Program-made: the position numbers and the translations under genes
Source: Ginglymostoma cirratum
Taxonomy: Eukaryota
Reading direction: 5' to 3'
Assembly: GCA_024137785.1 (NCBI GenBank)
Contig: JAHRHZ010000053.1
Location: 5,675,806 to 5,739,805 of the forward strand
Length of the DNA: 64,000 nt
The notes under the pieces: model-generated
Told to the model about the DNA's origin: nothing
Database searches by the model: none
Seen by the model: the letters and a program-made list of their open reading frames with translations, nothing else
Shown here: positions 1 through 64,000 of the stretch, piece after piece
Numbering within the stretch: position 1 is the first letter of the stretch
How the letters are laid out: every line of letters starts with the position of its first letter

Positions 1-419
1 CCACAGGTTTTAAGGAGGTTCCTTCAACCAGGGTTAGAATTGTTTGTGGAACAGGATGTTCACATGTGTGGGAGTTGTGACTTGATCTGGAAGAACTGTA
101 AAAGTAACAGCTTGTCTGAAAGAATTTGATATGTTACAACTTGTTTACTTGGGGGATTTACTTGTTGAGTCATTGAGTTGCTTTCCTTGGGTGTTCCGCA
201 TCACAAATTCATGCTTGAAGGAAACTTAACTTACAGATAAGCCTGCAAAGCTTATCAAACTACAATAAATAATCAGATAATCTTTAATAGGATCCTGTGT
301 GAGTCAGTTGATTCCTCAACCACTTGGCATTTGAATGATTGTAGGATTCTATCACTGACAAAAATAAAGTTATCATTTTATTTTGTCATGCTTTAGCTAA
401 GATGTGAAACATTAATGAG

Positions 420-830
420 GCCACAGATAAGATTCACTAGAATGGATACAGGGATGAAGGTCATTGGAGAAGCTGGTTCTGTTCCCCTTAGAGAAGGGAA
501 TTTGGTAGAGAATGATTTGATACGGTAGTTCAAAATCATAAGGGATTTGGACAGAGACTTGGGAATAATAAAAGCAAATAATGCAGATGCTAGAAATCCG
601 AAGAAAAGATGTTCAGAAAGTACTGCAAAAACATGGCGGATCTGTGGAGAGAGGAGAAAAACAAAATTAATGTTTTGAGTCCAATATGATGTTCCTGAAA
701 AAAGTCACAAACTAGAGTCAAAATGTTAACTCTGTTTCTCTCTCCACAGATACTGGCATACCTGCTGGGATTCTCCAGCACTTTCTGCAGATAGAGATAA
801 ACTGTTCTCATTGGCAGAAAGCCGAGCTTG
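420..830 (+). mobile_element. Decayed CR1-type LINE 3' fragment, interrupted by a fold-back PLE-derived element
   Basis: Resembles CR1 ORF2 C-terminal DNA (gattcactagaatg...ttggagaagctgg...gatttgata...ttcaaaatcataaggg...ataaactgttctcattggcag). Boundaries approximate. Confidence 0.6.
575..790. mobile_element. Short fold-back PLE-derived element with degenerate hammerhead motif
   Basis: Inverted arms atctgtggagagaggagaaaaac / gtttctctctccacagat around ctgaaaaaagtcac...gtcaaaatgttaac. Same family as 60683-60928. Confidence 0.65.
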
Positions 831-1429
831 TGACAGAATAAGACTTGTATAAATCATAAAGATGTCACTGATCATTTGGCCCTGATACATGACATCACAT
901 TGTAAGAGACAAGATATTAAGCCAGAACAGGGTTTCCTAAAATTAAGGTTAGGGCTGTAAATGAGGTCACAAGCTGAAATTTACAGCCACCAGCTCCAAT
1001 GCACCAATATCCTCCAATGTGCTCTGATTGAGTTAGAACAGATACAGTCCTGCACTATCAGACAGGCTTCCACTGCCTAGCAGCGGCAGCAGCAGCACCC
1101 TCCAGCTTGCTCTCACAGAATTCCCTCCTCAGTCCTCATCAGTCTTTAATCCTCAGAATGGGGTCTGAGTGGGAAATAGTTTGGGACATGCTGGTCTAAA
1201 ATGAACATGTGAAGCGAGAACTCCCAGAAAATATACTAGAGAGCTGAATTCGGGACCTTACAATGTACAGGTGCAAATAAAATGCTGTTACTGCACATGA
1301 TTTGAAGAGCCTTACTTGGAGATAGTGACAAGCAACTTCAGGGACAGTGTGCTTGCAGGCACCCGCAGCTTAAGGTATTCCTGACCAGTATTTGAAGTAC
1401 AGGCAGCAGCATTAGATTGCATTCAAAAT

Positions 1430-1710
1430 GAAGCACAGAAGGAACGGATTTAAGGGAATTGAGATTGAAGTAAGGATGAAATGGCAAAAAACTATTTTTC
1501 AGCTAATGTTAATATTGTGGAATGTGTTGCCTAAAAGCAGGTTCAATCATGACATGCAAGAGTGGAATTGAATTACAGTATTATCTGAAAGAGATTATGC
1601 AGAAGTGAGGGGAGAAAGGTGAAATGAATTGCTTCTACAGACAACTAGGTGGGACATAGCGGGTCAAGAGACATCCTTCTGTGGAATGCCTATTTCATTA
1701 TTACATGACG
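1430..1710 (+). mobile_element. Old CR1 3' end fragment
   Basis: ggatttaagg...tgtggaatgtgttgcct...gcaggttcaat...tccttctgtg resembles other CR1 tails in this window. Confidence 0.5.
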
Positions 1711-1729
1711 TTATTAAGAATGAGACGAG

Positions 1730-2190
1730 AGTGAAATAACATCTCATCTGCTGTGTGGGGACCCTATAGCCCTCAGCATTTAATATCAAGTTCAATAATT
1801 TCAGATCTTGAACACCTCCTTCCAAGTTCTTTATCAGTGCCTTACACCCTAGGCCCTGTCATGGTATGGCTGCTTTTAGCATAGCCAACCCACTTTCACC
1901 TACTCTTTGTTCCCATTTTCTCCTTCCCTAGCTTAGAATGAATGATACTTTGGCTGCCTGAATTTCTTTCCGTTTCTCTGGGATGCATCTCCACCTATCC
2001 ATTCACTATCACCCCCAAGCCCACACCTCCTCCCCCAACCCTTCCCCAGTCTCCTCCAAAATTCCCACCCTCTATCATTGCCTTAAATACCAACCTTCCC
2101 TGGCTACCATCAGTTCTGAAATGGACTCGAAGTGTTAACTCTGCTTTCTCAGAACTGCTGAGTTTCTCCAGCAATTTCTGGTTTTGCGTA
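1730..2190 (+). mobile_element. Old PLE 3' fragment (end of GIY-YIG ORF, C-rich UTR, terminal repeat)
   Basis: catctcatctgctgtgtggggaccctatagccc...aatatcaagttcaataatttcaga reads HLI..GTL.P...NIKFNNFR, like 40550-40620. It is followed by a C-rich tract and gttctgaaatggactcgaagtgttaactctg...tttctccagcaatttctg. Confidence 0.55.
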
Positions 2191-3354
2191 AAATAACTGA
2201 TCTTATTTCATTCTACGTGATCGTGGATAATGGTGTTGACCAGTATGATATTTTTGAAGAATACCTGATTCAAAGCATTAACTCTGCTTCTCTCTCCACA
2301 AATGCTGTCAGACCTGTTGAAATGCTTCAGTATTTTCCTTTTTAAATTATAATACTAAGCTGTTTGTACAAAGTCTGGCAATTCTACGATTGTGGTCACT
2401 TTTCCAATGCACCAGACATGGTCATCACTGGCTAGGCCAGCTCTTGCTTCCCATTACTAATTTTTCTTGAGAAGATATTAAGCCCGTGCTGTTCTTGTGA
2501 TGCAGTAACATGCACAATGCTGTTTGGAAGGGAGTTCCAGGATTTTGATTTAGTGACAGCGAAGGAATGACAAATTCATGGCCAGAATATTTGCTCACCC
2601 AAAGGAAAACAACATGAATGACTCAGTAAGTAAATATCACAAGAAACAAATCATAAAGTATGAAACAATATGGTTCTAAGGCTAGAGGGGAGCTTGGAGG
2701 GGAAGTTGCATGTGGACGTGCTCCCATGGTGTTGAGTTGGATGTCCTCTGCTTGTTGTATGCAGGATATTTCTGGACATTTTTGATCACATTAAAAATAA
2801 GATTATAGGTTATCTTGTAATTAAGTGATAAATTGGAATTAAAGAATGAAGAAGGAATCTCAAGTTCAGTCATAACAAGAACAACAAATATTTTGAGCCA
2901 AATCTCTGAATCATGCACCTTGCAAGCATTTGGGCAATGGATCAGGATTAGCCACTTAACCTCTAGAGTGGGAGGCAATGACATGAGGACAGCATTAAAT
3001 TGTTAATTTAGAGTAGATGACAATTAGATAACCTGGATTTTCACCAAGACTGACAGCTTCCTTATTCTAGCAAAAATAATGGACAAGCCAGGAAATGACA
3101 AATTGCGATCTTGAATGCTACACAACACATTGTCATGGAAGCTGGAGTTAGGCATGGAACTGGATTTATCGATGTGTGGTTCACAGAGGTATTTAAATCA
3201 TCAGTTGCCTCTAATCAAGTGGGAATCTGGCAGCCTTGAAGTGAAAGCTTAAATGCAGAGATTATACCTGGTAAGAGCAGGTCTGAACTTTGTTGATTTC
3301 TTTGAATAGCCAATCTACCCCTTTAGAGCGGCTTCCTTATATAATTCTGATCCT

Positions 3355-3870
3355 GAGGTGTGGGCATCACTGGCTGGGAGACAATTCAGTATCCGTCCAT
3401 GATTGCTCTGGAGAAGATGATTTTGAGCTGCCTTTTTGAATTGCTTAGCTTGCAGGAGCTCAGTACATCCATAGTTAATTCCAGGATTTTGCCCTTACAA
3501 AACTGAAGAAACAGTGATTTATTTTTAAGTCAGGATGCTGAGTGCTTGGGAGGAAAACTTGCAAGTGGTGGTTTTCCCATGTATCTGCTGCCCTCTTCCT
3601 TCACTTGGTTGAGGATGTGGGTCTGGAAGGTGCTGTCAAAGGAGTCTTTGTGAGTTGTTGAAGTTCGTAGATGGTACATAGAAGTTCATAGATGGAGGAA
3701 CTGAAAGGTGAAAGGGCCAAAGAGAGTGCCAATTGAGTGGTTGCTTTGTCCTCAGCGATATTAAGCTTCTTGGGTGTTACTGAAGCTGCAGTCATTAAGG
3801 CAAGTGGACTGTCTTCCAGCACACTTCAGATTTGTGCCTTGTAAATGGTGAAGTGTCAACAGGGAACAGG
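3355..3870 (-). mobile_element. LINE/SINE 3'-tail repeat (related copies about 2420-2760, 31020-31260, 31350-31680, 38090-38450, 46110-46590)
   Basis: Recurrent gtgggcatcactggct...gagctgccttttttgaa...ccaggattttg...aagtcaggatgctg...acttgcaagtggtggttttcccatg. Family name not assigned. Confidence 0.6.
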
Positions 3871-4069
3871 AGACAATGTGATTTACTTACCAGAAAACCC
3901 TGAGGCGCTGACTTTCACTTTTGTAGCTGTAGTATTTGTATGGTTATTCCTGTTCAAATTATTTGGACGGTCATGAGGGGCCATGGGGTTTGGGTACAGG
4001 TGAGAACCATGGCATGAAAGGTATGAGGTGGAATTTGGTGTGAATGAGGGGCACATGTGGGGCATTGGG

Positions 4070-4151
4070 AGTGTGTGTATGCGTGCGTGTGCACGTGTGT
4101 AGGTCAGCGTATGTGTGTGTTTGTGTGTGTGAGAGAGAGAGAGAGAGAGAG
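4070..4151. repeat. Compound (GT)n/(GA)n microsatellite
   Basis: Directly visible. Confidence 0.9.
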
Positions 4152-6054
4152 CCAGATAGGGGTAGCATAAGGTGGTATTGGAGGTCCAGATTGACACCTT
4201 GAATGATGATTCCAGCTTTAGCCTTTACTTTTAAATGTCAGATACAGTTTCAAATCCTCCTCGTGGGCCTTTGGCTAGACAGCTACAGTCGCCAGTGACC
4301 TCCTCAATTCTTCTGGGGTCATTTGTTTAAACTTCTAATCCAAGTCATTCTCTGCCATCCCCACTTACAACTCCCCCCAAACCCCTCCCTGTACCCCACC
4401 ACCAAACCTTCTTACCCCCACAACAGATTAAAAATACTACGTAGGGGAGCCATTATGAAAATTCAGCTTTGTTGAGCCAAGAAATTCTCCTGTCTCAGTA
4501 AGCAAAACTCTAGGCCTTTGTTTTCGCCTGAAGCCTGCTAGTGTTACACTCTAATGAAATTCCTAAATAGAAGTAGTCATTGATAAACTCATATCGCAAT
4601 AACCTCCATTTTGCCCTTTAACTGATCTTATTGGACGATATGTCAAAGGATTATGGAAGAAGCTACTAGTTATAACATTTCACCCAGAAGCCTATTTTGA
4701 TGGTGAACTGTGTTGCTTTTGATCAGACATATTCCTGGGCTTCCATAAAGGTCATTTTAATGCAATTGATCTCGTCATTACTGAATCATGGTAAATGTCA
4801 CTAAAGGTTAGTTGTTGCTACACCACAAGACTAAAATTGATTTTGATCCATTGTTTATAAGTTATTTCAAGTTGTTAGTCTGATATCTTTTCTCATATCT
4901 TGTTTTTGCAACCTAGGATGATTGAATTTTAATATCAGCTGGATGTGCACCGTAGAAGCATTAGTGTCATTTTTTTGTTCAAAGAGCGTGGCATTTCATT
5001 TGGAGGCATTCATCACATTCCCATGTTCAATATTCAGAAACGAAGAAATTAAAATAATACCCAGGTAGAGGAGGAAGGATCACATTTCAAGAGAAATTGA
5101 AATTATAAATAGTTATGATCATATTAATTCAGGATTCATAAAACAGTGCACTGTGCTCATTATGAAGTTAAAATTAAGTTCACACTACCACAATACCTTC
5201 AAGTACATTCAAATGTAATAGCCTGGTAATTATTTATTTGTAAATGTAAACCTTGGTTTGTGTCCAGACTCTGATTTACATAACAACATCTTACTATTGA
5301 CCCTGATTTTAAGTTTGAGATACTCTGGAAGCTGGTTTGGTGGGGGTTACCCTCTTGTGCAATTTTAAACTCAATCACCTCATTATCACTTTAGTTACTT
5401 GAGAGATTGGGTTGAATTATTTTACAACCTCATCGTGAAGTAGGGGTACCTGTATGTTCAGCGTCCTCTACTTCGGACTTCACTTCCTCGGTCAGTTTTT
5501 AGTCTCTTCCTCTCACTTCTACCCCAATGAGCAATTTGTGACCAAGGTCTCACAATCCTCAAAGCCCACAACTGTCTGGGAAGCAATGCTATGGAGAGCA
5601 CAGCAGACCACCACAAAGTCAGAGAGCCTTGAAAAATGTCATTGTAGTATAATCTCCATGTTTAATGATTACCTCTAAACTGGTGACATTGGTTGTATCA
5701 CCTCTGTCTGATATTTCGGTAGAGGTATCAGAGTCCAACCCCTCAAATCATTTCTTGCCCTTTTGGATCCATTCACACATATTTTGAATTGGAATGAAGA
5801 TTTTAGGCCATACGTAATGGAGGATGAAACAATAATGGCAGCTGGCAGGAACGTAAGCACACTTACACATGGAAGAAGCTTTTACTGAGGCCACAGACCA
5901 GTTGGACATTGGGGGAATGAAGGTCTTTCTTGATCATTTATTTCACTGGACGGTTACCGGGTCCTTTGGTGAGCTATATTGATGCAATCAATGATGCTCG
6001 TATCTGACAGAATCCAGCAATGGAAGTAGCCCAAAAAGTACTTGGCCTGTGCAC

Positions 6055-6337
6055 AGGTATAGGATACCAATTTTGGACTGAGATGAGGAGAAATATCTTC
6101 ACCCAAGGAGTTGCGAGCCTGTGAAGCTTTCTGCCACTGAAAGCAGATGAGACCAAACATTGAATGATTTCAATATGGAGATTCATATAGTCCTTAGGGC
6201 TAAAGAGATCAAAGGGTACAGGGAGAAAAAGGGAACAGTGTGCTGAGTTGCATGATTGACTGTGATCATTTGAATGGTGGAGTGGATTCAAAAGGCCAAA
6301 TGACCTACTCCTGCTCCTATTTTCTATGTTTCTGTGT
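6055..6337 (+). mobile_element. CR1 3' end with tail
   Basis: actgagatgaggagaaatatcttcacccaagg (TEMRRNIFTQ) ... cctactcctgctcctattttctatgtttct. Confidence 0.8.
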
Positions 6338-7114
6338 CAAGTGTGGCATTAGAGAAATACATTGTCTATCTCTGACAAAGAGAGAGCAAAGAGAGTATCA
6401 GTGACCTGCGAATTCCAGTGGTGTTCAGCTGCTTATAAGATCTCAAAAAAAAATCAACCATCATAATGCCATTGAAAGGGATGACGGTTAGACTTTCTCT
6501 TGTTGGAGATGTTCATTGGCTGGCCCTTGGGTGTTACAAATGGACAAGCCTGGATGTTGTTGAGGTCTGCTTCAGTGAGGTGTTGAGGATAATGCTAACC
6601 ATTTTCCAATCATCAGTGAACCTCCCCACTCTGACTTTTTGATGGGAGGTTGCCCAGAGGAAATGAGACCAGATTCCTCCCAACATGTGCCTGCTTATCT
6701 GTTCTGAAACTACTAGCTTGGCTGTCTGTCAGCCCCTTTTAATGTACAGGTTTTCCTTTTTCTAAAGATCAAAATGTCTTTTTTTTAAGAAATAAAGTCA
6801 GTCATAACTGGGATGAGATTGAGATTCCTGTCCTGCACATCTCTTACACTAGGAAGTATTGATTGCCAAAACTGCGCTGTTGGTTTGAACTTCCTCAACT
6901 ACTCAAGTCCCAGCCGAACTCCTCATTCACTTGCCTGGCATTTTATCCCTTATCCCCTAACCATAGCACCACACCCACCTGGCACACTACCCTCTTGTCA
7001 ATCCACCTGCTGTCCTACTCACTCTCCCAGCAAGCTAACACTCTTACCTTCTCTTAATAGCTGAGAGAGTGGCTTTGAGATCTTTGAACAGTTTATTTAC
7101 CGAATACAAGCAAT

Positions 7115-7355
7115 GTACGGTGGATGCTGGAAATCTTAAGTAAACATACAGAACACTGGAGGAATTCAGCAGGCCTGGCAGCATCTGTGAAAGGAGAAAT
7201 AGCGAATTAACATTTCGAGTCCAGTGACCATTCGACAGAACTTTGCCAGTATTGAAGTGTTAACTCTACTTTTCTCTCTAGAGATGCTGCCAGAAATGCT
7301 GGAGTTTCTCCATGACTTTCGATCTTACTTTTTTTCGGATGTCCAGCATCCACTG
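7115..7355. mobile_element. Fold-back PLE-derived element with degenerate minus-strand hammerhead
   Basis: Arms ggatgctggaaatc...ctggcagcatctg / agatgctgccag...tccagcatcc. The minus strand reads agttctgtcgaatggtcactggactcgaaatgttaa. Confidence 0.7.
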
Positions 7356-7775
7356 CTCATTTTTTTTTGGTGAACTGATGCCCAGTTGGTCCCAGTTTAT
7401 TTAACAATTATCAAATAGCACTCGGGTGAATGGAGAGATACCTTAATTACACTAGAAAAAATAATCTGAAGACAAGTTTTGTTAGATTGAGTTTGCCCGA
7501 ATTGGAAAAAAATCCAAAGATTCTATTAGTGTTTAACAATTTTGTTACACATGGTTTCAGCTGGTTTTGTTGTAATATAAGGAACTCTCTAGACACTTAA
7601 CTGCTGTTTACGTCTTTTTGAATCAATTCTGCTAAATGCTTTGTCAATTCTTTGTTTACAGGCTGAATTACAAATATAGCTAATGCAAAAATAAGTTAAA
7701 TTTAATCAAAAAATCAAAATTAGTGCATTGATTAGCATAGGACATTGGCATCTTGAAATGTTTCTCATTATTGGT

Positions 7776-7870
7776 GTTCTGATGAAAGATTGCAGGCCTG
7801 AAATGGTAACTGTTTCTTTGTCTGCAATTGCTACCAGGCCTGCTGAGTATTTGTAGCATTTTTTTCTGCT
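7776..7870 (+). mobile_element. Solo PLE terminal-repeat fragment with hammerhead boxes
   Basis: gttCTGATGA aagattgcaggcct GAAA tggtaac (boxes 7779-7785 and 7800-7803), then gctaccaggcctgctgagtattt. Confidence 0.6.
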
Positions 7871-9011
7871 CTGATCTAATTAATTCCTTCCCAGAAATAA
7901 AGGACACAAAAATGATGCCACTGATAGACCTCAAAAAAACTGATCACCAGCTGCAAAATCAACTGGCGCAGCTTCACAACTCAAAAAGATTGTGCCATAA
8001 GGACCATTGTGGGTAATCTCCTTAACAAGGAATGCTTTTTCCAACTTACTGAATAAAGTACCTTATTTTACTTAGGATTTAAGTTTTATTTCTGTCTGAG
8101 GGTCACATTGTACCATTCAGTTTGCTTTCCTGCAAAACCGCAATCCAATGGGCACACATGATGTACAAAATGTAACAGAATGGTCGTAAAGACATCATTT
8201 TCCATCAGGTTCGACACGTGTATCTGTGACTCAGAATTCAGCTCTCAAGCTTGCTTCTCATGTCCACAGTCAATGACAATCCCTAACACTTTGTCCCTCT
8301 TTAATTTATGTCATGGCAAACATTTCTCCCTCAAAACAAAAACACTATGACGAACGAAACATGTGTTGGTGTTTTCCTGCACAAGGAAGTGTTCATTGTA
8401 AAATGCACTGAAACACTGTAAATACTTGGGAAGCTCATGTATAAATTTAAAGGGCTTTATTTTCACTGCCATCCTCCACTGGCACATTTGAAGGTAAGGG
8501 CAGCGCAGAAACGGTGATTAACACACTGTCTTTTCACCAATCCCCAGGATATTCTCGACATGGCATCAGCCAGTTCATTCACCCTTCATCTCTTGAAGCT
8601 CTTAAGTTACCAAATAAATGCAATTAATGCTGCTACCATAATATGGTATGCAGGGGAAAGTAAAAGAAAAGTGGCCATCCCTCTATGTTATCAACTAAAA
8701 GACAGAAAGGGAACAGGATAATTTCATTCGGACAGCAGGGACATTTCATGTGCCAATCTGAGTCATGTGCCCAAATGTTAACGCAATGACTTAGAACCAT
8801 AGAAACACTAAAGTGTGGAAGCGGGCCGCTTAGCACATTGAGTCCATACCAAGCCTCCGAAGAGCAGACAACCCAGATCTAACCCGGTCCAACTCTATTC
8901 CTGTAGCCCATTCCCTGCTGGCTTTGTTAGTCCCTCTTTAACCTTTCAGAGTCTTCCTTGATCAAAAATACTGGACTGCAGGTTCTTCTGCTTGTTCAGT
9001 TGGGCCAAGTG

Positions 9012-9262
9012 GGTGGCATTGTGGCTCCCAGCAATGCCATCCTCAGGTGACTGTCTGCATGGAGTCTGCACATTCTGCCCATGACTGTGCTCCGATTTCT
9101 TCCCACAGTCCAGAGATATGTCGGTTGGGTGGACAGGCCATGGGAAATGCAGGGCTACAGGAATAGAGTTGGGGCAGGTTGGATCAGGGTGGGATGCTCT
9201 TCGGAGGGTTGGAATGGACTCAATGGGCTAAGTGGCCTGCTTCCACACTGTAGTGATTCTAT
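9012..9262 (+). mobile_element. Degenerate HE1/V-SINE-type SINE (partial minus-strand copy also at about 8793-8910)
   Basis: gactgtctgcatggagtctgcacattct...tcccacagtccagagatatg...ttccacactgtagtgattctatg. Confidence 0.75.
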
Positions 9263-9533
9263 GGTTTTAAGTCATTGTCATTCCTCTATTTATGTCTATC
9301 AGGGTACTATGCAGTCTTTGTACATTGGTAAATATCCTCATATGTTGTTTTCTATAGTGAAGGATACAAATATCAGCTGATATGAATGAAAAATGTGGTA
9401 GTTATGTGTATAAAGATGAGTAAGAACATTTCTACACAATAAGTAATCAGCTTGATAAATTTAACCTGCTGTCATCTAAGTGATTTTTTTAATATCCTAA
9501 ACTAAAATCTGAAGCACAACCGTAATATTTTAA

Positions 9534-10031
9534 AGATAACAAGNNNNNNNNNNNNNNNNNNNNNNNNNNNNNNNNNNNNNNNNNNNNNNNNNNNNNNNNN
9601 NNNNNNNNNNNNNNNNNNNNNNNNNNNNNNNNNNNNNNNNNNNNNNNNNNNNNNNNNNNNNNNNNNNNNNNNNNNNNNNNNNNNNNNNNNNNNNNNNNNN
9701 NNNNNNNNNNNNNNNNNNNNNNNNNNNNNNNNNNNNNNNNNNNNNNNNNNNNNNNNNNNNNNNNNNNNNNNNNNNNNNNNNNNNNNNNNNNNNNNNNNNN
9801 NNNNNNNNNNNNNNNNNNNNNNNNNNNNNNNNNNNNNNNNNNNNNNNNNNNNNNNNNNNNNNNNNNNNNNNNNNNNNNNNNNNNNNNNNNNNNNNNNNNN
9901 NNNNNNNNNNNNNNNNNNNNNNNNNNNNNNNNNNNNNNNNNNNATGATGCTGCTTGGCCTGCTGTGTTCATCCAGCTCCACACCTTGTTATCTCGGATTT
10001 CCAGCATCTGCAGTACCTATTATCTCTATAT
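9534..10031 (+). mobile_element. Fold-back PLE-derived element spanning the assembly gap
   Basis: ccgtaatattttaaag is repeated at 9520-9535 and 10032-10047. The left end agataacaag is the reverse complement of cttgttatct in the right end. Confidence 0.8.
9544..9943. other. Assembly gap (400 N)
   Basis: Run of N. Confidence 1.
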
Positions 10032-10309
10032 CCGTAATATTTTAAAGTCTTCTTAACTTCCATTGAAGCAATGACTGGAAATTTACAAGGCCTGGGAAGG
10101 CATCTTTGGAAGTGGGAATTTGTGGAAGTTGTGTAGATGTTGTATGGTGGGTCAGCTCCCTGATGTGCTCCTGCTTCCGAGTGCTTTGCCTGGAGTGGAG
10201 TCAGTGTATTCGGATGTTCTGTCTGATAACGCAGAAAGTGAATGAAAATAGGAAATAAAGTGTCATTCTGTGACTGAATCATTTATAGAAGCATAGGTTC
10301 ATAGTGTCA

Positions 10310-11850
10310 TCGAGATTCATGTCAGAGAAAAAGGCCTTTCAGCCCTCTGAGCCTGTGCTAATAAAAGAAACAACTACTTGATTATTCAAATCCCATTTTC
10401 CAGCACTTGGCCCATGGACCTATGCTTTGGCACCACAAGTGAAATCGTAATATCCCTTAAATACCATGAGGGTTCCTGCCTTGACCACCATTCCAGGCAG
10501 TGAGTTCCAGATCCCCACCACCTTCTGAGTGAAAAGGTTTTTTCTCACATCTCCTCTAAACTTTCTGCTCCTTACCTTGAATCCGTGCCCTCTGTTAATT
10601 GAACCCTCCGTCAAGGTGAAACATTTCTCCTTACCTACTTTATCAATGCTCCTCATAATTTTGTACATCTCAATCATGTCTCCCCTCAATTTCCATTGCA
10701 CTAAGGAAAACAAACCTAGTCTGTCCAATTTCTCTTCATAACTAAAACTCTCCAGCCCAGGCAATACTCCCTTAAATCTCCTGTGCACCCTCTCCAGTTC
10801 CATCACATCCTCCTATAATGTGGATTCCAGAATACACTAGCTGTGGCCTAACCAAAGTCACATATAGTTCCAGCATAACTTCCTTGCTCTTAAACTCTGT
10901 GCCTTGACTAATAAAGGCAAGTATACCACATGAGATAGTAGGAACTGCTGATGCTGGAGTCTGAGATAACAAGGTGAAAAGCTGGATGAACACAGCAGGC
11001 CAGACAGCGTCAGAGGAGCAGGAAAGCTGATGTTTCAGGTCTGGACCCTTCTTCGGAAATGGAGGAGGGGAAGAGGGCTCTGAAATAAACAGAGAGAGGG
11101 AGGGCGATGATAGAAGGTGGATAGAGGAACAGATACTTGCAGAGAAGATGGACAGGTCAAGGAGGCAGGAATGAAGCCAGTACAGGTGAGTGTAGGTAAG
11201 GAGTTGGGATGGGGGCCGGTCAATGAGGAGGAAGGGGCAGGTAGGTGGAGGGAAGACGGGCAGGTCAAGGAGGCAGGGACGAGATGGGTTGGTCTTGGGA
11301 TGAAATCGGGGGTGGGGAGATTTTGAAGCTTGTAAATTCCACCTTCCCCTCCCCCATTTCTGAAGAAGGGTCCAGACCCAAAACATCAGCTTTCCTGCTC
11401 CTCTGCTGCTGCCTGGCCTGTTATGCTCCTCCAGCTCTACAGCTTGTTATCTAAGTATACCACATGCCTTTTTAATCACTTTGTCAACCTGTCCTGACAC
11501 CTTACATGTGTACATGATGTTGACATGCATATCGTGGTCTCTCTGACTCAGTGCTTCCCAGGGTCTTACCACTTATCAAAAATTTATTTGCCTTATTTGT
11601 TCTAACAAAGTGTATCACTATATCTAGATTAAATTCCATTTGCCACTGATCAGCCCATCTGATCAGTCGGCCATTATCCTCCCGTAGTCTAAGTCTACTC
11701 TGTTCATAGTTTCCCACCTCATCAATTTTTGTATCATCTGTGAAGTTATTGATCAATCCTCCTACATTCACATCTAAATTATTTACAAAAACTACAAACA
11801 GCAAGGGCCGCAGCAGTGTTTCCTGAAGAATCCCACCGGACGCAGACATA
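10310..11850 (-). mobile_element. CR1 LINE, 5'-truncated (RT C-terminal half and 3' tail), interrupted at 10933-11452
   Basis: ORFs 11502-11849 (PLLFVVFVNNLD..FTDDTKI..WQMEFN) and 10420-10806 (LERVHRRF..RGHGFKV..FTQKVVGIWNSLP). Confidence 0.9.
10933..11452 (-). mobile_element. Non-coding PLE 3' end plus inverted terminal repeat, two hammerhead motifs on opposite strands, 14-bp TSD
   Basis: TSD aagtataccacatg at 10919-10932 and 11453-11466. 10933-11340 matches the reverse complement of about 40608-41040. 11342-11452 is the inverted copy. Confidence 0.9.
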
Positions 11851-13078
11851 CTGACCTTGCTGTTGTGAATTCATGAAGGAGATATACCCCACTTCAAGGA
11901 GACTGATTGATATTTTAGCTCATGCTTGCTTTACATCAATGTAAAATCAATACTTTCTTTAAGACGTACACTGTCATAAATAATAACAAGGGGCTTTTTT
12001 AACATTACTATATGCAGAGGATGGTAAAAGACACCATCTTACTTGTAGCTGTAGAGTCTGAGGCTCTATATATACAAAATAGCTCAGCTTAAGGATACAA
12101 CTCCCTTTTTTCTACACTTGTTGAACAGGAAATATGACACCGTGACCTTGCTTCCACCCCCTTGCAACACCAGGCATCTGCCGTAGGATGAAGGTGGACA
12201 GTTCCCTTCTTCACAGGCCAAATGAATGGATGCAGGGATACTGTCATTTGAAAGTCACTTCTTATTAGTTCAACGCTGAGAATATCCTGTCCTGCCACTT
12301 ACTGTTCTGGGTTCTTCACTAGGAATTTATCTGGACATTGGGCTAATAGTGTCAAATTTCAACTAGGAGAACAAAACAAGGCAATGCTATTTCGTGTCCA
12401 TTCTAACATTGCAGTAGATCAAACGCCAGCATGATACATGAAGTTTACACCATCCACTCTTTATTTTGGTCAAATAGAACATCAGCAATAGTCCTTGTTT
12501 TTGAAATTGATTCTTGAGTTGATGCACGTTTGCAGTTATGTAATGCTTTCAAAAATATGCATTAATTTAGAAAAATTGTGCGCATTGACAAATTTGAATG
12601 TATTGTGTTTTTGTGCGTGAATTAAGCGAAGAAGAAATTACTACGTACTTCTGAATTAGTTTGGAATGAATTCATGGTTGAGTTGGCACTAAAGTTATTT
12701 TGAAATGATGTTGTGATTTCTTTTCACGTGATCAAAACAAATGTTATATTTCAGAGAAAATGTTAGAAACCATTATTAAAGATTTATAATAGGATATTTG
12801 GATAAATTCAAGGTAGTCAGGCACAACCAACATGTTTTTTTTTCCAACAAGAAATAATTTATTGGAGTCCTTTGACAAAGTAACTTGTGCTATTAATAAA
12901 GGGGAACCAATAGATGCATTCTATTGAGGTTTGCAGAAAATTATTCAAAAAGATACCACATCAAAAATTATTGAGGAAAATAAACACTCACAATGTGTTG
13001 GGGGGGGTCTAGTTTTGACAATATAGGTTTTGGTCGAACATTAACTGGCTAACAGGAAACAGACAGTTGGAATAAATA

Positions 13079-13199
13079 AGTTCTGAAGAAGGGGTCCCAA
13101 CTCAAAACATCAGCTTTCCTGTTCCTCTGGTGCTGCCTGACCTACTGGGTTCCTCCAGCTCCACACTTTGACTCCAGCGTCTGCAGTTCTTGCTATCTA
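13079..13199 (+). mobile_element. Solo 121-bp hammerhead-bearing PLE terminal repeat with TSD
   Basis: agttCTGAAGAaggggtcccaactcAAAAcatcagcttt..., flanked by agttggaataaata (13065-13078) and agtaggaataaata (13200-13213). Confidence 0.8.
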
Positions 13200-13459
13200 A
13201 GTAGGAATAAATACACACTTTTCAGGCTGGCATGACATTAAGAGTAGACCACAGGGATCAGTTCTGGGCCCTCAACTCTTTGAAATTTACATAAATGACT
13301 GTCATGAATGGATCAAAGGTTTGGTAGCCAAATTTATGAATGACACAAAGATAGTAAGAAAGTGAGTTGTGAAGAGGACATAAGGAGTCCACAGACTATA
13401 TAGATTGGCTAAGTGGGCTAAGATCTGGCAAATAGAGTACAAAGAGGGAATTTCGAACT

Positions 13460-14175
13460 TGTCATAGAGATGTACAGCATGGAAACAGGCAATTTGATCC
13501 AACCCATCCATGCCGACCAGATATCTCAAATTAATCTAGTCCCATTTGCCAGTTTTTGGCCCATATCCCTCCAAACCCTTCCTATTCATATACTCATCCA
13601 GATGCCTTTTAAATGTTGTAATTATACCAGCCTCCACCACTTCCTCTGGCAGCTTATTCCAAACATGTATCACCCTCTGCATGAAAACGTTGCCCCTTAG
13701 ATCCCTCTTTAATCTTTCCGCTCTCACCTTAAACCTACGCCCTCTAGTTTTTGACTCCGCCACCCTGGGGAAACGACCTTGACTAAACACTGTATTCATA
13801 CCCCACATGATTTCATAAAGCTAATGTTACCCCTCAGCCTCCGACACCAGAGAACATAGCACCAGCCTATTCAGCCTCACCCTATAGCTCAAACTCTCCA
13901 ACTCTGACTACATCCTTATAATCCTTTGTGCACTCTTTCAAATTTAACAACATCCTTCCTATAGCAAGGAGACCAGAACAGAATGCAGCATTTCAAATGT
14001 GACCTAACCAATGTCCAGTACAGCCACAACATGACCTCCCAGCTCCTGTACTCAATGCACTGACCAATAAAGGAAAGTAAACTAAATGCCTTCTTCACTT
14101 TCAAGGAATTATGAACCTGCACTCCAAGGTATGTTTGTTTGGCAACACTCCCCAGGACCTTACCATCAAGTATAT
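13460..14175 (-). mobile_element. CR1 LINE 3' fragment nested in an opposite-strand CR1
   Basis: ORFs 13916-14218 and 13536-13808 (RGRRFKVR..FMQRVIHVWNKLPEEVVEAG). Confidence 0.9.
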
Positions 14176-15374
14176 AAGCCCATTTTGGCAGAAAGGATAA
14201 AGTAATCATATTATTCATATGACAACAGGTTGCAGAACTCTAAGAAGCAGAGAATCCTGGGTGTCCTGGTAAATGAATCACAGAAAGTTAATATGCAGGT
14301 ACAGCTGGTAATCAGGAAAGCTAATAGAATGCTATGTTTCATTGCAAGGGGAACTGAATGCAAGAGTAGGGAGGTTAAGCTTCAGTTATATAGGGCATTC
14401 ATGAGACCATATCTGGAGTACTGTGTACAGTATTGGCACTGTGTTTAAAGAAGGATGCTAATGCATTGGAAGCAGTTCATAGAAGTTTTACTAGACTACT
14501 ACCTAGAATGGACCTGTTGCCTTGTAAGGAAAAGCTAGACAGCTTAGATCTATATCCTTTGAAGTTTAGAAGAGTAGCAGGTGAGTTAGTCGATACATAT
14601 ATGATTTTAACAAAACTTGACCAAATAGATGTTGAAAGGATATTTGGTTTCACACGGGAATCCAGAACTGGGGCATAGTTTTAAAATAGGGGTCACCCAC
14701 TTAAAATAGAGATGAAGAAACATTTCTTTTTCTCAGAGAGCTGTAAATCTTTGGAATTCTTTCCCTTTTTGGGTGCTCTGCAGCATTAAAAAAGCAAATT
14801 TCCAGTGGATTATAAATGCCTTCCTTACAAAATATAAAATGGCTTTTCTGCTTTACCTGCTGCAAATTTGAAAGCAAGCTACGGTCAAGTTCCAAAATCA
14901 GTCAGAAGATTTCGGAATTGTTTTCCTGCAGGATAAGGACCGAATCCTGTACCTTTCACCAAAAGAATGCCCAGTGCTGTGGAAATAAAGCGATGCAGAA
15001 AAAAATGCTCATGAATCTGTGGAATTCACCCAAGTAGACTGTGGTTGATGCTGGGACATTGAGTAAATTTGAGAGGAGATAGACAGAATGTTCATTGGTA
15101 ATGGGTTGAAGGGTTATCGAGAGCCGGTAGGAGAGTGGAGTTGAGGCCAAGATGAGATCAGCCATGATTGTAGTTAATGGTAGAGTAGACTTGAGGGACT
15201 GAATTACTTACTCCTGCTCCTAGTTCCTATGTTTTTATGAAAGCAAATTTAAACTCGTCTCACCTTATGTGAAACCCCAACAGGGTTCACCTGGGGAATT
15301 CAAAAATAAATTAGGATTTCAGAGTTAGGAAATGTATATTTATATTAGCTCTATAAAAATCCAGGTTTTATGGA

Positions 15375-16078
15375 GTCATAGTCATAAAGTTATACAGCAC
15401 AGAAACAAGCCCTTCAGTCCATCTCGTCTGCGCTGACCAGATATCCTAAACTGATCTAGGCCCATTTGCCAGCATTTGGCCCGTATCCCTTTGAACCCTT
15501 CCCATTCCTGTACCCATCTAGATGTGTTTTAAATGTTGTAATTGTAACTGCCTCCATCATTTCATCTGGCAGCTTGTTCCATACATGCACAACTTTCTGT
15601 GTGAAAAAGTTGCCCCTCAGGTCCCTTTTAAATCTTTCCCATCCCACCTTAAACCTATGCCCTCTAGTTTTGCACTCCACTACTCTAGGGAAAAGACCAT
15701 GTCTATTTACCCTATCCATGCAGTTCATGATTGTATAAACCTCTATAAGGTCACCCCTCAAGCTCCGACACTCCAGGGAAAATAACCTCAGCCTATTCAG
15801 CCTCTCCTTATCGCACAAACCCTTCCAATCCTGGAAGCATCCTTGTTATTCTTTCCTGAACCCTTTCAAGTTTAACAATATCTTTATTACAACAAGGAGA
15901 CCAGGACTGAACTCAGTATCCCAAAAGTGACCTCACCAATGTCCTGTACAGCTGCAAAATGACATTCCAACTCCTGTACACTATATACTGACTAATGAAA
16001 GTAAGCTTACCAAACGCCTTCTTCACCACCCTGTTTACCTGTGACTCCCCTTTCAAGGAACTATGAACCTGCACTTCA
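15375..16078 (-). mobile_element. CR1 LINE 3' fragment
   Basis: ORF 15456-15818: ERLNRLRLFSLE..LRGDLIEVY..TRGHRFKV..FFTQKVVHVWNKLP. Confidence 0.92.
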
Positions 16079-18797
16079 CATCACTCACTTCACTTTAATT
16101 TCACTCTTGAAGAAATTACTGTGGGACCGATAGTCATCACACAAAATAACGCTGCATGGTTTTCAGAAAAAGTCACTGTCTCTTCAAGTGTGTTCAAGCA
16201 CCTTGAAATTATTTCCAAATGGTGCTAATTGGTTCACAAATGCTTATGCCTCAGGCAAAGCGACGTGAAAATGGAAGATCCAATATCAAGAGTATAAACT
16301 CAATCATTTGCATGATGTTAAAGTGGAATAATATTGAATAAGGATATGGGAACCTCCCATACTTGAAAATGGTTGGCTGTGAAAGACTTTGCTCTTTCAT
16401 GACAACTTGAAAAACACCATATGTGATATTTTCTTTGTCTTTGATTTAACAAACTCTTTTTATCTCATGTTGATTGCACTTGCTATATTCTGGCACAGAT
16501 CAAATCAAAATGAACACCGTAGTCTGATCCTACGCTACATCAATATTGGCAGTAACTCATTCATCTGTGGGGTGAAGCTTTTTAGCAAGATAACCTTTCA
16601 CAGCAATTTATTATCTTACATAGCCGACAAAATGCCACCGAATATTGATCCTGACAGCAGGCAAAGCACTCTTGCTTGGAGGCCCTTTCCTGAGTCAGTA
16701 AATAAGTTTCAAAAGAATAATCCTTGGACAACAGGGCTGCAATGCCAAACATAAAGTATTGAAGAATGCCTCAGGACACACCAGTGACAGTTGATAAAGT
16801 TCTGCATTCTTTGCTCTTTGCCATTATTACCCTGAAATCCACCCCTTTTTTGATTTCTAATGTTATTTTATTCTTTTCTTTCTGAAGTATCTCAATACAG
16901 AAAACACACATCATGGAAAGTTTAATAAAGTTTAATAGATGCTCCTTCTCTCTCCTTATGAAATACAAATGATTTATTTTACTTAATGAAGGTAACTACG
17001 TTAAAAAGGCTTGACATTCTCCGTGAAAAAGTTTAAGGATAGTTAGCAAGTTGTTCAAATGTTGCAAAGCCATTCACCTATTTTTGTGCTGTGAAACTCA
17101 ATGACTCTACAACCTTAATGAATACCTGAAAAAACCAGAGCTATGCGAAAGCAGGATCCTGACATTTAGATGACTTTGAGGAGCAGGAGAGAAAGCAGTC
17201 TGAAGACATCATTGCCACGGTTGGCAAGAAACGTTGCAAACAAATTGCAGCTGACATTTGAAATAGATAACTTGAATGCAATTCTCTTCCAGCGATCCCT
17301 TCCAGAGATGCAACATCAGGTTAAATTTATGTAAATCTTTGCCTTTCTTTCAGCTCTGTGGGAGAGGCGGGGAACAGAATGGCAAGTCGCAATTCGTCAC
17401 AGCTGAGGCCTGTGTTTTTTTACAATCAGCACCTGTGGACTCCTGTACTCCACAGATGTTTCAGTAGCAGAGATTGCTGAAGGCAAAGGCTAATGTTACA
17501 TGAACTTTGAACCAGTCTGAAAACATCATAACGCTGATATGCATTTGGTGACTAAAGTGTAAGTATTCTGATTGTGTGGCATGCTAATGAGACAAGAAGG
17601 AGGTGATTCAGTTTCACGTGATCTTGTTCTCTCTTGCAGCCCTAAGGCAGGGTGAAGGCACGCCAAGATAGTTCTTAAATCAACTTACTGAGAAAAGTCT
17701 TAAAGGGGCCTGAATGAAGTGGGCTTTGGGAGGAAATGTGGCATAGTCAAGTGACAAGTCAGCCAAGGGCCTTTCCAATGTTGGGATCATCTTGCTGCAT
17801 CTTTTAACTAAGTTTCAGAGGTCAAGGTGAGATTCTCACAAGGTGGTATGAGTCACCCATTAAAGGGGATTGTTGCTTATCAGCTGCCAATCTCGCCTCA
17901 TTAATATGTAGCTTTCTATCATACCACCAATTAAGCAAGCTAGAGGCTGACAGTTCTCAACATGGAAGTCAGAGTGGGTAGCTAGTGACTTCGTCTCACC
18001 ACTAAGAAGAGCCTCCATGTAACTACATTCATTGGCACAAGCCTCACACACCAGTTATCAATGAACAATGGCATCTGATAATGTCCAACTCCTCAGGTTC
18101 TTCATGAAACCTCTCTGAATCCACTTGCAGGACTCTGGAAGTTGACACCCATTTCACTGGTAAGTAACACCAATAGGCTGCTGCAAGGACATTTTGTTTG
18201 CAGGGCCAGGCACCCAGCTCATGGACCAGACTAAATCTCACAGCTGCTCGCTTGCTCTCTTAGTGCAATTCACTTCGCATCTGCCTACATGCTCGCGTCA
18301 GCAATGCCTCACCTTGCTTTGGCTTTTTAGGCAGGACACAAGCCCCTCAGAACTGGTATATTGGTGTGTTCTGTTGTCTAGTCACACAGGCAGACTACTT
18401 GCGATGTTGGTTGATAAGGATCTATCCAGGAGATGGTAACATCTTGCTGTACAGCACGATGAGATATCAATCTGAAACCTACAACATGCGCAGGCTGATT
18501 GCATGGCAATCACTCTGCATGTTTATCCAACCAAATGGCAAGAATATGGGGGCTCTTCCTCAACCAGTCAAGGGGATCTGCTACTAGTCCTGGTGCCATC
18601 AATCACAGGTACAGTCGGCACTCAGCCCAGCGTCTTGGCCACGGTCAGTCATCAGCCAAGCAAGTCACAGGCTGGGTGTATGTCTGACTGCTGTCCAGGG
18701 AGTGGGCAACAGTCCATCCTGCAGGGCCATCCCAAGCAGTTAGGGGAACCAGTCAGGAAACTGCAAAAAAGGCTGTCAGAGATCTGCTCCATTATAT

Positions 18798-19120
18798 GGG
18801 ATGGCACAGTGGCAGAGTGGCTAACACTGCTACCTCACAGTGCTAGGGACCTGGGTTCGATTCCACCTTCGGGCAACTGTCTATGTGGAGTTTGCACATT
18901 CTTCCCGTGTCTGCATGGGTCCCCTCTGGGTGCTGTGGTTTCCTCCCACAGTCCAAAGATGCGCAGGCTAGGTGGATTGGCCATGCTAAATTACCTGTAG
19001 TGTTCAGGGATGTGTAGATTAGTTGGGTTATAGGGGAATGGGTCTAGATGAGATGCTCTGAGGGTCGGTGTGGACTTGTTGGACCAAAGGGCATGTTCCC
19101 ACACTGTAGGGATTTTGTGA
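18798..19120 (+). mobile_element. HE1/V-SINE-type tRNA-derived SINE, full length
   Basis: A box (tggcagagtgg) and B box (ggttcgattcc), core tgtggagtttgcacattct...tcccacagtccaaagatg, tail acactgtagggatt. Confidence 0.9.
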
Positions 19121-20008
19121 TACAACTGAAAAATGTCCAGACAATGCCCAAGGTGGGCAGATTCAGTGACACTTTGATAGATAAAAGCACAGGCTCCACA
19201 TCTACTGATGCTTGAACATTAAAGGGACAAATACATGAAGCACAGACTTGCAAAATTCAGCTACATTTAATTTACTATCATTATATTGTCCAAAAAATGA
19301 TGGATGCAAAGGGAACGTGTTTAGAGGCAAATGCAGTAAAAGGCAATTTGCACCATTCCGTTGATACTTGCAAACTGAACTTTGGCATCTCAATGATGCA
19401 GAAGTTATTGGCAATAACTTAAATAGAAGTAGATACTGTCCAAAAGTGATGCATAATTTATGAAGCTTGCATGGGAGCTCGGGGAGGTGGAATTGATTGG
19501 TCATGCAGGTATCACAATAGACTCTACAGAATGCAATGATAGGTTTGATGGTTGATGTAGATTTGGGACAGGAAATATTTGGAGTTCAGCGAGCATGACT
19601 GTTTGTTGTCATATAATTCTCATGCAGCTGGAACAGCAAGCTGGTACAAATGCGGAGAGTTAAGCTGAATGAATGATGGAGAGATGGCCCTTGTTATTAG
19701 GTGCAGTATGTCTCACTGTCTGGAGAAGTGTGTGCAACTCTCATCTGCAGGGTATCCCACCAGTAACTGTTCTCAGAGTTAAGAACTTGTTTTGTTCCTT
19801 ATGTTCCCAACACTGGTCATTACTAGCAAGAGTGATGTATCCAGCCACTGGTGGGATGTTTGTCGCTGTCGCTGCTTTTCTAAGGAATGTGCATGTGTTG
19901 TAGGAGGATCAGGGCTGATAAGAAACTCAAGCTACCAATAAGCTGCTCTGGAGTCGAACGTGTCCCCAATTCACTCAAAGGTCTCAGCTTCAGGTTTTCA
20001 CGAGGATA

Positions 20009-20200
20009 CTGAAAACAACGAATGTTGGAGATCACACTGCGTCAGATAGCATTCACGGAGAGAGAGCAAGCTCTCTGATGAAGTGTCACTTGGGTTTGAA
20101 ATGTTAGTTTGCTCTCTCTCTGAGGATGCTATCTGACTCGCTGTGATGTCCGGTTTTAGTTGTTTTCAGTACAAATTTCAGCATCTGCAGTAATTTGCTC
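20009..20200 (+). mobile_element. Fold-back hammerhead-bearing element, 13-bp TSD, inserted at the 5' side of a Harbinger remnant
   Basis: TSD tttcacgaggata at 19996-20008 and 20201-20213. CTGATGA at 20075-20081, GAAA at 20098-20101. Confidence 0.85.
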
Positions 20201-20249
20201 TTTCACGAGGATATGTTGAGGCCATAGGAGGGCCAGGTGTTCTCATATG

Positions 20250-21160
20250 TGACTGTTTCCTAGGGATGAGTGAGACTTACTTTTAACAGAGTCTCTGTAT
20301 GCCTGGACATTGTGACGGTTCTATTCCAGCTGTTTTAGTGGGTCCTGAAGGCAGGAGTGAAAGGCCATTGTCTTCTGAACACTCAATGCGAGTGACTCCT
20401 TCCAGGGACTGATAGGAGACCTATGTGGGATCTCTCAGTTGTACTTCCAGAAATACATCGGGAGAGTGACTAATGCCATCTGTGCAAGATCACAGCAGTT
20501 CATTTTGTTTTCCCGCGATGAGGTCAGTGCTGCAGTTGGAAACGTAGCTGATTTCTCCCAGGTACAGGGTGTCATCAACTGTACACACATGGCACTGAGA
20601 GGGCCATATCACAACATGACAAAGTTCAGCAACTGGAAGGGGATTCCATTTCATTAATGTCCAGGTGAACTGTGATCGCTATCCTGGACAGCTGCATGAT
20701 CCCTACATTCTGGGTCACCCTCTGGTACATTTGAGGGCCCAGGCCTTACAACGCTAATTACTGAGGGGCAAGGGCCTCCCAATGTGACCAGGGCTGATAA
20801 TAACATTGTGCAACCCCTGGATGGTGTAGGCCACAGGGTCACTGCTGCTCATGCTTTGGCTAAGGCCATGGCTGGTGCAGATAATAGGGCTGATGAAGAT
20901 ATGGTTCACTGGTTTGCAGGAAGACGTCCCTTCAGTAATGTCTGGACAGGGTGCGCTCCATAAACCTGGCCTGTTATGCTCTGTACAATTGGAGCAGATG
21001 ACATGGCAATATTAAAGATGTGGAGAAACTGGGAACAGTTTTCTGAGCAGGAGGAGGAAGTGGATGAGGGGCATTGAGGAAAATCTTCCTGTGGAAGACA
21101 GAGCTCCACTGTTTCGGGTGCTACAAGCCAGTCAGGACCTGATTGACACCCAGTTCCAGT
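20250..21160 (+). pseudogene. Decayed PIF/Harbinger (HARBI1-like) DDE transposase
   Basis: Frameshifted reading: ASDSFQGLIGDLCGISQ..RVTNAI..FILF..VQGVINCTHMALRGP..FSNWKG / FHFINVQVNCD / YPGQLHDPYIL .. VQIIGLMKIWF .. LACYALYNW, then an acidic tail. This follows the Harbinger transposase motif order. Confidence 0.85.
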
Positions 21161-22709
21161 AAATGACAGCCTGGTACAGCGGACAGTCTATAAAATAATC
21201 GTTGGTCATGATGGCAGCATATTGTTTTCATTGTGCTGATGGACTGCAGTTTCTATCCATTTTGTTTGCTTTTACTTTTGCTGACCTTAAATAACAGGTC
21301 CTGCTTGCAATTGTCAGAATTGTCCAATTGCTTGCCTGTCTGTGAAATTCCCGAAATGGACAATGGCAAATTGTGGGCCTGCATCAGGGACAGAGACAGT
21401 GTCTAGACAGAAAGTAACTAAAAACAGATAAACTGTGTGGTCCAGTGCTTAAACAGTGACCAAGGTTGTCTTTGTGAGTGTCACTTAAATCAGCTATAAT
21501 CCACGAACAGTGTGACTATGTGACTGCTGTGCCATGACAATGTCAGTGAAGGGCAAAGTAAGATTACCAGTGCTTGTCGGGGAGTACAGCAGTGTTTAAA
21601 GATGCCACTTGTGCCGGGGATGTTGGCCTTTCAGGTGAGATCCTGTGAGGAATGGCAAGTGATCGAATAGAGCTGGAATTAGGTGAGAGAGCTGGCCTGG
21701 GTAGTTAATGAAGCGAGTTTGGTAAGATGCAGTGAGGAAATTTGTTGGGCCTTGTGCTGAGAAACCCTAGTCAACAAATCCTACTTAGCCAAAAGCACAT
21801 AAGGTTTAGCTCAACATTTTCCTTACCTCAGCAAATTTCTTTAGCAGTATGATGAGCTCAAGAATATGACAGTGTCACGCTTTCTCTTGCTGAGTATGTT
21901 ACTAACTCCCTAAAGCATTTTTATTGAATGAATTTATTGCTTCAAAATATATAGTTAAAGGAAAGTACACTGGGTTAGGAGATAGTTACATGTGAAATCT
22001 ATTTATTTTGTGTCCATTCTTCCTTGAAAATGTCTTTTAAATTCAGCCGAAATTAGAAATGACTCTCCTTTTTTCTGCTGGATACAGAGCTCAGGCAGCC
22101 TAATTCTATTTCTAGTGGGCTTCAGATTACAGTACGTATGCTTTCTTACCTCATTGTCCGTTAGAAATTTCACTCAGAATGTCGTATACATTCTGTAATA
22201 TACATACGGTATGAATGTACACATTCCAACTAATTTGATCAGAATATTGAGCGCAGCCCCATTGTATCAAATCATGATCATATGGCATCTCGTCATTTTG
22301 CAACAGCATGCAGTGCAAGAGAGGAAAACATCAAGTTCAAACATAAGAATTAAATTCAAGCATTAAGTTGTAAATAAGAATGATATGCATTTTGCATATA
22401 TTTCCACATATGATTCAGGTATCAGCGATATCATATCTAGTTAAAAAGGACATCGTAAGTGGAAAGCATTCTCTGTGAATGTGAAAATGGTATACTATCC
22501 CTCTAGTGGTTGACTTGACATTTCTTCCACCTTCCTAACAGTTGACTATATTAACCTTTCAATGCTTTGCTTCCAAAAGTTTGATACAGATATAAAGTTG
22601 TCACCATTTATAGTGGATGCAGTAATATAAATATAATTTCTTCACTGTATGAGTTGAATGATTTTGGTTAGCATTTTTTCTATTGAACATAATTGTAACA
22701 AATCATCCT

Positions 22710-22790
22710 GCAGGTCTTGCAGCGCGATGTTCGCGCCTCTACCTCTGAACTAGAAGGGGTGAATGCAATTCCCGTACACTCCAGACATAT
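22710..22790 (+). mobile_element. Degenerate tRNA-derived SINE head of a second family (related minus copy about 23350-23398)
   Basis: ggtcttgcagcgcgatgttcgcgcctctacctctgaactagaagg...tgcaattccc has A/B-box-like spacing. Confidence 0.45.
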
Positions 22791-23227
22791 CAAATATGAA
22801 AAGGGTTGTTTAAAATTATTAACAACAAGTCGCTGTTGAAGTTGAATCCCACACTACTTAAAGAGTATCCGGTCCAAAAGGTAATTGACCTTAACATGGT
22901 GCTATTTACCTAATGAGCATGCTTGTTACTGCAAGTCACCTTGTGACCTTGCATGAGAGATGTGATGGAGCATACAAGTGAATTGCCCCTGAATAAGATA
23001 CAAACAATTAAATGAACACATGTTTCTGTCAGCAATATATGTTTAGTATGGTGCAAAGACGCTTTTATAATGGAAATAGACAATGGTCACTTTGTTTTGG
23101 TTGAGTTAAATATCCACATATAGCTGTATAAACGTGGGAACTCTATTTTTCAATGATATAAGTAGTGACAGCTATGCAATATGGTGATATTATTTAGATA
23201 TTTTTAATTGACTTGTTTTCAGAAGTT

Positions 23228-23320
23228 GTCAGAAGTCACACAATACCCCAGTTACAGTCCAACAGGTTTATTTGAAATCTCAAGCTTTCACAGCGCTACT
23301 CCTTCATCAGGTGAAGTGAC
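23228..23320 (-). mobile_element. Short PLE-type terminal repeat with hammerhead motif (cacctgatgaaggag family)
   Basis: The minus strand reads cacCTGATGAaggagtagcgctgtGAAAgcttgagatttcaaataaacctgttggac. Confidence 0.75.
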
Positions 23321-23814
23321 ACCTATGAAGTTGTGACACATCTTTGAAGCAGGTGAGATTTGAACCCAGATCTCTAGCTCAGGAGCACTACCACTGTTCT
23401 GCAAATGAGTAATTTGGTTAATTGGAATTCTGTGTTGTAGGAAGCACTAGGAATTAAGGATATTTTTTTCCTTCACTTCCTTTTACCACTTCCCTTATGC
23501 TTGTATACTTTGCTGAAACTAGCAACTTGGGAAAATAGGTTTCTGGAGCATCCAGTACTGTGAATAGAATTAGATTTGATGCACTGAAGCTCTGTACAAT
23601 TGACCTGCAGTAAGAAGCATGCTCAATAGGTAAATAGCACCATTGGAAAATAGAAGCTAAATACTGCACATACTGAAAATCTGAAATAAAAATTTTTAAA
23701 AAATGGAAAATTCAGCAGGTCAGGTGGCTCCCATGAAGAGAACAATCAGGATGAAACAAATAAAGATACTGAAATATGATCAATCGAAGATGTTAAATTG
23801 TCATATTGTACAAA

Positions 23815-24825
23815 AATGGAAAATAGGAGCAGGAGTAGGCCATTCAGCCCTTTGAGCCTATTCCACCATTCCGGATTATCATGGCTGATCGTCTAATTCA
23901 GTATCCTGCTCCTGTTTTCTTCCCATACCCTTTGATGCCTTTAGCTTAAAGAACTATATTTAACTCCTTCTTGAAAATATTAAATATTTTGGCCACACCC
24001 ACTTTGTGATGTTGGTAAGTCCACAGGTCTACCACTTTCTGGATGAAGAAATTTCTCCTCATCTCAGTCCTACTTGGTATATCCCTAATCCCTATCTTCT
24101 GAAAACTTGTTCTTGGCTCCACAGTTATTGGGAGCATCCATTTTGAATTTATCCTGAGTAGTCCTTTTCAAATTTTATAGGTTTGTATGAGATCCCCCCT
24201 CACTCTACTAAACTCCAGTGGACATAGTCCTAACCAGTCCAGTCTCTCTTTCCATGTCAGTCCTGCTAAGCCAGTCTGGTGAACTTTTGTTGCACTCTCT
24301 CCACAGCCAGAACATGCTTGCTTGGAGAACATGACCGAACCAACACACAATTCTCCAGATGTGGTCTCACCAAGGCCCTGTACAACAGCAGCAGACATTT
24401 GTGCTTCTGTACAGGAGATATCATAGAACTCTTAGAATCCTTACAGTGTGGAAGTAGGCCATTCGGCCCATTGAGTCGACACCAAACACCTGAAGAGAAT
24501 CCCACCCAGACACACCCCCTACCCTTATCTTTGCATTTCCTGCACTAGACACTATGGGCAATTTAGCATGGCCAATCCACCTAACCTGTACATCTTCTCG
24601 CTATGAAAATCAAATCCCATTTGCATTCTTCACTGCCTGCTGCACTTACATGCTTACATTGAGCAAAAAGTGTACAATGACATCCAGGGCTCATTGCACT
24701 TTTCCTTTTCCCAAACAATCACCATTCAGATAGTAAACTGCTTTCCTGGTTTTGCTACCAAAGTGGATAACTTCACATTTATCAACATTGTACTGAATTT
24801 CATTTACCATGCATTTGACAACAAT
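23815..24825 (-). mobile_element. CR1 LINE 3' fragment with a partial SINE at about 24421-24597
   Basis: ORF pieces YNVDKCEVIHFG, LYRALVRPHLENC, RGDLIQTYKI, TEMRRNFFIQKVVDLW. Confidence 0.88.
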
Positions 24826-24829
24826 TGCT

Positions 24830-25152
24830 GCGGCACGGTGGGTCAGTGGTTTTAGCTCTGCTGCTTTACAGCACCAGGAATCTGAGTTCGATTCCACCTT
24901 CAGGCGACCGTCTGTATGGAGTTTCCATGTTCTCCCGTGTCTTTGTGGGTTTCCTCAGGGTGCTCCATTTTCCTCCCAAAATCCAAAGATGTGCACGCTA
25001 GGTGGGTTGGTCATGCTAAATTACCCATAGTGTTCAGGGATGTGTAGGTTAGGTGGGTTGTAGGGGGATGGGTCTGGGTGAGATGCGTTGAGGGTCGGTG
25101 TGGACTTGTTGGGCCGAAGGGCCTGTTTCCACACTGTAGGGATTCTATTCTA
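24830..25152 (+). mobile_element. HE1/V-SINE-type SINE, full length
   Basis: cggcacggtgggtcagtgg...gagttcgattcc...acactgtagggattctattc. Confidence 0.9.
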
Positions 25153-25259
25153 AAACATGGATATACTGGAAATACTCAGTGGGTAAGACAGAATCTGTGG
25201 AGAGAGAAATAGTTCATGTGTCATGGTTGTTAGCATTTTAATTTAAGATTATTTAGCAC

Positions 25260-26500
25260 TCTGAACCTGATGAAACAAAGGCACTGCACTATTAACCAAA
25301 GCTTTGACACAGAGATAGAGAAGGACATTTTATGTCAGATGACCAAAAACCTTTTCAAAAATGTAGATCTTAAGAACTAACTTCAAGGAGTTAAGTAAGG
25401 AAAATACAAGGGGACATGTAATGATGGAGCCTGGAACACTGAAGGAATGGCTGTCAATGATGGGGCAATTATGATTGGGAATGCATACGAGTCCAGAATT
25501 AAAGAAGTACAAATATCTTGGAGGATTGTGGAATTGAAGTGGGGTAGGTGAGTGGAAATGGCACGGTCATGGAGGGTTTTGAAAACAAGGATGCAAGTGT
25601 TCAATTAAGGCGATACTTGACTAGGAGCCAGAAGTATGCCAGTGAGCAAAGGAATGGTAAGGGAAATGGGACTCGCTGTGAGCAAAGACACAGGTTTCAG
25701 AGTTTTGAGTGACCTCAAATCTACAGATGGTAGAATTTGGAAAAACAGCCAAAACTGCATTGAAATAGTTACATCTAACAATTGCACTGACAAGTTTCTT
25801 AGCAACAGATGAGCTCACACAGTTGGAAGCTGAGTGACAATACAGAAGTGGAAAATGACAGCCTGAGAGATGGCAAAAATCTGAGGTCTGAAACTATTTT
25901 AGGATCAAATGTTGTAAAGCAGACTGACGTCATATGACTTTTTCCAGGGAGAGGGACAGAGTTGATAGCTTGGGAATGGAGCTTGAGGTGAGGTTAGCAA
26001 CCAATTGCTTCCATTTTAACACTATTCAACTGGGGTAAGTTGCTGTCTTCAAGTATTGGATGTCCGATAAGCCGTCTAATAACTGAGCAAGAATGGAGGA
26101 TTGAAGAGAGATGGTGGTGACCTAGAGCTGGGTGTCATCAACATACATGCAAAAACTAATATTTTGCTTTCAGATTGTGTTGAAAAAGGCAGCATGTCGA
26201 TGAAAAATAGGAGGGGGGCCAAGAATTGATCCCTGGCAAAGGGGTCATCAGAAGTAATGGTATGGAAGCAGGAAAATATGTCATATCCAGTGATTTTCCA
26301 GCTACAGTTAGATAGGAAAGAATGGATCCGAGTGAGAATATTTCCACTTGACTGGATGGTGATAGAGCAGTGTTGTATGAGGATGATATGGTCAATTCTG
26401 TCAAATGCTGCAGACAGATTGAGTAAGGGAAGAAAGTTTTGCGTTTGTCATAATCACACAGGATGTAATTTATTACATTGAAAAGTGCTGTCTTGGCATT
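25260..26500 (-). mobile_element. L2-clade LINE RT/3' fragment
   Basis: The minus strand encodes GSILGPLLFF, MYVDDTQL and VRCNYFNAVLAVFP..TQNS, matching the L2-type SRLDYxNALLAGLP..QN motif. Confidence 0.8.
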
Positions 26501-26559
26501 GAGGCAGGTCCAGAGCCATTCATTCTCACATGCTGAGTGCTTCCAGCATTTTAAGTGCT

Positions 26560-28950
26560 AAAAGACGACACGAAGTTGAAGCTTTTTAGCTTGTATTAAT
26601 AAGACATGGGATGCTTAAAACAGACTTAAAAAGGAAGAGGACACCATTTCATACTGTATAAGTAAAGGGTGCAAATTGGTTGAACCATCATTGACGATGC
26701 AGCAAAGTCAGCAGCTACCTGCCAATCTCAGTTTTCATAAAAGTTTCTTAGACCAGGCAGATAGGTTCTGATCACTCAGTATGATACCAAGAGGGTGTAA
26801 CACAGATTGAATGTCTCCATGAATCCTTTGGTTTTAATGAATATTCCTTTTGCCCAAACATGCATCACAGTATAAGCCTGGATGCTTAGGTTCTTAAGTT
26901 AGTTTCCAATATAACTCTTAGCAGAGTCTGGATTATTTCATAAATGATTTCTAATAATTGCTTCATATTTACTAGTAGATATAATTTTCCGTGGCTTGCA
27001 AATATAGGCTGGTTGAACATAATTGGCAAACCGCATGCTGCAAATGGACAACAGGATATGTTGCTTGATATGGTCCACACTGGGATGTGTAACCTACATC
27101 GTTGGTATTGCACTGTCACTGGAATTCATTCATCACATTTCTCATATGAGTAACAAATACAGAAATTGCTGGAGAAACTCAGCAGGTCTGACAGCATCTG
27201 TGGATCGAGAAAGAAAAAGTTAATGTAAAGTCTAGGGACCCTTCTTCAGAAGGCTCATGTGTCGGAGGCAAAGTGTGTCCTTTAGTTTGATGGCAAAATC
27301 CTGTTAGTGGAGAAAATCACTTGCGGATTTACTGCATAGCAGTTGTGTGAGACAGCTTGCTTCAACTGTTGTTCACACTTTTGAGGCATTTCCCCCTTCC
27401 AGTACAATCTGAGGTAAAATGAGCACTGCTCAGGACCAGAAGTGGTTGATGTAGGCCCCTTCATGTATTTCTATAGTATTCAATGAGTGGTAATTTGATC
27501 AGGATACCTGTTATCACACAGGGCTGTTTTGATATGCCCTATTGCAGCATCACACTTGCATGGTGTACAGACAGCTCAGTCCCTATTCACAAGCTTGCCA
27601 ATAAGACTGATCTTGTAGCCCTTGGGACTGTAGGAATCCCAATGTCTTTATTGATCAATGAACTTGGCTTTTGGTAGTTAGTAGTTGTGAACCCATTAGT
27701 AGATGTTTCAGCTAATACTCTAAAGAAGGGAAGCTAATTTCATTGCTCCATTTCAATGGTAAATTTGAGCACAGAATGGAGTTTATTAAGCTGTGTAAAG
27801 AGATTCTTTAGTGCAGCTGCAGATTCAAATCTTGCAAATGTTTCATCTAAATTATCAGAAATGTGTAAAGGGTAAGACGTTAGTTGTCATTCCATGAAAG
27901 TTGTACTCAAAAAAGGATGTTTTCAAAGGCTAGTCCAAATGGGGCTCCCATGGCAATGTCATCTACTTGGGCACACATTGTGTCTGAAGCTACACTCAAC
28001 TTCATGAGTTTGTGAGTTTAATGAACACAGATTCAGAGAGCAGTGACACATCAAGATCACCGTGATATGGTAACATAATGCAAATGGCTCTGGCTTCTTT
28101 GAGTGGCCTGCTGGTAAATCAGCTAGCAACATGCAAGAAATATTGATGGTCTTAAAATATAAGTCTTGTATGATCTTCACAAAAGTGAACTTATCCTCAC
28201 TGGAAAATTCATTCAGAGCTGGATACAAAAGCTCACACAACAATTAGCTAATTTATAGTGTTCAGAGTTGGGCATAAGTAGAGTAGGGTGTAAAGGGACA
28301 TCACTTTTTTGTGCATTAGGTAGCTCATGTATTAGTTGACGCAGTGATCCATGAGGATGAATTCTATCATTTACGTCACAACACCTTTTCCAAGTCCAAA
28401 CAGCACCTTTGCAACTTGCCTTTGAGCATGGCTGTCTGATCATATGTGGTGGAAAGTCCTATATGTATAAAGTTGGAGTCTTCATTAAACACAGCATACA
28501 TTTTGTCAATGAAATTACATTTGTGGAGTACGTCCTACTCCAGTCCCTTTGACAGGTTTACATATATGCAGACCAGGATCTGACTTCAGATTATGCAACA
28601 CTATCAGCCGTTTGCATGGCATATGAAAATCTGTCAGGCTATTTGATGTTCCACAATATGCTTGGACCACATCTGCTCAACATGCTTTCAGGGCCAGTGG
28701 AAACTAGTTTGTGATAAGATAACTGGCAATGAAGGAATTTGAACTCGGTAATTAATTTAATGTGTTTTGAGGGCACGCCAAAATTGCAACCATAAATGGG
28801 AACAAGTTCCTCATTTCCAGAAAGAATGTCTGTCTTCGAGAGACTTAATACATGTTTAGCAACATCTATAATTTTACTTCTGAAGTGCTTCACTTTAAGT
28901 AGATTTGTAGTGTAGATGTGTTTCATGTGGGTATTGTTCGTTGTGTCGTT
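26560..28950 (-). mobile_element. Long decayed Penelope-like element (RT, GIY-YIG and 3' end)
   Basis: Minus-strand motifs in order: YGCNFGVP; DRIHPHGSLRQLIHELPNAQKSDVPLHPTLLM; AQVDDIAMGAPFG; LDETF; HSVLKFTIEMEQ..LPFF; GPEQCSFYLRLYWKG; MRNVMNEFQ*QCNTNDVGYTSQ (GIY-YIG-like). Confidence 0.85.
27152..27252 (-). mobile_element. Hammerhead-bearing terminal-repeat fragment nested in the PLE
   Basis: The minus strand reads ttCTGAAGAagggtccctagact...ttaac...cacagatgctgtcagacctgctgagtttctccagcaatttctg. Confidence 0.75.
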
Positions 28951-28966
28951 GTCTGTAGAGACAATA

Positions 28967-29165
28967 TAGAATCATAGAATCCCTACCGTGTGGAAACAGG
29001 CCATATAGCCCATTGAGTCCGTACTGACTCTCTGAAGTGCATCCCTCCCAGACCCAACCCCCTACCCTATTCCTGCAACCCTGTGTTTCCCATGGCTAAT
29101 CACCTAACCTCTGGACACTGTGGGAAATTTAGCGTGGCCAATCCACCTAACCTGCACATTTTTTG
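28967..29165 (-). mobile_element. HE1/V-SINE-type SINE, 3' half
   Basis: atagaatccctaccgtgtggaaacaggcc...ggccaatccacctaacctgcacat. Confidence 0.85.
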
Positions 29166-29329
29166 ACACAGCATAGAGGCACCAACTGAGCAGATGTGGA
29201 TCATAATATCATTGAAAAGGATGAGTAATAATGTTTAAATCGAAAAATAAAGGATGTAATGCACTTCATAACAATCATAATACAGAGCAAGACATAGATT
29301 AGAATACAGAGCAAGACATATTTTATCTC

Positions 29330-29970
29330 ATTTAAAAGGCCATTCTACTGTATGCCTGTATCTTACTTTAGCTCTATCAGCAAGCTTAGAAATAATCACT
29401 GACAGGACTGTTGGTCCAAAGGACTTTCAGAGAAATTTAATACATAGTTTGTGAAACATTTCTAAAATGTGATCCCTGTTCCAGCTGTTGGTCATCTATC
29501 TTGATCTCTTTTTCCATGTGCTGTTCTTCAAGTCTTCATAACCTTCTTTTTTACGTGAATTTTCATCCCATAAGCTCTCTGCGCTACAGTCATTCTACCC
29601 ATTAGTATTTGTATGTTTTCTGCTAAGACCTGGTCATTTGCAAATCTCCTCATGTTCATCAATTGGTCTCCAACATTGACGCCTTTTTGTGCTTCATCTG
29701 CTTTATTTTTGATGACATCCAGATATGTTTCAAAGAGCAATGGCGACAGTAAACTGCTTAGCTTCACATTATAGCTGATTAAACCGGATTCATTTTCATC
29801 AAATGGTGCCCTTTCTACAGAGCCACAATCCTTATTTTATATCTCCAGTTAACTCTGGTCATCTCCAACATTTCCAATGCCCTTTTCATGTTCAATTGGT
29901 CAAAAGTTGTTTTGTAATTCACAATGCAGATTTGTACTTTATACTGGTTTACTGAGCTTCATCTACCATG
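29330..29970 (-). mobile_element. Old RTE-clade LINE RT fragment
   Basis: VQICIVNYKTTFDQL..; LSPLLFETY..GVNVGDQLMNMRRFANDQ..YGMKIHVKKKVM, matching RFADD..YGMKINxKKTKVM. Confidence 0.7.
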
Positions 29971-30458
29971 AAATCCATGAAAGTGTTCATAATTAAAACA
30001 TATAAACAACTCAAAATAAACTGTGAAAACAAACATTTTATAAGAATTCCCAGGAACTTCGACAACTTTAATCAGTTGAAGTTACACCGTTGTCCAGAGC
30101 CAAATTAAACTTAAGTGTTATATATAGTATATTACAACTTAACTAATCTCATTTGGGTTACCTCATATCTAACACAAGCTTGTAGTTTGCACTGGTGTGA
30201 ACTTTCATATTGGTAAAAACTGCCCAGTGGATAAGCCCTTACTTATTGCTATGTTTGGTGTTGATGGTTGAACAGGACACAAGGTGCACTTTCAGCATGC
30301 TAGACACAATCTCAGGAGATGGCCCCAAGTTATTACAAAATGCTCCGTTATGAAGCCATTTGAGATCTGATAAAGCTCTTCCTAACAACAAAAGGTGGAC
30401 TCAGACTATGGGTAAATTGAGAATTATATACCCTTTTGCAATGCTTATTATTAACTAG

Positions 30459-31014
30459 GTCAGAAATCACACAACACCTTTGCCCAAAAAGGTTTATTTC
30501 AAGACACAAGCTTTCAGAGTCTGTCTCCCTCTACAGATGTCAGTGAGAGAGAGGTAGTATCAGACACAGAATTTATAAGTAAAAGATCAAAGGTTCGCAC
30601 CATTGATCAGGGTGTATTAAACAGATTTAACAGCATCTCAGGTTTGTTTAATACATCCTGGTTTACTGAGCTTTATGTACCATAAAAACCTTGAAAGTGT
30701 CCATAATTAAAATATATAAGCATCTTAAAATAAAATGTGAAAACAATCGCTTTAAAATAATTCCCAGGAACTTTGACAATTTTTGTTTAGACAACTAAAG
30801 CTGAAGAGACGCTGTTGCCCAGAGCCAAAGTAAACTTTAGCGTTATATGACCTTTTGATCTTTTACTTATCAATGCTGTGTCTAATAATACCTCTCTCAC
30901 TAACAGGTGAAGACTCTGAAAGCTTGTGTTTTGAAATAAACATGTTGGACCATAACCATCCAGCTCCACACTTTGTTATCTCGGACTATAACCCTGTGTT
31001 GTGTGATTTTTGAC
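30459..31014. mobile_element. Inverted-repeat PLE-type element enclosing a copy of nearby DNA
   Basis: Arms about 30459-30594 and 30849-31014 are reverse complements (same family as 23228-23320). The interior 30658-30848 resembles 29944-30123. Confidence 0.8.
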
Positions 31015-32859
31015 CGTGTCAACCTATCCCTAGTTGCCTTCAGAGAAGTTAGTGATGAGCTGCCTTCTTGAAACCATTACAATCCATTTTGACCCAGTGA
31101 CAGTGAAGGAACTGTAATCTATTTCCAAGTCAAGATGCTGAGTGTCTTAGAGGGGAATTTGCACATGGTGTTGTTCCCATGTACCTGCTGCCCTTGTTGC
31201 TCCAGATGGAAGTGGTCATGGGTTCGAATATGCTGTCTAAAAACCCTTTGCGAATTTTATACCAGGTCCAGCTTTGTTCCATTTTACCTTAAGGGCTACT
31301 TTGGCTTAATGGTTATCTGTAAATCTATTTTTTTGTTTGTTTAAGTGTATTTACAGGATGTGGACATCATAGGCTATGCCAGCATTTATTGCCCATCTCC
31401 AATTGCAGTTAAGAGTCAGTCATGTTGCTATGGTTCTGGAGCTAGAAATAGGCCAGACCAGGTAAAGCCAGCAGTTTGCTTCCCTCAAGGACATTTATGA
31501 ACCATTTTGGACTTTTCCCCAACAATCAAGAATGGTTTCATGGTTATCATTAGACTTTTAATTCTAGCCTTTTCTTTAATTCAAACTTCACAATTGACTA
31601 TTGTGAGATTTGAACCCGGGTCCCCAGAATATTACCTGGGTCTCCGGATTAATAGTCTAATGATAGTACAACTAGTCCATTATGTCCCAATGTATAAATA
31701 GTTTATTCAAATAAAGAACGACAAATGTTGTTATCAATCACAACAGTGGTGAAAAATGGGTGGTAGCTAATTGACCATCCTCTAACACCCCATCTTTCTA
31801 TTAACTTCCGTCAGGCTTCACTGTATCCCAGAAGCACAATAGCTAATTGAAATCCCTATTGTACTGAATAGACCTGGCTGAAGTCAGTGAACCTGCTGTA
31901 AATCTAGCATTCAATGTGCAAAGTCCTGTTGTCTAAGTCTTGCTTGCACACTGACTTTACCAATGGGAAGCAGGTTGGAACATTTTACTCCTCCACACAT
32001 GCTGCTTGAACAGTTTCTTGTCATTGAATAGTTATCTGCCTGCTTCAAAGGTCTGATTGCTGACTCACTGCATTAAGCTGAGTAATGAATTGAGACTGTC
32101 CAAAATCACTGGGGAGTACAATTATGCACTATTCAATTCAACATATTTTCTGGTCTTAAAACAACACCATCTGTTTCCTAGGTACCTAAGCAATCCTGCT
32201 CTAGCTGGTTATACAGAGCAAGAACAGAGGAAATAATAACTTGATTTGATCATGAAGAGAGAGGGATTGAGTTGATTTAAAAAAAGCATTATTCCACTGG
32301 GGTTCAGAAACGAAGGGGTAAGGAACACAAAGTTTTAAGATTAAATGTAGTAAATCTAGGATGGAAAAAAAGACCGGAGTTGTAAGGCTATTACTGAAGT
32401 TTGTGATTGAAGTAAAATTTTGTCATGTTGAAGAACAAGCAAATTATTTTGTTGAAGGGAAGTGGAATAAAGGAATCTAGGACACCAAGTGTATGAAAAT
32501 AGGATAACTTCTGATATGAAGGATAAATGTTAACATAGGTTGTCAAGAACAATCAGCTTTCTCGCTGCCTAATTTACTTTGTTAAGTAATTTAGTGTCCA
32601 AAAGTACACCATACTGTTACAATCCAGTTGGATGCCATTAACATTGAAAGAGAAATCCAAATTACTCATTTTACACAATGGAATTAGACAATATTTCACT
32701 TTTCCTTTAAAAAAATACTTTCTTGTATATTAAAGAATTAAAGAAAAAGACAAGTGTTATTAACTTAATAATGTGCTTTCTTACTATGGTATGAACTGTG
32801 ATTTACTTCTTACTTACTTATTCCAAAAATTGTCTTACAAGATGCATCAATCTTAAACT

Positions 32860-33190
32860 TATTTATGAGAGGCATGAATAGAGTGGATACTCAGAGTCTT
32901 TTTTCCCCAAGGTGGATGTATCAAATACTGGGGGCCATAGGTTTAAGTTGAGTGGGGAATGTTTAAAGGAGATGTGTGAGGCAAGTTCTGCTTCACACAG
33001 AAGCTGGTAGGTGTCTGGAACACACTGCCAGGAAAGGTGGTAGAAGCAAATACGATAACAACATTTAGGAAGCGTTCAGACAGACACATATACGGACAGG
33101 GAATAGAAGGGATACAGACAACGTGCAGGCATATGGGATTAGTTTAGAATAACTTCACGATTGGCACAGGAACTGTACTACGCTATTTTC
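32860..33190 (+). mobile_element. CR1 3' fragment
   Basis: atgagaggcatgaatagagtggat...gggccataggtttaag...tggaacacactgccagg. Confidence 0.8.
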
Positions 33191-34219
33191 AGTAGGGACC
33201 TCCCGTAAGTATGCCACAGCCCTTGGGAGAATATTCTTCAGTTATTGTTATTCTCAGAGGTAAAATTTCCATTTGCTATGTCTTGACTGTGCTTGACTGT
33301 TCCTTGTTCTGGTTATTTATGTAATCCATTCAAGCTCATCTGTTTGTTGCTGACTTTGCCATGAAATTCTCTAGAGGACCCCCTGTAGATTATTCCGTCA
33401 GTTTCAAACTAGGCAGCATTCCAGATCTTGTTCTCTTTGAAATAAATTCTCACCCACACTCCGTGTGACTAATGAGGATGTTAGTTTTATTCTACTCTGA
33501 TAACATTGCAGGTCTATCTAATTATCAACTAACTTTTCGCCATCTTTTCTTAGCAAGCTGCAAACCACCCAAGAAGCAAAGTGTACCTAATTCTCTCAGC
33601 AAAACTCCCCATGTAAATTGAAACTAGAGAAACCTCTTAAGTTCCAACCATCTCTATGACATCGTAGCCAGCTCATGAATGACCTCAAACTGACCTTAAA
33701 TTACCCATGGTTTTCTTCTTTGATTGACTGAAGCAAATACATTTTGCAACTTTTTACGAGATCAATAAATGCTTTTTAACAGATTTATTTCTAACATGCA
33801 AAACAAAAGTATCTCTTGGGAATGCATTACTTGCAAGCATCACAGACAATACTCTCCACCCTTTTGGTAAGTAAGCCATGTTGTTGTTTCATAATGTTAT
33901 TTTTTATCTGTTAAACTCTTGTCAACATTGCTTCAATCTTTTAAAGACACTTGAATCTTTCTTTTCATTGCATTTATCCCACTTTCTACATTAAAAAAAA
34001 GAAGGTTCTTGAATATTGAATGTACAAAACATTTAGGAATGACAATAAGTTAAGAAAATATGCAGGAGTGTTTATTAATGATGACATTAACACAGTAGGG
34101 AGAACTGACCTTAGTCCAGGAAGCAGAATACAGAAGTGGTTGAATAAAGATAAGAAATGATAAAGATAAGAAGCCACTTGCGAGGCGAAGGTGTCTAACG
34201 ATTCACCACATAGCAGAAT

Positions 34220-35110
34220 GAAATATAGAGAAAAAAGTAACGGGAACTTCTCAGAAAACTAGGGTGAGAATCATGGAGATGTTAATCAGCATGCAGCGTG
34301 GAAACTGACATGACCAAATGTAGTGAGTAGGAAGAGATCATAGAATGTTTCCATAATTCCATAGAACATCACGCTCTGGAACAAACGAGAGAGCAGGCTA
34401 TACTCAACATGACTTTGATTAACTAATGACATCATAGTGAATTCTCAAGATCACAGTGATAATATTATCATCAAATTTTACATTTAGATTGAGAGAGAAA
34501 GAGAAAGGACTTTGTCCAAGACTAGTCTGTTAGACCTAAATAAGAGCATTTATGAGGGCATGAAAACAAACTGAGCTAAAGTAAACTGTAAATTATGTTA
34601 GGGATTAGGTCAATAGACATGCAATGGCAGACATTTAAAAAAAGCAAAATTATGAGGCGCAGGGAAAGGATAGTTTATGATGAGTAATTTCCCCTGAGTG
34701 GAGGCATCAGTAATCTACATAGATTTAAGGTAAGGGACAGGAGATTTAAAGGGAATTTGGAAGAGATTATTTTCTTCCAAAATGTGAGAGTACCTGGAAC
34801 CTACAGTCTGAAAGGGTGGTAGAGATTGGAAATATCACAAATTTAAGAATATTTTAGATAAGCACATAGCATACAAGGTTTTGGGCCAAGATCTGGAAAA
34901 TGAGACTAGATTAGATGGTACTTGACAATCATCATGGACAAGTTTGGCTGCAGGGTCTTTTCCACGCTGTAAAATTTCCTGACACAAAATCACAGAACTG
35001 TTACAGAGCAGAAGGAGGCCATTCAGCCCATCGTGCCTGAACAGGTTCAATCATCTAATGCCAACTTCATGTCTTTTTCCCATTTTCCTTCCATTCCATT
35101 CCTATCCAAT
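34220..35110. mobile_element. Cluster of old CR1 fragments
   Basis: Pieces resembling the CR1 endonuclease-linker region and 3' tail (agtgataat...caaatttt; atagatttaaggtaagg; aggccattcagcccatc). Confidence 0.55.
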
Positions 35111-36029
35111 TGAGCAAAAAATTGGTGTAACATTTCAGGTTGAGTGGTACAGAAAAATGAATCTTGTTGCCCTAAGCCAATTCAGTGAATTAGACTGATG
35201 ATCTGCATCGCAACTTCATGTATCCAGGTTAGTTCTATAGCTCTAAGAAGTTCAGCATTAACTGTTTGCTGACAAATTTGCAGGTTTCGTCAGTGTCTGA
35301 GACTCATATGGATTACTGAGCCTAACTTAGATCAGGACCCCGGAAATAGCTGAGAAATAAATTGTCCATTCCCTCCTCCTACACTGCTCCAGTAAAGCTC
35401 AATGTACACTTGATGAACACCATGTCATCTTTCCAATGCACATATTCCAGAGTTAACATTGAATTTAGTATAGTTAGTTTAAATTATTGCTGCCATTTTT
35501 TTGGACACCAGGTGCTAATACTGGACCCGAACCATTGATAATAGAGGAGGTGGGTCCAATGCTAGTCTCAACCCTTTGTGATTTGCCAACCTTTTCTACC
35601 TCATTCCCAGTATAAGGAAGCTTTGTCTTTTCCTCATTGTCCAATTTACCATGTTTTTCCACTAGGTTTTCTGACCATGCACTCACCCAAACATTGTTGT
35701 TTTTCAACCGTAACTGTTTGATTCTCCTCTGGATATTTCTTTTCAAATATATCTATGAAAAAAATCCTCTGCCTTAGTGACATGTGATTGAGATAGTCAG
35801 CTCTTCTGTTGTCAAGAAAATGATACAACCTTGTTAGTATATTTGATGACATTCGAATCAATTAAGTACCAGCACATAGAAATGCCTGGTCACTCACTCA
35901 AATAAAAGTGGAAAGTGCTGGAGAAAAATTGAGCTCAATGACTCTTCTTCAGAATTGGATTTGAAGAGTTAACTCTGTCTCTGTCTCCAGAGATGTTGCC
36001 AGACCTGCTATGTTCCAAAATAAATTTGA

Positions 36030-37090
36030 AACAATGCGATAAAACAGACATTAGGAAAGTTATAGGTCATGGGATCAAAAGGGCAGTTAGCACATGGTTA
36101 CAAAATTGGCTGAGGGGTATGAAACAGAGACTAATGGTTAATGGGCTGGAAGAAGGTTTGTTGTGGATTTTCTCAGGATATTATATTGGGGCTCTTGTTT
36201 GTCCCAGATATATAGATCTTGGTGTACAAGGGACAATTTCAAAGTTTGCAGAGGCATGAAACTTGTGATAGTTGACAAATGAAATTCAACATAAAGTGTG
36301 AGGTGATACACTTTGATACAAAGAGCACCTATAGTGTATAAAATAAATGTATTGTAACTGCTGTACAGGAGCACAGGCATGGATATATATGTACAATAGT
36401 CAATAACCATGACAGGTCAGACAGAGAGAACTGTTAAGAAAGCATGTGGTATTCTTTGCTTCATTAATAGGAGCATAAAGAACAAGAGCAGGGAAGTTAT
36501 GGTGAAGTTTTGATGAACTTGTAGAATTCACTGGTGAGACTTAAGCTGGTGTATTGTATACTATTCTGGGCATGAGGGAAAAATGGAGAAGATAGATAGC
36601 TATGTTTGGGGGAGGGGTGGTCCGGGAAAGGTACAGGGGAAACATGGGAAATTAGGCAATGAGGAAAAATTGAGAAGTTTTGACAGTTTTCCCTGCAGAG
36701 GAGAAAGCTCAGATAAGATTTGATAGAAGTTTCCTAAATTATTGATTGTCTATACAGAGAAGATAGGGAGAAACTGTTTCTGCTTGTAAAAGGATGATTG
36801 AAAAGGCACATATTTAAAGCATTTGCAAAGAAGTTAAGGCCAGGTGAAAAATAAACTTGTTTCACACAGCAGGTAGTTAGGGAATGGAGTACACCACATG
36901 GAAGTGTGATAGAGGCAGGTTCAATTGAAGTGATCGAGAGGGGTTTGGATGTTTACTTAAATAGGACCAATGAGCTGGGTGAGGGGAAAATGCAAGAGTT
37001 TGGCACTAAGTTAAAACATTAACACAGAACCAGTGCTGGCACCATAGGCCAAATATCCTCCTTTTCACTGTAACAATTCTGTGATTTTCT
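36030..37090 (+). mobile_element. Decayed CR1 RT to 3' tail (preceded by a fold-back PLE fragment at about 35900-36010)
   Basis: HGIKRAVSTWLQNWL..KQR..ISKFAE, then typical downstream CR1 DNA. Confidence 0.8.
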
Positions 37091-38749
37091 GACGCTTTTT
37101 TCAATTTTAGATATGCAGCATTCACATTGCTGTGTTTTCACTCAAACATTTTCCAAAGGAACTTCCAAGCAGCTTTGAATAATGCACTGTAAATGTAAAC
37201 GTGTTGGGAAACTAGTTCCCTGTAACCTCATCAATGTCCATGTCCCAAGCCCAAACCACCAGTGGTGTCAATTTTTTATTGCCATTAAACATGATTAAAA
37301 TCATTGAAATGAATGCGCAAATAGGTTGCAAGCCATGCAAATCTTCACCTGCAACCCTTTCATACATAAAAATCAACTTGGGTTCTATCATAGCATCTTT
37401 TTAAGGAAAGCATGTCTTTCTTAGTAAAAACAGATGATTCCCTGCAGATGGAGGGAGGTATTATATAGGCAAGAAAAATGTATACTCACTGCTATTCGTG
37501 TCTTGAGTTAAAAATGGTGTGTGTTAAATCAATATGTTCTGTGTATGACTTGACACAACAGGGTATGAATTGCAAGTGTCCTCTTGATTTAAAGTGCTGT
37601 ATCTGACTCATCCATGCATATATACAGCTACATCTGTGCACCCTACTTTATTGGCATAATTTACATAAGCAAAATAGTCTGCTGTGACTCTTCTTGTCAG
37701 ATTTATAGAGAAATTTTAACCAAACCTGAATGGAGTGGAAAATATAAGGTCAATCCAGTCTTGTTAGTTGCCCTTTGATGGTTGGTTAAAGTAACCCAGA
37801 AATTCAGAACCCTAGCAAATTGTATGCAGGCTTGAATTGTACAAAGATTTGCAACAAAATGTGTTATGAAGAATAGTTATGAAGGAAGTGCCTTCAATGT
37901 CCCAGTAAGACACGTGAGATGCCGGGTGTCCCATATTGAATGAGAATCTGTAAATGAGTCCTTTAGCAAGACTGGGGGATGTGTTGTGGTGGGGGCTCGT
38001 CGCTATTTTGTTGCTGACTTAAGTGGCAACTTCCATGGCAATGTGTGGTGAGAATATATTTGTTTGGCGCAGTTTTCGCTTCACGCTTTAAAGGGAAGTG
38101 GTGGTTCATGGGGAGGTATAGACATAGTGATATTTGGACTGGTAATCCACAGTCTCGAACTTATCTTATTGAGACGTGTATGTGAATGACACTGTGGTAG
38201 ATAGTGAAAATTGAGATCAAAGTAAATCTGGAATTAAAAAGCTAGCAAAGGACACTGTCTAATCACTGTCAGTTGTTATAAAAATCCATATGGTTCACTA
38301 GTATCCTTCTAAGAGGGAAATCAATCATCCTTACCTGTTCTGGCGTACATGTGCCTCAACTACTGTCTTGGGTAATTAGAGATAGACAATACATGCTGGT
38401 TGTGTCAATTGTCAATGATGCCCACATCCTATGTAAGAATAACAAAAACACAAAGGTAGCATTTGTTTGAGCTGAGAGTAGGAAGCTGAAAAGTAGAAAT
38501 TGATGATGACCAAATGTTGCTCTCCATGCCAATGGTGCCTTCCTTGATGTATTTCAGAGGGTGATGAGCAGACATAGAGAAATAATCACCTTCATCAAAG
38601 GAGGAAGAAACTCATTTTTGTCAAAAAGCAGGCATGGCTGGAGGTCACCAAGCTGTGAAGAATAGGACCATTGTGCCACACTTCTGTGTTGAAGGAAACA
38701 AGTGTTTTAACAGCCTAATCATACCAGGAAAGTAAAACCGCATGTTCAC

Positions 38750-39475
38750 TCTAAACATCCTGTTCCTTCTCTTACCTTAAAACTGGGCCCCCTTTCTGAT
38801 AGTGTGGCAATGAAATTGCATATGGTATTCTTGCTGTCTTACTGCAGCAGTACTCCAGCTCCATAATAACCTCCTTGCCCTTATATTCAATGCCTTGAGA
38901 AATAAGAGAAATTATCCCAAATACCTTCTTAACCATCTTATTTGCCTGTCTTGTTGCCTTCAAGGATCCATGGGCATGCACACCAAGATCCCTGTGATCC
39001 TTTGCACTTCTTAAAGTTCCACCATTCAACATGTTCTCCCTTACCTTGTTTGTCCTCTCAAAATGCATCTCAGACTTATCAGGATTAAGTTCCAAATGCC
39101 ACTGTTCAGCCAATCTAACCACACAGTCTGTGTCGTCCTGTAGTCTAAGGCTTTCCTCTTTGCTGTTCACCATGCCAACTTATGTCGTCTATGAACTAAC
39201 TAATTATGTCTAGATCAAATTACCTTTGATACCACAGGCTCTTAGCTTCTTAAACAGCCTGTCATGAGAGCTCGTTAAAATCTGAAATCCATGCAGACGA
39301 CATCAACTGCATTATCCTCACCTATACACCTCGTCATCTTTGATTCAAAAATTCAAACAAATTTGTTAGATATGCTTTCCCTTGCTATCATTCATCAGAT
39401 CATGCCTCTCCAAGTACAGATTAATTTTGTTTCTCGGAATATTTTCCAACAGTTTCCCTATCACTGATGTTAGAA
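38750..39475 (-). mobile_element. CR1 RT fragment
   Basis: ORF 38772-39173: LQDDTD..EQWHLELNPDK..RDLGVH..LISQGIEYKGKEVIMEL. Confidence 0.85.
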
Positions 39476-39879
39476 ACTGAGAACTGAGTCTTCCCCTAAC
39501 AGATACAGTTAAGGTAGAATTTGAGAGGTTCTTAAGGATTACACAGAGATTGTGTACAAAATCCTCTCAGAATTCAGAGCAGGGACTTGAAGCATTCCAA
39601 TGAAAAGTCAGAGAATGATATGCTCTAGAATATTAACTCTTGTTGCCCTCTGCCTAGACACTGTGTATTTTTAGCATTTTACGTTTACCAGCATCTGCAG
39701 TTGTTTATTTCTCTATCAGAGATTTGAGAATCTTTCCTCCTCTTCTACTTAAGCCTCTGGGATTGCACCATGCAGATATAGACCTTAAAGGAGGTGCAAC
39801 ATGTACATGAGTGAATAAGAAAATGTTAAATGCTGAGGATAATTACTTAGGAGAATCGCATAAAACAGGTATTATATAT

Positions 39880-41040
39880 GATGTCCTCATTTTTCAAGGA
39901 CCGCAACTTCCCCTCCACAGTGGTCGAAAACGCCCTCGAATGTGTCTCTCGCGTTTCCCGCAACTCATCCCTCACAACACTTCCCCACAATAACAACAAA
40001 GACAGAATCCCCCTCATCCTCATGTGCCACCCCACCAACCTCCAGATCCAACGCATCATCCTCCGACACTTTTGCCATCTGCAATCCGACCCCACCACCA
40101 AAGACATTTTTCCCTCCCCGCCCTTATCTGCCTTCCGGAGGGACCACTCTCTCCGTGACTGCCTTGTCCGCTCCACACTCCCCTCCAGCCCCACCACACC
40201 CGGCACTTTTCCCTGCAACCACAGGAAGTGCTACACCTGCCCCCACATCTCCCCCCTCACCCCAATCCCAGGCCCAAGTAAACCTTCCACATCAAACAGA
40301 TGCTCACCTGCACATCTGCTAATGTGGTATACTGTATCCGCTGTTCCCAATGTGGCCTCCTCTACATCAGGGAAACCAAACAGAGGTTTGGAGACCACTT
40401 TGTGGAACACCTATGCTCGGTTCGTTTGTGACAAACGACTGCACCTCCCAGTCGCGAACCATTTCAACTCCCCCTCCTACTCCTTGGACAACGAGTCCAT
40501 CCTGGGCCTCCTCCTGTGCCACAACGATGCCACCCAAAGGTTGCAGGAACAGCACCTCATTTTTCGCTTGGGAACCCTGCAGCCCAATGGTATCAATGTG
40601 GGCTTCAAAAGTTCAAAATCTCCTCACCCCCGGCTGCATCCCAAAACCAGCCCAGCTTGTCCCCGCCTCCCTAACCTGTCCGTCCCTTCTCCCACCTGTC
40701 TACTCCTCCCACGTCAATCCCCACCCCCACCTCCTACCTACCAGCCTCACCACTGCCTCCTTGACCTATCCATCTTCCCTTGACTGACCTACCCCCATCC
40801 TAACTCCCCACCTACACTCACCTTTACCGGCTCCATCCCCGCCTCCTTGACCTGTCTGTCACCTCTCCACCTATCTGCTCCTTTATCCATCTTCCAACAG
40901 CCTCCCCCTCTCTATTTATTTCAGAATCCCCTTCCCCTCCCCCATTTCTGAAGAAGGGTCCAGACCCAAAACGTCAGCTTTCCTGCTCCTCTGATGCTGC
41001 TTGGCCTGCTGTGTTCATCAAGCTCCACACCTTGTTATCT
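39880..41040 (+). mobile_element. 5'-truncated Penelope-like element: thumb/linker, frameshifted GIY-YIG, C-rich UTR, hammerhead terminal repeat
   Basis: FFKDRNFPSTVV..CNHRKCYTC; alternative frame NVVYCIRCSQCGLLYIRETKQRFGDHFVEH; PVANHFN..LQEQHLIFRLGTLQPNGIN. HHR motif at 40948-40975. Probable TSD attatatat at 39871-39879 and 41041-41049. Confidence 0.92.
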
Positions 41041-41789
41041 ATTATATATTAATGTTAGTTTTTATAAGTTTGGTTTTCTGGTTTTTGAATTAGTAACTGT
41101 CGGTTTCTCTATGCATCTGAAATTATTCAATAACTTGTAAGTATTTGTGTCACCATGGTGATTTCTTTTAACAGTTTATCATAGAATCATACAGTGCAGG
41201 AGAGACCCCTTGGCCCACCAAGTCTGCATTGACAAAAACTACTTTAACTTGAGACAGACTAAAAGTTGAAGTTACAAATGACTTAAACCTACCAAGGTTT
41301 TCAATGCAGAGACATTTATAAGAGTGGTCTTTAAGGTGCTACACAAAAGCTGTTTTGTTTCTTTTCAATTTATAAAGAAGTGATTAGGGGTTAATCTGAT
41401 TTATAATTGTACGTTTAAAAATCTTTGAATTTATATTATAAGTAGATGGCTTGGTTTATTCAATGTGCTCTTTGTTTCTTTTGTTCATAAAATTTGGTCT
41501 TATTGTTGAAACCAGAACCTGCAGCTTTACATGTTTTAGTTTCAGTGAGGGACTTTTTTGATGAATTCAAAGCAAATCAAAATATTTTTGATGAAGTCAA
41601 GTTCCACACTGGCATCTGCGATGTTTGATAATGGAATCGACTGGGATCATAACTTTTCCATGTTGTCCATTCAGTTTGCCTTTTCACTTGACTATTGATG
41701 AATCGGAAAACATGAATTGATGAGGAGCAATACAGGAATGTGCATTGGCAGGTGATTGTTTGCCGGACTGGTTACCGTAACTTGAATTA

Positions 41790-41945
41790 GGGTATTGATG
41801 AAATTCTTTGTCAAACATTTTTGTCGTGAACTCATCAGGACAATTTGTATTAAAAAGGAAAACAACATTGAAGTGTATGAGAATAAAAAAAAAGATTGTC
41901 ACGGCAAGTGGACTCCGATTAGTAAAGATGTTGCCATGGAAATTG
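41790..41945 (-). mobile_element. PLE 3' terminal fragment with hammerhead motif (similar to about 26560-26800)
   Basis: Minus strand 41842-41809 reads tgtcCTGATGAgttcacgacAAAAatgtttgaca, with a TGTC/GACA stem I. Confidence 0.6.
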
Positions 41946-42115
41946 TAAACTTTCTAAATTCACGATCACTTACATTTAGAATAGGGAGAAGACACATGGG
42001 GACACTATGCCACCTGCAGGATTCCCTCCAAGCCAGTTATACCATCCAAATGTGGAAAGAGACTGCCAGAGAGAACTGTCCACCGCTGATTTCACAAAAT
42101 TCAGTGCTATACCAT

Positions 42116-43362
42116 GATTGGTTGATTGATTGATTGAATGATTTTATTGTCACGTGTGCTGAAATACAGTGAAAAGCTTTGTTTATGAGTGTTACAGGCA
42201 AATCACAGCAAGCAAAGGAAGTACAGATCAAAAAAACTTAGAGGCATACAGGTTACATTGCAGGTTACATTACTTGAGGCTACATTCCATTCAACAGTCT
42301 GATAGCGGCTAGAAAGAAGCTGTTCCTGAACCTGCTTGTGTGTGTGTTCGGGCTTCCTTAACTTCTGCCTGACAGGAGAGGTTGTAGGAGACCATTACCA
42401 GACTGCGATAGGTCTTTGATGATGTTGGCCACGTTTCCACGGCAGCGAGCTGTGTAAATAGAGTCCATGGACGGATGGTTGGCCTCTGTGATGGTCTGGG
42501 CTGTGCACATCACCTTCTGTAGTTTCTTACGGGTCCTGGGAGAGCAGTTGCCATACCTGGCTGTTATGCACCCGGACAGTATGCTTTCAATGGTGCATCT
42601 GTAGAAGTTGGTGAGGGACATTATGGACATGCTAAATTTCCTGAGCCAACTGAAGAACAAGAGGCATTGTTGTGCCTTCTTAACTGTCATATTACATGGA
42701 AGTCCAGGACAGGTCATCGGTTATTGTCACTCTGAGGAAATTGATGCTGTCACCCTCTCAACCTTAGTTCAGTTGATGTGGATGGGGCATGTTCTCCCTC
42801 TTTCTTTCTGAAATCAATGATCCGTTCTTTAGTTTTGCCAACATTGAGAAACAGATTGTTTTCATTGAACTGCGTCACTAACCCCTTTATCTCCCTTCTG
42901 TAGTTTGACTGGTCATTGTTAAATATCCTATCCACTATGGTGGTGTCATCAGTGAACTTGTAGATGGCGTTTGTTTGGAAGTGGCAGCACAGTCGTAGTT
43001 GTACAGGGACTACAGTAGGGGCTGAGGACGCATCCTTGGGGGGCTCCAGTGTTGCTTGTTATTATGCAGTTACCTATCCTCACTAACTGCAGCCTATGGG
43101 TCAGAAAGCTGAGGATCCAGTTGCAGAGGGTGGAGCCGAGACCAAGGTCACGCAGTTTTGAGATCGGTCTGGAGGGGATAATGTAGACTTTGTTGTCCGG
43201 ATGTTCCAGGGATGAGTTCAGGGCTAGGGATATGACATTTTCTGTGGATCTATTATGTCAGTAGGCAAACTGCAGAGGATCAAGGCAGGTTGGGAAACTG
43301 GAGTTGATGTGAGCCATGACCAGTCTCTCGAAGCACTTCATGGTTATTGAAGTCAGAGCCAA
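42116..43362 (-). mobile_element. Rex1/Babar-clade LINE, 5'-truncated, (CAAT)n tail
   Basis: [22 protein letters not shown]; [12 protein letters not shown]; KFTDDTTIV; KKAQQCL..LTNFYRCTIESILSGCIT.YG. Tail (gatt)n at 42116-42137. Confidence 0.9.
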
Positions 43363-45060
43363 GTGGTCCAGTTTCCCCCCACGGCTCAAAGATGCATAGG
43401 TTAGGTGGATTGGCCATGCTAAATTGGCGATGATCTTTGCGTCCTCACTGCCCACGGGTACAGTGCTGAAAGATTGGAGAGAGGCAGACATCATTCCCTT
43501 GTTCAAAAAAGGGAATAGGGATAACCCCGGAAATTACAGGCCAGTTAGTCTTACGTCAGTGGTGGGCAAATTAATGGAAAGGGCTCTGAGAGATAGGATT
43601 TATGATCACTTGGAAAGGCACAGTTTGATTCGTGATAGTCAGTATGGATTTGCGAGGGGTAGATCATGCCTCACAAACCTTACTGAATTCTTTGAAGAGG
43701 TGACCAAACACATGGATGAAGGTAGAGCAGTGGATGTGGTATACATGGATTTAAGTAAGGCGTTTGATAAGGTTCCCCATGGTAGGCTCATGCAGAAGGT
43801 AAGGAGGCATGGGATGGAGGAAATGTGGCAGATTGGAATCAGAATTGGCTGACCCTTAGAAGACAAAGGGTGGTAGTGGACGGAAAATATTCAACATGGT
43901 GCTCAGTTACGAGTGGTGTACCACAAGGATCTGTTCTGGGTCCTCTTCTATTTGTGATTTTTTAAAATGATTTGGATGAAAGGGTGGAAGGGTGGATTAG
44001 CAAGTTCGCAGATGATATGAAGGTAGGTCGCATTGTGAACAGTGCGGAGGGCTGTTCTAGGTTACAAAGCGACATTGATAGGATGCAGAGCTGGGCTGAG
44101 AAGTGGCAGATGGAGTTTAACCCTGAAAAGTGTGAGGTGATTCATTTTGGAAGGACAAACTTGAAAGCAGAATACAGGGTTAACGGAAAGATTCTTGGCA
44201 GTGTGGAGGAGCAGAGGGATCTCGGGGTTCATGTCCACAATTCCCTGAAAGCTGCCACCCAGGTGGATAGAGTTGTTAAGAAGGCGTATGGTGTGTTAGC
44301 TTTCATTAATAGAGGGATTGAGTTCAAGAGCTGTGAAATTATGCTCCAGCTATACAAAAGCCTGGTTCAGTCACATCTGGAGTATTGTGTCCAGTGCTGG
44401 TCACCTCATTACAGGAAAGATGTGGAAGCATTGGAAAAGGTGCAGAGGAGATTTACCAGGATGTTCCCTGGAATGGAGGGAAGGTCTTATGAGGAAAGGA
44501 TGCAAGATCTAGGGCTTTTCTCTTTAGAACGACGATGGATGAGAGGTGACTTGATAGAGGTATACAAAATGACCAGAGGTATAGATAGAGTAGACAGCCA
44601 GAGACTTTTTTCCTAGGATGGAGGTAACTATTACAAGGGGGCATAGTTTTAAAGTGAATGGAGGTAGATATAAGGGAGATATCAGAGGTAGGTTCTTTAC
44701 TCAGAGAGTGGTCGGGGCATGGAATGCATTGCCGGAGAGGGTAGTGGAGTCAGCCTCATTCGGGGCATTTAAGCGGCTATTAGATAGGCATATGGATGGT
44801 AGTATAAGGTAGGGGTGGAGGTTAGATAGACCTTAGGATCAGGGTAAAAGTTTGGCACAACATCGTGCTGTGCTGTGCTGTTCTATGTTCTACAAATTGC
44901 CCTTAGTGTTCAGGGATATGCAGGCTATGTGGATTAGCCATGGTTATTGCGGGGTTATGGGGATAGGGTGGGTAGCTTTTCAGATGGTTAGTGCAGCTTC
45001 AAAGGGCCAAATGGCCTACATCTGCCTACATCTGCCCCGTAAGGATTTTAGGATTCTATG
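43362..45060 (+). mobile_element. HE1/V-SINE-type SINE 3' part, split by the CR1 at about 43427-44893
   Basis: ttaggtggattggccatgctaaattg | CR1 | aaattgcccttagtgttcagggat. The hexamer aaattg occurs on both sides. Confidence 0.8.
43427..44893 (+). mobile_element. Relatively young CR1 LINE, 5'-truncated, nearly complete RT domain
   Basis: [36 protein letters not shown]; [14 protein letters not shown]; KFADD; WQMEFNPEKC; RGHSFK..FFTQRVVGAWNALP; tail gctgttctatgttcta. Few disruptions. Confidence 0.95.
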
Positions 45061-47401
45061 ATTCCACAGGCGCTGCCAGACCTGCTGGGCTTCTATAGCA
45101 GTATCTGTCTTTATCTATCTATCTATCTGGTCCCAGCTCTCAGAAAGGGCTGCCGAAAACACAAATATCAGACTGAGACAAATCAGAATGCATCTGAAGT
45201 CCTGAAACTGACACAGATATTCAATCCACCATACGTTTAGAAGTTCACTGATTAAATAGTTTCATTTATTACACCCGATCTCGAACTGTCAAGTGGCAGG
45301 TATTAATCATGTGCAGATATGGCAGGTGGTAATGACTACAAATAAAACACCCACCTCTGAATTTGTATAGTTTGATTATTGCCAAGTTCCCACCATCTGT
45401 ACGATGTGTGTCACCATTGGACCAGCTGTATAAACAATGTGGGTTAGTGATTTCAAGGATCTAGCTACAAAAGCTCAATGACGGAGGCTGGGTTCTCTGT
45501 GATGACTGGATCACCTCCAGAATTCTAAAAGATTTTCTCCACCATCTATTGCAAAGGTTTCAAACTTAATTTACGTGTTGCGATAATGTGGAACCAATAT
45601 TGTATGAACTGTGTTCAGGAGAGGCTACATGGATACATTGGAGAATGAAGATAGATTGTGTTTTGGGAGAGTAGAATTAGGAAGAACAAAGGTTGAAGTA
45701 AATTTCTAGGTACACCATCCTTCATCCAAACCATGGAAATCCCACTTATACAAAACATACTTTTCCTCACTGATTCTAGGCCTGCTTGACAATGAAATTG
45801 ATAATTAATCAATTTAAATAGGCAAGGGACATAGTCTACGTTTTAGCCAGCTAGAAAATTCCTTTGAACCAATCTGATCACCCTTAAAGCTTAGAAGCAG
45901 TGCTTCTTGACTCCAATTTCTACCTGACAAATGGGCATATACAGTCTAATTTATCATGCCAATTTTCAAGTACTGAACAGAGAGAGTGTTGTATTGTTGA
46001 AGGTGGCAAATTTAAAGATTTCATGAAATTTTCCTGAAAGCAGTGTTCAGGCCAACATTATTCCTTCAGCCAACACCATTCAAAGCAGTAAAACACATCA
46101 TGTGTCAGTGGAGAATTAAGGGACAACCCAGTGCCTGTGCAGCTCAACAGCGCTCAAGAAGCTCAAAACCATTCAAAGTAGTTCACTTCATTGGCACTTC
46201 ATTCGCTGATTTCAATGTCCATTCTCTTCACCAGCAATGCCTAGTGGCAGCAGTATGTGTTATCTACAATATGTAATGCAGTACACACCGACAACAGTGT
46301 CTTCAACATCCAAGATCTCTACCCGAGGAGGACAATAGTGCATGTGGCTGGCACCAGCTGCAAATTCCCTCTAAGACACATACCACCCTGACTTGGAACT
46401 ATTTTGCTGTTCATTCACTGCCATTGTGTTATCTTGGAACTCTCTTGCTAACAGCACTGTAAGTGTTGTCTGAAGTCCTACAGTGGTGCAAGAAAACAAC
46501 TCATCACCAATTTTTGCAGGGTAATTAGTAATTGGCAATAAATTCTGGCTTCGCTGGCAAAGTCCACATCCCTTGTACAAGGCAAGAAAGTGTTGGACTA
46601 GTGTGATATGACTGTATCATTCATTGCATAATGTACTTCAGGCATTTTAAGTCATTGATAGAAATTTGAATGCAAATATTATCACATCAATACTGAAGGA
46701 AAATTTAAAACTTAGCAGGTTTAAAGAAAATCAGCCAAATTGCTGTGGGCTGTTTTTATGTTTGAATTTTCATTACTGAAAGTATTCCAGTCAATGTGCT
46801 CCTTTTCAACTTTTGGGTCTTTATTTAAAAATACATACAAAAAGTATAAGATCAGTTACCCAATGGCCTCTCTTTGCTGGAGAGAATTTAATAAATGATT
46901 TCCAATAATATTAGCTGTCCTTTACCAAGACAATTCACAGATATGATGTCGACCTGAAAAGCTACTGTGCGATTATATTATGGGGAATAATGTAGAGACA
47001 AGACAGATTTCTACACTATGGTAGAATTCAGTTTGGTAAATTTGCCGAGAAATTAAATCTTATCATGAGACATAAAATAGGCAATAAATTTATATACGTG
47101 AACATGCCCAATGACAGAAATGGATCAAGCATCATATTGGATTTTTTTTGTCCCAATAGGTATGCAAGAAACGTATCATCTAAAAATAAGAATCCTCAGA
47201 TGTAAGACCCTTTTTGAGAAATTGTTACGCTTTAGCACCTTATTTGCTATGTTGCAAATGTACCAAAATACCATGGTGCTAACAGCTGTTAGGATCTTGA
47301 AGCAGTATTGTTAAAGGAGCATTTAACCACAGTTCAGGCGCATTATTGTTACTTCCTGATAAAATTCACTATGGTCCCATGAGAAAGAGATAGTTTTTTT
47401 T

Positions 47402-47755
47402 CATAGAACACCTACAGGGTGGAAGAAGGCCATTTTGCGCATCATGTCCAGATTGATCCTCTGAAGAATATCCAACTGAGACCCAACTCTGTACCTTAAC
47501 CCTGTAACTCTGCATTTCACATGACTAGTCTACCTAGCATAAACTTCCCTGGATACAATGGGAAACTTAACATGGTCAATCCACCTAGCCTCCACACCTT
47601 TGGACTGTGGGATGAAACCAGAGCACCTGGAAGATGCTCATATAGAAACGGGGAGAATGTGCAAACTCCACACAGACAGTTGCCCGAGGGTGGAATTGAA
47701 CCCAGATCCTTGGGTCTGTGAAGCAACAGTGCTAACCACTGAGTCACCATGACAC
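47402..47755 (-). mobile_element. HE1/V-SINE-type SINE, full length (another tRNA-like SINE head at about 47770-47915)
   Basis: Reverse complement of the 18798-19120 type. Confidence 0.88.
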
Positions 47756-47919
47756 CTGGAGGTGGGTTGAATCTGAAGGTTACCACAGGTCAAGCAAGAG
47801 GTAATTTTGAGAAGGCAGGACACTCATGATGATGTAAGCCAGTATAGGAATTAAACCTGCACTGTTGGCATCACTGTACATCACAAAGCAGCCATCCAGC
47901 CAACTGAGCTAACTGAAAT

Positions 47920-49050
47920 GCACTGCCAAGAAGTGAAGTGGTGGCAGGTTCAGTTGAGGCTTCAGATGATTATTGGGACAAAAATAATGTGCAAGGGTAC
48001 AGGGAAAAAGCAGGAGACTGATGCTAACTAATGATGCTCATTTAACAAACTGGTGCAGGAATGATGGGCTGAATTGCCTTCTTCTGCGCCATAACGCTTC
48101 AGTGATTCTGTGATAAGTGGGAATCGATGGATGTGGTATAGAAAGTTTTGTAAGGTCCTCACAGAAGCTTAATTATCAAAACGAAAGACATGGTATAGGA
48201 GGGAATGTACTGACGTGCTTCATCATCATTATTGATGGTCCCTCACACATAAGGACAAAGACAAGACTGTCTTCCACTCTCAGGGTGAGTCTGTAGGTGG
48301 TTGTACAGTCTGATGTGACTCTGTCACACTTGGAGCAAGAGCTGGTCGTGGGAAGTTTTGGGTGGGATGTTGCTGTGGCAGCGCACTCATCATACTGTTT
48401 TTACCTGGCTTCTGATTATGCATTAAAGACTGGCTAACTGACAGAAAATAGAAATAAATTGGTCATTCTTGTGTAGGCAGGATTTGACTAGTGGGGTAGC
48501 ATAAGGATCAGCCGTTCACAACATATATTAATGATTCGGACATGGGGACCAAAGCTAATATGTCCAACTTTGCAGATGATACAAAGCTAAGCAGGATGTG
48601 TGTTGTGAGAAAGATGTAAAGCATTTTCGGGAGATTTTGGGCAGGTTTAGTGATGAATAATATGGACAAATGTGAGGTTTTCTAATTTGATAGGAACAAC
48701 AGATGTGCAGAACAGTTCATGAATAGCAAGAGGTTGAAAAGCGTCAATGGGAACAGAGCCTTGGGTGTATTATTTTTATTAATTTGTTGGATGTTGTTTT
48801 TGGTGTCTGATGAGCATTTATTGCCTGTACTTAGTGATAGTGAATCTTCAGAAGTCTGTATCTCAGAGGGCTGTGGAAGATCACTTTTTGAGTACATTCA
48901 AAGTAGAGCTTGAGAAATGTTTGATTATCAATGGTATAAAGGGTTATGGGGAGAATGTGTGTAAAAGGCATCAAAGTAATTAGCCATGATCGTTTTAAAT
49001 GGTGAAGCAGTCTCAATGGGCTGAATGGCCTACTCATGTTGCTGTGTTTG
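47920..49050 (+). mobile_element. CR1 fragments with a probable RTE-type 3' piece (minus) at about 48220-48415
   Basis: SNFADDTKL-type DNA near 48560 and CR1 tails. The catcatcat-ended insert resembles an RTE tail (weaker call). Confidence 0.7.
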
Positions 49051-51088
49051 TTATACCATTAACCTAGTACCATTCTTAACCAAAGGGAGTATACTCCTCC
49101 AACGTGCATATCCTTTATAAATAGAAGCAGAGGATGATGCTGGGTTTGCCTGGCTGATGTAATTTATTCATCCTGAACTCATCCTCCAATCTATCTCTAT
49201 TCCAATTAGAATGAAAGGTACCAGCTGGCTATTTGGAAATGGAAGATGACCCCTTCGTATATGGCTCATGGGTCTTCTTAGATCTTCCTTAATGAAAAGT
49301 GCCACAAATTAACGCACACTCAAACAAAGGTATTGCTGTCAGGATTGTTCTAGAGTTCTAAAGGAACCTGCTGATTGTACCTCCAGGTATCTGGTGGATC
49401 AATTCCTGTTCCATAATTTAGCCAGAGGGACCAGGCCTTACCACCAATGCCGGAAGAAATGGAGATGGAAAGGAGGGGGAGAAGAAAAAGCACTGAGAGG
49501 AAGAGGAACAAGAACAAGATTTCCTAGTAGTCTTTTTAGCTGCCAGAGGTCTCAGAGCTCTAGAATGTCACCTGACCCACCCTTTCCTTTCCAATAAGCC
49601 AATACTTGTTCATCCTTGTAACCATTGATTTCAAACTCACCAACTGATCATGATCCTCTTGTCAATGTTCATGAATGTTGTTCCTAACAACACCAATAAC
49701 ATTTACAGAAAGATAATAATTTACTGCAATAACTAACTTCATGTATTGACTTACATAAGCAAGGAAATCTGAAATCATTCTTGTACAAACCTTTACTGTC
49801 AGCTTGCTTAGTAATGTGCAGTTGCTCTGACAGTCTTTATCAGTTTGAAATGCGGAAGGCTGCTGGGCTTCTCTGGGGACTCTTCAGATGTAATCTCACA
49901 TACCTCTAGAGGGCGTGACTATCAATGGCAGCTTTTCACTGGGAGGGCAGTTATCGTGTTTTGTCTCTTGTGCAACTCTGGATGTATGCGTGGTGGGCGA
50001 ATGAGTCCAGTCCCTCAAGAGAATGATACCTAGACCTCATGTGGATACCAAAGTTGTTTCACTGGGGCTGCTCCTCAGCACATCTAATACTTTGTGTGAG
50101 CACAGAGAATAAGATTGATGCTGTTGGGAAAATCCCTTCAGATGTTGTACCCTAAAGCCAAGGTGGCAGCACTCTGATGTTTATTGGAAGCAACGTGATC
50201 TGTATGAAATGTCAACACAATTTTGAGCTGAAATCCTTCATATTCCCAGAGTGTAAGTTAACTGGCTTGTGGCTAAAGCACTTCTACATTTCTGGATGAA
50301 TGTTTTCTGCCTTTCTTTAATAAACTGGGAGCTCAAAATCACCACCTGAGTCCTCTGAGTAGAGGGTAGGATGTCGTCTCATTCTTTGGTGAAGCGGTCA
50401 ACCAGTCTTTTCTCATCTTATGGTTACAACAAGAAGGGATTGGTTCAAAATCATTCCCATGGGCAATGATCTTTTTTGGCAAACACAGCAGCAATAAATT
50501 AAGGAATCATCTTTTTCCAGGAAAATACTCCTGTACAATTAAAAGTTCCTTCAAAATTTTTATTTAACATATCTCTTTGACTTTGACTGTTTAATTTCAC
50601 TGTCTATTTATTCCTAAACCCTTCTCTGTTATCTGCTATTTGCAGATTGACCAAAGTTCAGCACTTGATTTCAGAATAGATTTGTTTGAAAGAATATTGC
50701 TGCATTCATTGATTTCCACTGAGCTCCCTGACTACAACAAACGTTATGCGCTTGTCTGTCAAGTTTATCATGTTCTGCCATATGGCAATTTATTAAAATA
50801 AACATTTCATGCTGCAGAATGTGTATTATTTTGTTTACTCCCTTCTTCATTTCAAATCCAGTCTCACAAGTCCTGGCAGACTCTTCTATCTCACTCTCAC
50901 TGCTTGCTTCTCACGTCCTAATCTTGTCAAAGATGTAACTCAGTACCTCCATTCTCCCTTCTGTTAGATGATGACAATATTGGAAGAATCAGATTCCAGA
51001 GTGAAACCTAGGTTGATAGATCATAATTTTCTTATTTCTGCAATTTAGTTACTGTGGTGGTTAGTCACTGAAGATATTCACATGAGGC

Positions 51089-51733
51089 TGTTAATGTACT
51101 TTTATAAAGTGGTATAAGTTTATTACAATAACAAAAACCTAAATGTATTATAATTTGGAAACATCTTAACATAAACAGCAAAAAGAAAGATTGAACCATT
51201 TTTCTAAGCAACGCTCTTCTCAGACTCTCTTCTCAACTCTAGTGAATCAACACTCTCATCTCAACTTTTTTTAAATTATATAGAAACCCTTAACAAAATA
51301 ATATATATTTTAACTGCTACTTATCAACTGTTACAATGTAGCAAAATCTCAAACACATCCTTGGGTAAGGCAAGTTCAGCAAAAAGATTTCTCTCACTTG
51401 CAATTTCCTCCATTCCAGGAGAAAGGAATATTGACAGAATGAATCTTGCAGCAGAGAGAGGCGTCAAGCTTTTGCAGCAGCAGCAGATAGAAAGAGCTGT
51501 ATTGAACAGCTTCAACTTCAAAAATCCCCAACTTCGACAACTGAAAGTAAAAGCTAAAATCCTGGGTCTGTGTGAGCCTGTCTCCACCTATTCACTTCTT
51601 ATTACTATTTTTTTGTTAAAGAGGCTATTTTCTCTGCTTCCAATGCAGCAGACAACTCACTGCCAGGTTTACAACAACTCCCTTCAGACAAACAGGACAG
51701 AACAATTCCCTCTTGAAGGCACATTTTGTCACA
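51089..51733 (-). mobile_element. Possible solo LTR
   Basis: TG...CA ends (tgtta...gtcaca) and a minus-strand AATAAA near 51120. No TSD found. Confidence 0.3.
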
Positions 51734-51749
51734 ATATAAATGCACAAAC

Positions 51750-54740
51750 ATAAGACATGGGAGCAGAAGTAGAACATTCAACTATTCATTTATGGAATAC
51801 AATCATGGTTGAACTATTTGTGTTTCAAATTCACATTCCTCTTTACCCTCAACTAATACATTTGCCAATAGCCTTTGATTAGATTACCTAACAAGAATGT
51901 ATCTATGTCTGCCTTGAAAATATTAAATGATCCAAGTCCAACATCTTTTGGAGCAAAGAGTTTCAGAGTTGCATGAAAATAAAAGTTCCTCAACTCAGTT
52001 TTAAGAGGATAATTCCTTATCGTTAAAACATTGTCCTTTAGTTTTAGAATGGTTCCCGTGGAAAAAAATCTTTTCCACATCCATCTTGTCCACCATGCCC
52101 TACCTTCAAAATCTTATAAACTAATCGTAACACCAGGGAAATAAAAATCCGGACAACCCATTCTACCCTCAAAAGAAAACTCACTCATTCAAGGTTTCAG
52201 TCTAGTGAACTTCCTGTGAACTGCAACCCTTTTATACACACCCTTATATACAGAGACCAAACTGCACTCAATTTTCAAGATATGGTCACATCAATGCACT
52301 GTTTAACTGGCATGACATCCTTATTTTTATATTCAACTCCTCTCTTAGTAAATGATAACATCCCATTAGACTTCTTGATTACATGTTGACCTGAATGCCA
52401 ACTTCATTCTTCCTTAAGTGAACGCCTTCACATTTTCCTATATTTTACTCCGAGTGCCAGATATTTAGCCGCACAATCAAAAAATATACTTTCCTACCAC
52501 TCTTCGTTGGCATCTATGAATTTAGCTACCACGCCTTCTCTCCCCTCATCTGAGTCATTAATATAGATCTTAAGTGTTGAGTCTCACCAGAGACCTACTG
52601 GAAATCTACTTGTCACATGCTGCCAGTCAGACAATGACCAATTGTGCATAGTCCCTGTTTTTTGCTAGCAAGCTGATCTTCTACCTGTGCTAGCATGTTT
52701 TTTCTGGACTATAATTTTTTTTATTTTCTGTAATTTTTTTTAGTTGGTAACTTTATTGTGTACAACTCTGGTTGCCACACTACCAGAAAGAAGTGGAGTC
52801 ATTGGAGGTGTTACAGAAGCAGTTTACCAGAATGTTGCCTGGTTTGGTCGGTATTGGCTGTGAGGAGAGATTGGACAAACATTGTTTGTTTTCAGTTGAC
52901 CTTGAAGGATGAGAGGTCACTGAACAAAAGTTTATAAAATTATGAGAGCTATGGATAATTGGAGTCTTTTTTTCCAGTGTAGAAAAGTCAATTGCTAGGG
53001 GACATAGGTTTAAGACAAAAAGAGGTAAGTTTAAAGGAGAGATGAGAGGCAAGATTTTATACAGAGTATGGTAAGTGCCTAGAATGTGCTGCCAGATGAG
53101 GGGATGGAAATGGATGCATTGGAATGCTTAAGAGGCATCATGAAAGATATATGAACGGGCAGGGAATAGAGGGTAGGAATATTATAAAAGCCAAATGATT
53201 ATAGCTTAGAAAGGCATCATTTGTTGGCACAGCCTTTTGGGCCAAAAGGCTTGTTTCTTTGCTGTACTGTTCTTTGTTTTCTTTGTTCTTGACAAATGCC
53301 CTTCTGGAAATCCAAGTACAGTAGATCTACAATCGTGCCTTTATCAACAAATAATGTTACTTCTCCAGAAAGCCTCAATAAATTGATTTAACATAATTTC
53401 CATTTGAGAGACCAATTTGCTTCTTCCTGATTACTTTTAGATTTTAAGTATATAGCTATAATTTCCCTAATGATTGATTCCAACACCTTCCCTGTGGCTG
53501 ACAACTTAACTGGCCGAGTGTTTCCTGTAAAATAAAATGAAGAATTGCAGCTGCTAAAGATCTGAAGCAAACAAAAGCAGAAATTGTTGGAGAAACTCTG
53601 CAGGTCTGGCAGCATCTGTGGGGAGAAAACTGAATTAACATTTTAAGTCCTGTGACCCTTCCCCTGAAGAGGGTCAACATTAACTCTGTTTCTTTTATCT
53701 CCACAGAGTTCCTTCAGCAATTTCTGTTTTTGTTTGTCACAGTTTCATAGGGTCAAAGAGCCTTGGAAACAGACCTTTCGGTCCAACCAGCCCACACCAA
53801 CCATGCTCCCAAACTAAATTAGCCCCACTTGCCTGTGCTTGGCCATATCCCTCCAAACCTTTCCTATTTATGAAACTTATCCAAATATTTACTAAACATT
53901 GTCACTGTTCCTGCATCCACCACTTTCTCTGATACTTCATTCCATGCACAAACCACTCTCAGTGTAAAAAAAGTTGCCCATCATGTGTTCTTTAAATCTT
54001 TCTCCTCACAACTTAAAATTATATCCTTTAGTTTTGAACTTCACCATCCTATAGAAAAGACCCATGTCATTCACCTTATCTATGCCCCTCATGATTTTAT
54101 AAACCTCAGTAAGGTCACCCTTTAACTTCCTACATTCCAGTGAAAGAACTCCAGCCTTTTCAGTCAACTTTTATACTTCAATCACTCCAGTTCTGCCAAC
54201 ACCCTAATAAATCTTTTCTGAACCCTCTTCAGTTTCATAATATCCTTCCTATAACAGAATGACCAGAACTGCACACGGTAATCCAGAAGAGTCCTTGCCA
54301 ACGTCTTGCACAACCTCAAAGAGGTGTCCAAACTCGTCCAAACTTACTATCCACACCTCCTCCCCTGCTTCTTGAATAGATGAGTAATATTTTCAACTTT
54401 ACAACCTGATGGAACTTTTACTAAATTGAGGGAATTTGGAAAATTAATACCAATGCATTTCTAGCTCTTTAGCCAGCTCTTTTAAGAAGCCATGATTTTG
54501 CCCAATCATTAAGCCTGTCCACTGCCCTCTGAAACCATTCTACATCGTCCCAGTAGCATACATTCCCACTTTGCTTTATATCATCTAAAACATGGAAATA
54601 TTACTTTCGATCCTCACCTCAGATGGTGTCCAAGTGTTGATCCTTGCAGTACTATACCAGTCAAGCATACCAATGTAAGAATGACCCATTTATTCCTATT
54701 TTTTGCTTTCTGTCTGTTAGCAAATCATTAATTTATGCCA
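51750..54740. mobile_element. Nested CR1 cluster (minus 51750-52740, plus 52760-53290, minus 53290-53530, 53740-54330, 54350-54740)
   Basis: Multiple CR1 RT and tail motifs in both orientations (e.g. RPVKLSATGKVLESII, LKTELRNF). Confidence 0.8.
53535..53737. mobile_element. Fold-back PLE-derived element, hammerhead partly deleted
   Basis: caaacaaaagcagaaattg...ttaacatttt / aacattaactctg...gcaatttctgtttttgtttg, with central tgacccttcccctgaagagggtca. Confidence 0.75.
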
Positions 54741-56235
54741 GTAATGTTCCCTCTAAGTTACGCACGTGCACAGCCACTTCAAGGTTCAATGTATGGAGAT
54801 TGGCGGTGGTGCATCAAACATGGCTTTGACTTCCAGTTCTGGAATATTGCCTGCCATTACATTACCTTCTACACCTTAAATTTAATTTTTCCAACTAGTT
54901 TTGGAATCGACCACAAAGTCCATCTTTATCTTTGAGCAGTTGAGGTGAAGTGCAAGCTGAACTGTGATATCTCCACCTCAGTTGAACCTACTCAGGCAAA
55001 TAATGAAGGAGTGGAAGGTGCAAATCCAAATTTGGAATGCCTATATTAGCCTGTCTTCATCAGTATTGCCAAGCAGCTTGTCCTTCTAGATGCTAGAGGT
55101 TGAGAGATGCTGCAGGGGTGTTGATGATTAGCATATTTGATTCATTAATGAGATACTCAGGCTTAGGCCCAATTATATCAAGTTTAAAAATGGATGAAAA
55201 GAAAATATAAGAAAATAAAAAACCGTATGGCAATCTTTAATTAACAACAATATTCAGCCAAGCAAAATAAACTCTGGAATTTATTGCTTACATCCTCTAG
55301 TTAGCACCAACTGATTCATCCATGGATTAGTGAAATAATTCATAAATAAGTAGTGTACCTTAAATAAAGGCAGTAATCAGTCATTTCTCTCTGCACGTCA
55401 TTAACTAAGGAATATGACCCTTCACAACCCTTCTTGATGAGTACAATTTAGAAATCTTCTCAACAGATGTAGCCTGGTAAGCTTCAGGGAGCAAATATTA
55501 TAGAAACTACTGTCATTGGCATAAATTGTCACATGCTCCAAGAACCTAATGGACCAGACAGTCTTTTCATCCAATAAATGTAAATGAACCAAAGCCTTTA
55601 TCCCTTGAACATTTAATGCAGCAAGTTTTCTTTTCAGTCAAAAACATGAGTTATTTTGCCCTCAGTACTGTTTAAGCTAAAGCTCAGAAAATTGATTTCA
55701 CAAATGAAGGCAAATGACCAGGACTTGTGGATATTTCGAAAGAAGTAACTTAAGCTCCTTTCACTTGATTGTTCATGATGTGCTCCGTGATACTGGGGAG
55801 ATCTGGTATAGACAGGGTGCCCACTTTGCAACCAGCACCATACAGCCTGCCAGCATGACTCCAAGATTGCTGCCAGCTTGTCATTTTATTTCTCCACATT
55901 GCCCTCATGCTGACTTTGCTGTCCATGATCTGTAGCAGCGTTCTAATGAGGATTAACACAATCTTGAGGAGCAGCACCTCATATTGTTTTTCTTGACAAT
56001 CTACACTCTTCTGAACTCAATATTCAGTTTAGCAACCTCAGGTCACAAAAAAAAAAATCACGGATAAACATTGAGGCCAAGGTTGTTTTCTGGGTTGTTA
56101 CTTTCTTTATCCAATCAAATTGCTCTCAGAGGTCTGCTATGTATCCTTTCATGCCTCAACTGGACATAATATTAGTCTCTTTACCGTATGCATGAATATT
56201 CTTTTTGGTTTTTGAATAATGAAACCTTTTGTCAG

Positions 56236-56993
56236 GAGGAGGAATACATCTTCCAAGTGTTCAAGGATAATGGATATCTAAAGAACTGGGGCACGAGATG
56301 CCTACAAGAACAGCATCAGGAAGATTCTACATGCCCCGACACACTCATCACACTACGCTACATCAGGAACACGTCAGAACTCACCACAAGACTTCTACGA
56401 CTGCTGGGCATCAGAGTGGCTCACAAGCCCACATCAACCCTACGACAAGTGCTCACCCGAACTAAAGACCCACTCCCCACCATGGACTGGACCAATGTCA
56501 TCTACAAGATCCCCTACAGAGACTGCGAGAAACACTACATTGGACAAACAGGAAGGAAACTAACAACAAGAGCACATGAACACCAACTGGCAACAAAAAG
56601 ACACGACCGATACTCACTCATCTCAATCCACATGGACAAGGAGAACCACGACTTCGACTGGGACAACACCAAGATCCTGGGACAGGCGAGGCAGAGACAA
56701 GCACGAGAATTTCTGGAAGCATGGCACTCCACGAAGCATGCTATTAATAAACACATTGAACTCAACCCCATATACATTCCACTACAGGGGAAACCCGGAA
56801 GTGAGGCAATCCATCGCAATGGACGCCAGAGTTTAAAAACCAGGCGGGAAAACACACCGACGCTTCATCAGAGGCTGCACTGAGGATGTTACCAAGCATG
56901 GTAACGAAACGTCTGCGGAACACCAAACCAGCTCGGCGAACCAACCAACCTCAACACCCACAACCCAAGCTACAAATCTACTCCAAAACCTTA
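56236..56993 (+). mobile_element. Young 5'-truncated Penelope-like element with open GIY-YIG endonuclease ORF and 15-bp TSD
   Basis: FKDNGY..LRYIRNTSE..NVIYKIPYRDCEKHYIGQTGRKLTTRAHEH..REFLEAWH..AIN. TSD gaaaccttttgtcag at 56221-56235 and 56994-57008. Confidence 0.95.
56875..56918 (+). ncRNA. Minimal type I hammerhead ribozyme, intact core
   Basis: ctgca CTGAGGA t GTTACC aagcat GGTAAC GAAA c GTC tgcgg. Stem I CUGCA/UGCGG, perfect 6-bp stem II, palindromic ACGU stem III. Predicted cleavage after 56913. Confidence 0.85.
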
Positions 56994-57779
56994 GAAACCT
57001 TTTGTCAGTTTATCTTTCCACATTTGCATCCTGTTATGGACTTTCTCTTTTGTACTTCCTGCTGACAAAATTATCGCCGCACCATCACCCACAAACCACT
57101 GGTTTACGAACTCTTACATTTCTATCTTTGTTCAATTCTCATGAAAGTGCAATGCCCTGAAATGTTAACTATTTCCCTCCACAGATTGTCCCTAACCTGC
57201 AGTGTTATTCCCAGCATTCCTTTTTTTTTTGTTTTTATTTCAGATTTCCAGGATCGACAATATTTTGTTTTAACATTAATTTAACACATTGTTTCTTCTG
57301 ATTGCTGCCACTTTGGATGTGACATTCATCTTGGGCGAAGGCAGAAAATAGATGAAATAGCATCAGCCCTCACATTTTACAGTTGCCCAGCGGGTATCAA
57401 TGGCAATCAAGCAATGTACAACAGTGATGAACTCTAATTCATTTTGTGTGATCCCTGACAAAACATATCCCTTTTTGAATCTAACTTTGCTACAAAGAAT
57501 GGGATTAATATAATGCCCAGAAAAAAACATAATAGCAGACTAGCCCAAAAACATGAGAATAAAATTTCCTAGTCTCTTATGTATTGGGCAGAATCTTCTA
57601 ACTTATATAAAGACAGACTTGATATCTCCATGGCCACCATCATTCCCTTTCTGAGAAATCATCTCAGAATTATACGCTCAAGAGGATGAAATTTGAAATT
57701 TGTTTCTCTGCAGTATCTGATTTGCACAATTTTGAATTGAAATATTTACTTGATTATTTGTTTAACAAAGTACCCCGGA

Positions 57780-58170
57780 TAGCTCTTTACAAAACTTAAC
57801 TTTATTATGATAAAGATATCCCCAAGGTGCTTCAAGGTTCAGGAATTAAACAAAATTTGACATTGAGCAAAAGGGTTAGGATACAAGATCAAACATTTTC
57901 AAATAGGTAGACTTTATTTAGCGTCTTAAAGGAGGACTGGGAGGTACAAAAGCACACAGGTTTAGGAAGGGAATTCCAGAGTTTAGAGGATAGACAACTG
58001 AATGTACCACCACCAATAGTAAAGCAGAGTGTGGGGTTTGCAAAAGTGGCCAGAATTGGAGGAATGCAAAGTGCACAATGAGTTAAGGAGGAAGTTAGAG
58101 AGATAGAGACAAACAAGATCATTGATGAAAAAGAAATGTCATGGAGGAATCTGAGAATGAAGATGACAAT
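57780..58170 (-). mobile_element. L2-type LINE 3' fragment
   Basis: TIGGGTFSCLSSKLWNSLPKPV..SSFKTLNKVYLF. Confidence 0.75.
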
Positions 58171-58372
58171 TCCAAAGATGTGCAGGTTAGGTGGATTGGC
58201 CATGCTAAATTGCTTATAGTGTCCAGGGGTGTGTAGGTTAGGTACATTAGCCATGGGAAATGCAGGGTTACAGAAGTGGTTAGGGGGCTGGGACTGGGTG
58301 GGATATTCTTCGGAGTGTCAGTGCGGACTCAAAGGGCCAAATGGCTTGCTTCCATACAGTAGGGATCCTGTG
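58171..58372 (+). mobile_element. HE1/V-SINE-type SINE, 3' half
   Basis: tccaaagatgtgcaggttaggtggattggccatgctaaattg...cagtagggatc. Confidence 0.85.
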
Positions 58373-58789
58373 TTATAACACAAAACAAGGTGGAAATTCT
58401 TCGTACTTTAAAACCACAGTGGCATCACAGTTCCAAACTGAGGTGAATTATTTCATGCAAAAATGAATTTAAAGTAGTGAGTACTGCTGGTTCTCACAAA
58501 GTGACAGGCTGATAAGTCGCTTAAACCTCTTAGGAATAAAATAGGCCAGAAGCATGTTATCATCGAACAGTTTTGCGAAGAGCGATTCTGCTAAATCAAT
58601 AAGCTGCAAGATAAACTGAAATCACTCATGAACTGAGAGCTACATGTTAAAGCCTCAATGGCACTTCAGTTCTATTATGTTGCTGGTGTTTTGATAAATG
58701 ACTTCATATTGATTATCTCTTGTAGAAAACCAATCCACTTGGAATATATTCTTTGTCTTCCAATTGGCTTTCTTAGGCAACAGTTGGGA

Positions 58790-60270
58790 TGCAGAGGAGA
58801 TTGCTGAGAGAGTTAAAGGAGCAAGTCACAAAGCCATTGACAGAAATTTTCTGGGGTCTCTGAACACAGCATTAGTCCCAGGGGACTAGATGATTGCAAA
58901 TGTGACACTGTCGCTTAAGAAGTGGACAAAGGATAACCTAAAAAACAGCAGAACTGTCAGCTTGACTTCAGTAGTATGAAAACTAATGGAGGCCATAATA
59001 CAGGATAAGGTAAATATACACTGAGAGAAAAATAAGTGAATATTAGACAGGCAACATGGCTTTGTCAAGGACCAGTCATGTCTGACAAATTTAATTGAGT
59101 TCTTTGACGAGGTGACACAGCCAATGGATGGTGTATATTTGGACTTTCAGAAAGCATTTGATACAGTGCCACATGGCAGGTTGAATTGCAAGTTAGAAAT
59201 GTTTGGGATTGATGGGTCCGTGGCAGCATGGTTCAGAAGTCGGCTAAATGATTGGAAACAGAGGGTAGATATAGATGGGCATCTCTCATATTGGAGACGA
59301 GTTAAAAGTTAAAAGCAATCAGGATTGGGTGCCTTGCTTTTTCTGAGCTATATAAACAATTTGGAGAAGGGTGTTGAGAGCAAAACCTCTATATTTGTAG
59401 ATGATACTAAGCTAGAGAGAATAGTAAATTATGAGGACCATTCTGAGCAACTTCAGGTGGACATTGACAAGTAGGTCAAATGGCAGACTCCCAGCAGATG
59501 AATTTCAATGCAGAGAAATGGGAGGTGATGGATTTTGGTAGAAGCGACACGGAGAGACAATACAGGCTCAATGGTACAGCTTTGATGGGAGAACAGGAAC
59601 AGAGGGACTTGGGATTCATGTGTTAAAATCTGTGAAGGTCGTTAGGCAAGTTGATACTTGTTAAGAAAGCTTCTAGGATGCTTGGATTCATAAACAGAGG
59701 CTTAGAGTATAAAAGCAAGGAAGTGATGCTATACCTCTACAAATCATTGGTCCGACTACATTTGAAGTTTTGTCTTCAGTTCTGGGCACTTTATTTAAGG
59801 AAGGATGTTAAATCCCCGGACAGAGATTTACTACAATGATACCAGGAACGAGGGGTACAAGGAAAGATTAGAGAAAATTCGATGATTCTCCATGTAGCAG
59901 AGAAGATTAAGAAGCGACCTTACTGAGGTATTCAAAATTCTGACAGGGTAAAGAAGGATATGTTGTTTCCGTCAGTTGGTATGTCAGTGACTAAGGGTCA
60001 GAATTTCAAGATTGCCAACAAAAGAGCTTGGAGTGAGATGAGGAGAAACTATTTTATTCAGAGGGTAGTTAGGATTTGGAATGTGCTGCCTGGGAGACTG
60101 GTGGAGGCAGATTTTACAGGTTTTTTTAAAAGACAGCTGGAAATATATTTGAAAATAATGAATTTAGAAGGCTACAGAGACAAGGCTGGAGAGTGGGACT
60201 AGCTGGGTAGCTCTTTTGGAAGCTGGACCATTTGGGTCAAATAGCCTCCTTCTGTAAAATAAAATTCTAT
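58790..60270 (+). mobile_element. CR1 LINE RT to 3' tail
   Basis: VYLDFQKAFDTVPH; KKASRMLGFINRGLEYKSKEV; EMRRNYFIQRVVRIWNVLP. Confidence 0.9.
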
Positions 60271-60429
60271 GATCATTTGTTATTTGGTCAAACCTTTCAT
60301 TTTGCCTCAATGTCCTATTTTTGATATTGCTTCTATGAAACAATTTAGGACTGCTCTCAAAAAAGGTAATGTTAGATCAAACAGTATCATGGTACACATA
60401 AGATCCAAAAATGGGATACATATAATGAA

Positions 60430-61620
60430 GGAAAGAACCCTTGGGATCTAAGGAAATATGGGTCATTGGATGCAGATTTGGCTATATGTAGAAACAGATG
60501 ATGATAGTCAAGAGGTGTTTGTGTGACTGGAAATCTGTTACCAATGGGGTTCCACAGGGATCAGTGTTGGGCCTTTGTTGCTTATGGTATATAAATAATT
60601 TTGACTCAAATGTAGGAGGGTTGACTAGTAAGTCCGTGGATAATACAAAAACCAGTAGTGTGGTAAATAGTCAGGAGGATAGAAACTAAAACAGAAATTG
60701 CTGAAAAAGCACGGCAGATCTGGCTGCATCTGTGAAGAGAAATCAGAGTTACCATTTTGGGTCCAGTGAACCTTCCTCAGGACAAAAAATTCTGAGGAAG
60801 GCTCACTGGACCCGAAATGTTAACTCTGATTTCTCTTCATAGATGCCGCCAGACCTGCTGAGCTTTCCCAGCAACTGTTTTTGTTTCTGATTTACAGCAC
60901 CCGCAGTTCTTTCAGTTTTTTTATTTACTCAGGAGGATAGCCTTGCCTTAGATTACAGGTGGATACAGGGCCGGTTAGATATGTTGTTCAGTGGCAAATT
61001 GAATTCAAACCAGATAAGTGTGATGTGATGCATTGGTGCAGAACCAATATGGCAAGAGAATACATGGTAGGAACCTGGGAAGGACAAATGATCAGAGGGA
61101 CCCCTGTATGCATGTACACCAGTCCTGTAAAGTGGTAGATTAAAGGGGAACCAAAAGATGTGTTGTTTTTGAATTTCCAGAAGGCACTGGAAAAGGTACT
61201 TCACAAAAGCATGCCATAAGATAAGAGCCCTTAGTATTGTAGGTAGTTTATTGGTGTGAAGAGGGAATTGGCTAATGGGCAAGAAGCAGCGAGTGGGGAT
61301 AAGAGTTTTTTTTTTATCAGGTTGGCAGCCCAGCAACCAGTGGGGTCCACAGGATTAGTGCTGGGACTGCAACTGTTTACAAGATATTTATCAATGACAA
61401 GGAGGAAGGAAGCGAATGTACTGTTGCCAAATTTACAGGAGATACAAAAATAGGCAGAAAGGCAAGTTACAAGAGGGATACAAACAGTTTAGAGAGAGAT
61501 ATTGATAGGCTGAGTAAATGGGCAAAAAGTTGGCAAATGGAGTACAATGTGGAAAAGTTGTTCATTATGGAACAGAGAACCAAAGAACAGAATATTATTC
61601 AAATGAAGAAAGCTGCATCC
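60430..61620 (+). mobile_element. Two CR1 RT fragments
   Basis: [16 protein letters not shown]; STGLVLGLQLF; WAKSWQMEYNV. Confidence 0.8.
60683..60928. mobile_element. Fold-back element with two back-to-back hammerhead motifs, 12-bp TSD
   Basis: TSD tcaggaggatag at 60671-60682 and 60929-60940. Plus-strand HHR at 60792-60821, minus-strand HHR at 60780-60751. Confidence 0.9.
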
Positions 61621-61625
61621 ACAAA

Positions 61626-61939
61626 TCATTAGAATTCCTACAGTGTGGAAACAGGCCCTTTGGCCCAACAAGTCCACACTGACCCTTGGAGCATCCCACC
61701 CAGACCCATCCCCCTATAACCCACACACCCCTGAACACTATGGGCAATTTAGAATGGCCAATCCACCTAGCCTGCATATCTTTGGACCATGGGAGGAAAC
61801 CGGAGCACCCAGAGGAAACCCCCACAGACACGGGAAGAATGTGCAAACTCCACACAGACAGTCACCTGAGGCTGGAATTGAACCCAGGTCCCTGGCACTG
61901 TGAAGCTGTAGTGCTCACCACTGAGACAGCATGCCACCC
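61626..61939 (-). mobile_element. HE1/V-SINE-type SINE, full length, inserted in CR1
   Basis: Reverse complement of the 24830-25152 type. B box appears as ggaattgaaccc on the plus strand. Confidence 0.9.
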
Positions 61940-62029
61940 TATCACAAAGGGACTCAAAGGGATTGAGTGTATGAAGAACGAAGCTAACGCAGAGGTACAA
62001 CAATGTAATCAAAGAACAAGGAAAATTAC

Positions 62030-63930
62030 AACACAGGAGCAGGCTCTTCGATGCTTTTCTAAACTATAAACCTTTTTCTCTACACAATCCAGTACCCTGT
62101 GTTCCCTGCTGATATATATGTCTTTCACGATGCCTCTGAAAGGTTGCTTTTGCATCTGCCTCCATGACCTCCTCTGGCAGGGCATTCCAGGCACTTTCTA
62201 ATCTGTGTATAAAAAAACGTTCTTTTCACACTTCCTTTAAACTTACCTCCCTTTACCTTAAACCCATGTCTCCGAGTAATTGACTTTTCTACCCTGGGAG
62301 AAAGATGTTGACTGTCCATTCTATCCATGCCTCTCATAACTTTGTAAACTTCTTTCAAGCGGCCCCTCGTTCTTTGATGCTCAACTGAAAACAAATCAAG
62401 TTTGTCCAATCCTGAAAGCTAATATCCTCCAAACCAGCTAAAATGTTTCTGTACTTTCTCCAAAGCCTCCTTACCGTTCTGGTAGTTTGGTGACTAGAGC
62501 TGTACAAAATATTCCAAATGTAGCCTACGCTCTAAATAGCTGCAATATGCTATTTTTTATACTTTATGCCCTGACAGATGAAGGCAAACATGCCATATGC
62601 CTTCTTGACCACCTTATCCACTTGTGTTGCCACTTTCAGGGAAATGCAGACCTGTACATTTAGCTCCCTCTGTTTGTTCATACAGGTTTCTGTCAATTAT
62701 TGTGTACTTCCCTCTTGCATTAATGTTGCAAAATATATTGCCTCTCATTTGTTCAGATTAAACTCCATCTGCCATTCCTCACCCAAGTCTCCAACCTGTC
62801 TATATCCTGCTATATCCCCCAGCAATCCTCCTCACTATCCACAACTCCTCAATCTTTGTGTCACCTGCAAAGTTACTAATCAGGCCACCTACATTCTCTT
62901 CCACTGTGACCTGTGACTAAAAAGGATACACAGATTTTCTCACCTGCCTCCCTCATCATTTTAGAATAGATCCCATCAGGTTCTCAGGACTTGTCTATGT
63001 TAATGCTTTTCAAAACACCCACCATCTCCCTTTTTTGGTATTGACTTGCCTTAGAATATCAACATGACCCTCCCAAGACTCATTAACCACCATGTCTTTC
63101 TCCATTGTGAAGACCAATGCAAAGTGTTCGTTAAGGACTTCAACCACTTCCTCCAGCTCTATGCATAAATTCCCTCCTTTGTCTTTGAGTGGGCCTATCC
63201 TTTCCTGAGCTACCCTCCTGCGCTTTATACATGTATAAAACACCGTGGAAATTTCCTTAGATAACAAGGTGTAGAGCTGGATGAACACAGCAGGCCACTT
63301 TCTGAAGAAGGGTCTAGGCCCGTAACGTCAGCCTTCCTGCTCCTCTGATGCTGCTTGGCCTACTGTGTTCATCCAGCTCTACACCTTGTTATCTCAGATT
63401 CTCCAGCATCTGCAGTTCCTACTAACTCTGGGAATTTCCCTAATCCTGTTCGCCAAGGACATTTTCTGGCCCCTTTTAGCCCTCCTAACTCTTTGTTTGA
63501 GTTCTTTCCTTCTATCTCCTTTTACATTTTGACTAAGCTGTCTTGTCAATTCCTCATGCAAGGTTCCTGAATCTTGCCATCCTCATCCTTTATTTGCATG
63601 GGAACATGCTGGTCCTGAACTCTAATCAACTGGTCTTTAAAAGATTCCCCCAGGCTAGATGTGGTTTTATTTGCAAACAGCCCCCACAATCTATATTCCC
63701 ATTTCCTGCCTAATATGGTGGTAGTAATCTTTCCCTCAGTTTAGTACACTCACTCAAGGATGACTCATATCCTTATCTATAAGTAACTTAAAGCTTACAG
63801 AAATAGGTCACTGCTCCCGAAATGCTCTGCCACTCGATAACCTGCCCTGGCTCATTCCCCAACACCAGGTCTACTATGGCCCTTCTTTATGGGGCTCTTT
63901 ACATATTGTTTCAAAAAGCTGTCCTGGGCA
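62030..63930 (-). mobile_element. CR1 LINE with internal deletions (endonuclease/linker pieces, RT pieces, 3' tail)
   Basis: RIGPLKDKGGNLC..EVLNEHFALVFT; DKLDLFSVE..RGRLKEVYKVMRGMDR. Confidence 0.85.
63259..63428 (+). mobile_element. Short fold-back hammerhead-bearing PLE terminal repeat
   Basis: A 39-bp inverted arm agataacaaggtgtagagctggatgaacacagcaggcca, then ttCTGAAGAagggtctaggcccGTAAcGTC. Imperfect TSD tggaaatttcctta / tgggaatttcccta. Confidence 0.85.
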
Positions 63931-64000
63931 CCTAACAACTGCGACACCCACTACCCACACCCCCGCCTCTCCCCCACCCCCGCCCCACAATCCAAGCCCC

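What the first reader, a model, noticed from the sequence alone, without database searches (positions are those of the whole stretch)
575..63428. Dispersed population of short, non-coding, hammerhead-carrying mobile units with their own TSDs
Seen: more than a dozen units of 120-520 bp carry an HHR-like motif and no ORF. Several have clear TSDs: 10933-11452 (14 bp), 13079-13199 (14 bp, 1 mismatch), 20009-20200 (13 bp), 60683-60928 (12 bp), 63259-63428 (about 14 bp, 2 mismatches) and 9534-10031 (16 bp). Their sequence matches the terminal repeats of coding PLE remnants in the same window (e.g. 40930-41040). Inference: they are either extreme 5'-truncated PLE insertions or a non-autonomous, retrozyme-like ribozyme retroelement class mobilised by PLE enzymes. 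At this density they would be very numerous genome-wide.
Basis: partly seen in the sequence, partly recalled or inferred. Interest (0 to 1): 0.75.

Follow-up and report, generated by a model that had tools for sequence, protein, structure and literature searches.

The report
Stub insertions of shark Penelope retrotransposons
The short repeats are stub-sized, often mirror-image insertions of the ribozyme-bearing end of Penelope-like retrotransposons, a known pattern, but many start at one fixed position, likely because copying begins inside the element's RNA and stops at a preferred point.

Summary
Real, and mostly ordinary. The window (likely shark DNA) holds 24 Penelope-like element (PLE) loci; 22 are non-coding. 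All six named TSDs are confirmed. Ten loci are head-to-head inverted pairs, seven with the ~30-nt 'tail' on one arm only: the published PLE insertion signature. Only family A matches a coding remnant here. Hammerhead motifs are enriched (10 against 0.5 shuffled), but only 3 keep an intact core. The units are not retrozymes: no tandem arrays, and most ends are not at the cleavage site. Centres differ at every locus, and one 25-nt insert has no hammerhead at all. Yet the 5' end is not random: in contigs of four public runs of relatives, family A starts sharply 3-4 nt before the hammerhead's CUGA box (633 to about 2,450 contigs per DNA run), against varied flanks. Best reading: PLE reverse transcriptase starts inside the RNA and stops at a preferred point, and each hairpin is built anew. 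A self-propagating ~96-nt family is not excluded. The scan reported such fold-back stubs before in two other shark windows; I did not find the fixed start in those notes or in the papers searched.

The parts
39880..41039 (+). Family A coding remnant: 5'-truncated PLE (region after the RT, frameshifted GIY-YIG-like endonuclease, 3' region, hammerhead at 40948-40975), no tail, 10-bp TSD
   Evidence: 57.5% identity to RT-bearing P0014; motif by eye; TSD p 0.0007; homology starts near 39880
40945..41040 (+). The recurrent ~96-nt core of family A: from 3 nt before CUGA to the tail-less 3' end
   Evidence: loose ends at 40944/40945 and 41039/41040 in four runs
56236..56993 (+). Second coding PLE remnant (family G) with intact minimal hammerhead at 56880-56913 and 15-bp TSD
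9534..10031 (.). Family A unit; readable ends indicate a head-to-head pair, tail on the right; 16-bp TSD; interior unread
10933..11452 (.). Family A head-to-head pair: left arm with tail starts at -353, right arm without tail starts at -18; 14-bp TSD
13079..13199 (+). Family A single arm starting at -4, with tail; 14-bp TSD (1 mismatch)
63260..63428 (.). Family A head-to-head pair: left arm without tail starts at +54, right arm with tail starts at -3; 14-bp TSD (2 mismatches)
30958..30982 (+). 25-nt family A 3'-end insert with no hammerhead, 11-bp TSD (1 mismatch), nested in the family D unit
   Evidence: (p 0.003)
60683..60928 (.). Type B head-to-head pair; both arms start at CUGA, short A-run between; tail on the right; hammerhead core intact at 60792; 12-15-bp TSD
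20009..20200 (.). Type C head-to-head pair; left arm starts at the predicted cleavage site, right arm at CUGA with tail; 13-bp TSD
572..787 (.). Old type B head-to-head pair, tail on the left, no clear TSD
7112..7361 (.). Old type B head-to-head pair with a tail on both arms, no clear TSD
53530..53740 (.). Type B head-to-head pair, tail on the left, deletions in the right arm, no clear TSD
35895..36015 (.). Decayed type B head-to-head pair
2105..2190 (+). Decayed type B arm
2248..2345 (+). Decayed type B arm starting at the CUGA box
7776..7872 (+). Type B arm starting at -3
23658..23742 (-). Decayed type B arm with tail, hammerhead absent
25161..25223 (-). Decayed type B arm, hammerhead absent
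27146..27252 (-). Type B arm starting at -3, no tail
39615..39715 (+). Decayed type B arm with tail, hammerhead absent, possible 7-bp TSD
   Evidence: p 0.025; E 0.018
45062..45114 (+). Short type B arm, hammerhead absent
57135..57270 (+). Type B arm starting at -3, with tail
23230..23326 (-). Family D single arm with intact hammerhead core (23282-23310), 8-bp TSD
30457..31022 (.). Family D head-to-head pair whose arms reach about 60 nt upstream of the hammerhead; no clear TSD

Best explanation
The units are short, often head-to-head, TSD-flanked insertions of the hammerhead-bearing end of several Penelope-like elements, likely made when the element's enzyme starts reverse transcription inside its RNA and stops at a preferred point just before the hammerhead. 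Shown: PLE sequence origin for family A, TSDs of 8-16 bp, two alternative 3' ends about 30 nt apart (with and without tail), different centres at each locus, and a recurrent 5' start at -3/-4 from CUGA. Inferred from the anole PLE study: the endonuclease nicks both target strands; synthesis starts at one of two internal RNA sites, here 93 or about 123 nt after CUGA. Inferred, untested: position -3/-4 is an RNA 5' end or hard stop, so the usual product is a 96-nt or ~126-nt cDNA; a second arm is made in the same event (fold-back of the first cDNA, or priming from the second nick) and joined at a variable point. The stubs are likely dead on arrival, because they end at or before the tail and most have lost the ribozyme core.
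For: Tail on one arm only in 7 of 10 head-to-head loci, as described for PLEs (PMC3846280 passages; PMC8557442 Fig. 2 legend). Family A arms start at -1068, -353, -18, -4, -3, +54 and +68 (7 readable arms), including a 25-nt insert with TSD and no hammerhead. Both coding remnants carry the same kind of TSD; loose ends with long, low-agreement (0.34-0.46) flanks at 40945 in 633 of 129,890 laid contigs (X1), 1,699 plus 753 at 40944 of 235,892 (X13), 109 of 17,534 (X15), 31+7+8 of 2,310 (X23); at the 3' end 41040: 1,108; 4,266 plus 1,148; 262; 55. The listed strand-change joints pair -3/-4 with different partners (+30/+31, +58), and 622 further joints of all kinds are not shown. Head-to-tail joints 41040/41041 to 40945 (5 contigs in X1, 18 in X13) fit a template jump at that point. 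11 of 19 type B arms begin within about 4 nt before CUGA and none shares upstream sequence (by eye). PMC11167929: internal initiation at two sites flanking the tail, both strands cleaved and extended, ribozyme cleavage not needed, and the minimal RNA extends 3' of the start sites.
Against: A fixed 5' end is also what a SINE-like non-autonomous family shows. One inversion junction recurs (40944/40945 to 40978/40979: 12 contigs in X1, 22 in X13, 1 in X15). The 7112 unit has a tail on both arms, and at 575 and 53530 the tail-less arm is about 5 nt longer, which a simple fold-back model does not predict. The 10933 arms are no more alike to each other (86%) than to the 40945 copy (89-90%). In D. 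virilis Penelope the transcription start lies about 120 nt upstream of the intron end that maps to helix I (PMC2377424; PMC4209133), so a start site at -3 is not the known arrangement. The consensus letter next to 40945 is T, not the G that a copied cap can leave (recalled from LINE work). Types B and C have no coding partner in the window. The runs are relatives, held as contigs, and its counts are incomplete.
Confidence: 0.62

Rival explanations
1. The ~96/126-nt unit is a non-autonomous, SINE-like PLE derivative: some stub copies (or short masters) are transcribed from the hammerhead onward and re-copied in trans by PLE enzyme, with the inverted arm added at each insertion.
For: Sharp 5' end in all four runs; head-to-tail dimers of the 96-nt unit; one recurring inversion junction. 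Type B shared sequence starts at CUGA in 11 of 19 arms with no coding partner in the window. pLTR sequences act in trans (PMC3846280); putative non-autonomous PLEs exist in Chlamydomonas (PMC8557442).
Against: No sense-strand Pol III A or B box in six arms tested with recalled patterns, no tRNA. Family A stubs are 85-92% alike to each other and to the coding copy, with no sign of a separate lineage in 4 copies. Three of 7 family A arms run upstream into the parent's 3' region. In the anole PLE the RNA needs sequence beyond the start sites, which stubs lack.
Confidence: 0.25
2. Plain random 5' truncation of PLE insertions, the apparent hot spot being an alignment effect of the C-rich run upstream or of many subfamilies with different upstream regions.
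For: Wide spread of arm starts in the window. 3,949 loose-end rows were not shown, so the background is unknown.
Against: The 40945 loose ends are long (median at the 255 cap) and A/T-rich with agreement about 0.35, unlike the short, C-rich, 0.62-0.66-agreement ends at 40908 that do mark subfamily variants. In the window two arms start at -3/-4 directly against a TSD or the opposite arm.
Confidence: 0.08
3. Non-LTR retrozymes: ribozyme-processed, circular-RNA-forming tandem repeats.
For: Type-I hammerhead motifs; retrozymes are proposed PLE derivatives and were reported in one chondrichthyan (10.64898/2026.07.22.740005); rare head-to-tail joints.
Against: No tandem array of any unit (3 unrelated 18-19-bp repeats). 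Paired hammerheads lie on opposite strands, so no unit-length RNA can be cut out. Ends sit at -3/-4 and +93/+123, not at the cleavage site (+28). 7 of 10 descriptor hits have a core mismatch.
Confidence: 0.03
4. MITEs (non-autonomous DNA transposons with terminal inverted repeats).
For: Strong hairpins (z -5.6 to -22.6 for 6 of 7 units folded).
Against: TSD length varies from 8 to 16 bp, the ends are unequal (tail), arms are the 3' end of an RT-encoding element, centres vary, and single arms also carry TSDs.
Confidence: 0.02

Closest known systems
Endonuclease-bearing Penelope-like element insertions with inverted pLTR, tail and TSD (PMC3846280; PMC8557442; PMC2377424)
   Same: 5' truncation, head-to-head inverted copy, ~30-nt tail usually on one end, TSD, palindromes at the inverted junction.
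   Different: Here most insertions are reduced to the terminal 25-400 nt, cover about 6% of the window, and share a preferred 5' start; the passages read do not describe such a start.
Poseidon of Anolis carolinensis, PAc (PMC11167929)
   Same: Two 3' ends bracketing a tail about 95-125 nt downstream of a hammerhead; AT-rich targets.
   Different: Mechanism shown in vitro for PAc, only inferred here. Family A has a CxxC-rich stretch before the endonuclease motif, which I recall as Neptune-like (no tree built).
Minimal hammerheads of metazoan PLEs (PMC4209133)
   Same: Short helix I, extra base before helix II, palindromic core without helix III; mostly single dispersed motifs, some as opposite-strand pairs 100-700 bp apart, read there as truncated PLEs.
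   Different: Sharks are not named in the sections read; most copies here have decayed cores.
Non-LTR retrozymes (PMC7229834; 10.64898/2026.07.22.740005)
   Same: Short, non-coding, type-I hammerhead, PLE-related.
   Different: Retrozymes are same-strand tandem repeats, in PMC7229834 with canonical hammerheads and circular RNAs; these units are single or head-to-head.

Membership tests
EN+ Penelope-like element insertions | Derived from an element with PLE-type RT and GIY-YIG endonuclease | tested here: met
   Family A: remnant matches RT-bearing P0014; endonuclease motif by eye only, no Pfam GIY-YIG hit on the window pieces. Family G: homologues carry RVT_1 and weak GIY-YIG hits. Types B and C are linked only by profile similarity to A.
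EN+ Penelope-like element insertions | Minimal type-I hammerhead in the terminal repeat | tested here: met
   10 hits against 0.5 shuffled; 3 intact
EN+ Penelope-like element insertions | Inverted 5'-truncated copy and optional 30-40-nt tail | tested here: met
   10 of 24 loci head-to-head; tail one-sided in 7, two-sided in 1, unclear in 2
EN+ Penelope-like element insertions | Target-site duplication of variable length | tested here: met
   11 of 24 loci, 7-16 bp, the 7-bp case weak
EN+ Penelope-like element insertions | Clade placement by RT phylogeny (Neptune, Poseidon) | not tested
   The window copies lack the RT core; no tree was built
Non-LTR retrozymes | Head-to-tail tandem units, each with a complete hammerhead | tested here: not met
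   No array in the window; only rare dimer joints in relatives
Non-LTR retrozymes | Self-cleaved monomeric and circular RNAs | not testable with these tools
   Only contigs were laid; they cannot show RNA ends or circles
Non-autonomous (SINE-like) PLE family | Fixed 5' end across loci | tested here: met
   40944/40945 in four runs
Non-autonomous (SINE-like) PLE family | Own lineage with diagnostic changes absent from coding copies | tested here: inconclusive
   Four family A cores 85-92% alike, no separation; too few copies, no genome held
Non-autonomous (SINE-like) PLE family | Shared internal structure (same centre) at many loci | tested here: inconclusive
   All readable centres differ in the window; one junction recurs in 12 and 22 contigs of two runs
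MITE | Fixed-length TSD and equal terminal inverted repeats | tested here: not met
   TSD 8-16 bp; unequal ends

The most novel reading that the evidence does not exclude
A ~96-nt unit that begins exactly at the hammerhead's first helix is a self-propagating, promoter-carrying mini-PLE (a ribozyme-headed SINE equivalent), amplified in very large numbers across sharks and rebuilt into a different hairpin at each insertion; its fixed start marks an unrecognised processing or transcription-start site in the PLE cycle.
Probability: 0.25. Interest if true: 0.6.

Novelty: new member of a known kind. Interest (0 to 1): 0.33.

Why it matters
How PLEs form their inverted repeats and what their hammerhead does are still open (PMC11167929 found cleavage dispensable in vitro). 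Shark genomes appear to hold very many minimal insertions with readable TSD, tail, arm starts and centre, which is a ready-made data set for choosing between fold-back and two-nick models and for explaining the stop at helix I. Practically, these stubs cover about 6% of this window, form strong hairpins that mimic microRNA precursors or MITEs, and are easily mis-annotated. The architecture itself is known, so the surprise is modest.

Tried and rejected
No genome is held for the window, so the genome-wide BLAST could not be run. Motif scans found 0 matches in viral contigs and metagenome contigs; the family G protein found no locus in viral contigs. Rfam: no hammerhead; the microRNA hits are hairpin noise. 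A looser hammerhead scan was barely above chance (31 against 17.1) and was replaced by the helix-aware one. No RNA holder was listed on record; the two 'RNA?' runs laid are guesses held as contigs, so they say nothing on expression, ends or circles. Summed contig depth rises over 40944-41031, but the tool states it is no copy number, so it is not used. The type B HMM was trained on arms trimmed at CUGA, so its start positions are circular and not used for the 5'-start count. Free folding recovers the hammerhead helices only for family G. A splice acceptor at -3/-4, as in D. virilis, was considered: family A has no AG there in the three copies with upstream sequence, and a spliced leader would give one shared flank. 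Isolated hammerhead-like motifs at 17200, about 26580 and 41838 were not counted as units. Pfam found no host exon among 109 of 109 stop-free frames of 80 aa or more (4 hits: three RVT_1, one ALKBH8_N). A BLASTP with a wrong frame gave nothing. Paper searches: Penelope+hammerhead+shark, 4 papers, none on this by title; Penelope+hairpin+palindrom+Neptune, 0; Penelope+hammerhead+'solo pLTR', 0. Repbase and Dfam were not available. Supplementary figures of PMC11167929 (S1, S2) and the preprint's tables could not be seen and may show end distributions.
Full report
Setting. The window is repeat-rich vertebrate DNA with LINE-type RT fragments and no Pfam-detectable host exon. The best named homologues of its two PLE remnants are from Chiloscyllium punctatum and Stegostoma tigrinum, so it is likely a shark. 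No genome is held. Offsets below count from the C of the hammerhead's CUGA box (window 40948 for family A); predicted cleavage is after +27.

Observation. All six named TSDs stand out from random intervals, the 63259 one least. Self-BLAST, alignment and profile searches give 24 loci: 6 of family A (one coding), 14 of a loose type B, 1 of type C, 2 of family D and one coding remnant G. A, B and C are related over the hammerhead-to-tail stretch. The loci cover 5,968 of 64,000 bases, about 4,050 without the two coding remnants. Hammerhead-like motifs are enriched, 10 against 0.5 shuffled, but only 56880, 60792 and 23282 keep an unchanged core; the others carry changes, many of CpG-decay type.

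Anatomy. Ten loci are two arms joined head-to-head with their 3' ends outward (for 9534 this rests on the two readable ends). Arms end at one of two places about 30 nt apart. The extension is on one arm only in 7 of 10, on both in 7112, and unclear in 2. This is the 'tail' and inverted pLTR described for PLEs (PMC3846280, passages and abstract; PMC8557442, passages; PMC8969392, passages). PMC4209133 (parts 1-2 of 4) already notes that most minimal hammerheads are single motifs of truncated PLEs and that some are opposite-strand pairs 100-700 bp apart. Family A is the 3' end of the remnant at 39880-41039, which matches an RT-bearing protein at 57.5% and shows a GIY-YIG-like motif by eye (not reached by Pfam).

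Truncation or family? Within the window no two readable centres are the same, family A arms start at -1068, -353, -18, -4, -3, +54 and +68, and the 25-nt insert has no hammerhead. This speaks for insertions built one by one. But starts are not random. Eleven of 19 type B arms begin within about 4 nt before CUGA, 2 are ambiguous, 6 begin further downstream, and none shares upstream sequence (by eye). To test this outside the window I laid contigs of four public runs of relatives (best share of words 0.26) on 39800-41100 at 80% likeness. Among the 24 loose-end rows shown, those with long, low-agreement flanks lie at two places: the 3' end (41039/41040; one small row at 41026) and 40944-40946. 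Counts at the 5' place against the 3' place are 633 to 1,108 (X1), 2,452 to 5,414 (X13), 109 to 262 (X15) and 46 to 55 (X23). The tool warns that counts are incomplete for X1 and X13, and 3,949 rows are not shown. The listed strand-change joints all use 40944/40945 on one side, with +30/+31 (12, 22 and 1 contigs) or +58 (5 contigs) on the other; head-to-tail joints return to 40945 (5 and 18 contigs). So one arm has a preferred start, while what is joined to it varies. The +30/+31 partner lies 2-3 nt from the predicted cleavage site, and the left arm of 20009 starts at that site, a weak hint that either cleavage or helix I pairing shapes some centres.

Mechanism. PMC11167929 (parts 1-2 of 4; supplement text search empty) shows for an anole PLE that reverse transcription starts inside the RNA at two sites that bracket the tail, that both target strands are cut and extended, that ribozyme cleavage is not needed, and that the minimal RNA extends 3' of the start sites. 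Carried over, an enzyme that starts 93 or about 123 nt after CUGA and meets an RNA end or hard stop at -3/-4 would yield the 96-nt and ~126-nt stubs; read-through RNA gives the longer arms; early failure gives the shorter ones. The second arm could come from fold-back of the first cDNA or from the second nick. The tailed arm is the longer one in 3 of 3 one-tailed hairpins with clearly unequal arms (10933, 20009, 63260), and the 60683 arms are closer to each other (85%) than to other B copies (65-77%), which suits fold-back; 7112, 575, 53530 and the 10933 identities do not. What fixes -3/-4 is unexplained. A transcription start there differs from D. virilis Penelope, where the start lies 46 nt before a 75-nt intron whose end maps to helix I (PMC2377424, passages). 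An endonuclease nick is another option: PAc prefers ATT, and the coding copy reads ATT at -4 to -2 (inference only).

Comparison. The units work like, and by four tested features belong to, PLE insertions. They fail the tandem criterion for non-LTR retrozymes (PMC7229834, passages; 10.64898/2026.07.22.740005, parts 1-3 of 5) and the MITE criteria. A non-autonomous family meets the fixed-end test but the lineage test is inconclusive. Expanded PLEs in whale shark are on record (10.1101/443036, passages); PMC4350176 (passages) added nothing specific. Nine paper searches showed no description of the fixed start; Repbase and Dfam were not searchable, and most subscription papers are missing from the library. 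Two earlier notes of this scan give the same general reading for other shark windows; they are unchecked notes, not support. One gave me the lead to PMC3846280 and the phrase 'built anew'. A words look-up for the fixed start found no note.

Verdict. Real feature, known class, one new and testable detail. Interest 0.33.

Noticed in passing
window 8784-9277: A member of the most frequent repeat family of the window (also near 18803, 24406, 24832, 28952, 32863, 58168, 61624) has 126-nt inverted ends, 87% complementary. It looks like a tRNA-headed shark SINE (recalled, untested) and is not PLE-derived by the searches run.
   Followed up: no
window 41815-41838 (minus), 17200-17234, about 26550-26615 (minus): Isolated hammerhead-like motifs with no second copy in the window; 41838 has a perfect 4-bp helix I. 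Possibly stubs of further PLE families.
   Followed up: partly
window 30958-30982: A PLE stub inserted into another PLE stub (family A into family D), with its own TSD.
   Followed up: yes
tails of families A, B and C, e.g. 63395-63428, 60889-60928, 20172-20200: The tail sequence is more conserved between families than the rest of the arm and can form a small stem-loop; candidate recognition site for the enzyme.
   Followed up: partly
window 22896-22938 and 23601-23643: 43-nt inverted arms, 93% complementary, 662 nt apart, enclosing the family D arm; possibly the ends of a DNA transposon.
   Followed up: no
window 42361-43257 (minus): Remnant of another RT element with an ALKBH8_N hit; similar PLE pieces appear inside annotated host proteins such as P0003 and P0012, probably gene-model artefacts.
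   Followed up: no
window 60726-60846: The palindrome scores against several microRNA precursor models below gathering score: a likely source of false microRNA calls in sharks.
   Followed up: partly

What the first reader, a model, noticed from the sequence alone, without database searches (positions are those of the whole stretch)
56875..56918. Intact minimal hammerhead ribozyme at the 3' end of a young GIY-YIG Penelope-like element; the ORF stop codon is part of the catalytic core
Seen: CUGCA-CUGAGGA-U-GUUACC-AAGCAU-GGUAAC-GAAAC-GUC-UGCGG. Every conserved core base is present, stem II is a perfect 6 bp, stem I is 5 bp, and stem III is only the palindrome ACGU. The TGA ending the GIY-YIG ORF (56881-56883) is U4-G5-A6 of the core. 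The element has a perfect 15-bp TSD and an open frame, so it is probably recent. Established: PLE terminal repeats carry minimal type I hammerheads thought to cleave as dimers. Inference: this is the best candidate for an active self-cleaving RNA in the window, and translation termination may be coupled to ribozyme folding.
Basis: partly seen in the sequence, partly recalled or inferred. Interest (0 to 1): 0.75.

Follow-up and report, generated by a model that had tools for sequence, protein, structure and literature searches.

The report
Penelope hammerhead at a stop-start junction
A small RNA motif of a known self-cutting type ends an old, truncated jumping-gene copy in what is likely a shark genome; its core holds the gene's stop codon and, two letters on, what is likely the start codon of the next tandem copy, but this lone copy is likely inactive.

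Summary
The minimal type I hammerhead (56875-56918), the TGA at U4-G5-A6 and the 15-bp target duplication are real. It is the known Penelope minimal hammerhead, closest to published Clonorchis/Schistosoma Cercyon motifs. 'Young' fails: the 758-bp, 5'-truncated, RT-less copy has at least 14 private substitutions (10 of 12 in the ORF change residues), and the same filled site occurs in two other organisms whose flanks differ by 3-11%. No intact partner lies in the window, and published minimal hammerheads do not cut alone. The TGA frame is the family majority, but 6 of 6 other shark proteins that reach the ribozyme cross the core in another frame, so stop-in-core is lineage-specific. It likely starts the next tandem unit's ORF: full-length relatives begin with the ribozyme-encoded peptide, anole PAc starts there, and family 3' ends pile at +108 to +110, as in PAc. 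In this lineage stop and start likely share the core, and cleavage 28 nt into the ORF would remove the start codon. The scan earlier noted a Penelope hammerhead near a start codon in another genome.

The parts
56221..56235 (+). Left target-site duplication, 15 bp; the last 2 bases also match the family's upstream sequence (microhomology)
   Evidence: loose ends before 56234 in X2 and X20
56236..56993 (+). 5'-truncated Penelope/Poseidon-group (Cercyon-like) insertion, 758 bp, the only copy of its family in the window
   Evidence: summed depth 1e4-5e5 inside against about 12 on the flanks in X1 and X2
56236..56883 (+). ORF remnant: end of the RT-side region, linker, GIY-YIG endonuclease (VIY at codons 88-90, YIG at 101-103, about 56497-56793) and a 30-codon unconserved C-terminal run into the ribozyme; 10 of 12 private substitutions change residues, among them the first Cys of CxxC
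   Evidence: 22 of 36 members of alignment A2 hit Pfam GIY-YIG at E<=0.05, the window copy itself does not
56875..56918 (+). Minimal type I hammerhead ribozyme; predicted cleavage between 56913 and 56914
   Evidence: architecture as in Fig. S3 of PMC4209133
56881..56883 (+). TGA stop of the element's ORF = U4-G5-A6
   Evidence: family majority
56886..56888 (+). ATG = A9, unpaired U, G10.1; likely start codon of the next tandem unit's ORF (a second in-frame ATG at 56898 also lies 5' of the cut)
   Evidence: PAc precedent
56886..56993 (+). First 36 codons of the likely downstream ORF, open to the end of the insert
56919..56993 (+). AC-rich stretch (83% A+C); family 3' ends pile at 56993-56995 (+108 to +110 from the ATG), a second end at 56956 (+71) defines a 37-39 nt tail; likely internal reverse-transcription start sites
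   Evidence: loose-end table; PAc starts at +111 to +118 and has a 30-40 bp tail
56994..57008 (+). Right target-site duplication; the first 2 bases may be element-derived

Best explanation
This is the minimal hammerhead of an old, 5'-truncated copy of a high-copy Penelope-like retrotransposon family, and it likely marks the junction between tandem units: the ORF's TGA is U4-G5-A6 of the core, and the ATG two bases later is likely the start of the next unit's ORF. In the parent element a tandem transcript likely served as mRNA and template. Reverse transcription likely began internally in the AC-rich stretch about 71 or 108-110 nt into the downstream ORF, which is why copies end there and carry the ribozyme near their 3' end. 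Cleavage would need a second hammerhead (pairing through ACGU) or the element's protein, and would fall 28 nt into the ORF. The stop lies in the core most likely by accident: this lineage has no 3' UTR and a small indel before stem I put the invariant UGA in frame. This copy is likely a neutral fossil that neither makes protein nor cuts. Shown: anatomy, family-wide frame, shared insertion, 3'-end positions, other frames in relatives. Inferred: use of the ATG in this family, the reverse-transcription starts, dimer or protein dependence, inactivity.
For: Old and dead: contigs of organisms A and B run from unique flank into the element at both ends (X1 56000-56263 and 56972-57250; X2 56000-56262 and 56976-57249), with 16 of 264, 30 of 278, 9 of 262 and 9 of 277 letters different. 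There are 14 near-fixed differences in 758 bp (1.8%); 10 of 12 in the ORF are nonsynonymous against 72% expected neutrally. Stop position varies: P0001, P0035, P0039 and P0065 end in TEDVT-type peptides, P0002 and P0036 read through the whole ribozyme, and schistosome-type P0008, P0048 and P0153 use the same frame; the window's +1 frame gives that peptide. One X2 contig shows a related core preceded by 5 extra bases (table 5c). Start in core: full-length P0107 (832 aa) begins MMSSRLVTKRL, and 9 of 11 other hits to its N-terminal region begin M(M)[DG]SS[RE]NPKR. These nine N-termini allow a 7-bp stem II with the full core; 4 of 939 internal-Met controls allow 4 bp or more, one being a ribozyme peptide itself. 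The two published Clonorchis motifs, translated by hand from the core, give the peptides seen in P0094/P0098 and 13 of 15 residues of P0107's N-terminus. PAc's ORF starts at the start of stem II, with the cut 26 nt on (PMC11167929). 3' ends pile at 56993-95 (626 contigs in X1, 366 in X2) and 56956 (51 in X2). Low activity: the S. mansoni minimal motif did not cut alone and cut weakly as dimer or trimer (PMC4209133); PAc's did not cut without protein.
Against: No full-length DNA copy of this family was seen, so an ORF running on from 56886 is not shown. The 36-residue peptide matches P0107 only weakly (BLASTP E 0.012; 19 of 2000 shuffles as good), and part of that likeness is forced by the ribozyme core. 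It does not match P0233, P0237 or P0242 above shuffles. The nine Sparganum N-termini are one family; P0107 allows only a 4-bp and P0233 a 2-bp strict stem. AUG at this place is not general: 10 of 56 rows of Fig. S3 by my count, and in L002 it meets a stop at codon 4. hides 145 substitution rows and 121 joints, and organisms A-C are likely not the window's species. Branches that order the shark lineages are weak (87/63, 90/66). ORFs stay open up to the ribozyme in three shark lineages and in schistosomes, which could mean selection for a stop near the start. Nothing was assayed.
Confidence: 0.74

Rival explanations
1. The UGA-GG-AUG arrangement is selected in this lineage: ribosomes ending one unit restart on the next (or on a ligated circle), and ribosome occupancy and ribozyme folding exclude each other, so cleavage switches the RNA from mRNA to non-translatable template.
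For: The frame is family-wide in organisms A-C. Stop and likely start are 2 nt apart, and both ATGs lie 5' of the cut. Sister lineage proteins stop in loop II, a few bases after the same AUG (P0001, P0039). Small ribozymes have been tied to translation initiation elsewhere (PMC13725137, passages).
Against: P0002, P0036, P0008 and P0048 read through the entire ribozyme; P0107 and P0233 end without the crossing peptide. An invariant UGA catches one frame in three. In PAc, ribozyme mutants insert normally in vitro and no RNA-seq reads ended at the cut site. It cannot apply to this copy, which has no start upstream.
Confidence: 0.17
2. One reading: a recent insertion carrying an active ribozyme that cuts transcripts of this locus.
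For: Intact core, perfect TSD and open frame. The isolated 44-56 nt motif folds stems I and II at over 0.7 probability.
Against: Filled site in two other organisms; 1.8% private divergence with a neutral pattern. Intact features are expected by chance. There is no intact partner in 64 kb, and stem I is competed out in longer context.
Confidence: 0.06
3. The ATG in the core is only part of the ribozyme consensus; this family's ORF starts further downstream (for example after an intron, as in D. virilis Penelope), and the ribozyme lies in a non-coding pLTR.
For: 46 of 56 published motifs lack this AUG. L002 has it without an ORF. The second Penelope family in the window has A at that place and its frame closes 165 nt upstream.
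Against: The closest relatives with whole ORFs start there. The 36 codons are open and line up with P0107's N-terminus up to its first conserved helix. End positions match PAc.
Confidence: 0.15

Closest known systems
Minimal hammerheads of metazoan Penelope-like elements (Cervera and De la Pena 2014, PMC4209133), above all Clonorchis sinensis (1) and (2) and Schistosoma mansoni (1), Cercyon
   Same: CUGANGA plus an unpaired nucleotide, G10.1-C11.1, a 6-7 bp stem II, a 4-5 bp stem I, helix III reduced to a palindrome; single 3' motif in 5'-truncated copies. The Clonorchis rows share UGCA-CUGA.GAU-GU, a 6-bp stem with 6-nt loop and GAAA-CGU.
   Different: No shark motif is in that paper's text or the supplement file searched. 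It does not discuss codons in the core ('stop' and 'start codon' 0 hits in the supplement file).
PAc, Poseidon element of Anolis carolinensis (Frangieh et al. 2024, PMC11167929)
   Same: ORF start at the start of stem II, cut 26 nt downstream (here +28 from the A of ATG); insertions end in an AC-rich stretch at +111 to +118 (here +108 to +110); 30-40 bp tail (here 37-39); AT-rich targets.
   Different: PAc templates include at least 145 nt of pLTR before the start, and the paper does not place the stop in the core (its GenBank supplement could not be read). Here the preceding ORF runs to 2 nt before the ATG. PAc is active in vitro; this copy is a truncated fossil.
Other shark Penelope lineages (P0001/P0035/P0036/P0039 and P0002 types; 53-59% identical)
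   Same: Same GIY-YIG domain; the ORF also runs into the hammerhead with no 3' UTR.
   Different: They read the core as T/A-E/D-D-V and stop in loop II or beyond the ribozyme; the window's lineage stops at U4-G5-A6.
Non-LTR retrozymes of animals (PMC7229834; bioRxiv 10.64898/2026.07.22.740005)
   Same: Type I hammerheads, dimer dependence in vertebrates, link to Penelope pLTRs.
   Different: Retrozymes are non-coding tandem repeats of 170-400 nt; this is a single coding fragment with a TSD.

Membership tests
Minimal type I hammerhead of PLEs | Full catalytic core C3-A9, G12-A14, A15.1-U16.1, H17 | tested here: met
Minimal type I hammerhead of PLEs | Unpaired nucleotide between A9 and G10.1; G10.1-C11.1; long stem II; short stem I; palindromic 15.2/16.2 without helix III | tested here: met
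   against the criteria
Minimal type I hammerhead of PLEs | Covariation of stems among relatives | tested here: inconclusive
   No DNA alignment of copies was available. Published Clonorchis rows and relatives' peptides imply compensatory stem II changes; one search hides minority variants.
Minimal type I hammerhead of PLEs | Self-cleavage after H17 as dimer or with protein | not testable with these tools
   needs an in vitro assay
Rfam hammerhead families | Score at gathering threshold | tested here: not met
   no hammerhead model matches; minimal motifs lack helix III, so this lowers only 'Rfam member'
EN+ Penelope-like elements | C-terminal GIY-YIG endonuclease with CCHH motif | tested here: met
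   VIY...YIG, C94 (Tyr in this copy, Cys in the family majority), C97, H116, H132; 22 of 36 alignment members hit PF01541
EN+ Penelope-like elements | RT upstream of EN in the same ORF | tested here: inconclusive
   Absent from this copy; other copies continue upstream in frame and relatives carry RVT_1
EN+ Penelope-like elements | 5' truncation, hammerhead near the 3' end, optional 30-40 bp tail | tested here: met
EN+ Penelope-like elements | Tandem or partial tandem copies forming pLTRs | tested here: inconclusive
   Single copy here; no whole genome was held
Penelope/Poseidon group (not Neptune or Nematis) | [quoted passage not shown] | tested here: met
   Linker has no CxxC; criterion from PMC8557442
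Cercyon family | Clustering with named Cercyon reference ORFs | tested here: inconclusive
   No named reference protein in hand; shark rows and trematode rows sit in an open fork; ribozyme likeness only
PAc-type start in the ribozyme | Long ORF begins at A9-U-G10.1 | tested here: inconclusive
   Met in relatives; no full-length copy of this family seen
Young or active insertion | Near-identity to the family majority and absence from related species | tested here: not met

The most novel reading that the evidence does not exclude
In this shark Penelope lineage the whole unit, ribozyme to ribozyme, is one ORF whose stop and start both sit in the hammerhead core (UGA-GG-AUG). Cleavage 28 nt into the ORF leaves a unit-length linear RNA with its start codon at the wrong end, so only the uncut tandem or a ligated circle can be translated, by stop-and-restart across two bases. 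The ribozyme is then a switch between message and template, and the 'conserved unpaired U' of this clade's hammerheads is kept because it is the U of AUG.
Probability: 0.17. Interest if true: 0.68.

Novelty: new member of a known kind. Interest (0 to 1): 0.28.

Why it matters
As a ribozyme and as a locus it is ordinary: minimal hammerheads in Penelope elements have been in print since 2014 and a start codon inside one since 2024, and this copy is an old fragment of a very large family. The value is in the family. What Penelope hammerheads do is still open (cleavage was dispensable for PAc insertion in vitro). Related shark lineages keep the same ribozyme but place the stop in the core, in loop II or beyond it. 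That is a natural series for testing whether stop position, restart and cleavage are linked. The start-in-core layout also appears to extend from the anole to tapeworm, fluke and shark elements. I found neither stop-plus-start in the core nor that wider spread in print (searches; open-licence library only).

Tried and rejected
No whole genome was held, so copies could not be aligned as DNA and covariation was not counted. Rfam found no hammerhead. Pfam found nothing for the window's own remnant. Metagenome scan: 6 distant loci at 33-45% identity; hammerhead-like motifs in 2 of 6 (L002, L003); neither informs on this family, and L002 is a counter-example for the AUG. Viral-contig scans found no relative; prokaryote genomes were not scanned. 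Sequencing runs: no RNA holder listed on record; two runs guessed to be RNA carry family sequence but nothing on the near flanks, which is no evidence on expression either way. The PDB profile search gave only distant reverse transcriptases. No host exon was identified: 3 of 12 window ORFs scanned hit Pfam, two as LINE-type RT and one as ALKBH8_N, so whether the copy lies in a transcribed intron is unknown. P0094 and P0098 join EN in frame to the core peptide; I did not count them as a third true frame because they are gene models that may be spliced. Look-ups of earlier findings by place and sequence gave nothing. Rejected: chance motif; recency from TSD and open frame; retrozyme (single coding copy). 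Supplements not seen: the PAc GenBank file and figure images, file 1 and part 3 of file 2 of PMC4209133, and all bioRxiv supplements; the PAc stop position or a shark motif could be there.

Full report
Observation. The motif at 56875-56918 is exactly as described: stem I 5 bp with one G.U, C3-A9 at 56880-86, an unpaired U, a 6-bp stem II, GAAA, the ACGU palindrome, and C17 at 56913. It is the only descriptor hit in the window, against 0 minimal hits in 100 dinucleotide shuffles. A relaxed scan finds 5 further candidates, all with core or helix III changes; 4 belong to a different family. TGA 56881-83 closes the GIY-YIG frame, and a perfect 15-bp repeat at 56221-35 and 56994-57008 brackets a 758-bp insert. 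Rfam does not model it. Alone the motif folds well, but with native flanks stem I drops to 0.03-0.51 probability.

What the element is. The insert encodes 215 residues: the end of the RT-side region, a linker without a zinc finger, and a GIY-YIG nuclease. It has no RT and no start codon. Its best relatives are shark proteins (Rhincodon, Stegostoma, Chiloscyllium, Hemiscyllium; 53-88% identity over the matched parts), then flatworm Penelope ORFs. It groups with a Stegostoma and a Rhincodon protein at 99/97. The host is therefore likely a shark (inference). By the linker criterion in PMC8557442 (passages) it is Penelope/Poseidon group. Its ribozyme most resembles the Clonorchis and S. mansoni Cercyon rows in Fig. 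S3 of PMC4209133 (main text parts 1-2 of 4 and supplement file 2 parts 1-2 of 3 read).

Age. I laid contigs of 4 of 24 listed runs on 56000-57250 at 84% likeness. Summed depth in the two large runs is 1e4-5e5 over the element and about 12 on the flanks, so the family is very large. In organisms A and B, single contigs run from unique flank 27-28 bases into the element on the left and from 18-22 bases inside it out to the right flank. The site is therefore filled in both. No empty-site joint is among the 15 joints shown (121 hidden). Those contigs differ from the window at 16 of 264, 30 of 278, 9 of 262 and 9 of 277 letters (3-11%), far above the 0.2% diversity reported within the epaulette shark (PMC10587355, passages). 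The copy differs from the family majority at 14 near-fixed places (1.8%; 145 further rows hidden). Ten of 12 in the ORF change residues, as neutrality predicts (72%), including two conserved prolines and a CxxC cysteine. At that divergence a perfect TSD (P 0.57), an open frame (P 0.57) and an untouched ribozyme (P 0.44) need no explanation. At the published 7e-10 per generation, 1.8% would be some 25 million generations (rough inference, tenfold uncertainty). The insertion is old.

The stop in the core. Within the family it holds: no near-fixed substitution in the motif and no indel of 10% or more in the element are listed, and none of the majority changes makes an earlier stop. Across lineages it does not. 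Of 228 proteins in hand, 155 had the end-of-nuclease motif and 8 showed a peptide that crosses the core in the frame xCU-GAN-GAU-GU; P0039 adds a ninth. All 6 shark proteins that reach the ribozyme use that frame: four end in or before loop II and two read through. Three schistosome-type proteins also use it. None of the proteins from the window's own lineage reaches the ribozyme. The window's +1 frame gives the same peptide, and one X2 contig shows a related core preceded by 5 extra bases. So a small indel before stem I likely put the invariant UGA in frame in this lineage; the tree is too weak to prove the direction (87/63).

The start in the core. A9, the unpaired U and G10.1 spell ATG at 56886-88, two bases after the TGA, and open 36 codons to the end of the insert. 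[quoted passage not shown] Reverse transcription starts in an AC-rich stem-loop 111-118 nt into the ORF, and a second site defines a 30-40 bp tail. Here the cut is at +28, the downstream stretch is 83% A+C, and family ends pile at +108 to +110 (626 contigs in X1, 366 in X2) and at +71 (51 in X2), followed by AT-rich target DNA. Full-length relatives agree: P0107 (832 aa) begins MMSSRLVTKRL, and 9 of 11 other hits to its N-terminal 260 residues, one Sparganum family, begin M(M)[DG]SS[RE]NPKR. The nine allow a 7-bp stem II plus core, against 4 of 939 controls at 4 bp or more. The two Clonorchis motifs in Fig. S3, translated by hand, give the P0094/P0098 peptide and 13 of 15 residues of P0107's start. 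Against: the window peptide's match to P0107 is weak (E 0.012; 19 of 2000 shuffles) and partly forced by the core; P0233 fits poorly; only 10 of 56 published motifs have this AUG; in L002 it opens no frame; and no full-length copy of this family was seen.

Mechanism. The ribozyme likely sits at the seam of tandem units. The parent transcript likely carried ORF, stop, two bases, start, next ORF. Reverse transcription from internal AC-rich sites likely copied backwards through the ribozyme and stopped early, giving this 758-bp insert with a 2-base microhomology at its 5' joint. Cleavage likely needs a second motif or the element's protein: the S. mansoni motif did not cut alone and cut weakly as dimer or trimer, and PAc's cut only with protein, was dispensable for insertion in vitro and left no reads at the cut site. 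This copy has no intact partner within the window, so it is likely silent. Cleavage in a parent RNA would strip both early ATGs from the ORF; whether that is used as a switch, or whether ribosomes restart across UGA-GG-AUG, is untested and is the novel case (0.17).

Verdict. A new member of a known kind, in an old dead copy. The stop-plus-start junction was not found in print and gives a natural series to test what Penelope hammerheads do. One earlier scan note places a Penelope hammerhead just upstream of a start codon in another genome; I did not test it. Interest 0.28.

Noticed in passing
window 39851-40990 (+): A second, frameshifted Penelope fragment of Neptune type (Cys-rich linker before a broken GIY-YIG-like stretch, read by eye), followed at 40948 by a minimal hammerhead with G12 changed; its long frame closes at 40783, 165 nt before the core, and it has A, not U, after A9.
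   Followed up: partly
window 11056 (-), 11360 (+), 63302 (+): Three more damaged copies of that second hammerhead family; 11056 and 11360 are an inverted pair about 300 bp apart, as described for Penelope insertions.
   Followed up: partly
P0003, P0037, P0081: Shark gene models (MAP3K7, ZSWIM7 and CUEDC2 isoforms) end in Penelope endonuclease sequence, suggesting exonised or mis-annotated insertions.
   Followed up: no
tree; window 56875-56918: After sharks, the nearest named relatives are flukes and tapeworms, and the ribozyme is strikingly like the Clonorchis motifs. Horizontal transfer between fish and flatworm parasites is possible but was not tested; the deep forks are open.
   Followed up: no
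P0035 C-terminus: Its peptide (TDEVS) implies U at core position 7 and A after A9, which would move the AUG three bases upstream in the same frame, a possible compensation; no DNA seen.
   Followed up: no
L002 1655-1695; L003 reverse strand near 1060: Hammerhead-like motifs in metagenome contigs with distant GIY-YIG matches; in L002 the ORF stops 598 nt before the core.
   Followed up: partly
window 43400-44616 (+): LINE-type reverse transcriptase fragments in two adjacent frames (RVT_1 E 4e-17 and 1e-4); many more such fragments are scattered through the window.
   Followed up: no
window 9544-9943: Assembly gap of 400 N.
   Followed up: no
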